From the NCBI RefSeq assembly GCF_964355755.1, contig NC_092675.1, forward strand, positions 6,319,812 through 6,383,811: a DNA stretch of 64,000 nt, given 5' to 3'. Shown here piece after piece: positions 1 to 64,000 of this stretch (position 1 is the first letter of the stretch; each line of letters opens with the position of its first letter). The stretch comes from Antedon mediterranea (lineage: Eukaryota > Animalia > Echinodermata). The position numbers were made by a program, and so were the translations under genes. The notes under the pieces were generated by a model. It had not been told where the DNA came from. It saw nothing but the letters and a program-made list of their open reading frames with translations, and made no database searches.

Positions 1-140
1 AGTTTTTCAGGTAAATAATTTTTCCAATTACTTAAATCCAATTTTTGGTCTAACTGAATAACTATTATGTGACATTAAAATGGCATATTCAACAAAAAAT
101 TACAATTTGTTGTTTGTTTTTCAGGAGATAATATATCTTT
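1..140. mobile_element. Right end of TTAA MITE (family of 18646-19000)
   Basis: ataactattatgtgacattaaaatggcatattcaac match, ends atatct|ttaa. Confidence 0.7.
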
Positions 141-943
141 AACCGTCTATAAATGCCTTGATATTTTATCAGGTTTATCATTATTTACTCTCTAGGTGTT
201 TTAATGTCTATCCAGTCTTGCCTACTTATTTACTTTGTAGAAATTAAAATGTCAATGCTAAATTGCAGCAGTCAGTAACAGACCATTTAGTATGTTATCA
301 CTCTAGAGTTATCAAATCTAGCACTAGTTAAACCTCTGCATACACCTCTAATAAGCAGACTCCACCAATAACGCAGACTCATCCAAAAGCCTGTTTGTTC
401 TTCTTATCACTATCAGTGAGAGTGCATCACTACAGCTGCTAATCTCCTAAGTGTACAGCTTTCATTTCAAGCATAAAAATATACCTGTGGGACATTTTTT
501 GTTGATGGTAATAATATAAAATTTCTACTACTATATAGAATAATGAAATCAAATGGCTTATAATATATCTTCATGAAGAAATAAAAAATAATTTTATATC
601 AACATTCAATTCAACAATTCTTTACATTTAAACTACAGTATTCTAATACAGGTAGACTGGTACGAAAACATACAAGAGATGAGATTTTTAATGCTTTTTG
701 ATACTTTAATTTTAATATTATAGTCAATTTTATGATTAATGATCATGTGTTGACCTGTTCAATTTTTAATTTTGTTGCATGATTGAATTTAAAGATTGCA
801 GTAAGTTGTCCTCGTATCATATCAAAATCGATCATTGATAATTTGTCAAATAGTATTAAAAAGAAAATTTAAGTACTGTATGTTATAATGTGTGCTATCA
901 CATTTGTATTCATGCCTGTATTATTTATAGGCAATAAACCTAA

Positions 944-1150
944 CCTGGTTGAGTCAAGTGGGCGAGCGGTTAAAGCAGGGGCATCGTTTATCGTACCTAA
1001 AGAGCCAGCAACATCTGGGCTGACTTGCTCCTACAGTAGTTTTGGTGATGGAACAAGTCTTCTCAGATAAGGACTGTGTGGACTTTAAAGAACCCAGTTC
1101 ATCATTCGAGACGAGTAGAAGTAAACTGGTTTACAAAATAGATTACCAAC
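944..1150 (+). mobile_element. tRNA-derived SINE, Deu-like core
   Basis: A-box gtgggcgagcggttaaagc; ttaaagaaccc...attcgagacgagtag resembles the Deu conserved domain (recalled, not aligned). Confidence 0.55.
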
Positions 1151-1799
1151 TATCCGATACGGACAGTGATTAATTTAGACTATTGGTAATCATTGGCCAC
1201 ATGTGGCAAAAGACACAAATTTTTAAAAAAACCCCTAACCTTAACATACAGGTGTGCCACACTGTGATTTGTATGACACTGTATTGCGGATTTTGCCTAG
1301 TACTGTGTATACTGTAGTACTGTGTTTTTATGCCATATGTACAGAGAGACACTTAAACAAAAGAAATTTTTATTTGAAATTTGTAAACTTCAAATTTAAC
1401 CATTTGCAATCGATAGTGCAAGTATTGAACAATACAAAATATTTGTAAAAAATAATAGATGAAAGATCAAGCATGCATGCATATTGCATTGTTCTCAAAG
1501 CTATAGTACGTTTGTACATACTCAGATAGCTTTGAAAATAGCATTGTACTTTTTCAAAATTGAGAATTATGCATTGAGTGATATAATCACTAAAAAAAAC
1601 ACACATTCATTTTGTTAATGTCGCAGACCTTAAAAATTCTACGACTACACATTTTTGCCATCAAGTTTTTGTTAAAGTTTATTTCCATTAAAAATTAGTT
1701 TTTTGGGGAAAATTACATATGAAAAAAAATGTGAATTATTATTTAATAAAAATTAAATACAGAATCAAATTAATTCAAAATGCACTATAGCAGCCGTTG

Positions 1800-2114
1800 A
1801 ATTTCAGAAAAATGTTTGTCGGCAATACGTCGCGGCATGCTAATTACCAGTACCAGTACCAGTAGTTAGTTATATCTTCATTTCTATATTATTTGCATAC
1901 AAAAAGCAAATAAAACACATCTTGCTACCCTCATCTTTTTCAATCGACATATATATACGAATTATTGCAAACAATAATAACTGGAAGCTTATTTTTTATA
2001 ACATAATCTAAGTGCGCCATGTAATGATAAATCTCTTGTATTTTGATCTTTCCTATTAAACTTTGCATATTTTATGAAATATGAAACTTTAAAATAGAAC
2101 AACAGCAGGTAAGT
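1800..2114 (+). other. Possible non-coding first exon/promoter of the cytokine receptor
   Basis: Consensus donor CAG|GTAAGT at 2108/2109 and a small CpG cluster near 1820; the ATG exon has its own acceptor, so an upstream exon is expected. The start coordinate is a guess. Confidence 0.3.
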
Positions 2115-2125
2115 ATCGTATGTTA

Positions 2126-2730
2126 GGGCTTGTTTCTGCTGCATATCTTCAAAATACGGTATAAAATGCGGTATGTTTTATACCGTATTTGTTAGTACCC
2201 CGTTTCTGCTAGAAGTACAATCTTGGGTGGTCATGTTAATATTCATCTTGTTACCACAACCTGCCTTTAACTACCCCTCAAAATGGGGACAAGTGTATTC
2301 CTCCCTTGCCCGAATTAAAATGTGTTATCTTTGGCGATGTTGTAGCCTCTGCTTTTACAGTCTCTGTCTGTTTTGTCACCTCATACTCTCCTTTAATTTT
2401 TGCTAAATTATCTTTCTAAATCTGGCTGTCCTGTTTTTTCCTTTCTAATTTTCCCGAAATCTTTGTTTCCCCAACAGATTAATTGCAAATGTTGTGATGT
2501 TGTTCCTTACTTATCTGTGTAAAAAGTCAAAATATACAGTATTTTATATTGGCAGCAGAATATGGTATAAATTTATAAATACTGTATTTTATCCACAAAT
2601 TTGGTGGGGAAAATATGGTATACAAAATATGGTATATTTTTGATGAGCTGCCAAAAATATACCGTATTTACGGTCTTAAAAAAATACTGTATTAATTACA
2701 GTATTTACTAGGCAGCAGAAACAAAAGACC
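2126..2730. mobile_element. PIF/Harbinger-like MITE
   Basis: GGGCTTGTTTCTGCTGC...GCAGCAGAAACAAAAGACC flanked by TTA on both sides. Confidence 0.7.
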
Positions 2731-3215
2731 TTAGAAAACAAATAGGAATGTTTTGTATTCATAGAGTAGAGAGAATAATTTTTTACATTCGTTGACAGAG
2801 ATTTAATAGTCTATTCACTTGGTAGAGATAAACAAACATTCATTATATACTGTATTAAATGAATAATTTGGTGTTTGTACAGTATGATTGGTAAATCTAT
2901 GTACAGATTTAGACGACAATCGTTGTATATTCTCTATTACTGTAGCCGGTTTGAAATGTTATGAACGAACAGAATGTTGATACACTGTGTAAAGTGTGGA
3001 CTATTTTGATGTGCGACTATTTACTTTTTTCTGTTGTAAATTAACATGAATAATAACCATAAGGCGGAAAGAACACACCGCTGTCTGCTGTTATGTCCAG
3101 AATTGGATAATTACATAAATTTAATTTCTTCAGTTTGATAAAGTGTTTAATTAGTGGTAGTCACACAGCAGTTTTTTATTACATCCTTAATGTTCACAAT
3201 CTGTTTTTCAAACAT

Positions 3216-3355
3216 CTCTTATATTCACACAAAGAACAAACAACCATTGGTTGATGCATTAAAAGTTATATTGCGTGTAGAAAGCGGTTACATCCTTTAT
3301 ATTCACACACGTAACAAACAACCATTGGTTAATGTATTAAAAGTTATATTGCGTA
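3216..3355. repeat. Short direct duplication (~60 bp)
   Basis: ttatattcacac...aacaaacaaccattggtt...attaaaagttatattgcgt occurs twice. Confidence 0.8.
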
Positions 3356-4944
3356 CCAAGCAGTTTACAATAATTACATTAATCATGCGCAATTACATAA
3401 AAAGTACAAACTTCATACTATGCATAAATAAAGTATAAAATTTCATTACAAAGCTGCAGTTAGATTTCAAAGTACAGTAGTTCAAACAAAATAAGAAAAA
3501 CCTGGTTTTGAAAATGATGATGTATCTATTATATTTATGTTTGATACAGGATATAAAGTTTCCTATGATGATCTTATCACAAAATAGATAAGTAAAAAAT
3601 TAATTAAATGTTTGAAATAACTCTTGAATTGATTAATTGATGTTTAATATCTTATATACAGTAAATGAAGTTATAGAGATATTCATACTAAATATATTCT
3701 ATTTATAGTAATAGACTCCTTATTGGTCCTAAAATTTAATAACAGCATACACAGTGTTGTAATAGATGAATATGCATTATCTACACACTGATAGTGGGAT
3801 CCAATTTTTTTTTTTCGCAAGATGAAAGTTTATGTGAATAAAAAAGCGAATGTTTAAACTTTAATTCTTACTCAAAATGATGAAAACAATGGCCAAAAAA
3901 AAAAAAAATGAAAACAGGATTTTCGTTACATGTAGGAACTACTGAACCTTGTTTGAAAATCGCATTAACTGAATAAATGTACTGTATGATGCATCGCACA
4001 CCTACGGTTTGTCGTTATCATGATAATAATATACGTAAAAACAGTAAACTGCAAACAAACTTTAGATTAGAGAGTGCACAGTGCAGTCACTTTAAGAATC
4101 GTATGATAGTACATTATGTGGTAAGCCTCCCTAGAATCCCGTTTTAAAAAACAAGTCTTCGATAAAGATAAATCACACAATCTCTCCTTCAATTTTCTCA
4201 GCTTCGTTGTAAAAAATTAGAGGCCTACTGTAGGCAGAGAACTGTTAGTTTTTTTGTGGGGTAAATTCATTTTTGCAAAATCTTTTTCCTACAAATTGAC
4301 TTCAATCGTCCAAATTTGCAAATGAGAATATCATGAGTGTGGAGTGGATTAATTAAAATGGAAAAAAAATTATGCAATCTACAGTACAGTATGTAATCAG
4401 TGTAATTGATTGATATTGATAATGATAATGTAATGAATGAAGTAGATTATTATTTAAAGGAAAATGAGACAATGCTGTCGGTATCAGTGGCTAGATTTCA
4501 ATGGAGATACAAAATAAAATAAGCAAAAAGCTAAATCAAAACAATACAGTAAAACAGCCAGAAAAAGTAACAGAGATTTCAGGCAACACTAGCCCTTCAT
4601 CAGTGCAAGTATATTATTGTTGATATATAAAGAACTGGACATACTGTACAGCGAGTCTTTATATATAAAACAGTTTTAGTTTTAGTGTTTCATCATATAA
4701 AAGGCTATCAACATGATTTGTACTGTATTTGAACCTGCCAGCATCTTGTTATATGTAACTTATAAAATTAGTTTCCTTAAGGCCTTTCTTCACTGGCAAT
4801 TAAAGAGTTTATAGCTTACTATTGTAGCTGATGTATCAAAATAGTGTATAGAGAGCAGAGAAAAATAATGATAATTAGGAATATTTTCTGAATACACACT
4901 ATTATTTTCTGCATACACACTATTATTGTACTAATAATAATGGA

Positions 4945-6672
4945 TCGTTAATGTTCTCAATCCATTCTCTACTTCTGATCACTGTGTGGTGGCTTTCAAA
5001 ATTCGCGGTTTCCCGAGGGTTAAACGAAATCCTTACTAAGACAAAATATTTTTACGCTAAAACTAACATTGAGGCTATTAATGAAGGTATTGGGAACATC
5101 ACTTGGGAATCCATTGAATGTGAATCGGTTAATGGAGTATGGTCTAATTTTATTACCAAATTTATGGAATGTGTGAATTTACATATCCCACATAGAAATC
5201 AATGCAGAAAGACCAACCCCTGGATTTTCCCCGAAAAGAGAAAACTGTTTAACCGCGCTAGACAAGTGGAAACATTAATGACTGGACTGCTTATAAAAAG
5301 CTCCGTAATAAAATAAGATATGTCACAAATCGTTCCCACAGTAAATATATTGATGAATTAATGGGAAAAGCTGATAACATGAAGCAATTCTAGCAGTATG
5401 TCCATTCCAAACGGAAGTCTGTAAATTGTTCTTCATTTGTGATTAATGATACAATGTGCTCCGATCCGAGGACAATTGCGAACGCGTTTAATTCACTATT
5501 CGAATCTTATTTTACACAGAATGACCCATTAACAGATGAATCTACATCACGCAGACTAGAGAGAGGTTACAACTCTAGCAAACATTATTGTCCATCCCAT
5601 TGTAGTTTTCAGGAAGATCATGAATCTCTCTGTGGGCAAAGCTGCCGGGCCCGATGGCATTACATCTCAAATGTTAAAACTCTGTGCCAAAGGTTTATCG
5701 CCATTACTTGCCGATGTTTTTAACTTCAGTTTGGAAAGTGGTGAACTTCCTTCGGCATGGAAATGTGCAAACATCGCACCAGTCCATAAGAAGCTCAGCA
5801 AGACGAACCTATGCAACTACATGTATAGACCAATTGCACTGACATCTTTGTTCTCAAAGGAGCTCGAGAGTATTGTCACCGATGAACTCCGTCTTCATCT
5901 GAACGATTTTGAACTCATGTTTGATGGCCAATATGGTTTTACTCCAGGAAAATCTTGTTCCTCAGTCTTGGCTGAGGTTACAACATCCTGGGTTAAAAGG
6001 CTTTAGGTAATGGGGCACCCCGGATTGATGTCGTGGCTCTTGATTAAAGTAGGCATTTGATTCCATCTCGCATGACATTCAAAATCTAATGATTGAGCAA
6101 ATCCAGAGACGGGCCACCCAGTTGATTTTACATCGTCAGGAACAGTCATATGAGGGGAGACTAGACACTCTTGATATCCCATCCACAATCGCCATTAGAG
6201 ATTGTTATACTGTTCTATTTGTTTGCAGTGTTTTACTTTATCATCATCAAAGATCTATTATTTATAATTTACTCATAGTTAATAATCGTCATGATACCCT
6301 CACTTTCAAGCATCTTCGCTCCAGTAATGATATGTCAAGATTTTGCATCCCGACCAGATTCACTAGAACTTGGAATTCCATACCCAATGAGATTCGCAAT
6401 ATTTTTGTTAATGGTTCATTTATGAATTTTAAATTATCTCTAAAGCATTATTTTAAAAGTCGGAGAGAAACTTTGTAACTTTTTAAATCATTTTTTTTTT
6501 ATCTTGTGAAATGTCTATGTTATTTTAGTATACCTTACCGGTGACAGCGTTTTGTTTAATGCTTGTCTCTCCTCGGCTTCGTGTCTTGTACTTCATATAT
6601 ATATTTCTATGTTTTGTAATTGTTATTTCATGTTTATTGCCGAAATGAATAAAATAAAATAAAATAATAATA
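4945..6672 (+). mobile_element. Degraded CR1/L2-group LINE (endonuclease end, RT start, C-terminus)
   Basis: SDH motif at 4974; KAAGPDGI, WKCANIAPVHK, YRPIAL, QYGF; IEQIQRRAT; stops, frameshifts and a large internal deletion; (AAAAT)n tail. Confidence 0.9.
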
Positions 6673-7532
6673 ATACATATATATATATAAAAAATATAGA
6701 CATTTTATATTTTTATACAATAAAATAATGTTTATGAGGAGAATATTTTCATATAGTTAGTTCTATTCTATCTGAACAGTTCAGCAATAACCAGGGGTAG
6801 ATCCAGGGGTGGGAGGTTCTCTAACATATTAATTATCTTAGTTAAGAATAAACATTAATTCAAAGGTAATTCTTACTTTTAGTTCTTAATTAAAGAGAAG
6901 GAACAAAAACATTTTGAATCCATCCCAGTCTACTGTAGTACAGCAAAAAGGTTCAACATGATGTATCCCAATTGTCAGGAAAATAAAAGGGCATAACAAA
7001 AACCATTCAAAACGGCAAGAATATACTTTAAAGTTGTGTTAAAAAAGATTATATTAACATGTACTTTAGAAGTAGGAAGTACAGGTACTTTAAAAAGGTT
7101 TACATTGAAGTGTCAATACCATAAAGATATAGATTTGCAGGGATTATTTTCGTATGAAAATTGAATATATAAATATTACTTTCTTAGGTTATTATTAAAC
7201 CAAAAATATGAATGTTCTTGGTTGATGCAGTAGAATGTTACTTTATATTTCAACTGGAAATGTTTTTGTTACAATACATTGAGGAGTAATTGATACTGTT
7301 AAAAGGATTTTGAACTCGATATGAACATGCTATGTTGAGTTAAAAACCAATGATGTGTTTGTTAAGGCTTTTGAGATGCCATTAATGTAAGTTATTTGAG
7401 TAAGTATAATATAACTGAATTTAACAACCCACAGTACTATTTAGTTAAAGTTTAATGAATAAATTTGTTAGGTATTTGTAGGGGAAATGAACTATAATGT
7501 ATTAAAATTAACAGCAAACATGTTCAACAACT

Positions 7533-7871
7533 CTATTATTCCGAGAAGGCGTGGTGTTTATTTGAGGGAGGCATTTATTCGTGGGAGGCGTTTATTTTTT
7601 TGGTGTAATATGATAACAGGTATAATAAATACCCCCTAGGAAAAGAAAAAATACAACACAATTAATATCAAGAAGTGATAAAATACAGTAAAAATTCAAA
7701 ATGCTTGGTAAATTGTAGATCATGTCAATTAATGAATTCTACTACAAATAGAAATGTATTGCAACAATACATAATTTTGTATTGCATGGTGGCAGGGCGT
7801 TTATCCGATGAAATAAATAAAGGCCCGGGGCGTTTATTTCAGACAGGACGTTTATTTGAATAAATACGGTA
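7533..7871. mobile_element. Degenerate MITE with GGCGTTTATT subrepeats
   Basis: Repeated ggcgtttatt motifs at both ends and terminal aataaatacggta. Confidence 0.55.
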
Positions 7872-8346
7872 CCTCAGTTTATTCTCTTTTATTATGAGGG
7901 ACAGTAGCCACTAGATTACATTGCTTTGGACAAAGGTAGGCAGGGGCAACAATATTCTTTCAATAGTTTTGAGTTCTTTTGTTGTTTTCTATTGAAAAGA
8001 AAAGAAAGGTTTTTAAAAAAGCAAATAAAAATAATAAAACCCATAAAAACGAACCAATCTTGAAAACGATTTTAAAAACCACAATTTGAATCTTGATCGT
8101 TAAAAACAGTTTCTGTGAATAATTCTGTTACTGCCTTCGAAGGTCACATGAATAGCACGATTATCATCTGGGGATGACAATAATGTCAACCAGTAATATT
8201 TTGTTACAATGCATTGCAATGCAATCTATATATCAAAAATACAGAAACCGGTTTTGTAAAATATAATTTTATAATAGCATAACAGAGCATAACAGAGTTT
8301 TACTGCTTATTTTCAGGACTAATGATGTGAGAAGATAACCAGTAGG

Positions 8347-8437
8347 ATGAAGCTGCTTGAAGTGAGGCGTTTACTAGATGCATGGTTCATTATTACCTCT
8401 ATGTTCCATGTTACTGCATATGCCTACAACAGATGTG
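8347..8437 (+). CDS. Cytokine receptor coding exon 1, signal peptide (MKLLEVRRLLDAWFIITSMFHVTAYAYNRC)
   Basis: Acceptor tttcag ending 8316, ATG at 8347, moderately hydrophobic leader ending A-Y-A, donor G|gtatgt, phase 1. Confidence 0.75.
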
Positions 8438-11400
8438 GTATGTATACAATTAATAGTACCTTTACTTACTGACTGGTGTAAAGCCCACTCTCAGGAACAA
8501 GCCCATCCTTGGTTGTAATGCTATCCTTTCATATATAAGCCCGTCCTTTTGTGTATGAGCGCACCTTTGTGAAAAACCCACCCTAGGGTGTAATCCTACC
8601 ATTGCTCATCTTTTTGTATAAGCCCATCATTTTGTATTGGCCCACATTCGCAAATAAGCCCACCCTAGGGTGTAATCCTGACATTGCTCATCTTTTTGTA
8701 TAAGCCCATCATTTTGTATTGGCCCACATTCGCAAATAAGCCCACCCTAGGGTGTAATCCTGCCATTGCTCATCTTTTTGTATAAGCCCATCATTTTGTA
8801 TTGGCCCACATTCGCAAATAAGCCCACCCTAGGGTGTAATCCTACCATTGCTCATCTTTTTGTATAAGCCCATCATTTTGTATTGGCCCACATTCGCTAA
8901 TAAGCCCACCCTAGGGTGTAATCCTACCATTGCTCATCTTTTTGTATAAGCCCATCATTTTGTATTGGCCCACATTCGCAAATAAGCCCACCCTAGGGTG
9001 TAATCCTACCATTGCTCATCTTTTTGTATAAGCCCATCATTTTGTATTGGCCCACATTCGCAAATAAGCCCACCCTAGGGTGTAATCCTACCATTGCTCA
9101 TCTTTTTGTATAAGCCCATCATTTTGTATTGGCCCACATTCGCAAATAAGCCCACCCTAGGGTGTAATCCTGCCATTGCTCATCTTTTTGTATAAGCCCA
9201 TCATTTTGTATTGGCCCACATTCGCAAATAAGCCCACCCTAGGGTGTAATCCTACCATTGCTCATCTTTTTGTATAAGCCCATCATTTTGTATTGGCCCA
9301 CATTCGCAAATAAGCCCACCCTAGGGTGTAATCCTGCCATTGCTCATCTTTTTGTATAAGCCCATCATTTTGTATTGGCCCACATTCGCTAATAAGCCCA
9401 CCCTAGGGTGTAATCCTGCCATTGCTCATCTTTTTGTATAAGCCCATCATTTTGTATTGGCCCACATTCGCAAATAAGCCCACCCTAGGGTGTAATCCTA
9501 CCATTGCTCATCTTTTTGTATAAGCCCATCATTTTGTATTGGCCCACATTCGCAAATAAGCCCACCCTAGGGTGTAATCCTGCCATTGCTCATCTTTTTG
9601 TATAAGCCCATCATTTTGTATTGGCCCACATTCGCAAATAAGCCCACCCTAGGGTGTAATCCTACCATTGCTCATCTTTTTGTATAAGCCCATCATTTTG
9701 TATTGGCCCACATTCGCAAATAAGCCCACCCTAGGGTGTAATCCTACCATTGCTCATCTTTTTGTATAAGCCCATCATTTTGTATTGGCCCACATTCGCA
9801 AATAAGCCCACCCTAGGGTGTAATCCTACCATTGCTCATCTTTTTGTATAAGCCCATCATTTTGTATTGGCCCACATTCGCAAATAAGCCCACCCTAGGG
9901 TGTAATCCTACCATTGCTCATCTTTTTGTATAAGCCCATCATTTTGTATTGGCCCACATTCGCTAATAAGCCCACCCTAGGGTGTAATCCTACCATTGCT
10001 CATCTTTTTGTATAAGCCCATCATTTTGTATTGGCCCACATTCGCAAATAAGCCCACCCTAGGGTGTAATCCTGACATTGCTCATCTTTTTGTATAAGCC
10101 CATCATTTTGTATTGGCCCACATTCGCAAATAAGCCCACCCTAGGGTGTAATCCTGCCATTGCTCATCTTTTTGTATAAGCCCATCATTTTGTATTGGCC
10201 CACATTCGCAAATAAGCCCACCCTAGGGTGTAATCCTGCCATTGCTCATCTTTTTGTATAAGCCCATCATTTTGTATTGGCCCACATTCGCTAATAAGCC
10301 CACCCTAGGGTGTAATCCTACCATTGCTCATCTTTTTGTATAAGCCCATCATTTTGTATTGGCCCACATTCGCAAATAAGCCTACCCTAGGGTGTAATCT
10401 TGCCATTGCTCATCTTTTTGTATAAGCCCATCATTTTGTATTGGCCCACATTCGCAAATAAGCCCACCCTAGGGTGTAATCCTGCCATTGCTCATCTTTT
10501 TGTATAAGCCCATCATTTTGTATTGGCCCACATTCGCAAATAAGCCCACCCTAGGGTGTAATCCTACCATTGCTCATCTTTTTGTATAAGCCCATCATTT
10601 TGTATTGGCCCACATTCGCAAATAAGCCCACCCTAGGGTGTAATCCTACCATTGCTCATCTTTTTGTATAAGCCCATCATTTTGTATTGGCCCACATTCG
10701 CAAATAAGCCCACCCTAGGGTGTAATCCTGCCATTGCTCATCTTTTTGTATAAGCCCATCATTTTGTATTGGCCCACATTCGCAAATAAGCCCACCCTAG
10801 GGTGTAATCCTGCCATTGCTCATCTTTTTGTATAAGCCCATCATTTTGTATTGGCCCACATTCGCTAATAAGCCCACCCTAGGGTGTAATCCTGACATTG
10901 CCCATCTTTTTGTATGCTCATCCTCGGGTATATGATGCGCATGGACACTAACAAACGTGTGAAATACCAATCCCTACTTCTGATAAATGTTCATGCAAAT
11001 TGATGTACTCTGGTAATATAAGCCCACCATTAATTTAACACGCGTCATAAAGGCATTGTATTGTTTCTTTAACAAATTATACAACATTAAAGTCTTCCAA
11101 GATCAGTTATCTTGACACCAAGTATCTGTGTTAATGTAACACAGAATGTGCATTTTCACGTTCAACTCCCATTTGAACAGAATACAAATGTATAATTCTA
11201 TTTGTTCAATTACAATATAGACAAATAGAGCATGAAATATGTAAATCTATTTTTTAATGATCCAACAGCAAAAATTAATGTTTAATCGTCATCATTTTCT
11301 GTCATTGTACTTTTTACATTTTTTTCTACTCAATTCTGTTGTCTGTTAACCTACTATAAATTCAATTGAAAGGATCGTCTTTATATTTTTCAAATTAATT

Positions 11401-14400
11401 AGAAAGAACAATAAACCTACAGAATTAATATAATGATAATATAAACGTTGTTATTTATTTTAAGAGGTATTAGTATTTTTACGTCAGAGAATCAATTAGT
11501 ATTAAACATGTTTTACAATGTATATAAATAAAAAAATCCCATCTTGCCTTTCCAGAATGTCGTCTGCTTATTTTTAAAAATTAAGTTACAATATATTAAA
11601 AAATGTCAGTCTTAAGCAATGTACAGTAAATGCTACATGGAAGTCCTTCTCAATTTATGACATATTATAGTGCATTTACTGTATAAATTAAAAGGATTTA
11701 ATTTATTATTATAATATTATGTCATAAATACAAAAGTTTGTAATTTATCAAAGGTAAAATTACAATGCTTTTGAAGATTATTACTCTAGGGGAAATATCG
11801 CTATACATCTGAAGTCTTAAAGTAGTCTTTAGAGTCAGTTCACAGTTAGTTAATGTTTACATGGACTAAATGTGAACATTCAATTTAACCCAGCAGTGGG
11901 TAAACCTGAATTGAGTCCAAATTAGGCTAAGTCAGTCTGTGATGTATAGTGGTTCAGGGCCAATTATTTCTGAACATATACCTAGAATAGCAAAACCAAT
12001 AATGAAATTGCTATACCATTATCCCTTAAATCATTGTGTCATTTTTATTCTTTTGAAAACCACTGGTCGCTGTTTAATAATTTTCAGTGAAATTATGAAG
12101 AAAAATATAATGCTTCTTTCTAAAAATCGTTTACAGTAATTCTATTTTGTAAGGTGATCCATTTTGGAGTTTTCTATCATCCATCTCAGAATTTCCCATC
12201 ATCCATCTCAGAATTTCCTATCATCCATCTCAGAATTTCTCATCCATCTTAGAATATTCCATCATCCATCTCAGAATTTCTTATCCATCTCCGAATTTCC
12301 CATCATCCATCTTAGAATTTCTCATCATCCATCATCTTTATCGTGCAATTATTGTACTGACCCAAAATCAAAGCAAGTGTATCAAAACTAGGCCATCGAA
12401 AATTGTAACTCAAGACGGAATGATAATTTTGAGCCCTGATACTGAATTTCAATCAGCAAGTGTTAAAGGACACTTATCAATGATATTTTCACTATTCTCT
12501 AGCAATGTATTTTCATTGTGCCATAATGAAAATAGTGAACAAAAATATTAATAATGATAATCTTGTTATTCTTGAGAATAATTACTAGTGATTATCACCT
12601 AAAAACAACATGAAACCTAGACTCCTAGCAACAAATCTGTAATCAATCCATAAACATCTTTATAAATAAATTTAGTATGCTATGCTAAATTTACAAAGCT
12701 TTCCTAATATCAAAATTGTATTCATAAACCAGACAATTTGCTAGCCCAGGGAAGAGTAGCCTTACTCATAGAGATATTATTAGTAGACGACGCAAGAGCG
12801 ACCAGTGAATATCGGCAAATCATGCAAGTTTCAAGCTCTACCACTGTGACTGCATTAAAAGCTAGAATGATTCTCACATACAGAAATTACTTGTTTTATT
12901 ATGCTATTTATTAGTATTAACAAGCATTTTATAAAAAGTGGGATTTATTTTTGAAAAAAAATTGTTTTTGCTTACTTTATGTTTATCTCCATTGAGATCC
13001 AGACATTGATACCCACATCATGGTAATTTTTTCAGTGATTTGTCTTTTGTTACTTTTTTAAACAGATTTACACTGACCATTTTAAAGAATTTTACACCAG
13101 AGTGGTTAACTCTCTATCTGTTTCCTAAAATATCTCTATGGTCTTAAAAAAAAAGGTCCCGTATTCAATTCTGAAGGTAATGAGTTGTTACGAGCTCATT
13201 TTACTTAAGCCTCGGCATTATGTGGTAGGATGCCCAGTTCCTTTCCACACTGCCTAGCCCTCCTCTTGTACGATAGTTTGAAAACATTCAAAATATTAAG
13301 AATGAGTGATTTGATGTTTCATACTTGGCTTTCAATCAAATATTTCATAACAAATATATTTTCTAGTTTAATTCTTATAACTATCTCTATTTTTAGTAGC
13401 TCAACAACCACTGAAATGTGAGGGAGTCAACTATACATCTGTTCGGTGCAGTTGGAGTCCAGTAATCAATAACCAGTACACAGTGCAATGGTTCTTGTAA
13501 GAATAATTTCCATGTCTTTCGATACCACTGCCATAGAAGTCCATGGTTCAAGCCTTAAGCACTGTCTACACTGTCAAACTAGTTTGACAAAAATAGTGTG
13601 ATGTGCTCAAATATGGTAGCGATATTCTCACATGGTAGTGATATGACATCAGCATGTTCATATTTGTGTACATCACAAGTTTGATAGTGTAAACAGAGCT
13701 TTAGAGTGCAGACCATTCAATGGCTTCATATAAAAAAAAAGAATTTTGTACAAAGTTATTGTTTTTGTTTATAAATGTATTTACTCTGTTGTTCCTTTGT
13801 ACATTTTTGATTTAATTAAGTTTAACCCCCATCAGCTTTCATTTAATTACAGGTGTCGACTTTGCTCCTCTAATGATCCTACCAGACTTTTCGTTCCACG
13901 ATCTAATCGGAAAGCTGGTGACAATGCGTTTTCTGTTGCCGCTCCGTGGATCTGGAACGCGCTACCTGTTGATTTGAGAGGAGTGAATTCTGCACCTCTA
14001 TTTAAACGTCAACTTAAAACTTTTCTTTTTAATTAATTACTTAGTATTGTTAGGCGCTCTGTTCTTTGTAAGGCGCCATATAAAAACCTGTATATAGAAT
14101 AGAATGTTAAAAAATAAAATATATTGCTAATGACCACACCTGTACTTGGGTATAATACCAACTATTTTAACGTTTGTACCAATATTAATCAGTGGCTGAA
14201 ATAGGGAGAGGGAGCAGGTCTAAAAATAGTAAAATGCAATTTGTTGAACTTTAACTCCTTTAGAATTGTAATTAACAAAATTGCCCAGCATGTGCCCACC
14301 TCCCCTTTTTTAATCAGTCCATGGAAATACTCCATGAATGGTATAGAACACACAAAGATGTAATTTACAGATATCGAGTAGGAAACCAAACAGGAAATTC

Positions 14401-17400
14401 TACATTATTTAATTATCTCCCACATCATTATTGTATGTTAAGCTACGTTGTCATTAGGCCGGCTGGATAAAGGCTCATAAAAATGTGGTATTGAAAGATT
14501 ATGAAAGAAACATTATAACTGGGTTGTGCTGTTTTTCTTCTGACGCATCAGGTGGCACCAATATGGAAACTAACTATAAAATAAAAATATCTTTAAAGCT
14601 CTGTCTACACTATGAAACTAGTTTGTGATATGTGATGTGCCCAAATATGGTAGTGATATGATGTCATCATGTCCATATATGGGCACATCACATTTTTTTT
14701 GTCAAACTAGTTTGATAGTGTAGACAAAGCAACCATGCTTCTTTAAAATAGAGTGGAACCCATTTATAATTTTAATGTAACCATACCAATCATATAGATA
14801 ACAGGATATGTATTTATACAAGACAAAAAAAAAGAATTTTCATAAACCTTTGCCATTAAACTCAGGAAGCATTTCGGATTGGTTTCTATGAGAACAAAGT
14901 TGTTGTGTTTCTTGTACAAGCCTTTATGACCCTGAAATGATGATCTAAAGTAATTCATAACACTATAATAGTTTTCTTATCCTTTTCATATACATGTTAA
15001 TTTTGTAAATTAATGAATGTGGAAACAAAAGTGCTAGGCCTAAATGGGTAAACCTAACAGCCTTCACTACCAACACAAGCAGATGATTTGTCAGAGATAT
15101 TTAAGATTAATTGCCATAGTACTAGAATACAAATTTCAAGGGAAATGCTGCAAGTAGTTATTAGCACAGAACTGTATGCGGAATTTAACACAATTAGTAA
15201 TTTATACAATAAATATTCTACGTTAATGAATACTGTTTATTAACATTAATTATAACCATATACAGGGGCGTTGTCAAGGGGTGGGGGAAGAGTTGATTGG
15301 TCGTTAGGTCCAAGAGACAATTATGTTGAAATCGTTGTCATCATCAACCGAAAAAAACAAACAATCCTATAGATTTATAATACTACTAGGGTATGATTGT
15401 GTATTTATACTACTGAAACATGTATACAGTAGTAGTTTACCAAGTAGGTCTACTTTTGCATCAAAGTACTTTAACATTGCATCTGAATAAAACAAACTGT
15501 ATCGGTAATAATGCAATTATTACCTAGATATTAAAAAATCCCAAAATGTTCTTACTTCATGGCCATAGCGAGGGGTTAAAAACAGACGAAGATGCTTTAA
15601 ATATATTTATTAATATAAAATATGACGATATATGCTGGGAAATGGGGTGGTTAAAATTTAATACCAGGCGAGCCTCACGCTGGCTACTGCCCTGTACTTG
15701 CACATGAGCCTCGGTGTGTGGCCTTCAACACCCCTCGCCCCCTCACCCTATATAAGGAATGTAGATGCTTCTTACAAAAAAGCTGGTGATGGCACTTAAA
15801 AACTGCAAGTTTTAAACAGAAACAGGAAACTCAGAAGGGGTAATTAGAAATTTGTTGTAAAACGACACAATTACATGAAAATTGATAATCAGGTTTAATT
15901 ATATTTCGTATCTTATTACTATAGTATAGCACATGAGAATGGAAGGTACACCACCTACTGTACCATGCAAATGACCTGTAATTGTAATATTGAACCTACC
16001 TGTAAGCTAAACCTAAAAATACATATTTTTTAAAATTATGTTCTGCTATGGTTCACTACTTGAAATAATCTGTTAATCTATAGTTTACTCTGAGGACTTT
16101 CAAATCTAATTTTACACATCTTAGACACAATACTCTGACATCTCATTACCATAATATAATAAGATTCTTAGCTCTGTCTACACTATCAAACTTTATGTAA
16201 CAGAAAATGTGATGTGCCCATATATGAACATAATGACCATATTTGGGCACAGCACACTTTTTTTTCAAACTAGTTCAAACCTCATTGTTAATTTACAAGA
16301 CTAGATGGTATGGTCGCTTCGCTCGTGTACCATCTAGGTACATTGTCGTTTACAGAAACGAATAAATAGACACGATCATTTATGTAAAATTAGCACCCTG
16401 AGAATTAGTCCTTGTCTTAAAAATGAGTCCAAATTTTGTATTTAAACAAACTCAATTTGTGTTTTGTATATAACATTAGAGTTGAGGGATGGGGAAGAGG
16501 ATGGGAAGAACAATTTTTAAATATATTCTCTATCCACTCAGTAACGAAATATTGTTTTTAAATGTTTTATAGACCTATCAATAATATACCACTAAACACA
16601 GTAAAACATTTACTGTACGATTTATAATACTTTTTAAAAATTGTCCCTGTTAAAGTTGATTGAAATAGTAAAGTACATGTATTAACCACTATGACGTTTA
16701 TTATTTTTTATAATTATTAATAATTAATACAAACGTTGAGAAGCAACTGTCAGTAATCTACCCACAGTCACAGTAATAAATGTTCTTTGTATATTTTGTT
16801 TATATCTAACAGTAACCACATTCGCAGTAAGACAATTTCGATTCAAATGGCGACCAAAAATGGTTTAATACGTACAGTATTTACAATATTGTCAAAGTAT
16901 TCCGATACTATATACAGTATAAGTTTTATTCTCCAAGGGCCCATAAATTTACCTACTTGTGTTAAACCAAGAGCTCATAAATTTACCTACAAACTGGGAG
17001 TCAGAGGATATGTTCAAACTCACGGAGTTACGGTGGAGTTATCTACACAAGGCGTACGGTAATCCGTGGCGTTAAAACACCCCTAGTTGAGGCAAATCGT
17101 TGAACCTAAATTCGTTTTCATTGTCAATAACTAATTATCTAACTAAATTTATATAGTAAACAGGGTTACATCAGGTGGTTAAAATCAGTACCGAGATTCT
17201 AACCAACTTTATATACCATCGAGTAAACATTCTAGAAATAACGCGCGATTTACCGAATTTTGCTCTTACGTCAAATTTTTACAATTTTTAGATATGTTTT
17301 GTACCGTAGTAGATCATTAAATAATACAAAGTGATACAATATTTAAATAAATACTGAAATAAAATTTTATTAAAAACCAGGATTTTCTTTTTCTATAGTA

Positions 17401-20400
17401 GCCGTTCCAATAAATATTTTAGGTTTGAAAAACAGTTTACTTAATAATAATAGACAAACAAACAGAGCTGAATCAAGGCGTTTAAGTAATATTAAAATCT
17501 ATAATTTAAAGTTTTTCTCTTTTATAATATAATAGCAAGGTTTCGCAATCTTACGAATACGATAACGAAAACGGATACGTCACGCACACGTATTCGTTTT
17601 TCGTAAGCCAGTAAAAATCTGTTTCGCATGGCAACGAAATATTGAGGGCGCCGTCCAAAATATGACTGCGGTAAATGTGAGCATAGTCAATAGAAAGTAA
17701 ACTATAATGTGAGGGAAGCGCAGGTACGTATTGCTTGGTGCTTGGCTGCCTAGGCCTAGCGTAACATCAAAGCGAGTGAAGACTTTAAAAATTGCTATTT
17801 TATCAAAATTTTCCTGGCATTTTAGTAAATTACTTTAGTAAATTACTTTCAATAAAAGTATAATTATATTATAATCATGAATCATTCCTGATTCAAATGC
17901 AAAATGTGCAAAATAGATCAAAAACTATACTCGTTTTGTAGTTACGAATATGACTGCTGATATTCGTCAACACGAATACGCTTTACGAATATGAAATGGG
18001 GATCAGCTCAAAAGTTTCACAAATGTGTGACGTATCCGTTTTCATTATCGTATTCGTAAGGTTGCGAAACCTCCCTATTATATAAAACATGTTTTACTGG
18101 TACTTTATACTTCCCATATACAGTAACAGCTTTATGGATCTGACACAGTTTACAGCACAATAGCTTTAAAGCTTTAAAACCACTTTTACTACAAATAGAT
18201 TTATAAATATTAAATATTGACATTTTTTATTGATGATTTTTTTAAACCCATAATCTACATTGCAGAGATTCTTCCGTTATCTGTGAGGATTCGCCATTAA
18301 TCAACAGTTCTTATATCTGTGATATTCATAACTTGGGATCTGGCTATTATCGGCGCATCTTAATAAACGCCACCTTTCAAAACCAAACCGAAATCTTACA
18401 GACCTACTATTCAGCAATGGAATGTGGTGAGAAAGTTTGTTTATTTCTGCTGTAACTGTAAAAAGTAGAAAGTGACCTTTTCAAATTAGACCAGCAGCGG
18501 AACTGATGGTCACTGTAAATCTAGGCCTAAATAACATGGCAATATTTGACCCTTTTGTACCTGAAAGAGTCTTACCCAGTGGTAATTTTAAGTACTTTGC
18601 TTATTACACAGTAAGTTCAGGAAACTTTAGTTTTGTCAACTTTAAAGATGTATTGTTCCCCAAAAACAAAAACAAATGAAGGTTAATTAAATCAGACTTT
18701 GAATATGTTATTTTGTAGTTTTAATAAAGTTAATCACTTCCGTAGAAAAGAAAACGTGAAAAAAATGTTTTTCGCTTACAAAATGACAAAATAAATGGTT
18801 AAATTCAACCAAAACCCAATTGGCATTGGGTCGCAGCCAATTTGTTTGACCATTTAAAAAAAATACAGTATTTTCAGATAAATATATTTATTTTTTTGAT
18901 CCAATTTTTGCTCAAAGTGGATAACTATTATGTTACATTAAAATGGCATATTCAACCAAAATTTTGTTAAGAATTATTTTTTTAGGGGGACAATACATCT
19001 TTAAGCATTTAGTTTTATGAAAACCCCAGATTTACTATACAGTATAGATTTTTTGAAATTTTAGTTGAAATAAATGTGTTTGCAAGTTATATTGTATCAT
19101 TCTGACCGAATTGTTGACTATTTTGTTCTAAGCAGCATTAGCACATTTTACACACACTAGCATAGAAAGAGTTGTGTAATGTATTTGTGTGGGTTTCCAA
19201 GGTTGTCTTATATTATTCTACAATTGTTAGCTAGATTATGATCATAACCTTGTATTAAATGTTATCGGACGTTTCAGTGTTAATAATAACTTAATAATAT
19301 TAACGGTAAGCTACATCAAACATAATCACTTAGTGGTTATTACCTAAGCATAGTTTACCATAGGAATTATTAAAGCCTAGAAAAATGAGAACTTTTTAAA
19401 CTCTCTTTATGCGCGAAAATACTGTTTATGGTCGAGTTGGTATGAAAATTATAGGGTGGAATTATACTCGGATTAGATTAACAATGGATTTACCTATTAG
19501 AGCCTGGGGTTATACTCGGTCATGGTACGGAATATCGTTTCTAAATAAATTGAATCATTTATTTTCACTAACTGGATAGAATCAAATATATTCCAGCGGC
19601 ATTTAAATAACATGAGATAAGATAAATCATTTAACATGCTCTGTTGAACTAACAATAACATTGATAATTGAAGTAAAAAAAATACATATTTCACTTGTAA
19701 TATAATTTCTAATTCTATATTCATCATGAGAGTTTCCTATAGAAAACTGTTTGGACAGAAATGACAGTTGCGCAGAAAAATAAAATGCTGTTGATTTAAT
19801 TTCTTTACTTTATCGTTTATCTGAGACCAAGTGACAAATCTTACCAGTATCACAGTTTGTAGGCCTAATAATTATATTGAAATGTATTTTAGTTTTATTT
19901 AAAACTGGTAGGAAAATATAGTAGAACATCTATTAAGGGGACACCTTTGAGACCCAACAAAGTGTCCACTAAATATACAGTAGGTGTCCCTTAATATACA
20001 GTAAGTGTCCACTTAATATACAGTAAGTGTCACTTAATATACAGTAGGTGTCCCCTAAATAGGAGCTGCTTGTAGTGTTAAAATATATATTTTCGTTTCA
20101 CTTAAAAGTATCCCCTTAACCCTTTGAAGACGCGAGGTTTATACCCCAAGTGACTGAGGCTAAATATATTTTTAATAGGTTTAGGAAAAATGCAAATACA
20201 TTTTTATGATTGTGTAACTCTCTGCAATTGTTGTTGGTTTTATTGATGTGAAATGTTTTGGCCTCCCAAAAAATTGTTTAAATGCTCATAAAGTGCAATT
20301 CAGTGACCCCAAAAAGTCAACCCGTACATATACGGGCCTCGCGTCCTGGGACAGTAAATTACCTGTATGGGATACAGACCTTGTCTTCAAAGGGTTAATG

Positions 20401-23400
20401 AGTTGGGGTGTCCACTGAATATTCAATTAATTCTCTTTTGTCAATCTAGCCGTACCAAATCCGCCTAGCAAAGTTTTTGCTAAGCCACTAACAAGCAACT
20501 CGTTTGAAGTGTCATGGACTGTACCAAAAGATTGGCCTCTGGACAACGAACAGTTACTTTCATATCAGATACAGTACCAGTCTGAGTTTGACAACAAATG
20601 GAGAGAGGTGAGGCTGTTTAAAGATAAGTTTGATAAATTTCTGATTTCATTGAGCTAAGCATTTTACCTTCCGAACAGTGGATATAATTTTGCAGTGGCA
20701 GAATTAAAGGAGCCCAGGTCATTGTAAATTAAAGTTTGAAAATAAATGTCCTATTTTTTTGCATTTTAATTTTCAAAATTAAAAGGTAGAGGTATTTGTT
20801 GTCATCCCCAAGCTTAACTAGAAATTGACGAAATTTGAATTAGACCCCCTTTATGGACCCACGAAAGCCAGCTGTGTAGCGCCAGCCCCTCCCCCTTGGA
20901 TGGGCCGCTTATGTAAAGAAATAAAGATACAAAACACATTCCAACATTAGAAGTTTCAATCTTTTTAGATAAAGATTGTTAAAACGTTGAATACTCAACA
21001 TGTGTTCCATTTCTCTTTTTATATATCTTCTTGAACTGTAGATATAATTTAAACATTTCGTAAGTGCTTTCACCTTTTTGGAATAGGCTGTTTTTTCTTG
21101 TTATTAAAGTAGCGTTTCCCGTAAGTCTAAAGGAGTATTATCTGGTTTCAGGTTATTGAAATTTCTGTAGACATTACATTAACATATTCCAGCTGTTTAT
21201 ATACATGAATCATAACATTTTAAAGAACTGTGATTAAATTTGTATTATCTGAATATAATTCTTTATGTTAAACCATTGATATGCGTACTTGTCAACCAAT
21301 CTGCATCTGGCAATGACTAGATGCTAGTGGTTGCTAGGAGTGGCTTTGTTATACAGCAGCGCCCCTTTTGGTAGCCTTGCTAAATTGATGTTATTTCTAC
21401 ATTTGTATTTAGGCGAAGGATAGCCACACTCAAAAGCCTCCTTATTCTCAGACGGTATCCAACGTACCTTATCATTGTTCTAGCTACAAAGTGAAAATCA
21501 TATGTAGAACTTCAGGTGTGACGGGAAAACAAAGTGCGTGGTCTAACATTGTGTCTGTACGAACAACCCAGCTTGGTAAAGTTTAACATATTTATTTTCA
21601 ATTTAATGCTCTGTCTACGCTATCAAACTACAGTAGTTTGACAAAAAAAGTGTGATGTGCCCAAATATGGTAGTGATATTACATCATCATGTCCATATAT
21701 GGGCACGTCACATTTTTTTGTCACTTAGAGTTTGATAATTTAGACAAGGCTTTAGATCTTTCAAGAACCTATGTATGAAATTATTGTGTCATATCGTATA
21801 ATTTGTACCATGCACATTATGCAGTATACTGCACATCTACTTTAAGGCCTTCAGTAAAATACAGTATCTATTATACAGTACAGTACTGTAAAATATAGTA
21901 CATTTACAGTTTCATTTCATTTCATTTATTTATTTGACCAACAAAACATAATATACAATGTACAAAGATGAATTGGTCAGGGACTGCTAAAGTAATATGA
22001 TTACTGTAACTACAAGAGTCAGCAGTCCCATGATCTTAACTAAAATAAATATATAATTTTATACACAAATAAAGTATAAAGCTGTGAGTTATACAGTTAT
22101 ATAAACAGTATCCTATACATTACATTTGCGATATACAAAAAGCCTACATCTACAGCTAATAAGCCTATAGAAAGTTGGAAAATATTGGAAAAACTATGTT
22201 TAGATATAACGTTTTTCTTGTACATACTTAAAATTATGTACACAAATATATATACAGAAAACATTAATATTATGAACATTATTTTATAATTTTTCGATTA
22301 GATAGCCAAAGGCCTGTTGTCAGTGCGTAGATCGCAACATATAATTATGCAGAATTATGTTGTCAAGAAAAATTAAAAAAATGTATAGAACAATTGATAA
22401 ATATCAAAGTATGTTGTCTGTCTCTTCACGCTTGATACATCTCCTACAGAAATGAAGATTATGTTATTATTTTTCAATTATGTTTCATCTTTTAATTATT
22501 TTTTTCATGTTTATAATGAGGCATGTTTCTACTGATAAGATATTTACTATTAAACCTAGAATTCCTTGGAGAAGATGCATACTTCATTTTAACAGGATAA
22601 ATAAAATGTTGAAATGAAATTCTGCAAAATGCATGAAATTGAAATTACCAAAGCAAATCATTGAAGTATACAATTCATTTTTTGCTGGTCTATGGCATTG
22701 TTGAACATTTTTGAAGTTATATATACTCCAAAAGATAAATATATAAACAATGTATTTAGATGTACTCTGTATTGAACCTTTTTTTAACATTTGAAAATGT
22801 CTGTTCAATTGTTAATAATTGTTTCGCTGTATACGTATGGTTCTGAGTAACTTTAATAATCCCTCGGGTAATGTACTCAATAAGCGGTAACTTCAATTAA
22901 TCAGAATATTAAATTATGCTATATTTATCAAATCTACATATCATGGAACATCTGAGATAGTTAGGGTGATTATTGAACGTAGACGGTTATGTAAACACCG
23001 CCTATCTCGGAATTAATCATATCTTTACATTACCTAATGCCATGGAGTCAGTGGCATAATGACTATGAGCGCTCACTTGCTAAACCCAGGGGCCCCGGAG
23101 CTTATGGGGCCCCTGACAGTTCCCAGAGGAAAAAACAGGCATTAAAATATGTTGGAAAAAGGCTAAAAATTCCTGAGGCCTCCAGCGTTGGAGGGCCACT
23201 TAAGGTTCCTAAACCATGGAGTACTTTACCTTGTGTGTGTATAACTATACAGTCAGCTCTTTCAAAACTAAAATTTTTGCTCAATCAGCCCTAAATTACA
23301 AAAAACAAGCAGGATTAGTTCTGATCAAAGCTCTATTGACAGTTAGAGCAAACTGTCAATAACAGTTGGTTTATAATGAAGAAATCTTTCTATATTCTAA

Positions 23401-26400
23401 CACAAGATGAAATTATTTATACAGAGTCTCAAATTAGTTCATCCTTTTAAATTACTTAATAAATACATACTGACAATCATGAAAGCTAAGTGCTTCAGTT
23501 TTGTTTGTGAATTAGTTGATGTTTCAAGATCAGTGTCCTTAAAAGTGTAATAAATTTAAATATCAATCAAAAACGAAACTATATATGTGCAGTTTATAGG
23601 CATCAGCGCAATCTCATTTTTCTCCCTGAGGGTTCTTGGCACCCATATTACAGACGCTTATTTTCTGTCCACTCCAGAGAAAGCGTGAACTAGTAGAGCG
23701 AAGTAACCCCATAAAATTTACACTGGACTCTTTCGAGAAGACTCTTCGAGTGAGTGACTGTATCCATGCCATTGAAGCAGCTAACTGCCTCCATATCTTA
23801 ATCGCACAATCATATACACACATTTATTCTATTCATACGTTTTGACTTTGACTTTCATAAACCCTTTTAAACTTGGGCATAATGTTATATAATTATGTAT
23901 GAATACTTGGAAATATAATTCTGGAGGCAAAAACAATTTTCTCAATAAATTTGTACCTTTCATTTCAATAGATGTAATTTACTTTCTCTAATAAAATGTT
24001 TACGATCTTGTACATTTTGTGCCACTGTACCATGCATGAATGGTTTGCATGTACGTGTGCAGTATAACTCGGCTCTAAACAAATGAATGATTGATGTCGT
24101 TTGCTATTGTTGAAAGTTAAATAATAAAACTGCCTTTTGCTAATAAATTTATATTTAGCATCATAACATAACATATCTTTCCTTTATCTCTAACTAATTG
24201 CAAATATATAATTGGTCAGATGTTTTGCCCTACTCTGACGTAATTTGTACTTTGTACTAAGTACATTGAGAATAAATTGGGAAAATATATGCAAGTAATT
24301 CTAGGGTGAGACTAGAACCCACAACCTCTAGATCACTAGCCTGGCGTTCATATCTCTAGACCACCGAGATTGCGCTGATGGCTATAAACTGCAAATATAT
24401 AGTTTATAGTTATTTAATTTTGTTTTTCAATACTCTTAAGGTATAAAATATAGAGAATGTTTTTTTATTCATTATATGATTATATATTTCTGGTTCAAAG
24501 CCTGTGGCTCTATTCACCAATCAAATTTAAGTGAGATATTTCCATTAAATATTATGTATTTCACTTAACTTAATAAATATCATATATACTTAACTCAATA
24601 AATATTTAAGTATTTCCCTTAAATCTTATTCAATTGGATTCGAGAGATTATTTTAATTTTAATGATTGGTGATTCCCTTACCTAAATGTGAATTGTGAAT
24701 ACGGCCACTGGTTTACAGTACAGGTAGGTGAAAGTTTACAGTGAAATAAAATGTGAAATGTTTTACTTACAGCGCCTATTGGAGAGATACATAACATCGA
24801 TTTTCAACATCTGTATGACAAGAAAGACAGCCGACGTGTTTTATTGATGTGGAAGGTAGCTATTAACAAACCTGTATCCCTTTTAATAGTTCTTTGCTTA
24901 AAAATTATATGTTTACATTGAACTGATCAGTTTCATTGAAAATGTCATGAGAAAATCACAGATGATTGTTGAAAGATGTGATGTTATGCCTTAATTATAA
25001 AACCTAAATTGAAATTGAGAAAGGTATTAACACTGCAGACATATTGCTTTTATGGCTTTAAATCTCTATAATCTCTATCTAATATCTATAATCTCTATTT
25101 AAATATCTACAATATGCTATATAGGCCATTATATATATTTTATATTATATATTCTAATTTACCTCCGCCAATTAAATTTTGGGATTTAAATTTTCCCAAT
25201 TCTGGACCACTTTTTAATATACTTTTCAGACCTGTTAGTGTTAGTGTTAAAAGATAGGACAGAATTTTTCAAAAGCCGGAGAGCAGTCTTAAAGTAACAA
25301 GTAAACTGAAATTGCATTTTCTCGAGAACTACTTGTCCAAAAAACTTCATTTTTGTACAAGAGGCAAGAGTTATAATTTGTGATTTGTAATTTTAAAACA
25401 TAATTTGATTTAATGTACACCTTTTTTGATGCGAGTAGTTTAAAAACCCTATTTCTTTTCAAATTCACTTGTTTGATTTTTGCGTTGCTGTTCTATTGTT
25501 AGTCAACTGAAGCTATTGTTTAATTGAAAGGCTTGTTAATGTTACATAACCATTACACCAAACTCGCATACACATGCTTGTAGTGAAATAAGCCTAAATC
25601 TCAAACAGCATTAAGACACACACAAATATATTTTTTCATGGAGAAATCTTATGTAGGGGAATTTTACAGTAGGCGGAGGTATGCACTCTCGGAGTGGCTT
25701 TCTAGTTATATGTTTTCATTGTGCAATTGGGACCGTTTTAGAGGTGTTTACCACCTGTTGATCCTATCCTTCACTAATGTGTTTTGTCTTTCTGTACTGT
25801 TTTATAGTGAGAAGTTGAATAAATTTAAAAGAACAAACCAAAAGTTTGCATTTGCACTATGACCTTTAATTACTTTAGAAAATACAGTATAAACACAATT
25901 GAAATTTCAGTTATGCTTAAAACGGAACCCCTGTGGGAGGAGCAAATATGCAATAACACTATAGTTAAACCCTATTCAAAGGGATATTTTATTTGGCCCC
26001 AAAGGTGTCCCCTAATATGGGTTCCACTATAATACATTTATATGCAAAGTTGATCAACACAGTTAAAGACACCTTCCCTACAATTTGTGAGGTTTTGTAA
26101 AAATAATACATATACATAACTTTAAAAACATTAAACCAGGTCATTCCTTTGTCTTAAATGTACGTTTTATGGTAAATTATGATAAAAAGTGAGAAACAAT
26201 GCACTACCTAAGTAGCTCGCGGCGACTGACCTCTTGTGGACGGTCTTTAGGCCTAGCTCAGCTAGGCTTAGTTTTGTAGGCCTAGCTGGTAAACATCGGT
26301 AACGTACGAACATCGTACGCTAGCTATATACCTGACGTTGTATAGTTGCTGCATTAATTGTCTTTCTATTTTTGCCAGACTCCGTTGATACAAATTGGGG

Positions 26401-29400
26401 AAAACCCGGTATTTTCGCTGAAAAGTTAGGAGTCTTCCATTTGTTTTGGCTTCACGATCGATCGAAAAGTGGGCGAATTACAGGTGAAAAACAAAAATAT
26501 CAATCCGCGCGCAATGCATTTTGGGATTTATAGCGGGCCGCTATAATTATTAGAATCAACTTATTTTTCACATTTTTAACCATTTAAAGACGAAAAAAGT
26601 TATCACAATGCCAATAGGACCACATAGTATTATTTTTACATTAAATATAGTTTGTGATCTTAAAGACCCCTTCCCTGCAATTTTGGACGTTTTTTGGAAA
26701 ACAATACATATATATCACTTTAAAAACATTAAACCATGTCATTCCTTGTCTTAAATGTACGTTTTATGGTAAATTATGATAAAAAGTGAGAAACAATGCA
26801 CTACCTAAGTAGCTCGCGGCGATCGACCTCTCGTGGACGGTCTTAGGCCTAGCCTAGCTAGGCTTAGTTTTGTAGGCCTAGCTAGTAAACATCGATAACG
26901 TACGAACATCGTACGCTAGCTATATACCTAGCCTGACGTTGTATAGTTGCTGCAAATTGGGGAAAACCCGGTATTTTCGCTGAAAAGTTAGGAGTCTTCC
27001 ATTTGTTTTGGCTTCACGATCGATCGAAAAGTGGGCGAATTACAGGTGAAAAACAAAAATATCAATCCGCGCGCAATGCATTTTGGGATTTATAGCGGGC
27101 CGCTATAATTATTAGAATCGACTTATTTTTCACATTTTTAACCGTTTAAAGACGAAAAAAGTTATCGCAATAGGACCATATAGTATTATTTTTACATTAA
27201 ATATAGTTTGTGATCTTAAATTAGATCTAAAAAACGTAGGGAATGGGGCTTTAAAATAGATCTAAAAAACGTAGGGAAGGTGTCTTTAAATGTGTTGTGG
27301 TATTCTGACCAAATAACTTTATAAGTCAATCATAGTCTTTAATTTAACTTGTTTTTTATATCACTGTTTTTGTTATATTTACGTGTTTAATTCTATACTT
27401 TGTAATGTTTATATTTTTTATTTTAGATTGTAAAAGGATCCCAATGGAAATAAGCTGATAAGCTTTTTGGGCTATCCTGGAAAATCTTTTATAAATGTAT
27501 TATTTGTAATGTCCGTAATTTATGTTATCACTTTGTATGTATTTTTTATGATGATTTTCCAAATAAATTCAATTCAATTCAATTCAACAATAACCACGCA
27601 TTTTGCAATATTGTATAAGTTATAAAGTGGTTGCTGTTGTTATGTCTCTGTACTATTACTAATTTATATGAAAACCTAATTCGCTAACAATAACATTCTT
27701 CTTTTTTTTGCTGGTATGAATACCATTTTGCAATAGAGCAATAAATGTTTATATCTATAGTATTCCATCTAGATTCAAAACAGATAATGAGAAAGAATTG
27801 CAATATGTTTAGGTTCATAAATTATTACAAAAATAAGTACTAAAGAAACTATTTAATATTTGCATAATTTAGTTAAGGAATGAATAAAATGTGGTTACTG
27901 CTGTAATAACTGCAGGGTATTAACTTTGACATGGTCCTTAGGAGTGTTTTAATTATTAGTGCAGAGGCAATTTTAATATTTATGTTCAATTAATTCTTAT
28001 TCCTCAGGTGGTCATCTCTTAGTTTGTTTAGAACAAATTAGGTAAATTTAGACTATAAATATATTGATGAACATGATATTATAATATTTTGTTGATTTCT
28101 TTTAGCCTATTCCGTTAACAAAGGCGTGTAGTCCAATTCTGGGTTACTATATAATGGTTTGCAGTGCACCAGACAAGTGTACAGTCATCAGTATTCCATA
28201 TAACAGTACGCAGTACTATGTCAAAGGTATTTATAGATTTCTTTTTTAATCAAACACTCTTTAATTATCTAGTGTTGTCAGAATTAATATAGATTATTTT
28301 TATTAGAGTATTCATCTAAATGTCTGTCTACACTATCAAACTTCATGTGACTTTTCGCCCATTTATTATATTTGGGCATATCACTACCATATTTGGGTAT
28401 ATCACTACCATATTTGGGCACATCGCACTTTTTTTTAGCAAACTAGTTTGATAGTGTTTTATCTAGTTTGATAGTGTAGACAGACACATGTGGAGTATGA
28501 ATTTGTTTTTGGTGTTTTTGATTCATAAACACTTTTTTTTACATATAAAAGATAAAAACATTTCTTCTAGTAAAATCTGATTTCAATAATAATATAGCTT
28601 TCTTTCATTCATTCAATCTCTCATTTTTGTAACTTCTGGTCCATAGAAAATAAGAATATACGTATATATTAACGTAAAAATAAACTCTACTTTTACTATA
28701 ATACAATAAGACATTCCCTCATCTCAGGATGGTATTCCACCTGGAGAGATTTTTTGACTTATAATAAACTTATAAAGTCTAATAATTTAATTACCACCTG
28801 TTTAAAATTAAATTACATTTTATTTTTCAGACTTGGATGCAAGTTTGGCTTACACAATATATCTGAGTGCATACAACATTGTTGGACAGTCTCAAATGGT
28901 TAATATAACCATCCCAGCAGGTGTTCCTAGTACACAACAAGGTAAAACTGATTAAACGTAATATAATTAAAAATAATAATAATCAACATTTTTATCTCAC
29001 CAGTTAAAAAATGATTGTATAGTATACAACGGTTTTTAAATTAATTTTAAAAGAATCTAAGGTAGGTGAATGTTTGACAAGAAGTGGGAGTTTTTTTTTC
29101 AAAAAAGGATGAAACGAAAAAAGTTTTTGAGTTGAATAGGGAGAGTATTTCCATGAGTTGCCAGATTCCAATTAAACTAATATTTAACAAAAAAACTGTA
29201 TTATTATTAACTGTTTTATAACAAAAAAATTAACTTGCATTCAATTGGGCCGCTGGTGCCAAATCTTCCAGCAACAGGGAACCATGGTGATACACGGCTA
29301 TTGTGCATGAAACTTACAAATTTGTGCCTAGCAGCATCAACTGTGTTTTGTTAGTGTTTGCCTCTGCTTAAAGTCTACTTCTAGACTTATTGTGACCACC

Positions 29401-32400
29401 ATCCATATTTATAAATATTTAATGATTTATTAATATTATTTGTAGAAACTAATAAACAAAAACTACTAACCATCTATGCTATGTTTACCCTCCCCAAATC
29501 ACAGTCTTATCAAATCTTTGTTTTTGCAAACACAACATTAACACATTGTATAATTGTATATAATAATTTACATATACAATTGTATCATCTTTGGAACCTA
29601 GATGGTAGGCTAGGACTAAACCATTGTAAAAGAAAACGAGACTAGACACAGAGTAGAACAATTAACATTTATATATTAAATTTCTATGATAAACTCATAA
29701 TCAGCAGGACTTTACATAACATTAATTGAAGCAATTATAGATGACAAACACTATTTGATTTCTGTTTCTTGATCTTCTTCGCTCCTACACCCCTCTTGCT
29801 TGTCTTTGTTCAGCTGATCAAAACCTAGTGGTTGTTCCTAGAATAAACGCCAAATCTTAAGGACAAAGGTCTTTTATGTTCTCTGCTGCTTCTCTTTGGA
29901 ATTCTCTCCCTCGACATATTACTAAATCATTCCTAGAATAAACGCCAAATCTTAAGGACAAAGGTCCTTTATGTTCTCTGCTGCTTCTCTTTGGATTTCT
30001 CTCCCTCGACATATTACTAAATCATTCCTAGAATAAACGCCAAATCTTAAGGACAAAGGTCTTTTATGTTCTCTGCTGCTTCTCTTTGGAATTCTCTCCC
30101 TCGACATATTACTAAATCATTCCTAGAGTAAACGCCAAATCTTAAGGACAAGGTCTTTTATGTTCTCTGCTGCTTCTCTTTGGAATTCTCTCCCTCGACA
30201 TATTACTAAATCATTCCTAGAATAAACGCCAAATCTTAAGGACAAGGTCTTTTATGTTCTCTGCTGCTTCTCTTTGGAATTCTCTCCCTCGACATATTAC
30301 TAAATCATTCCTAGAATAAACGCCAAATCTTAAGGACAAAGGTCTTTTATGTTCTCTGCTGCTTCTCTTTGGAATTCTCTCCCTCGACATATTACTAAAT
30401 CATTCCTAGAGTAAACGCCAAATCTTAAGGACAAGGTCTTTTATGTTCTCTGCTGCTTCTCTTTGGAATTCTCTTCCTCCACATATTACTAAATCATTCC
30501 TAGAATATTCGCCAAATCTTAAGGAAAAAGGTCTTTTATGTTCTCTGCTGCTTCTCTTTGGAATTCTCTCCCTCGACATATTACTAAATCAACATCTATT
30601 GCTATTTTTTTTAAAGAACGTATCTTTAATACAAGCGCCTTTGATTTTTACTTTGGTTTAGTTGGTACTGGCGCTATACAAATACAGTACCTAAATTATT
30701 ATTATTATATTGGTATAAGACAAGTTTTTTTACTTCTATTTCTAATCCCTGAATCAGTTCCTGTTTATGGTTACCATTTAACTTATTGTAAATGTAAATA
30801 TATGTATGCTTGTTTGTTTTTTCCTTTTTTCTCGGACTGTTTCAAATAAATGTTAATGAATTCTGAAAAGCAGATCAGTCGACAACTTTGCATGGCAGTC
30901 GGAAAATTATAACATTTTTAGAAAACGTTCATTCGTGCCATTCACTAGTGCCTATAATCATTAAATATCAATTCTCCATGGAGTAGTAATACTGAGCGGG
31001 ATGTGATACTGTACATAACATAATTTAATCAATCAAATGGCAAGGATACACTCAGGTGTGTTGGGATACTGTGTAGTACAATTAGAAAGAATAAATAAGC
31101 GTAAATAAAACATTTAAATGTTAAAATAGACAGTATATCATATGACAATTTGTGTTTATAGTGGAAGTGTCCTCCATCACATATTGTTAATTGGTATAAT
31201 TAAACACATTTCAAATAAATCATACTTGATGCTTAAATGTTAAAAGTATTAAAGATACACACGTCATAGCGTAAGTCATTATTGATTACTTAGCGTAATC
31301 AAAACATTTGAGATGGCTTTAAGCATATTATGTACTTTACTGTTTTATGCAAAATACCATAGGGGAATTAGTGTAAGCAGTCTATGGAGAATTTAAACGA
31401 TGGCTTGTTCCCTGGTATTAATGTTCATACATTTTTATGGTAAAAATGATGAAATTTATGCCTAAAACAATAGCAGGCTGATTCTCGGTACTGTATCTAT
31501 AATTGCTACAGTATCAAAGGAAAATTGTGTAATACAGTGTAACATATGTATCACATGTGCCATTCCTAGCCTAAAATTAACACATAACAGCCGTCACATG
31601 TGATTCATACAGAATTTGCATATGATACTAAAGCAGTAATACCATATATGGAGTATAGAGAATCGGGTGATTATGGATTAAATTTATAACCAAAAAAAAC
31701 CAAAAACATCGGTAACTAACATCTGGTCATATTGCATAAATATATAAATGTTAGTCACAATGTTTGCTTTTCTAAAGAAGTAACAAGTTAGCAACTCATT
31801 TCCTTTCACTAAAACTGAGGCAATTCAATGGACGCAATAACTGTATTGTTTCTCTAAAGAGAAGCACAAATCTCAACAGATGTATGCAACAAGTATAAAG
31901 ATACATACAATACAAATACAGTACAATTTAGTGCTTAAAATTATAGTTAAAAAAACCTTATTTGCTCTATTTAATGTTAATGTTTTTGTTAAGTGAAAAG
32001 CCAGTTAGATCATGAATAAAATAAATGAATAACTGCATAAAGGAACTATTGCTATATACTTTTTACGTCTGCTAGTTCATCTCTAATTATTTTTTACAGA
32101 TATTACGAGTAATTCTAAAGATAGATATGTTCTGTATGTTGGCCTAATTGTGCCGCTCATAATTCTAACAGTGATTCTAACCCGCCTCGTTTATCACAAG
32201 CTCACTACTCTCTTTCAACCAGTTCCAGAGCCGAACATTCCTTCATTTCCAGTAAGTTAAACAAGTTTTTATGTTCAAATGTATTTAAGACCAGAAAATA
32301 ACATGCGGGGTTGTTTGGGCAAGTAAAAGAAACCTTGCGTCTGCCCCTGTATCCATGTTGACTAATCGTGTGTTGACTTTACCCTTTACATTATATTTTG

Positions 32401-32946
32401 TGAATCTGTTAATAAAACGTTTTTATTTTACAGGAGTATAAAAATTCCACTCTATACAAATCGGATCACAAAGACAAGGAATTTTACACCCTTCTCAATG
32501 AAAACAATGATAACTTACCAAGAAACATAGAGGTGAAAATTGAGAAGCCACCGGTGTACCAATACCGCTCGGTATCAGTGAGTGACAGTGGTGAACTTGA
32601 AGTTGTCGAATACCAGTTACTTCTTTGTGAAGATTACGTGAAATCTGTATCAGAGGAAGATCTATCTGGTTATAGCGGCAATAGCAAAGATTCAATATCA
32701 CCTTATACAAGGCTTGCCGGTGACGCATCATTTTACAGTGGTGGTTCAAAACCCATAGCACAGGATACATCTAAATACGTGAGGCCAAAGGTGGCTAGTA
32801 ATACTATAAGATCAGAGAAGATTGCAATGCAAGGTAAGCTCCTCGAGAAGAAGTTGCAACAGAGAAACTGCAAGTTCATTGTCTGTAGAGAAGATGGGTA
32901 CGCAGTGATCGTAGAAGATGTACGACAACGAGAAATCAATTCATAA
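8347..32946 (+). CDS. Class I (helical) cytokine receptor, gp130/Domeless-related, ~550 aa; join(8347-8437,13397-13496,18266-18426,20450-20607,21413-21575,24773-24855,28106-28226,28831-28941,32100-32251,32434-32946)
   Basis: Ten GT-AG bounded exons join into one open frame of 1653 nt. Signal peptide; C-x9-C-x-W plus second Cys pair; PNPP hinge; QSAWS at the WSxWS position; gp130-like FnIII (RVLLMWK/PIP...ILGY...AYNIVGQS...TIPA); TM; Box1-like FQPVPEP; Tyr-rich tail. Confidence 0.9.
8577..10914. repeat. 82-bp minisatellite, ~28.5 copies
   Basis: Unit starts at 8577, 8659, 8741 ... 10873; only a few variant sites; contains palindrome CACCCTAGGGTG. Confidence 0.98.
12172..12334. repeat. ~20-bp degenerate tandem repeat (CATCCATCTCAGAATTTC)
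   Basis: About eight imperfect copies. Confidence 0.9.
13397..13496 (+). CDS. Cytokine receptor exon 2 (VAQQPLKCEGVNYTSVRCSWSPVINNQYTVQWF)
   Basis: ttttag acceptor (TAGTAG tandem), C-x9-C-S-W signature, gtaaga donor, phase 1 to 2. Confidence 0.88.
13556..13703. mobile_element. ~150-bp palindromic MITE (CTGTCTACACTATCAAAC termini); further copies near 14593-14730, 16170-16278, 21608-21753, 28321-28484
   Basis: Five recognisable copies sharing inverted ends and the gtgatgtgcccaaatatggtagtgat core. Confidence 0.8.
13740..14105 (+). mobile_element. L2-like LINE 3' fragment
   Basis: GDNAFSVAAPWIWNALP...FKRQLKTFLF C-terminal motif; short-repeat tail. Confidence 0.85.
17534..18075. mobile_element. 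MITE (Harbinger-like, AGGTTTCGCAA termini)
   Basis: ~50-bp inverted ends; second copy at 35288-35771. Confidence 0.8.
18266..18426 (+). CDS. Cytokine receptor exon 3 (DSSVICEDSPLINSSYICDIHNLG...YYSAMEC)
   Basis: ttgcag acceptor, second Cys pair, gtgaga donor, phase 2 to 1, open frame. Confidence 0.85.
18646..19000. mobile_element. TTAA-targeting (Kolobok-like) MITE
   Basis: TTAA|AGATGTATTGT...ACAATACATCT|TTAA; same family at 1-140 (partial) and 59026-59328 (inverted). Confidence 0.85.
20120..20394. mobile_element. piggyBac-like MITE nested in an older MITE (~19918-20420)
   Basis: TTAA|CCCTTTGAAGAC...GTCTTCAAAGGG|TTAA; host has gtgtcccc/ggggacac subrepeats. Confidence 0.85.
20450..20607 (+). 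CDS. Cytokine receptor exon 4 (VPNPPSKV...FEVSWTVP...YQIQYQSEFDNKWRE)
   Basis: FnIII first half with PxPP hinge, conserved W and YxIxY; ctag acceptor, gtgagg donor, phase 1 to 0. Confidence 0.92.
21413..21575 (+). CDS. Cytokine receptor exon 5 (...YKVKIICRTSGVTGKQSAWSNIVSVRTTQL)
   Basis: FnIII second half with YxVxIxCR and WSxWS-like QSAWS (21530-21544); phase 0 to 1. Confidence 0.92.
21911..22870 (-). mobile_element. Old LINE 3' fragment (minus strand)
   Basis: (TTTCA)n(TTTA)n tail with adjacent hairpin gggactgct...agcagtccc; coding remnant heavily decayed; far boundary approximate. Confidence 0.45.
24301..24372 (-). mobile_element. Decayed tRNA-derived sequence (SINE head)
   Basis: Minus strand shows A-box ggtggtctagag and B-box-like gggttctagtctcac. 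Confidence 0.5.
24502..24710. mobile_element. MITE (GGCCGTATTCAC termini); related copy 38573-38715
   Basis: ctgtggctctattcacc...gtgaatacggccactg inverted ends. Confidence 0.65.
24773..24855 (+). CDS. Cytokine receptor exon 6 (APIGEIHNIDFQHLYDKKDSRRVLLMWK)
   Basis: ttacag acceptor, RxVxLxWK as in the first membrane-proximal FnIII of gp130-type receptors; phase 1 to 0. Confidence 0.88.
25159..25707 (+). mobile_element. Non-autonomous Helentron/Helitron2-like element
   Basis: ACCTCCGCC / GGCGGAGGT sub-TIRs, 3' hairpin cactctcggagtg, ends CTAGTT. Confidence 0.65.
26067..27285. mobile_element. TTAA-targeting (Kolobok-like) MITE containing a second copy of the same family (26664-27250)
   Basis: TTAA|AGACACCTTCCCTAC...GTAGGGAAGGTGTCT|TTAA outer; TTAA|AGACCCCTTCCCT...AGGGAATGGGGCT|TTAA inner; bodies near-identical. 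Confidence 0.9.
27290..27587 (+). mobile_element. LINE 3'-UTR remnant with (TTCAA)n tail
   Basis: ggatcccaatggaaataagc...ttttgggctatcc hairpin, AATAAA plus microsatellite tail; related to ~51325-51500. Confidence 0.55.
28106..28226 (+). CDS. Cytokine receptor exon 7 (PIPLTKACSPILGYYIMVC...QYYVK)
   Basis: ttttag acceptor, resembles gp130-type PLP..EANG.IL.Y motif; phase 0 to 1. Confidence 0.88.
28831..28941 (+). CDS. Cytokine receptor exon 8 (LDASLAYTIYLSAYNIVGQSQMVNITIPAGVPSTQQ)
   Basis: tttcag acceptor, FnIII L..Y.I.L.A.N..G.S motif, gtaaaa donor; phase 1 to 1. Confidence 0.9.
29760..30710 (+). mobile_element. L2-like LINE 3' fragment with internal 95-bp tandem expansion
   Basis: LVVPR...GQRSFMFSAASLWNSLP motif; ggcgctatacaaat and (TAT)n tail. 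Confidence 0.8.
29835..30590. repeat. 94-95-bp tandem repeat, 8 copies
   Basis: ttcctagaataaacgccaaatc recurs at 29835, 29930, 30025, 30120, 30214, 30308, 30403, 30497. Confidence 0.97.
32100..32251 (+). CDS. Cytokine receptor exon 9, transmembrane helix plus Box1
   Basis: YVLYVGLIVPLIILTVILT hydrophobic run then LFQPVPEP (32210-32233); gtaagt donor; phase 1 to 0. Confidence 0.9.
32434..32946 (+). CDS. Cytokine receptor exon 10, cytoplasmic tail to stop
   Basis: ttacag acceptor in frame with ORF 32533-32946; 12 tyrosines; AATAAA at 33484 and 33521 downstream. Confidence 0.88.
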   Translation, partial: EYKNSTLYKSDHKDKEFYTLLNENNDNLPRNIEVKIEKPPVYQYRSVSVSDSGELEVVEYQLLLCEDYVKSVSEEDLSGYSGNSKDSISPYTRLAGDASFYSGGSKPIAQDTSKYVRPKVASNTIRSEKIAMQGKLLEKKLQQRNCKFIVCREDGYAVIVEDVRQREINS

Positions 32947-33288
32947 GCAGATTATGGTTTTATTGCGGTCAGCAGGATTGTTTAGAAGAGAAGATGGGTA
33001 TTTGGTGATCGTAGAAGATGTACGACAACATGAAATCAATTCATAAGCAGCTTATGGTTTTATTGCGGTCAGCAGGATTGTTTAGAAGTGAAGATGGGTA
33101 TGTGGTGATCATAGAAGATGTACGACAACGAGAAATCAATTCATAAGCAGCTTATGGTTTTATTGCGGTCAGCAGGATTGTTTAGAAGAGAAGATGGGTA
33201 TGTGGTGATCATAGAAGATGTACGACAACGAGAAATCAATTCATAAGCAGCTTATGGTTTTATTGCGGTCAGCAGGATTGTTTAGAAG
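32887..33288. repeat. 100-bp tandem repeat, 4 copies, spanning the receptor stop codon
   Basis: aagatgggta at 32891, 32991, 33091, 33191. Confidence 0.97.
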
Positions 33289-35260
33289 TGGTAAATTTTT
33301 TGTACTTAAATATTTAAAGTACATGTTAAATGTTATAATTTTAACAGTAGTAGTAGTATATGATACTATTGTTCTTGTTCTATTTAGTTATGTACTGTAA
33401 ATCTCAATACTTTGATTAATTTGGAATTAAATATGTATATTTGGAATTGTAAAGGGATAAATAATATTTTGAAAACAGTAGTAAATAAATTATTTGAATT
33501 TTATTTTTTTTTCTATAAAGAATAAACATATATTTAAAATATTGAATTGTTAAATGTGACTTGTTATTGGGAGGTTTGTATACCGTACCTAACTGTCTGG
33601 TAATTCATGAATATAATGAACATAGTATTTACTATATTTAAGTAAAATAGAACACATATTTGTTCGGTTTATAGTAACTGCTTGATGGTGTTTGGTTAAT
33701 GAAGGTTTAAATTGTTTATTTTCACTGCAAGCTGAAATAACTTTGTTGATTTTTCAATAATTATGTTTGTTAAACTACTGCTGATATTGAAATGCTGCTG
33801 CTCTCTTTGGGTTTTTGTTTAGTTTTCTTTTTGATGATAGACAATAGGGACTTTATGAAATACAATGGTAGGGGAGGACGACGAATATCCTGTGTTCGAT
33901 AGAGCGTAAAATCATATACAGTAAATATAGCCGTTTATTAGTTACCACCCGACGACCGGCAGTATCTCTGTCTCTCCCTCCCCTGTTTTGTGGCGCGGGG
34001 CCCTTCTGAATAGCTTGGCTCTGGTGATACAGCATAGGCCTAGCCTTTAGGAAAAACATCAGGGTTAAAATGTTATCAACTGAAACAACAAAATGTTGTT
34101 TGAATAAATTACTCCATTTTATCTACTCTATTATTAACCTGAATAATTTATTCAGGAACTCACAATTGAAATACATTTTCACAAAATGATCAATAACATT
34201 TATTTTAGGGACTACAAAATATGAGCTTCTTAAAGTGACTGATTTTGTATATGTTTACAAACTTGTTTAATGATGTTAGTAATTGACTGTTGGTTTAGTA
34301 CTAAGGTGGAGGGGAAGATTTTTTATCTGCCTTTATATAGAATGAGAGAAATAAATAAATAGGGGGTGGGGGGTGGGGGGATTGTCTGCCTTACTGTAGA
34401 GTAATAGGGGAACGTTCAAATATATTTTTAAAATTAGTATGTTGAATAAACACAAAAAGTGCCTCAAGTTTTTTTATGTAGCCAAATAATTAAAGCTATA
34501 ATGGGTATGCAATTTTATTCTCTGAATTGTGTTTAGGTTATTTTACCATAGTTTATATATATGCATTGGTGTAATAATTTTGCTGTAAATGTATTAAATA
34601 TGTGGTACTGATGATACATATTTATATGTTCTGAGAGTTCCAAATAAGGGCATTAATAATTAAGCTTATATATGTGAATGTTCTACCAGAAAAGGTCTTT
34701 TAATAAGGCCAAATATTTTAAGAATTGTATTCCAATTTTGAAGAAATTTACCCCACCCCCGTGGGGCAATCTGACGAATTGTGTGACTTATGTTCTTTTC
34801 AAGGTTTTACTATAGACAAAATATTTTGATTTTATTTGATCTTAAAAGACGCTTGTCATTAGATTTATATATGGTGAAAATATTGGTAATTTAACAAAAA
34901 AAAGGGCATTATAAGTGTAGTAGTTTAAGATATAATTAAGGATGTGTGTGCAAATGTATGCTGCTATATTAATTCTGTAATGGGCATTTTGTTTTTAAAT
35001 TTTGTTTAAGGTATAAAAGCATATGTATATCACTGGGTGGTTTCTAGTTGATATGCCTTTCAAATTTATATATATATATATATTTTTAAGAGTATTAAAT
35101 GAAATATTTTCACATTTTTGTTCACAACAAACATTGGTAAAATTAAAACAAACGTAACATTTTATATATATGTATTTAGTTTACCCTTACCAGTAATATA
35201 ACTACTGACGGAATCTAGCTGTTAGCTATTACAGTAGACAACACTGCCTTGACTAAGTTT

Positions 35261-35773
35261 TAATATTGGTTTATTTCCTTGAACATTAGGGAGGTTTCGC
35301 AATCTTATGAATACGATAATGAAAACGGATACGTCAAACATTCGTGTTGATGAATATTACCATACCATACTATAAAATGAGTATAGGTTTTAATATTGGT
35401 TTATTTCCTTGAACATTAGGGAGGTTTCGCAATCTTATGAATACGATAATGAAAACGGATACGTCAAACATTCGTGTTGATGAATATTACCATACCATAC
35501 TATAAAATGAGTATAGGTTTTGATCTATTTTGCACATTTAATAGTAATTTACTAAATTGCCAGATCAATTTTGATAAATAGCAGTTTTTAAGTCCTCACT
35601 CGCTTTGATGTTATGCTAGGCCTTGGCAGCCAAGCAACACGTAGGCCTACCGGTCATGCTTTGGACGGCGGCCTTAATATTTCGTTGCCATGCGAAACAG
35701 ATTTGTACTGGCTTACGAAAAGGAATACGTGTGCGTGACGTTTTCGTATTCATGGCGTTGCGAAACCTCTCTA
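35261..35773. mobile_element. Inverted copy of the 17534 MITE with a 130-bp tandem duplication of its left junction
   Basis: 35261-35390 is repeated at 35391-35520; ends tgcgaaacctctctaat. Confidence 0.8.
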
Positions 35774-36102
35774 ATACCTATATAGTCTTACTGGAAATTG
35801 TAATATTACCTATATAGTGTTACTATAGCTCTAGTTGTAACTATTTTAACATTATCTTGGTAGCTGTCTTATTTCTATATGAATTGTAAATGAATACAAT
35901 CAATCATGCCTTTTGCCATCAGTAATTGTAACATAATGTTTTTTTGATATATCATGATCAGGGAAAGCTAACTGTTTTCAGCATTCAATATTCATTTGAC
36001 ATATCTCATCATAGAATCTAAAATTAGAGATGAAACGTTTATGATACTTGGTACTGTACCTAATTTCTTTCAGTATCATGGGTAAATATCTGTGATATAG
36101 CA

Positions 36103-36329
36103 TATCACATGTGAAACCTGTATCATAGCATTTGACCTAACCTTCCATGATACAGGCATCACATGTAGAACCTGTATCTTGCCCTTTAACCTAACCTTCC
36201 ATGATACAGGCATCACATGTAAAACCTGTATCATAGCCCTTTAACCTAACGTTCCATGATACAGGCATCACATGTAGAACCTGTATCTTGCCCTTTAACC
36301 TAACCTTCCATGATACAGGCATCACATGT
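36103..36329. repeat. 54/55-bp tandem repeat, ~4 copies, internally palindromic
   Basis: catgatacaggcatcacatgt at 36146, 36200, 36255, 36309; gatacagg/cctgtatc inverted pair. Confidence 0.92.
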
Positions 36330-37890
36330 GGATGGGATTTGTGTGTCAAACATACATAATATACAAAACTTTAACATTCTCTAAATATAATTATAATCTG
36401 AATTTTGTTCCTTCCATTGGAATATGACATTTTATAGTATAAATAGTTGAAATTCTTTACAAAACTAGGCAAATGTGTAGATACTGTAGCTTGGTAATTA
36501 TGAACGAAAACATGTTTTATGAATGTTGTTAACATAGCTTGGGCATTGGTATTGTAAGATTGATGTGGCATTATTCATTTTTTCTGGGTTTGCTTCAAGC
36601 AATTCAACAACATAATTTGTCGTATATTAGCCATCAAACATGTAACATTTAAATGACTGTGATCTGTGCAAGCAACAACCTTTTTTTTGTGGTATGTAGG
36701 TATTGCACGGATGAGCCTATTTTTGGGCGATCACACAAAAAGGATTGTGGTTGGAAGGAGGTGTGGGGGTTGTGTTAGTTGTTTTATTGTTAAGCCACAA
36801 AATACATCTGCAGTTGTGTTCATATTTTGTAGGAGGTAAATAAATGTTACAAGATTTTCTATGATACACAATAAATTCTTAAATATATTTTAAATACGAA
36901 AGTAACATACCGAAGTGCCATATTCAAGTGCTAATTATTGCTATACTTTTTTTTAAAGTCTGGATTTCAGAATTCATGAGGTTGATTTCGGGAAAGTTGA
37001 CTTATTAATAATTATGTTTATAGTATCTACTGCAGATACCGGGCCAGTATACACTCTAAAGGGGTTTTTTTTATCATGAAATTTATTTTATTTTTTTTTT
37101 TATGTTAGCTATAAGGAATGACATAGGCTACCTCAATCGGCTGAGATTTACATTTTTTATCAAAAGAGTCCACTAAATAAAAAGTTACTCCATTGCCTTC
37201 AATGTTTTGCTATGAATTTACCAGTGTTTGCGTTCCAGTGTATCATACTAAAAAATGAATATTTGTAATATTGCGGGGTATATGTATTCACATTTAAACG
37301 TATGTTTTAATTCATGCATTGTGCACAAATAAAAATAATGAAAATATGATGATTTGTTAATTTATTATGTCATTAAGTGTACATTGGTTGAAGTTCAATA
37401 ACATTTATTCAAGTGTGTCATAGCACTCATTATGGGCTACACACGCTTCTCTTAATTGCGCTTAAATTAAAACTGTATTACGTTATCATCAATTATGAAT
37501 CATTCAAAATACGATTGATTGATAATCAAACCGGATTGCAAAAAAACTTCACTTCATTCAATCAGGCTATGTTTGACTGTAAAGGAATGGACACCACAAT
37601 AATATTTGTACATATCTTTTTATTTTCAAAAATGTAAATAAAAAATAATTAAAATATTATAATTTGACCAAAAAAAAGCTTTCACTTGTCTAGATTTGGC
37701 ATTATAAAGTTATTATATATATATTATTATTTAATTAATTATAATTAAAATAATCATAATTAAAATAATCATAATTAAATCATATAGAATAAAAGATATA
37801 ACTCAATGGCAATCAAACTGATGAATAGTAAAATCACCTAAGAACAATACCTTTCTAGTAAATAATTTTTAACATTAAGTGTAAACATTT

Positions 37891-38023
37891 TGGCCCATAT
37901 TCATGAAAGGGGACTATCTTTAGTCCTGGACTAACTAGTCTAAAACTAAGATAGTGCCTTTTCATGAATACCATTTTGAGATAGTCCAGGACTAAAGTTA
38001 GTCCCCTTTCATGAAAACGGGCC
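37891..38023. mobile_element. Short palindromic MITE in or near the 3' UTR of the YWTD gene
   Basis: ggcccatattcatgaaaggggacta...tagtcccctttcatgaaaacgggcc. Confidence 0.75.
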
Positions 38024-38258
38024 TTTGAGATTAGACATATTACAGATTCGACACTTCAGACTATATTGTATAACAAGATCTTTATTCATCAACGTAACAT
38101 AAAAACCATGATAATACCATGTCGATCCCGAAAGCTCCCAACAGAGGGTGCTACACCAGTCAAGACTGGTGTAGTATCAACTTAAACTAGGTCCGAAGAC
38201 TCAATCTTACAAAACGTCCATTCAAAATCCTTACAAGCACATTGCTGTGCACTGACTA

Positions 38259-38518
38259 TTATTCATCAGGGTTCATAAAAGTCGAGAGTACAGCGTGCTT
38301 AGGCGGATGTTCAAAGTCTACACTAGATTCAATGGGTTTACTGATTTCTGACAGACAATAATTTGAGTCTTGAAAGTATGGATTAAAGTGACTGCTGATT
38401 GGACGACCATGTGTTTCACCCAGAATATCATCAGTTCCTAAAGCATCAATTTTGCTTCTAGTCGATCTGCCAGAGTAATCAATCTTTTTCTCTATTTTTC
38501 TCCTACACATAAACAAAA
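38259..38518 (-). CDS. Probable cytoplasmic-tail exon of YWTD receptor (RRKIEKK...FNPYF...FMNPDE*)
   Basis: ORF 38259-38516 with basic stop-transfer cluster and NP-containing motifs; two candidate acceptors (exon start 38518 or 38502). Confidence 0.65.
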
Positions 38519-41500
38519 CTTATGTACAGTATATAACAATGAAGTAAAAGTACATAGCATAAAGAAGATGTCCTGGGGCCGTATTCACCATTCACACTTA
38601 GGCTAAAGGAAAAAAATTACCCTTAAAATAAAAAAAATCTCCTATCTAAGTGAATACAATTTAAGGGAAATATTTATTGAATCTCACTTAAGTGTAATTG
38701 GTAAATACGGCCACAGTGTCTTAATATTCTATATATACACTGTGTTTTGTATGTATTTTTCTAGGGTAATCTGTATCCCCATAGGTGGTTTATTTCATTA
38801 TTAAGGCCTTGAAATTGCAGTGTAGACAAGGCCAAATAATAGCACCTCTGCCCCCAACATTTTGAGGAAGAAAGGGGTTAAAGTGGGTTTAAATTAGCAC
38901 TGCTGGCATATATTTCCTGTATTGCAGGAGAATAATGTATTCATTGTTAGATGTATGCCAAATTATTAAACAAGCAATAATAACATACAGCTAGGAGTAC
39001 CAGAAATAGTAAGATTGAAAACAAAACAGGAAGCCCTACAAGAATACCTGTATTAAACAGACATTAATATGATTAAAATGATCAAATTGAAAAATCAATT
39101 CTGTTTAAAGAGCAAGACTACATACAATTTGTTTTAATTTAAAATAAATTTATTCTGAATGATCCTATTGCGCTATCAGTATAGTAGGAAATCATACATA
39201 TGCGTAGGTATCTTAAAAAAATAATAAATTACAAAAATAGAAAAACTATTGCAGTCAAAGAATGCTGAATTGCAGATATTATTTTTTAATATAAAACAAA
39301 CAATTCATCAACATCAAAATGGTAACATTTAAAACATAATAATGTTAATGATAACAATAATAATGATAATAATTGATTGGTACTACACTTTTGACACACT
39401 TCAACTTAATATGAAAGTGCATCCATAACATACACAACTAGAAAGTCACTCCCGAGAGTGTAAAATTCTCCTACATAAGATTTCTCCGGTAAAAAAAATA
39501 TATATATATATTTGTGTGTGTCTTAATGCTGTTTGTGATGTAGGCTAAATTCACTACAAGCATTTGTATGCGAGTTTGGTGTAATCAAGCCTTTCAATTA
39601 ACAATAGCTTCAGTTGACTAACAATAGAAAAGCAACACGAAAATCAAAAGAGTGAATTTGAAAAGAAATAACTTTTTTAAACTACTCGCATCAAAACATG
39701 TGCACATTAAATCAAATTATGTTTTAAAATTACAAATCACAAATTATAACTCTTGCCTCTTGTACAAAAATGAAGTTTTTTGGACAAGTAGTTCTCGAGA
39801 AAATGCAATTTCAGTTTACTTGTTACGTTAAGACTGCTGGCCGGCTTTTGAAAAATTCTGCCCTATCTTTTAACACTAGCAGGTCTGAAAAGTATACTTA
39901 AAAAGTGGTCCAGAATTGGGACCATGGTCCCAAATGGTCCCAATGTCCTTGACCACATATCTATCTGTATATTTATTTTGGTAAAGATCTTGTAATTACT
40001 TTTTGAGTAATCCTGCTAACAAACAAACAAACAAACACACGTTACCGATTCTCCTTGGTGGAGGTAAACAAGTAAACACAATTAAAGTATCAAAAAATAC
40101 AATTTCTACTATTATACAGAAGGAATGTCTTGTTCCCGGTGAAACCATGGTTCAAATGTAGTCACACCACATTTACAGTTATTTCCCATTTTCCAGTTAA
40201 ATATTTTCATTTTATTCATTCAACATTACTTTGTGTATATAGTTAGATTTCTGCTGAGTGAAACCGGACTAAATCTAAAAATAAAAGGTGCAAAAGAACA
40301 GCCAATATTCCAAACCAACATCGGCACCCCTCAAGGAGATAGCTTAAGCCCGGTCTTATTCACTGTTTACCTTGAGTCTGCGCTACGAGGAATCAGAACA
40401 ATTATCCAAACAGAAATACCTCAAGAGATATCATATGCTGATGATGTAGATTTTTTGAGTCTAAACAGCAAGCATAATGTAAACGAATTAGAACGCCATT
40501 TATCAACTTTCAACTTAAATGTAAATAAAGAAAAAACAGAACACACTATCGTAAGACGAGAAAAAGAGGACATACAAGAACAATGGAGAAACACGAAAAA
40601 AGTAGGATCGCTCCTTGGGGACAGACAAGACATAATTAGAAGAAAACAACTAGCGCGTGTAGCAATGACCAAACTAAACTCGATGTGGCTTTGAAAAGAT
40701 AAAATCAAATTAAAAATACGTATCAAGCTGTACAACTCACTAGTTAAAAGTATATTACTCTACAACTCTGAAACATGGGGACTCACAAAAGAAGAAGCAC
40801 ATAAACTCGACACATTTCACAGACAGCAACTTCGCAAAATCATAGGTATCAGGTTCCCAGACAGGATATCGAACATAAATTTATACAGAAGGACAGGAAC
40901 AAAACCGATTTCATTAGAAATAGTCGACGCAAGATGGAGACTATTGGGTCACATACTTAGACAAGACCCATGTACAACAGCCAACACAGCAATAAGCTAT
41001 TATTTCAGCAACACTACCAATATAAAATGGAAGGCCGAGGAAGACCGAGAACCACCCTACCAATAACTCTCAGCAACGACCTACTCACCCTTTATAAGCA
41101 TAATACAGACATTAAGTATCCCGGACAATTGAAAACCAAGAAAGACATGAAACAACTTAAAGAACTAGCCAATGAAAGATCAGACTGGAAGAAACTAGTA
41201 AAAGAGATTTACGGAGCAGCCCAAGCGGAAATGTCGGCAGACTTTTCAGCGGAAAGGCAGTAATAATATAATATAATATATTATAAATTCATACCTGTAT
41301 GAATACATGATGGCAGAGAATCTGACCAATCACCATTTGACTGACAGGTGACACTCGCTGATCCAATCAAAAGTTTTGTACTATCGCACACAAACCATAC
41401 TTCTTCACCGGGGCTATATTCATCTTTTGAATGTTCCAACGTCATCAGGTTATCATTCATTTTAGGAGGTTTACAGATGGAAGAGGATTGAATAGTTGTT

Positions 41501-44500
41501 GGCAGTGCTAATGAAAACAAAATAGTACATAGTCAATTTAATTGGTTTGTACAGGAAGGTAGGTCTGATGTGATGTGATGAGGGCATGTGGCACAGTGTG
41601 TTGGACATTTTGGACTACTGATCGTGATATACTGGTTTGAATCCAACGTTCCATTGCTTATATCCTTAGGCAAGACACTTTAATCAAGTTTGCTTTTCTC
41701 CACCCAGGTGTACAAATGGGTACCTGGTATGTCAAGACACAACTTTGCTTTAATTACTAGCTGCATTAAGGGACTATGTTTCCATCTGTGTTTGATTAAA
41801 AAATGACTGAGGTAATAATATGGTACAGCGCTTAGAGGTTTCACAATATTAGGGGCTTTATAAATCCAGGATATTATTATTATTAATGAGTTTAAACATA
41901 CAGAAAGTAAATTATTTATTTTATTTAAAGAAAGTTTATTAAGAAATGGTATTAGAATGCAGGCCCGTATCCAGGGGGGGTGCGTTGGGTGCAGACGCAC
42001 CCCCCCCCCCCCCAAGTCCCAAAAGGTCCACTATTTCCTCGGTTGGTATTTTTTCTTGTCTTGTTTAACTAAAGACAATATCATTATATATATACAAAAT
42101 TTACATTATCAATGGTATACAAACAAAAATATGCTAATATAAAATGAAAAAATACCGGTAATTAAATTACGGAATCTGAACTGACTACAAACTCGATGTA
42201 AAACATGCACAGTCGATCATGTGACGACAAGCAATAGCTTAGCGCTTCATGTACGCGGTACGCGGTAAAGTGTTTGCTGGAGAAATACAACTTAACGTCA
42301 GGGAACACGTGTACTTTTTGTCGGGGAACATAATATAGGCCTACAGTAAAAAGCGTTCGCGTTCACTTCGTAGCTAGCTTCAGCGCCTAGAAAACCGCGA
42401 CGTTTCATTGACCGTGAGAGTACGTCAGAGTGATAATTATGCACTTTATATGCATTCATTATTGCCAGCGATCTAACTTACTACTAAACAATAGCTAGGT
42501 ACGCACTTGTCTGGCGGTATCCCTTTGTACGAATCGTTCAACGTTGGGTCGAGACGCGTGATATCAAGTTTCATCCAGGGACCAAAATGTGTAATGTGTT
42601 ATTTTCCAGGCGAAGTTTACCGACGGTTACGTCGTGTACTGCGTCGACGTACGCTACACTACAGCAAAAACGAATTATGTTAATTGTTCGTTTGTTCACC
42701 AATTTTTTAATTTACAAGTAACCTTCTGTACCGTGGGGCACCTAAAATAAATTTTTCATCCATTACTAAACAAAAAAACATGCCATTTTCGCTTAGCCAA
42801 CATTATAGCTATAGTTATTACATTTTCAATATCCTGTATGTCATGAATTTCTCACCACTCGGAAGTCCAGATGGTACGCATGCATACACCTGGGAGGAAT
42901 AAACTTTTTTCACCGACTGAAAAAGGTCTACGCTTGCGTTTTTTAAGCCTCTAGGCCTGATGTTTCCAAAGTATAAAATGCAATTTTTTGAAGACCTGCA
43001 GCTCTAGTTTTAAACATTTGCTTAGCTCAGCCCCAACAATAAAGCTGGTCATATTTCGAAGAACAAGAAGTACATTTTCCGGGACCTAACATCTCTATTT
43101 TTCAAACATTTCTTAGCTCAGTCACAACCCATGATAGGGACTTATATATTTTTTTTCATGTTTTGAAGTATAATAAGTCCAATTTCCGGGACCTCCAACT
43201 CTATTTTTCAAAATTTTCTTTGAACTTTTATTTTTTAAATTGAAAAATATGGATTGAAACAGTCATCGCGCATCGTTTTTTTGCACGCAGTATTTTATTT
43301 GTGCATTATAAAAAATGGAAAAAATGGCTACCCTAAATCTGATTAAAAAGGCCTCAAATGACGCTAGAACGCGTTGCTTCCGGGGGCTTCGCCGCCCACC
43401 GGGGGCCCTTGGCGGCCCCTGGCCCTCAGCCTAGTGATGCTCGCTTCGCTCGCATAGCCCCCTCGTCGGGGAATGTAGCCCCCGCGTCGGGAAGATCCTG
43501 GCGCCACCCCTGCTGAGTTGGCCTCATCATGAAAGCGTTAAGTTCTGGTGTCCATCGTTCAACTAGCCCAAGCCACAACAGAGAGTCTTACATCAGTCTT
43601 TAGAACGTCAAATAACGCAAATTTTTTCAGGGCCTTCGGCCTCTGGACCCTGGCCGGGGGCCCTTGGCGGCCCCCTGGCCCCCAGCCATTGTTGCTCGCT
43701 TCGCTCGCACCCCCCCATTATAAATGCTGCATACGGGCCTGGAATGGAAATTTAAACAACCTTGAAGTAGCTTTGGCTCAGGAAGCTACAGGAAGTTAAT
43801 TGATCACATGATAGTTTTTACATAAAGTAATAATATTAATAGTCTTTCAAAAATGGAAATCATCAAAACGTTTGTTCATATCATTTTTTGAATGGGACCC
43901 CAGCGTTACCCCTGGATCTTCCCCAGTTTGCCCTAATTACGTGTTGAACCCAAGAATCATGTGAACATTTTTTTATATTCCCAAATGTATTAGCATAATT
44001 ACGTCAATTAAATAGTATCAGCTTGCTATAAAAATGCAATTTAATATAGATCAATGGCTTCATCTTTGACATGCCTTCGAGTGAACTTCTATCCTCGTAA
44101 ATCAAGAATACATCAACTTTACCTATTTCACAGAGTCTTCCTTGAGAACCTGTTGAGCAACTGCATCGGAAGTGGTTAATGCGGTCATTGCAAACACTCC
44201 ATTTAAACAAGGAGAACTGTTGCATTCATCAATATTTGAAAATAAATTGGAATGGTAAAGCTATTTTTATATTAAATACTTCCATTTTGCTCATTTCTTT
44301 AACACCTCAAGAAGGAAAACCAATTTCAAGTAATGACATTGTTAGTTAAATAAGTAAAGTATAATTATCATGCATTTGAAAAATTAATGACAGAACATCG
44401 AACTACAGAAAGAGTCATGGAAAAGATTATAGCATACTCAATGTCTACACAAGATGAACAAAATGGTTAAAATGTAAAGGTATTATTGTCATCCTTAAGC

Positions 44501-47500
44501 TTAAATGGAAACTGAGGAAATTTGTATTAGGCGCCCTCCACGGACACACGACAGCCACCAGTGGCCGCCTACCAGATCAGCACACCAGGAGATGATCTCT
44601 CTACTTTTTCAAATAGTGTACAAGCAGATAATGCCAGTTTTTAACATTTTATTTTATACTCATCTAACAGCGAGCACAAGCTCAACTATTACAGGATTGA
44701 TAAACTATTTGATAGTTTATCATGCTTATAAACTAAAGTATTATTTGAGGCTTAAGGAGTCGAGTTGAAAGAAGTCATGAGTTACAACCCTGGCACTAGG
44801 TCAAAATTGAATCATGGACCTTGGGATTGGAAGTCAAGCACGTTAACCACCAAGCTACAGCTCCACAGTTTTGCTTGAACGTACCTTTTTTTTTTTGCGA
44901 CTGAAAATATAGTTGTATTTTTACTTTTTTTGGTCTTACCTATATCACATAATTTTCCTTGAAATCCATTTCTACACTCGCATACAAACATTTCAATATA
45001 GTCAACACATGTTGCTGTGTTTTGACATGGTGAACTTGCACACTCATCCATTTCTGTTAAATATAACATACTGTAAATATATATATAAATTACATTTTCA
45101 ACAAATCTAAAGAAAAAATACTGAAAAGGATGGAATCAGTGGCTAGATACAATAAAATAGAAAAATAAAGAAAAGCAGTTGCTACCAAGCATTTTCAAGA
45201 GTTCATGCGTAATTTATTAATTTAAATTGAGTTGAATTAAATTTTGTTATCAATTCATGTTAGCTTAGGCCTGATACTGTTAAATGTTGATTATAACAAA
45301 ATGACCTTCCTACTCTAGAATACAGAAGATTGAGATCCGCACTGATTCAAGTATTCAAAATGTTCTACGGTTTTACTAAATGTAACAATGAGGATTTTTT
45401 TACCGTAACCACTGAATCTAGAACCAAAGGACACTTTTTGAAAATTATTAAACCTTGTACTCACTTAATTAAGGATCCGGCAGAAATTTTTTACAAACTT
45501 TATTATCAACAAATGGAACAACTTGCCTCAGGATGTAATAGAAGCTGCAAATGTTAATCAATTTAAAAACCGACTAGAAAAGAAACACCACCCACTAAAG
45601 TTTTCTTCATATGATAGACCATGTAATAGAATATACCAGAGGGACACACAAGCATTGCTTTAGATGTCCAAGATCAAGGTAAATCAAGGTAAATAATAAT
45701 AATAATAATAATGATAATCATACTGTACATATGTACTACTATACATACCATAAATGTGTAATCCACCAGCTCGATCAAAAACAGCCGAACCAACTTGTTC
45801 AACTTGATTCGTACCATCAAAACGATTAATCCGTTTAAGATTCTCACTTCGCCAGTCGGTCCAGTATAAATATTGGCCGTGTACCGCTACATCAAACGGG
45901 TGACCGACTACTGAACCATAAACCAATGTTTGACGAAAATTACCAAACAAATCTGACGATTCGATTTTTTGAAGTGATGCATCGCACCAATATAATTTAT
46001 TTTCTTAAAGAAAAAAAACATCATAGATCATTATAGGAACTGAATTCACAATCAAATTGTTTATAATAAATATTCAATATGTTCTAGACCATCACTGGCT
46101 GCAACATGGATTTTTATTATTATTATTTTTATTATTATTCTGAATAAATGTATTATGTTATAATGTTTATATTAAATTATCTATTACAGAAACATACTTT
46201 TAGCATAACAATCTATTTATATATCAAAAAGGAACTGAGAAAACATTGTAAAAGAAATTGTTTTAGATATCAATTTAAGTTACATTTATTTTTATTTTAA
46301 TACATTTGGTATAAAAATACATAGTGTAATGACTACTAAAGTTAAAAGCTGTAAAAACTTGAATGCAATTTAATTCAATAGTAATAACTGCTAATAACTC
46401 ATTTGCCTTAGTGGCCATGCTTTCATCTTGACAACCTAGATGGCGCTCTTTTGAACATGGGCAACCATGTGAGTATATAAAGCTTTGGATATTACAATTA
46501 GGAAGGTAGACTTGCCTCAAGTCTGAATTTTTTTAATTTATTTGATTTTATTTCGATTTTTGTAGTATCCAAGCTCAAGTATATGTATGAAACGCCATAA
46601 TATCTATCTTTTTACTAATATTAAGACAAAACTCCGTCTGGAACCTGGACAATTAGGAAGTAAAATAAAAATGTTGTATAGACCTACCACAGAAATGTTT
46701 GTTTTAGATTACCAATTAATTTAAAAACTCTATTTATACAACAGGCCTATGTATGTAGGCCTACAGTACAGTATGTACTGCAAAATGAAACACAAAACAC
46801 AGAGTGTTTGATTTTTCGACAACAAAATCAAATATTTGGTTTATCCAATTTAAAGTAAATCATATATTATCTAACAATAGGTGTAAAATATACAAAGATA
46901 AGACTTTATAAAGCAAATAAATGAGTCTGATAAATATATTGTATATTTGAAGATAAGTTAAATTAATATTTTATAATAAATAAACAAACAAATAAATAAA
47001 CCCTAAAGCATCATACCTTTAGGGTCAACAGCAATTCCATTAGGCCAAACCAAATCAGTCCCTACAATGACCAGACGATTTAAACCATCAAGATCAGATC
47101 GCTCTATCTTTGCATCACTACCCCAATCAGTCCAAAACAGAAGCCTAGTGTATAAGAATATAAACAAACATTAAAAATACATTTGAAACCTTCATAATGA
47201 CAGCACCAATATTTCTAAAGTAAAATATGGATTGTTTATTGTATGGGTAAAATCAGTTCTTAAGCATAGAAAAAAATTACCATTTAGAGAAGAACACGCC
47301 CCTTCTCTATAAGAATTTAAAAATGACTTTAAAAATATACATTTTAAACCATAAATCAATCATAGAGCACTATATTTTATAAGAAAACGCCCCTTTGCCC
47401 CTGAATTTATCTCAGCATAGCCTGCGTTTCATTTATCTATTCACAAAGATAATTAGCTACAGATGTATGTTTACTTATCTAATGTTTGTACTTTGACTGC

Positions 47501-50500
47501 TAATAGTTAATACTAAAACAATTTTGGTCTTATTTTTCAGCCCAAATAATAATACTTTTAATAATTATAATATTGTTTAATAATAAACCAAAATACATAC
47601 TTATGGTACTTATGATAACAACATACTTTTGGACGTAGATCAATTTGGACAAATATTCTTCCTAAAAACAGGAAACATTTAACAGGTTCACATTTGAGGC
47701 CAGTCCAACGCAGGGGCGGATTCAAGGTGGTGGATTCAGGCCCCCACCCCCTAAAGTTTACAAAGTATGCATAGGACATCAAATTAAGCTCAGCCCTTCA
47801 TTTCACTATTTTTAGGACATGGGTCCACCCTATTTCAAAATCCTGGATCTAATAAAATTATTAATATCAATTTAAGATATTTTAAAAATCATACCCATGA
47901 AAGCTGTCTACAACAATAGCACGAGGCTTACTTAAGCCATCGTTTACAATAGTGCTGCGATCGGTTCCATTTAAATAAGCCACCTCGATACGATCATTGC
48001 CAGAATCCGTCCAAAACAGTCTTTGCAAAGTTGAATGAACGGCCAGTCCATCAGGAACTAAAAACAAAATGAATATATTTTATATTTACTAGAAAAGAAT
48101 TCAAATATAAATTATCCATAAAATAAGATATATTGTATTGTGTTATATTTATTTATTTATGTATATTTTGGTTCTTCTTTTTGCTCATCTAGTTAATAGT
48201 ACCAGTAAAAACTACCATAGTATCTTTTAAAAATGTTAGAATACGATGCTTTTTTAATTAATGAATTAAAAAAAACACCAATTCTACCCACAATTTAAAA
48301 GAACCACTCAAAAATCATTAAGTTTAGTCAGTAAAGGGGTTGAACCTGGGCATGAAATACCTGAGCCTCTTAAGTTACATAAGAATCCTCTAATATTTAA
48401 AATAAAAAACAAAAATAAATTACTTTTGCAATACTATGATAAAACAGGTATTTTTTAAAATTACATTTTACTCTCTGAGAAAACTATCTTATTTTTGTTA
48501 AGATAAAAAAAAAGATTGTTTGCATTTCTTAAAAGTTACATTTTGTTTGCCTATGCCCTTGTGCTTTTTTCTCATATTTCTAATTATATATATAATAAAC
48601 AAATCAGGCAAAGAACATTAATTCTAAACCGCCCGGTGATATACTGAAATTTAATTAATTAATTTGAAACGATAAAGATGAGGAAATCTGTGAGAATCAT
48701 GAGAAAAAGTCGCCCCAACCGAGACTCGAACTCGGACCGCCTGCTTGATATGCAGATGTCCTAATCATTAGACCACTGGGGCTTTCATGGTATTGTTCGA
48801 ACTCGATTGGAAAGCGACTCTATAACATTCTCGGCGTGGTATGGCAGAAAAGCACTAGTCCTCAGTTGTTTTGTAACAGGGTGTCTACTTACAAGCTCTG
48901 TGCTTCTGGATTCCCCCTTTCCATTCTTTTGTTTTGTAATGATTATTTATGTATGTTTATGTTTATGTGAATTGAAATAAAGAAACAATTCAGTTCCTAA
49001 AGATGTCTAAAGTATCTTATTTTTTTCTTCTTACCTGTTTGTATTCATATCATGTTTAACTGCACTGTGTTCAGAAAGCAAACATTTATTGAACCTCCCA
49101 GAATTAATAAACTTAGATGTTTCATTTATTTAATGAATACTTATTATAATTCTTCTAGACAAGGTCACTGCAAATTAATTCTCAATATCGGTAATAATAC
49201 AATAATATAATTAAAGGTGTCTCTAGCATTTAGCAAGTAGATTTATAAAAAGTCAAAAGACAAATCTGTCATGCCTGAGGCCAGAAGATATTATGTTGAT
49301 AATTCCCTGCCAGAAAATGGTAATGTCATTGCAACTATTAGTCTGTTTAGTGTTTTACAGTATATCAAAATGTTTTTTATTTTATTGAAACAATATGGAA
49401 TAACTAAAATGTATTTATTATGCGATACTGATACCATTGATACTGAAAATAAATTAATTTTATAAATAATAAAGAAATGTGTGAGAATGAGAACAAGGCT
49501 GCTGCCTCGAAGAAAATTCAAACTCAGAATCTATCTGGTGCTTGAATGCACCCATTCTACCATTAAACCACTATGATTTTCATGGTAATGTTCAAATTTA
49601 ATTGGATACAGCTCTTTTACATCATCAATTGTATGCCAACGCAACAAACAGTGGTGGATCCAAGATTTTGAAATAGGGGGAGGGGGGGGGGGGGAATTGA
49701 GAGGGGGGCCAGCTTTGACTCCTCCCCTTTATACAGAGACCACATTGATAAGTCCTGATCTTTAATATTGATTCACAAAGCAGGAACTCCAAACAAAATT
49801 AATTTATCAGTTGAATATTAAAGAGTATTGTTGGTAAATTTGATCTTACCTTGGGCATCTGTAATTAAAGTCTCATAATTAGAACCATCATATCTAACTC
49901 TATGAATGCTGTTTAAACTAACATCAGTCCAGAATATAAAGCCTTGGTTCGGTTCGAAGTCTACCGCAACTGGTTTCAACATTGTCATATTAACATCCAA
50001 TTCTGACCATAAAATTGGTCCACTTTCAGAAAGTTGAGAGGTGCACACATTGCCTTTGTTCAAATCAGCAACAAAAATAATATCTTTGACAAACAAAAAT
50101 GAAATCTTATGATTCTCAACCATTGTGAATATAAGTTTTAATATGGTATAACTAAGCAATTTACTTGAATATATTGTATGATAGAAAGTAAAAAGATTTT
50201 AATTCATCACTTTAGATAAGAGATAATCGGTACACAAAAATCGTAGGTTATCTGCGCAACATGCATGTACATTAAAATACGAGTACAGAAAGTTGATGTA
50301 CTCATATAATAATAAAATAACATAAGATTTCATACAGATTTTCTTTCATTCATACACATTTATTCAGTTATTTGACAATAACCGGGGCCCGCACTAGAAG
50401 CAATAGCTTGTCTCATGAGGGCCCTTACAATAGAGTTGTTTAAAATTAATTTGAAAACAAAATTATGAATTATAATAATTATACAGTATACTATATTAAG

Positions 50501-50623
50501 TTTACAGATGAAAGCCCAGCATTAAAGATTAAAAAAGAATTTTGTATAGTATAGTATACCTGTAAGAGCAGTTTTTAATTGAAAAAGAATTAACATCCAA
50601 ACGAATATTAAACAGTGCAACAT
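38259..50623 (-). CDS. Type I membrane protein: signal peptide - YWTD (LDLR class B) beta-propeller - EGF - Sushi/CCP - TM - short tail; complement(join 50623-50560, 50083-49850, 48057-47895, 47144-47017, 46003-45749, 45053-44940, 41507-41295, 39047-~38980, ~38502-38259)
   Basis: Seven exons join in frame with GT-AG boundaries (FWTD, FWTD, FWTD, YWCD, YWTD repeats; calcium-binding-type EGF; CCP). The TM and tail exons are visible but their junction is unresolved. Confidence 0.85.
38947..39047 (-). CDS. Transmembrane exon of YWTD receptor ([25 protein letters not shown])
   Basis: tacag acceptor, phase 1 gives a >20-residue hydrophobic run; donor uncertain (read-through stop at 38947-38949). 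Confidence 0.7.
39436..40067 (-). mobile_element. Second copy of the Helentron-like element, inverted, with (CAAA)n microsatellite
   Basis: About 400 bp reverse-complement match to 25200-25700; AACTAG start, ggtggaggtaa end. Confidence 0.7.
40240..41284 (+). mobile_element. 5'-truncated RTE-clade LINE
   Basis: [13 protein letters not shown] and YADD RT motifs; [26 protein letters not shown]-terminus; one stop at 40692 and a frameshift; (TAATA)n tail. Confidence 0.92.
41295..41507 (-). CDS. Sushi/CCP domain exon (CKPP...[11 protein letters not shown]...[22 protein letters not shown])
   Basis: Four-Cys plus Trp CCP consensus; 213-nt phase 1-1 exon. Confidence 0.92.
41581..41886 (+). mobile_element. 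tRNA-derived SINE with conserved core and (TAT)n tail
   Basis: A-box tggcacagtg, B-box ggtttgaatcc, tccttaggcaagacacttta, ccacccaggtgtacaaatgggtacc, LINE-like 3' end. Confidence 0.8.
41960..43741. mobile_element. Non-autonomous DNA transposon (hAT-type termini, 5-bp TSD)
   Basis: TIR CAGGCCCGTAT...ATACGGGCCTG; GAATG on both flanks; GC-rich subterminal repeats; no transposase ORF. Confidence 0.85.
44123..44235 (-). pseudogene. Inactivated EGF pseudo-exon
   Basis: [12 protein letters not shown] / [24 protein letters not shown] in two frames; 113 nt (1-nt deletion); acceptor reads ttttcAA instead of ttttcAG. Confidence 0.8.
44940..45053 (-). CDS. Calcium-binding-type EGF exon ([18 protein letters not shown]...CDI)
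   Basis: 114-nt phase 1-1 exon with six EGF cysteines. Confidence 0.92.
   Translation of the reverse strand, partial: KWMSVQVHHVKTQQHVLTILKCLYASVEMDFKENYVI
45297..45718 (+). mobile_element. CR1-like LINE 3' fragment
   Basis: [29 protein letters not shown] motifs; (TCAAGGTAAA)2 plus (TAA)n tail. Confidence 0.82.
45749..46003 (-). CDS. YWTD receptor exon (KLYWCDA...HPFDVAV...LYWTDW...GLHIY)
   Basis: Last two propeller blades; phase 1 to 1. Confidence 0.92.
47017..47144 (-). CDS. YWTD receptor exon ([20 protein letters not shown]...[10 protein letters not shown])
   Basis: Canonical LDLR class B repeat; phase 2 to 1; absent from ORF track. Confidence 0.92.
47895..48057 (-). CDS. YWTD receptor exon (PDGLAV...LFWTD...PRAIVVD)
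   Basis: Canonical LDLR class B repeat; phase 1 to 2. Confidence 0.92.
48711..48782 (-). tRNA. tRNA-like sequence (anticodon ATC), probably a repeat-borne pseudo-tRNA
   Basis: 72-nt cloverleaf folds by hand (GCCCCAG/TTGGGGC, TCTGC/GCAGG, CCGAG-TTCGAGT-CTCGG), T5 run follows; D-loop GG reads GA and position 32 is A; decayed relatives at ~49515-49610 and ~56376-56457. Confidence 0.45.
49850..50083 (-). CDS. YWTD receptor exon, propeller start (IIFVAD...[17 protein letters not shown]...)
   Basis: Inside ORF 49818-50159; aag acceptor, gtaaga donor. Confidence 0.88.
50560..50623 (-). CDS. YWTD receptor signal-peptide exon ([21 protein letters not shown])
   Basis: ATG at 50623, hydrophobic leader, donor CAG|gtatac, phase 1 matches next exon. 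Confidence 0.75.
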
Positions 50624-51848
50624 CTTTTTTAATTCATCCACACTAAATATTATGCCAAATGTTATATTGCTCTTCAACTAATCTACTGTACTGTGTCGCA
50701 TCTACTTCCAAATTGACAAGACATTAAGTTTTGTTGTGATCATTTTATAGGTTATAATTCAATTTGGTCTGTTCAATAATGGAACAATGACACAGGATTT
50801 ACAGCTTAATATAGTTGAAACCTCTATAATTAATCACATATTACTATTAGCAGGATACAATAGTAACATTACATAACTTAAACAATTGTATGCTGAAGTA
50901 CAAGATTTCTATTTAATAAGCTAGACACAAAAAAAAGATGTTTTTAATTAAATACACAGAAATCTTAAACCATTATTATCTACAAATTGTTACAGTTTTC
51001 TATATAGTGAAGTTGTGCTAATATTTTTTTGGATTTTTTGGATTCAGTACAATTAAAGTTAGGTGCAATTTTTTTACCCGGGCCTCATTCTGCCACTATT
51101 TTGAATTTCATACTAAAGCACTAAGCATAGTTACCTATGTTTTGTTTGCCGCACAAATTGAGTTGAAAATGGACCAAACCATACAAATATTTTAATACTT
51201 AATCAATTCTAAATTATATGCACCTGAAAAAAGAAGTTATGTATTTATATTAGTTTATTAAAATACATTAGGACTATGTATTATTATTTTTCCTAATGCT
51301 TGAAGTGCAATTATAATTATTGATTGCAAGGTCCCAATTGAAATACTGTACATTTCTTGAAACTTTTTGGGGTTAATCCTGCTATCAGAATTTCTAATTG
51401 TGCTACATTAAAATAGTTTTTTTTCTTATATAATATATTTCATTGTATTTTATGTTTGTAAACTCTGGGTAAATAACGCTAAATAAACTGAAATTAAATG
51501 AAAATCTAACCTAAAAAATAACAATATTTATAGATTATAAAGTAGTAAAAAGTCTATGGACACCAACAAAGCATTTGTTATGCTACCACCATTTTGTGAC
51601 CAGCAGACAGAAAATTTGTGTTGTACAGCATTGATTATAGATCTCAAATTACTTCTAGATTGAATTGTGGTAAAACATTTGAATCTACAATAAGTTTGAG
51701 TACTTCATTTTTGGGAAGGAAGTATATGGAAATAATTCTGGAGAAAACACTCACACTCATTTTGAGAACATATCCATTAAAAAAAAGATGGAATACACCA
51801 TACTACAGTATTGAATTATTACGCTGTATGATGTCTTTGAAAAGAAAT

Positions 51849-53018
51849 TCACCACCCACCACCATAATATTGTTGTTGCTTTTTGTTTTTATGTGTTATC
51901 ATTAGGGATTGAATAGTTCCAATTGAACTGGCATTTGCAGTTAATGAATTATTTTCTTGGAAATTAAATAATATTGATGATTGGCTTCGTTGTTGATCTT
52001 GGTAATGATATCCAGGATATGACCTACGTTGGTCGTATTGGCAATTACCAATCATTTTGCTAGCTTCGTTCATAATTTTACTGCCATCAAATAATGCTGC
52101 ACTAGGTTGAGGTGCTTTGACTAATGTGTCAACGAACAATGATGTATTCTGCAGTTGCTTTATTTTGTCTTCTTTAGCTTTTTTTTCCTTCTGACGACAT
52201 TCTGAAGTTTGTTGATATTGTTTATTTAGGTCATCCAACAAGAGTTGTGTGGCCTGAATAATTTTCTTATGAAGGATTTCAGCATGTTGTTTTAATAGAG
52301 CTTGGCATTGCTTTACCGACTGATTCTGTTTCTCTGTATCGAGGTTGTGTTGTTCCAATTCTGCCTTTAGTTCCTTCTCTTTAGTGGAACAACTAGACAA
52401 GATGTTATTTGCTTTATCTTTAAATTCTTCAAATGCTGCATCAAGCTCTTGTAAAACATGCCCTTTGTGAGTAACAACAGTGCATTTCATACAAACTGGT
52501 TGGTCGCAAGTGGCACAGTAAAACTCAACAGCAACACTTGTGTGTTTTGGACACAAAACTGGCTTTGCTGCAGTGCGTTCTTTTGCATCCATGGACATAT
52601 ACTGGTTCAATGACATCACGGTATGATCTCGAAGAGACGGAATTTTGCAGTGATTTTCACCACACTGGCTGCAAAGATATGAAGAACACTCCATACAGTG
52701 TGCAGCAGCTACTTTATTACACATAACACAACGTTTCTCACTTGCTACATTTTCTTTCTTTTCTTTAGTGTACTCCAGTAGTTGGTTGATGAAATAACTT
52801 GATGGTAGGCCAACCACACCGTTACTTGGTACTTTGAACTTTTGACGGCACATTGGGCATGTTAACTTACCACCACTTTTCTCTACCCAATTTTGAATAC
52901 ACTTCAAGCAAAATGAGTGGTGACAGCCTAGTGTTTTAGGGGTTTGAAATACCTCATGGCATATGGAACACAAAAGAACTTTTTCATTGATATCGTTGAT
53001 TACTTTAGCGGCAGCCAT
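51849..53018 (-). CDS. TRIM/RBCC E3 ubiquitin ligase (RING, B-box1, B-box2, coiled coil; no recognisable C-terminal domain), paralogue A, 389 aa
   Basis: Single-exon ORF; C3HC4 RING (CSIC...CHHSFCLKC...CPMC), two B-boxes, heptad region; UTR-intron acceptor at 53061-53062. Confidence 0.95.
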   Translation of the reverse strand: MAAAKVINDINEKVLLCSICHEVFQTPKTLGCHHSFCLKCIQNWVEKSGGKLTCPMCRQKFKVPSNGVVGLPSSYFINQLLEYTKEKKENVASEKRCVMCNKVAAAHCMECSSYLCSQCGENHCKIPSLRDHTVMSLNQYMSMDAKERTAAKPVLCPKHTSVAVEFYCATCDQPVCMKCTVVTHKGHVLQELDAAFEEFKDKANNILSSCSTKEKELKAELEQHNLDTEKQNQSVKQCQALLKQHAEILHKKIIQATQLLLDDLNKQYQQTSECRQKEKKAKEDKIKQLQNTSLFVDTLVKAPQPSAALFDGSKIMNEASKMIGNCQYDQRRSYPGYHYQDQQRSQSSILFNFQENNSLTANASSIGTIQSLMITHKNKKQQQYYGGGW

Positions 53019-53085
53019 TGTTGTTTTTTCTCATGTGTCTTCGTCATTAAACAGGAACCACTAAAAAGTAATTAAATATAAGTTA

Positions 53086-56000
53086 GGGTGTGTCGAAAGC
53101 GAAGACCTCGAAAGCGAAGATCGAAGACCGAAGACCTCGAAAGCGAAGACCCTACGAAATGGTAGTGTGCACAAAATCCGACCAAAATCATACAAAATCG
53201 TGATAACACCTTGAATTTACAGATCCTGAAAAAATATTTCAATTTTAATCGTTATATTATAAAAAATCATGACTTTATCTATGAACAAGCTCACGTGTTT
53301 TCGCCAATGGAGTTAATGTGATATAGTTTTACGAAATACGAACAAACACATCGCGCTATTTGCAAGGCGACGGACGCACAAGAAGGACCTCGCACATGAA
53401 ATGTCACTTGTTCCGATAACAATTTAAAATCATAGCCAATTGTTTATAAGTATAGAAATAAACTACAGTAAGTAAATTGTAAGAAGTAAAGGATGGCGGT
53501 AGGCCCGGTATTTAGGTTTATTTTAGAGCCTATAGGCCTATAAAAAGTGTCCGTATCATAGATTTTACACTTGCTTTTAAATGTTAGGTACAGAGATCTT
53601 TTTTGCATTTAAATATGTTGCTATGTGTTTTTTATCTATAATATTTGCCTATTGTTTATTAATATCTAAATGTATGAATAAATACAATAAGATATTCATT
53701 TTCCTGTATTGTATTTAAACTTTTACATTTTCCCATTGTAACTATTGCTATTTTACTTAATCGCCAGTTTCAAAATGTTTTCTAATGTATTCATAATAGA
53801 CAAATAATAGGGCCTATATCAGTATCAGAATATTTAGTGTGGTTGGAGAAGCGACAGATGATGTAAAGAAAAATGTAAATTTTTTTTGGTTAATGAAATA
53901 TTCAATTTCCTTTTTTGGAAAATAAATATTTCATTAACCAACGTATGAACCACTAAACAAAAAAAATTCTGCCGCAACGTATCGTTGGCGCGCGCAACAG
54001 AAAATCTATCTGTCTATCTTCTATCTATTTTGCATCCCTTCTTACGATCGAGAATCATGATGAACGTAATAAAGCAGAAATGGTGTTGAACACATCGGTT
54101 CCCACTTGTGATGACACGCAACGTTATTTTCTTACGGCGCACTTTGCGTCGATCTGAAAACCAATTTCAGCTCTTAATATATTTCCCGGGCCAATGACAG
54201 TTCGTCCCAATAGCTTACCGTGAACTAACGGAACTTTATTTTATATCTTTGTATTGTCAAAGTAAAAAATAATACTGTATTCAAATTATGATTTGACAAA
54301 AGGCTAATACTGTAGAACGAACGATAGACATCACACTCTGAAAATTTGTCTTGATCGTTAACCCGTTATAATAGTATAATTCTGTTAGATTTGTTTGTAT
54401 TAGTGTCAATTCTATATTTAAATGGTCAACAACCGGTAACCGGTTTCTTAATTAAAATTTTATGTTTTCTTTTGTTAATGGACACTCATGGCAGGGATGC
54501 AAACATTTAGAAGCGGGACGTCGACAATCTGTTGAAAATCGGGAGACTGTTGAGTAGTCGTCTCAACCACAAGCCTGTGAGATAGAAGGTTGGGGGTTAG
54601 AGTGGTTAAGCCCGATAAACATTCACCATCACTTAATAAAGATTTATAGAGAGTATCTCTTTTTGTATTCACCACGGGCAATGCTTGAAAACAAAAGTCA
54701 GTTTTTTATTTGATGATGAGGAAAATTGTGGTTGGCGGGACTGGAACTTCATTAAACTAATCTTTTGACAGTGTCGGTAAACGTAATACCGATATGAATA
54801 AACACCCGTTTTAATATTGAAAAATAAATTAAACGTGAACACACTATTGTCACTAATCACATTGCAACCGTAACAAAATCGGCAACTTGTAAGGGAATAT
54901 TTTTTATTTCAATCTTTGTTTTGAATGGCTTTTGTCTTTGTGAACGTTGACATAATGGCATAATTATTCGGAATTATGGAAGCCGTGAAACAGATGATAT
55001 GTCGCAGGAAACAACCGATTTATAACCAAAATTTGCAGAACGCTGATGCCTATATCGTTCATTCTTTTTACTTCTTGTCAAATCATAATTTGAATATATT
55101 CTGCCAAATTTGGCCCGGGAAATATTTTAAGAGCTGGAATTAGTTTCCAGATCAACGCAAAGTGCGCCTTAAGAACAAACTTGCGTGTCATCATAAGTGG
55201 GAACCGACGTGTTCAACACCGACTGCTTTACGTTCATCATGATTCTCGATCGTAAGAGGGGATGCAAAAATAGATAGAAGAGTATTTTCTTATGTTGCGC
55301 GCGCGTCAATACGATACGTTGCGGTAGGATGTTTTCGTTTAGTAGTTCATACGTTGGTTAATGAAATATTTATTTTACATTTTTCTTCTTTACATAGTAC
55401 TGTCGCTTCACCAACCACACTAACCGATACTGATAATATTATTTGTCCATTATGAATACATTAGAAAAACATTTTTAAACTGGCGAATAATTAAATCAGT
55501 AATACTGTAGTATTGGGTACAATGGGGAAAATGTACAAGTTTAAAATACTATACAGAATAACTAAAGGAAAATAAATATCTTATTGTATTTATTCATACA
55601 TTTAGACAATAGGCAAATATTATAGATAATAAACATACATCAACATAATAATATTTAAATGCAAAAAAAAGATCTCTAAGTTGTATTCACGCGTACGTAT
55701 AACATTTTTAAAAACAAGTGTAAAATCTATGATACGGACACTTTTTATAGGTCTATAGGCTCTAAAATTAGGCTAAATAAGCATATGGCCATCCTTTACC
55801 TCTTCTTTAATTAATTTACTTTACTGTAGTTTATTTCTATACTTTTCTATACAGTTGGCTATGGCTTTAAATTGTAGGCGACGTGTGCTACAATACAAAG
55901 TTATCGGAAAAAATGACATTTAATATTGCATTCAATTCGAGGTCCTTCTTGTGTGTCCGTCGCCTTGCAAATAGAGCGATGTGTTTGTTCGTAAAACTAT

Positions 56001-56230
56001 ATCACATATTAACTCCATCGGCGAAAACACGTGAGCTTGTTCATAGATAAAGTCATGTTTTTTGATAACATAACGATTAAAATCGAAATATTTTTTTAGA
56101 ATCTGTAAATTCAAGGTGTTATCATCGATTTTGGTCGGATTTTGTGCACACTACCATTTCGTAGGGTCTACGCTTTCGATGTCTTCGGTCTTCGATCTTT
56201 GCTTTCAAGGTCTTCGCTTTCGACACACCC
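53086..56230. mobile_element. Non-autonomous foldback (Mutator/MULE-like) element, ~1.2-kb inverted arms, 9-bp TSD
   Basis: GGGTGTGTCGAAAGCGAAGACC...GGTCTTCGCTTTCGACACACCC; TATAAGTTA at 53077-53085 and 56231-56239; arms ~53086-54350 and ~55025-56230; no transposase ORF. Confidence 0.92.
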
Positions 56231-56794
56231 TATAAGTTATGGGGTTTGTTGGTTGAACATATGACAGCATTTTTTAGATGGCCATGATTTTCTTTAGGGG
56301 TCATTATTTACAAATAGCAAATAATATATCTATATGCAAGATGAGGGCATATTAATTTGATGCTGAGAGTTTTATCCAATCGAGTTTGAACAATACCATG
56401 ATTGGGCTTAATACCATGCTTGGTATTAAGACATCTGCACATCAAGCAGAAGGTTCCATTATGAAATGATGAAATGGGGTCTCACTCAGGAAACCAGAGG
56501 TTTGTATTGTATGATAAAGAACCAACATTTATTGCTATAAAAAAATAATTAGAAGTAATTTTAGAAAGGGGTGACTGAACTCCTTAAAGCCCATGACCGG
56601 CTGGTGTTCCCTCCTCCCTCTCCCACCTGTGCCTCAATATTCCATCTGGCCCGCAACATTATTTAGTAAATTACAATCTGGCCCCGGTGTAGAAAACTGT
56701 TGAGAACCGTCCCTGTGAGATATTTATTATGAAATAGGCCTAGCCTAAACTAGCCTATATAGTTACTACTAGCCTAGGCTAGGCTTAGCCTACT

Positions 56795-57003
56795 ACATAC
56801 TGCCTAGGCCTAAAATATTACAATTTTCACCTCTTAAATTGAACTTACAAATATTCAATCTAACCTCATACTTGTAATTAATTATACAATAAACTACAAA
56901 AATAAATATTAGCAATTATTTACGAAATAATTGAGCAGCAGGTGCCTTTTCTTTCCAAATTCCAAAATTGAACTTAAGTTGGAAAATCCCATTTATGACA
57001 TCA
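56795..57003 (-). promoter_or_regulatory. Putative promoter and non-coding exon 1 of TRIM A with kappaB-consensus site
   Basis: GGGATTTTCC (minus) at 56981-56990; 20-bp block 56918-56937 identical in paralogue; candidate donor gtatgt at 56800-56795. Confidence 0.55.
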
Positions 57004-57689
57004 CTCTCATCCCCATTCATGCATGTTAGCAGGTGGTTGGTCAATTTTAGTTTAGGCTCCATTGAGACAAATGATTGATTCAATTTATTACCAATTCCCT
57101 GTAACTGAACATTTGAATGAGTTAAAAATCATTTATGCATCTATATTGTTTATTTTTTATTATTTTAAACAATTATAATTCTTCTTTAAACAAAAATCAT
57201 TTATTGTGATTTGTTTACTTTTCTGTACTATAGATATAATCATGATATAAAAATCATGGTTTTTGTCAACACTTTCAATTTTCTAAACTCTGTAAAAAAA
57301 AACAACAATTCTCCTTTCTCAGTCTTTCACAATGGTGTCACATTTGTGGGAAAACAAATCTTAAAACTATTTAGAACTAAAAAGCATTTACCTATTATTT
57401 ACTTTCTAAACTGACTCACTTTTAGTTTATAAACTTAATTAAAATAATTGTGATGTGATCTTCCTTGTATACAAATTGTCAGTTCATTAGACTGTGCATT
57501 TAAATTTTCAGTATACAGTATTAACAATAACATTTATATTTTTTTGTGATTATTTTTTGAGACTTTGATCTGGAAAAACACTAGTCTAAGAAACAATCAT
57601 TTATTAAAAGAAAATCATTGTAAGAGAAAAAATCTACAGATATTAAATAAAATGGTTAGATTGTTTTATAATAAATATTAAATATATTG

Positions 57690-58840
57690 TTAGACCATTC
57701 ACTGGCTGCAACATGGATTTTATTTATGTTATAATCTATTATAGAAACATATTTTATCATAAAGATATATTTCTATATTAAAAAGGGAAAGAATATTTTA
57801 AAAGAAAATGTTGTTTTTTAGATATCAATTCCAGTCACATATATCGGAGCATAAAAATCTATTAGTTTTAATAAATTATGAAGCTACTGTAGCATGGAAG
57901 TGTTTTTTTTAGATTATCAATTACTGTAACAGATTTATGCAAAAAAACTCAATACAACTGAAAACAGGCTTAGTATATATACAGTATATAGTTCTGTTGC
58001 AAAATGACACAGAGTGTTTGAATTGTTGATAACAAAATCAAACATTTAATTTATCGGATTTAAAAACTTTACCTAGCACAAAGTAAATCATATAATCTAA
58101 CAGTGGTGTATGATACACAAAGATCAGACTTTATAAAGTAAACAAATGAGTCTGATATTCTATTATTGTATATTTGAGGAAGGATCGAGGAGGGGGGTGA
58201 TGGGTTAAATTAATATTTTATTCAATCTCTAAAGCATCATATCTAACCTTTAGGGTAAACAGCAATCCCATTAGGCCAGACAAATCAGTTGTTACAAATG
58301 ACCAGACCAGATCTAAACCATCAAGATCAGATCGCTCTATCTTTGCATCACTACCGCAATCAGTCCAAAACAGAAGCCTGTATAAGAATATAAACAAATA
58401 TTTAAAATACTTTTTAAATCTTTAAATGACAGCACTCTATTTTTAAGTAAAATATTAATTGTTCATTGTATGGGTTAACATCAGTTCTTAAGCATAGACA
58501 AAAAATACCATTTAGAGAAAAAAATTCCCCTTCCTTCACTACTAAATTTATCTGAGCGTAGCCTATATGCATTTCATTTCACAAAGATAAAGTACAGATG
58601 TATGTATACTTTTGTGTAATGTTTGAACTTTGACTGTTAATACAGTAGTTAATACTAAATAACGATTTTAGTTTTATTATTTCAGGTCAAATAATAATAT
58701 TTTTAATAATTATACTTTTGAAAAGCTGACATTCAAGGTCTATCCAAGTTGTGTTCAGTATTGTTACAGTAGTTACTGAACTAAAAAAATATAATACAAA
58801 TATTAATAGCAAAAAAAAAAAAATCACATACCCATGAAAG
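57690..58840 (-). repeat. Diverged duplicate of ~46085-47903 (YWTD gene interior)
   Basis: Shared blocks such as tagacca(t)tcactggctgcaacatggatttt, cagttcttaagcatagac/a and catacccatgaaag in the same order. Confidence 0.85.
58248..58377 (-). pseudogene. Frameshifted duplicate of YWTD exon 47017-47144
   Basis: Clear nucleotide match; WTDW changed to WTDC, three small indels (130 vs 128 nt); flanking intron sequence also homologous. Confidence 0.88.
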
Positions 58841-59025
58841 TTTGGAAACAGATCTGTCACATCTCTCCTTCCATAATGAAAGATATTGTTTTGTTGCGAT
58901 CCTCTTAATAGGTTGTTATTAAATTTTGTCTGTACAATGTTAGAGCAATTCTTGTAGTAACTTTTCTAATATCACCACATTACTTCCAGTAGGGAACAAT
59001 ATCCTTGTAGTAAAATTTTAATTAA

Positions 59026-59328
59026 AAGATATATTGTCCCCCTGAAAAATAATTTTTTAAACTTTTGTTGAATATGCCATTTTGGTGTCACATCAAACAA
59101 AAATTGGATCGAAAAAAAAAAAGAGTTACCTGAAAAAACTGGAATTGAAAGCAAAAAATTTTTGGTTGAATTTAACCATTTATTATGCTATTTTATAAGT
59201 GAAAACATTATTTTTTTTCGTTTTTTTTTCTACGGAAGTGATTAACTTTATAAAAACTACAAAATAACCTATTCAAAGTCTGATATAATTAATTTTCATT
59301 TTCCATGTTTTTGGGGGGCAATACATTT
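59026..59328. mobile_element. TTAA-targeting MITE, same family as 18646-19000
   Basis: Reverse-complement similarity (gaatatgccatttt, ggttgaatttaaccattt, ctacggaagtgattaac) and TTAA flanks. Confidence 0.8.
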
Positions 59329-59949
59329 TTAAGTTATCGCATTACTACATATATACAACAAAATAGACAATCGAGGATTGCATTTTTTATGTAAAATAAT
59401 AATAATCTTCTGAGTGGTCATGCTGCATGATTTGTATATTGGATTGTGTTTTAGGCATAAATCTATTAAACTGACAATTTATTAATTCTGTGACGTGTGA
59501 CTGAACATTTGAATGAAATTAACTAAAATACAAAATGTTTTTTAATATGACATTATTAGACACAAACCAACTGTTCAAAATGCAATTTCTATTTATTATT
59601 TATGTATCCATGGCAAAAACACACAAACCAAGCAATTTATGCTATTTATTTCCAATTAAATTATTATCATCATAAATGATAGTTAAAAATAACTTATATT
59701 CTATTATATTATATTTCTTCTACATTTTAATTTAAAATATTTGATTTAATAATATATACTTATTAGTATTCTAATATAAATGCCAATTACTATTTTTTAC
59801 TTTTAAAATGTTCACGTATTTGATTTGTTTAAATCTAAGCACAGGAACTTTTAAAAATAGTTGTTTTTTTTTTTTGGTTTTTACCAATAACTTTTACTTT
59901 ATGTCCAATTGGTAAAATTACTCAAAAGTATAATAGTGTATTGTTAATG

Positions 59950-61089
59950 TTAAAAGGGTTGCTGTACAACAGTTCCAATTTTAGTGGCATTTGCAGTAAG
60001 CTGAGCATTTTTTTGAAAAGAAAATATTGTACCTGAAGTGACAACAGCCTCTGGTATGTTTCGGAAGGAAATGACATTTCTTTGTCGCTTGGAAGGTGGT
60101 CCTCTACTAGACTGCCTTTCATTCATTATTTTCCTAGCCTCATTCATAATTTTACTGGCATCAAATAAAGCTGCACTAGGCTGAGGTGCTTTGACTAATG
60201 TGTCAACAAACAACGAGGCATTCTGCAGCTGTTCTATTTTGCTTTCTGTATCTATTTTTTCTTTCTGTCGCTTAGCTGTAACTATCTTATATTGTGTTGT
60301 CAGGTCATCCAACAACACTTTCTCAGCATCATCAATCATCTGATGCAGGTTTTTAGTATGCTGTTTCACTTCAGTTATACATTTTTTCACAGATTCTTTC
60401 CGTGCCTCTTTTTCAGTAACATGCTTTAGTAACTCACTCTTCATTTCATTCTCGTGGGTTGAAAAACCAGATAAGATTTCATTGGCGTCTCTTTTGAATT
60501 CTTCAAATGCTGTATCAAGCTCTTGTAAATTATGCCCTTTATGAGTGACAACAGTGCATTTCATGCAGACGGGTACAGAACAGGTGCCACAGTAAAACTC
60601 AACAGCAACACTTGTGTGTTTTGGACACATAACAGGCTTTGCTGCAGTGCGTTCTTTTGCATCCATGGACATATACTGGTTTAATGACATCACAGTATGG
60701 TCACAACAAGAAGGAATCTTGCAATGATTTTCAGAACACTGGCTGCAAAGATATGCTGAACACTCCATACAGTGTGCAGTAGCTTCCTTATTACACATAA
60801 CACAACGTTTCTCACTTGCTACATTTTCTTTTGTTTCTTTAGTGTACTCAAGTAGTTGGTTGATGAAATAACTTGATGGTAGGCCCCCCACACCATTACT
60901 TGGTAATTTAAACTGTTGACGGCACATTGGGCATGTTAACTTACCACCACTTCTCTCTACCCAATTTTGAATACACTTCAAGCAAAATGAGTGCTGACAG
61001 CCTAGTGTTTTAGGAGTTTGAAATACCTCATGGCATACGGAACACAAAAGAACTTTTTCATTAATATCGTTGATTACTTTAGCAGCCAT
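59950..61089 (-). CDS. TRIM/RBCC E3 ubiquitin ligase, paralogue B, 379 aa
   Basis: Single-exon ORF collinear with paralogue A; UTR-intron acceptor at 61135-61136. Confidence 0.95.
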   Translation of the reverse strand: MAAKVINDINEKVLLCSVCHEVFQTPKTLGCQHSFCLKCIQNWVERSGGKLTCPMCRQQFKLPSNGVGGLPSSYFINQLLEYTKETKENVASEKRCVMCNKEATAHCMECSAYLCSQCSENHCKIPSCCDHTVMSLNQYMSMDAKERTAAKPVMCPKHTSVAVEFYCGTCSVPVCMKCTVVTHKGHNLQELDTAFEEFKRDANEILSGFSTHENEMKSELLKHVTEKEARKESVKKCITEVKQHTKNLHQMIDDAEKVLLDDLTTQYKIVTAKRQKEKIDTESKIEQLQNASLFVDTLVKAPQPSAALFDASKIMNEARKIMNERQSSRGPPSKRQRNVISFRNIPEAVVTSGTIFSFQKNAQLTANATKIGTVVQQPF

Positions 61090-61293
61090 TGTTGTTGTTG
61101 TTTTTTCTTGCGTCTTTGCACTAAACTGGTAACTCTAAAAAAGTAATGAAATGTTTAGTGCTTGTTGGGTGAATGTGTGTGGCATTTATCAGTCTAAAAA
61201 TGCCTGTGTGTTGTGTCATCATTTACACAATGCAAAGAGTGATATTTGACCTAAAAACGAATTAGGTTTGGCTAAAACTCTAATCATTGTACT

Positions 61294-62632
61294 TACCGTA
61301 AATCTTCTAATTGTAACCCTGATTTATTATTCTTTGATTGTTGTTGTTTAGGGTGGGTTACTATTAGAAGGGGGTTACTTATTAGAGTAGTGGGTTACTA
61401 TTACTAATCTTAAATTAGGCACCTGAAAATAGTAACCCACCCCCAACATTTCCGGTCAGCAAATCATAGCAAAATAATAAAACAGTACGAATAAACAAAT
61501 TTGGTTGAACTCTAACTTTATCTAATAAACTAAAAAACACTCAATCCTCCCCACTCCCGAGATCAACATGCATTATCTCCTTATTTCCAAAATACGGCTG
61601 CATCATAAATGGGTCAGTCTAATTACCGAAAACAACCGAAAACAACCGAAAATAACCGAAAACAACCGAAAACAACCACAAACAACCGAAAACAAACCGA
61701 AAAAAAAATTTAAAAAATCTAAATACCGAAAACAAATTTTGTATAATATTTTTTTTAATGTCGCCCTCTATTGATGGGTGTTTCTAAAGCTAAGACCATA
61801 CAGAGGCGCAAAAGTCATGGAAGACCCTAAGAAATGGTAGTGTGCACAAAATACAACTCAAAATCGTACAAATTCAATGAAATAGATTACATTTACTTAC
61901 AAAATCTATAAACCCATTTCGTTTTTAGTCTTTTAAAAAACAAAGCATGATTTTATCTAACTTTGCGTTTTTTCGTCCCCGGTTTTCGTCACTGACTTAT
62001 TAAGTGAATACTGAAGCGATTAAGGATAAAAACGTTATTTACTTTCTATACTATGGATTAACATATTCACAATTATTGTAAGGAGTAATGCGCTGGTTTC
62101 TGGATCAAAAATCGAAAGACTAAAATTAAAATATTTTTATAGATTCTGTAAGTAAATGCGATGTTATCATTGATTGATTGCATGATTTTTAGTTGTATTT
62201 TGTGCACAAGGGTCTTCCTTGGCTTTTGCGCGCGCGGTTTTGTCTCTGTTATGGTCTAAGATTTAGAAACACCCATCAATAGAGGGCGACATTTAAAAAA
62301 TATTATACAAATTTGTTTTCGGTATCATAGATTATTTTATTTTGTTTTCGGTTTGTTTTCGGTTGTTTATGGTTGTTTTCGGTTGTTTGTGGTTGTTTTC
62401 GGTTGTTTAGGGTTGTTTTCGGTTATTTTCGGTTGTTTTCGGTTGTTTTCGGTAATTAGACTGACCGTCATAAATGACCAGTCATTTTGTCAATAGTGTT
62501 TGTGACTTTAATTGCAACCCCCATGGTTACTATTAGAGTAGTGGGTTATTATTATAGATTGACTTATAAGGTGGTGGATTACTATTAGAAGGGGGGTTAC
62601 TATTAGAGTGTGGGTTACTATTAGAAGATTTA
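61294..62632. mobile_element. MITE with GGGTTACTATTAGA subrepeats, host of the 61611 element
   Basis: taccgtaaatcttctaattgtaaccc at left is the inverse of gggttactattagaagattta at right. Confidence 0.7.
61611..62467. mobile_element. Foldback/MULE-like MITE with (GAAAACAACC)n subterminal repeats
   Basis: GGTCAGTCTAATTACCGAAAAC...GTTTTCGGTAATTAGACTGACC, palindromic over most of its length; TCATAAAT(G) duplicated at both flanks. Confidence 0.9.
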
Positions 62633-62716
62633 TCAAGTCTAATCTCTAGACTAGGCATAGAGTAGGCCTAGTCCTCCTATTATTAATAATTACTTTATTA
62701 GGTAATAATTATATAC

Positions 62717-62905
62717 ACTCACTAGCCTTGGCCTAATGTTCAGTAACTTCCTTGAACTTTAAAATATTTAATCTCTTAAAATCTAATAAATTTAAGTTTA
62801 AGTATAATACAAAACTAAAAAAAAAGTATCAGTAATTTACGAAATAATTGAGCAAGAGTTTCCTGTTTCCAAAACGGAATTAGGCCTTAGTTGGAAAATC
62901 CCTTT
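62717..62905 (-). promoter_or_regulatory. Putative promoter and non-coding exon 1 of TRIM B with kappaB-consensus site
   Basis: GGGATTTTCC (minus) at 62893-62902; identical block 62835-62854; candidate donor gtgagt at 62722-62717 aligns with the paralogue donor. Confidence 0.55.
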
Positions 62906-63254
62906 CATAATTAGCATCATGACCAGGTATATAAAATATACCAAATTGGCTAGTTGAGAATTCTCAACTATTACCGCAGTACGCCTGTAACGACGAAGCC
63001 TACCGGTATAATGGGATAGGCTGATTTCCTTGTTAACTTAAGGGGTCATTTAATTACTGAATTATGATTGGTAGTAAAGGAAATTTACTGGAATCCTATT
63101 GGATGGTAAGGTGGTAGTAGGACCATGTCCATCCCATTGCAGTAATAAAGTTGAGCCACCTGCGACCATTACAATGTCCTACCATGCTAATGTAGGAGTG
63201 GGGAAATGTTATGCTTACTACTGTTTCTTTTAATAATTTAGTACAATTAATAAG

Positions 63255-64000
63255 AATAAAGAATACTGTACACTTAACAATATACAACAAATAACATTAA
63301 TGTACGATGTAGTTTAACACTGTTCTCAACTATAGTCATTTTGGTATACTTGAGCACATTGATAAAGAATAGGATAAACTTAACAATATACAACAAATAA
63401 CATTAATGTACGATCCCGTTTAACACTGTTCTCAACTATAGTCATTTTGGTATACTTGAGCACAGTGATAAAGAATAGGATAAACTTAACAATATACAAC
63501 AACAATGTACGATCCCGTTTAACACTGTTCTCAACTATAGTCATTTTGGTATACTTGAGCACAGTGATAAAGAATAGGATAAACTTAACAATATACAACA
63601 AAAAACATTAATGTACGATCCAGTTTAACACTGTTCTCAACTATAGTCATTTTGGTATACTTGAGAACAGTTATAAAGAATAGGATAAACTTAACAATAT
63701 ACAACAAAAAACATTAATGTACGATCCCGATTAACACTGTTCTCAACTATAGTCATTTTGGTATACTTAAGCACAGTGATAAAGAATAGGATAAACTTAG
63801 CAATATACAACAAAAAACATTAATGTACGATCCAGTTTAACACTGTTCTCAACTATAGTCATTTTGGTATACTTGAGAACAGTGATAAAGAATAGGATAA
63901 ACTTAACAATATACAACAAAAAACATTAATGTACGATCCCGTTTAACACTGTTCTCAACTATAGTCATTTTGGTATACTTGAGCACAGTGATAAAGAATA
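63255..64000. repeat. 106-bp tandem repeat, >=7 copies, runs off window end
   Basis: tgtacgat at 63301, 63407, 63506, 63612, 63718, 63824, 63930 (one unit lacks 7 bp). Confidence 0.97.

What the first reader, a model, noticed from the sequence alone, without database searches (positions are those of the whole stretch)
8347..32946. Hidden invertebrate class I cytokine receptor with a compact 'cytokine module + one FnIII' ectodomain
Seen: ten small exons over 24.6 kb splice into an intact ~550-aa ORF with signal peptide, C-x9-CxW and second Cys pair, PNPP hinge, QSAWS, a single further FnIII, TM, Box1-like motif and long tail. Established: gp130/G-CSFR/Domeless-type receptors have three membrane-proximal FnIII domains and GHR/EPOR/PRLR have none; few class I receptors are characterised in invertebrates. 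Inference: this is an intermediate-length JAK/STAT receptor, implying an unidentified helical cytokine ligand in this animal. Whether it is already annotated cannot be told from the sequence.
Basis: partly seen in the sequence, partly recalled or inferred. Interest (0 to 1): 0.85.

Follow-up and report, generated by a model that had tools for sequence, protein, structure and literature searches.

The report
Short-stalk cytokine receptor of feather stars
This ten-exon feather-star gene encodes an unnamed gp130-like cytokine receptor with one stalk domain instead of the usual three, a form shared by many echinoderm and acorn-worm relatives, and it likely signals through JAK/STAT in response to a ligand that has not been identified.

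Summary
Ten GT-AG exons splice into an open 550-aa frame, identical to NCBI XP_071953074.1, 'uncharacterized protein' of the crinoid Antedon mediterranea. So the gene is already modelled but not named. An Anneissia japonica orthologue has the same layout and is mislabelled 'DSCAM-like'. Sequence, profile and fold searches rank gp130 first; the ectodomain superposes on gp130 D2-D4 (Z 17.4, rmsd 3.5 A, 281 residues). No hidden Ig or FnIII exon was found in the introns, but the exon 8-9 junction was not seen in reads. The form is not unique: of 36 membrane-anchored relatives measured, 19 have one stalk FnIII, 8 have three and 9 have five; the 18 named one-FnIII proteins come from crinoids, sea stars, brittle stars, sea cucumbers and hemichordates, four of them from Antedon. 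Box1, a Box2-like motif and two strongly conserved tyrosine blocks suggest a JAK-coupled chain; YxxQ is absent. JAK binding and a ligand are inferred, not shown. Verdict: new variant of a known kind, interest about 0.5; the family expansion matters more than this one gene.

The parts
8347..8437 (+). Exon 1 coding part: start codon and likely signal peptide (aa 1-30)
   Evidence: equals NCBI model; helix 2-27 in model
13397..13496 (+). Exon 2: first half of cytokine-module domain 1, C38-x9-C48-x-W50
   Evidence: independent profile hit iE 5e-4
18266..18426 (+). Exon 3: second half of domain 1, C70/C82
   Evidence: conserved in orthologue; not found by the independent profiles
20450..20607 (+). 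Exon 4: PNPP hinge and first half of domain 2
   Evidence: Pfam fn3 6e-5, CRLF2-like D2 3e-4, both under the curated cut-off; profile iE 5e-15
21413..21575 (+). Exon 5: second half of domain 2 with degenerate WSxWS (QSAWS)
   Evidence: profile iE 1.4e-6; an 850-letter contig of run X1 lies on this exon only and stops at its donor
24773..24855 (+). Exon 6: start of the single stalk FnIII (gp130 D4-like)
   Evidence: iE 0.048
28106..28226 (+). Exon 7: middle of the stalk FnIII
   Evidence: iE 0.0011
28831..28941 (+). Exon 8: end of the stalk FnIII and linker
   Evidence: iE 1.9e-5
32100..32251 (+). Exon 9: transmembrane helix and Box1 (PVPEP)
32434..32946 (+). Exon 10: cytoplasmic tail with Box2-like motif (aa 396-401) and two conserved tyrosine blocks (aa 419-453, 515-543), stop codon
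   Evidence: 30 of 35 and 23 of 29 identical to the orthologue

Best explanation
The gene encodes a single-pass class I cytokine receptor of the gp130 lineage with a cytokine-binding module and one stalk FnIII, and it likely works as a JAK-coupled signalling chain. Shown: gene structure, domain order, fold match to gp130 D2-D4, Box1, conserved tyrosines, and a wide family with the same short stalk. Inferred: a secreted, probably four-helix ligand binds the elbow between domains 1 and 2; with no Ig domain the chain would offer only the elbow site, so a second chain is needed, either another copy or a height-matched one-FnIII paralogue (two Ig-sized-N-terminus paralogues, P0050 and P0111, and one Ig-less paralogue, P0022, are recorded on a contig of the same length); dimerisation would bring JAKs held on Box1 and the Box2-like motif together; JAK would phosphorylate the conserved tail tyrosines (Y422, Y424, Y440, Y448, Y471, Y536), which would recruit SH2 proteins. 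Because YxxQ is absent and two sites fit [VS]xYxxL, docking is predicted to favour SHP2/SOCS-type or non-STAT3-type partners, with STAT docking possibly supplied by a partner chain.
For: Best PDB sequence match gp130, E 2.4e-8, query 118-323 on gp130 198-397, then CNTFRa, LIFR, IL-12Rb2. Profile of 27 relatives: gp130 2e-74 against 1e-54 for titin. Model mean pLDDT 71.6, blocks over aa 121-320 at 81-98; Foldseek rank 1 gp130, 306 columns, rmsd 4.1, against rmsd 7.8-19 for three-domain adhesion/phosphatase fragments in the top 20; VIA-align Z 17.4, rmsd 3.5, 281 aligned, model 33-325 on gp130 107-399. ESM Atlas: the top feature and structure hits are IL-12Rb1, OSMR, G-CSFR, IL-31RA, gp130 clusters (score 0.96; TM 0.64-0.66). 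The stalk domain scores best on the first stalk domain in 14 of 17 long receptors. C38, C48, C82 kept in 25 of 27, C70 in 22 of 27, W213 in 24 of 27. PxP Box1 and a Glu-led motif about 25 residues later fit the Box1/Box2 description in PMC5394478 (passages read); a pattern for the latter, written after seeing the sequences, matches 27 of 36 relatives against 3.8% of shuffles. Tail blocks are more conserved (86%, 79%) than the ectodomain domains (57-59%).
Against: No JAK, STAT or ligand was tested. No YxxQ in either orthologue. The family's conserved Asp in the Box2-like motif is Thr here. The W-to-third-Cys spacer is 19, below the published 26-32 (PMC1963337), and the first Trp of WSxWS is Gln. 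In gp130, deleting any of D4-D6 abolishes the response (as reported in PMC10022904, passage read), so a D4-only stalk is not signalling-competent by default. Domain 1 is modelled less well (block pLDDT 59-83) and the tail poorly. VIA-align ranks an L1CAM FnIII pair at Z 15.3, only 2 below gp130 (rmsd 8.7, 192 aligned).
Confidence: 0.68

Rival explanations
1. It is a class I chain that dampens signalling: it would bind JAK and a partner receptor but recruit phosphatase/SOCS or drive endocytosis, in the manner of Drosophila Latran/Eye transformer.
For: No YxxQ, two conserved [VS]xYxx[LI] sites; altered Box2-like motif; Latran is a short, STAT-site-less antagonist next to dome (PMC2914635, passages read).
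Against: Tail is about 185 aa with 10-13 tyrosines and two highly conserved blocks; many long-tailed relatives also lack YxxQ, so its absence does not mark a decoy in this family; Latran has no FnIII and has an LDHR region.
Confidence: 0.16
2. It is a JAK-coupled class I receptor, but its ligand is not a four-helix cytokine (for example a lectin coiled coil or another secreted protein).
For: No IL-6-family ligand was detected in invertebrates in PMC13203501 (discussion part 1 read); a shrimp C-type lectin is reported to activate Domeless (PMC5645147, search listing only); the module has a short Cys spacer and degenerate WSxWS.
Against: The module keeps the gp130 fold and elbow geometry; helical cytokines diverge too fast for sequence searches (general knowledge; PMC12284397 passage makes the same point for lamprey leptin).
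Confidence: 0.09
3. It is an ordinary tall gp130-like gene whose Ig and D5-D6 exons were missed in introns 1 and 8.
For: Introns 8438-13396 and 28942-32099 are phase 1 and large enough; the exon 1-2 and exon 8-9 junctions were not seen in reads here; profile scans missed real exon 3.
Against: Best Ig-profile hit in intron 1 iE 3.5, best stalk-profile hit in intron 8 iE 1.1; no cluster of tblastn hits there from 172 proteins; 2.3 kb of intron 1 and 0.76 kb of intron 8 are tandem repeat; two NCBI models in two crinoid families agree; 7 Logan proteins on contigs of 2.3-7.3 kb (likely transcripts) show the same 114-aa stalk in a sea-cucumber relative.
Confidence: 0.04
4. It is a generic FnIII adhesion or phosphatase-like protein, as the 'DSCAM-like' label of the orthologue says.
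For: Database label; many FnIII-rich proteins score high by summed repeats; neogenin, contactin and PTP fragments are in the Foldseek top 12.
Against: Four-Cys/CxW, WSxWS-like motif, Box1 and a continuous three-domain match to gp130; adhesion matches have much larger rmsd or cover only two domains; no Ig array or PTP domain.
Confidence: 0.03

Closest known systems
gp130 / IL6ST and the tall group-2 class I receptors (G-CSFR, LIFR, OSMR, IL-12Rb2; PDB 8dpt_A, 3l5h_A)
   Same: Cytokine module and first stalk FnIII superpose on gp130 D2-D4; single TM; PxP Box1; tyrosine-rich tail.
   Different: No Ig domain, no D5-D6 and so no D4-D5 bend; QSAWS for WSxWS; short Cys spacer; no YxxQ; extra Cys192/Cys260 found only in the two crinoid orthologues (2 of 27).
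IL-12Rb1, IL-27Ra, IL-31RA (Ig-less tall receptors)
   Same: Ectodomain starts directly with the cytokine module; IL-12Rb1 and IL-31RA clusters are among the top language-model hits.
   Different: They have three stalk FnIII (IL-27Ra per PMC10022904; the others recalled); this has one.
Leptin receptor
   Same: Reduced stalk (two FnIII; PMC12284397); Z 15.7, rmsd 5.3, 292 aligned.
   Different: LepR has two cytokine modules, an Ig domain and YXPQ.
Drosophila Domeless and Latran/Eye transformer
   Same: Invertebrate class I receptors; a long and a short paralogue side by side.
   Different: Dome has three FnIII and an LDHR region; Latran has no FnIII (PMC2914635). No Dome sequence was compared here.
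NCBI models XP_071953074.1 (Antedon, 'uncharacterized') and XP_033123016.1 (Anneissia, 'DSCAM-like 1 homolog')
   Same: The first is this protein letter for letter; the second is its orthologue.
   Different: Neither label names a cytokine receptor. Two one-FnIII relatives do carry such labels: P0022 'IL-12 receptor beta-2-like' and P0025 'IL-6 receptor beta-like'.

Membership tests
Class I cytokine receptors | Two tandem FnIII folds forming the cytokine module | tested here: met
   model 34-223 aligns to gp130 108-301, Z 15.1, rmsd 3.0, 183 aligned (1i1r_A)
Class I cytokine receptors | Two Cys pairs with C-x9-10-C-x-W and C-x10-15-C | tested here: met
   C38-x9-C48-x-W50 and C70-x11-C82; conserved in 22-25 of 27
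Class I cytokine receptors | Spacer of 26-32 residues between W and the third Cys (PMC1963337) | tested here: inconclusive
   19 here and 21 in the orthologue, below the range; but a named vertebrate G-CSFR-like protein in the same call has 22, so the range does not separate members from non-members
Class I cytokine receptors | WSxWS, variation allowed as in GHR (PMC1963337) | tested here: met
   QSAWS at the gp130 WSxWS position (alignment); degenerate at position 1
Class I cytokine receptors | Single TM and proline-rich Box1 | tested here: met
   TM 339-361, PVPEP 371-375, identical in the orthologue
Class I cytokine receptors | Box2 20-40 residues after Box1 | tested here: inconclusive
   Glu-led motif about 25 residues after Box1, shared by 27 of 36 relatives, but pattern written after the fact and the family Asp is Thr here
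Class I cytokine receptors | Binds JAK and a helical cytokine | not testable with these tools
   no crinoid JAK or ligand sequence was on hand
gp130-type tall (group 2) receptors | N-terminal Ig domain | tested here: not met
   33 residues precede the module; no Ig-profile hit in intron 1 below iE 3.5
gp130-type tall (group 2) receptors | Three membrane-proximal FnIII | tested here: not met
   module end to TM 114 aa, one FnIII hit; tall relatives 294-353 aa
gp130-type tall (group 2) receptors | YxxQ STAT docking site | tested here: not met
   0 in both orthologues
   one FnIII present; PRLR scores far below gp130 with the family profile, 7e-32 against 2e-74, though over fewer domains
DSCAM / receptor phosphatases | Ig arrays, many FnIII, or a PTP domain (recalled) | tested here: not met
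   Pfam shows only fn3 above cut-off
Latran/Eye transformer-type decoys | No FnIII stalk, LDHR region (PMC2914635) | tested here: not met
   stalk FnIII present; no 200-aa room for an LDHR

The most novel reading that the evidence does not exclude
Echinoderms and hemichordates independently expanded class I cytokine receptors into a multi-chain system with one-, three- and five-FnIII stalks; the one-FnIII chains pair by height into heteromeric JAK/STAT complexes, with Ig-bearing and Ig-less partners and divided tail functions, for a family of undiscovered helical cytokines. This would be a second, parallel cytokine network outside vertebrates, using a stalk geometry that gp130 deletion data predict should not signal.
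Probability: 0.3. Interest if true: 0.8.

Novelty: new variant of a known kind. Interest (0 to 1): 0.5.

Why it matters
Published surveys treat invertebrates as having one or two class I receptors (two in Ciona, PMC1963337; one in amphioxus, PMC12284397) and one states that sea urchin has no apparent cytokine receptor system (PMC3296744). The relatives found here show at least four such receptors in one crinoid and three stalk lengths across Ambulacraria, mostly unnamed or mislabelled. That gives comparative immunologists baits for finding deuterostome invertebrate cytokines. It also gives structural biologists a natural D4-only stalk with which to test the idea that the D4-D5 bend is needed to bring JAKs about 30 A apart (PMC10022904). 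Against this: invertebrate gp130-like receptors are known, echinoderm 'IL6R' entries are already mentioned (PMC13203501, PMC4503460), and the gene model is public.

Tried and rejected
No whole genome is held, so paralogue positions, JAK/STAT genes and ligand candidates could not be searched. Sequencing runs: no RNA holder listed on record (X1 is only guessed to be RNA); no splice joint was among the 15 of 902 joints shown, which were repeat-driven. First fold with a 2-sequence alignment was poor (pLDDT 49.6; its Foldseek rmsd about 21) and was replaced. Word-indexed homologue searches found only the two orthologues or drifted to myomesin/Dscam. ESM Atlas on the tail gave no usable hit (TM 0.17-0.24). 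A splice-site scan of introns listed 11 candidates in intron 1 and 5 in intron 8, none FnIII/Ig-like by eye, but its thresholds would miss 3 of the 9 real acceptors, so little weight is put on it. Single origin of the one-FnIII class: the free tree needs 5 label changes and nests the hemichordate ones beside hemichordate five-FnIII receptors (98/94), but the AU test does not reject one clade (p 0.101); left open. A D5-D6 duplication as the source of five-FnIII stalks: an in-register match appears in 5 of 9 but FnIII domains resemble each other anyway; left open. No complex prediction was run, since no ligand or JAK was available. No second receptor gene was found elsewhere in the window. Searches of earlier findings by words and by genome gave nothing on this gene.
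Full report
1. The observation. Reading the window and splicing by coordinates gives ten exons from 8347 to 32946, nine GT-AG introns with phases 1,2,1,0,1,0,1,1,0, and an open frame of 550 codons. The first five phases match the 1-2-1-0-1 pattern that I recall for class I cytokine receptor genes (recalled; PMC1963337 says the splice pattern is conserved, but I did not see its figure). A search with the last exon returned 2 proteins of 512 candidates: P0001, which equals the spliced product letter for letter and is NCBI XP_071953074.1, 'uncharacterized protein', Antedon mediterranea, and P0002 from Anneissia japonica, labelled DSCAM-like, 57% identical with the same layout. The two species lie in different comatulid families. 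The gene is therefore modelled in public data but not named.

2. Are exons missing? Profiles for the Ig domain, the module, the first stalk domain and the later stalk domains were built from relatives, leaving out both orthologues, and run on 595 stop-to-stop peptides of the + strand. They found 6 of 7 ectodomain exons (iE 5e-15 to 0.048; exon 3 missed). The best intronic hit anywhere was iE 0.16 (intron 5); the best Ig hit in intron 1 was 3.5 and the best stalk hit in intron 8 was 1.1. tblastn with 172 proteins piled up on exons 4, 7 and 8 (67, 14, 40 non-self queries) and gave only single-query hits at E 0.045 or worse in the introns. In one search an 850-letter contig of run X1 lies on 21411-21575 only, ending at the exon 5 donor, while contigs of X3-X5 run through the introns; this is a weak hint of a spliced molecule, and X1 is only guessed to be RNA. 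The exon 1-2 and 8-9 junctions were not observed in reads. In a sea-cucumber relative, 7 Logan proteins on contigs of 2.3-7.3 kb, likely transcripts, have the same 114-aa stalk.

3. What it is. phmmer against the PDB ranks gp130 first (2.4e-8), then CNTFRa, LIFR and IL-12Rb2 (29 hits); a 27-sequence profile gives gp130 2e-74. An AlphaFold2 model on that alignment (mean pLDDT 71.6) shows three beta-sandwiches, a TM helix and a low-confidence tail. Foldseek ranks gp130 first (rmsd 4.1, 306 columns) and VIA-align gives Z 17.4, rmsd 3.5, 281 aligned, model 33-325 on gp130 107-399. Adhesion proteins also appear high in both lists, but with rmsd of 8 or more, or over two domains only. The ESM Atlas agrees. 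The single stalk domain corresponds to gp130 D4: it scores best on the first stalk domain in 14 of 17 long relatives.

4. The family. HMMER over 1.84 billion representatives gave 448 hits at E up to 0.001, 150 listed, many of them generic FnIII proteins. I hand-picked 48 proteins (46 of the listed hits plus P0001, and two cluster members, counted within the 48) with long or module-spanning matches and measured the distance from module end to TM; P0146 and P0160 were dropped for lacking a module, and 10 had no TM. Of the remaining 36, 19 have 103-137 aa (one FnIII), 8 have 294-353 (three) and 9 have 503-557 (about five). Names were looked up for 30 proteins. The 18 named one-FnIII proteins come from Antedon (4), Anneissia (2), Holothuria (2, adjacent locus tags, one named through its cluster), Apostichopus, Asterias, Patiria, Amphiura (2), Glandiceps, Ptychodera (3) and Saccoglossus; some have an Ig-sized N-terminus and some do not. 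The four Antedon proteins are recorded on a contig of the same length (31,698,884), which suggests one chromosome; positions are unknown. Three-FnIII forms are named from sea stars and a caecilian; five-FnIII forms from sea urchins, a brittle star, a hemichordate and amphioxus. The sample is biased towards the query and rests mostly on predicted gene models, so absences (no one-FnIII sea urchin, none outside Ambulacraria) mean little. A 46-row tree (299 columns, rooted on three rows of which one is a named vertebrate) leaves this gene's pair unplaced in a polytomy and needs 5 changes for the one-FnIII label; the AU test does not reject a single clade (p 0.101).

5. How it likely works. Shown: PVPEP follows the TM and is identical in the orthologue; a Glu-led motif lies about 25 residues later and is shared by 27 of 36 relatives (3.8% of shuffles; pattern made after the fact), with the family Asp replaced by Thr here; two tail blocks are 30 of 35 and 23 of 29 identical between the orthologues, against 57-59% for the ectodomain domains; neither orthologue has YxxQ; both keep two [VS]xYxx[LI] sites. 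From established knowledge: Box1 and Box2 bind the JAK FERM-SH2 unit, with a receptor Glu in the SH2 pocket (PMC5394478, passages); gp130 uses its elbow for site 2 and its Ig domain for site 3, and the D4-D5 bend brings the membrane ends about 30 A apart (PMC10022904, passages). Inferred: this chain binds a ligand at the elbow only, pairs with itself or with a height-matched paralogue, and signals through JAK to SH2 proteins (0.68). Cys192 and Cys260 occur only in the two orthologues (2 of 27) and sit, by alignment to gp130, in loops at the module-stalk interface; a bond that locks this hinge is a guess, as coordinates could not be measured. Rivals: inhibitory or accessory chain 0.16; non-helical ligand 0.09; missed exons 0.04; adhesion protein 0.03.

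6. Comparison and novelty. It is filed as a class I cytokine receptor (fold, four Cys, degenerate WSxWS, TM, Box1 met; Cys spacer and Box2 inconclusive; binding untested). It is not filed as a gp130-type tall receptor (Ig, three FnIII and YxxQ not met), though it is built like gp130 D2-D4. Ten paper searches returned lists; eight of them aimed at invertebrate or echinoderm receptors, and none showed a description of this gene or of a one-FnIII echinoderm/hemichordate class. The library lacks most subscription papers, including lamprey and amphioxus surveys cited in PMC12284397, so absence is not proven. Seen: passages of PMC1963337, PMC3296744, PMC12284397, PMC2914635, PMC5394478, PMC10022904, PMC4503460; passages, discussion part 1 and a supplement search of PMC13203501 (no Antedon, Anneissia or Patiria; figures not visible); listing only for PMC5645147. 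PMC13203501 includes sea urchin and Saccoglossus 'IL6R' entries with three to four FN3 domains as the norm, and PMC4503460 reports raised 'interleukin-6 receptor' contigs in diseased sea stars, so echinoderm gp130-like genes are known in passing.

7. Verdict. Observation confirmed; interpretation supported with corrections. New variant of a known kind. Interest 0.5: the gene is public and its superfamily is known in invertebrates, but the short-stalk class and the multi-receptor repertoire appear undescribed and make the ligand and stalk-geometry questions testable.

Noticed in passing
window 32887-33288 +: A 100-base unit in 4 copies (95% alike) begins inside the coding end: the last 19 codons, including the conserved Y536 site, and the stop are repeated three times in the 3' UTR.
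   Followed up: partly
window 8301-8346 +: An acceptor-like tract ends at 8316, so non-coding exon(s) probably lie upstream; a two-codon upstream frame (8322-8330) precedes the start codon.
   Followed up: no
window 8577-10915 and 29835-30591: Tandem arrays in introns 1 and 8: 82 bases x 28.5 (98%) and 95 bases x 8 (97%). The second translates like the end of a LINE reverse transcriptase (recalled resemblance, untested).
   Followed up: no
window 38259-50198 -: Exons with LDL-receptor class B, EGF and Sushi domains and a possible cytoplasmic exon with an NPxF-like motif: an LRP-like gene on the opposite strand, tail to tail with the receptor.
   Followed up: partly
window 51849-53030 - and 59950-61134 -: Two similar single-frame RING/B-box (TRIM-type) genes of about 390 aa in tandem.
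   Followed up: partly
window 4879-6478 + and 40143-41263 +: Broken LINE-type reverse transcriptase fragments (RVT_1 at 4.9e-4 and 1.4e-10).
   Followed up: partly
window about 26050-27240 +: A block of about 600 bases is present twice in intron 6 (seen) and is a high-copy repeat by depth.
   Followed up: no
proteins P0018, P0055, P0070, P0080, P0096, P0102: Class I receptors with about five stalk FnIII in hemichordate, brittle star, sea urchins and amphioxus, mostly labelled sidekick-like, PTP-like or uncharacterized. Stalk lengths fall at 1, 3 and 5, as if domains were gained or lost in pairs.
   Followed up: partly
proteins P0022, P0050, P0111 (Antedon); P0131, P0044 (Anneissia): Further crinoid paralogues; P0022 has a 79-aa tail with one tyrosine, P0050 and P0111 have tails of 680 and 438 aa. 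Candidates for partner chains.
   Followed up: partly
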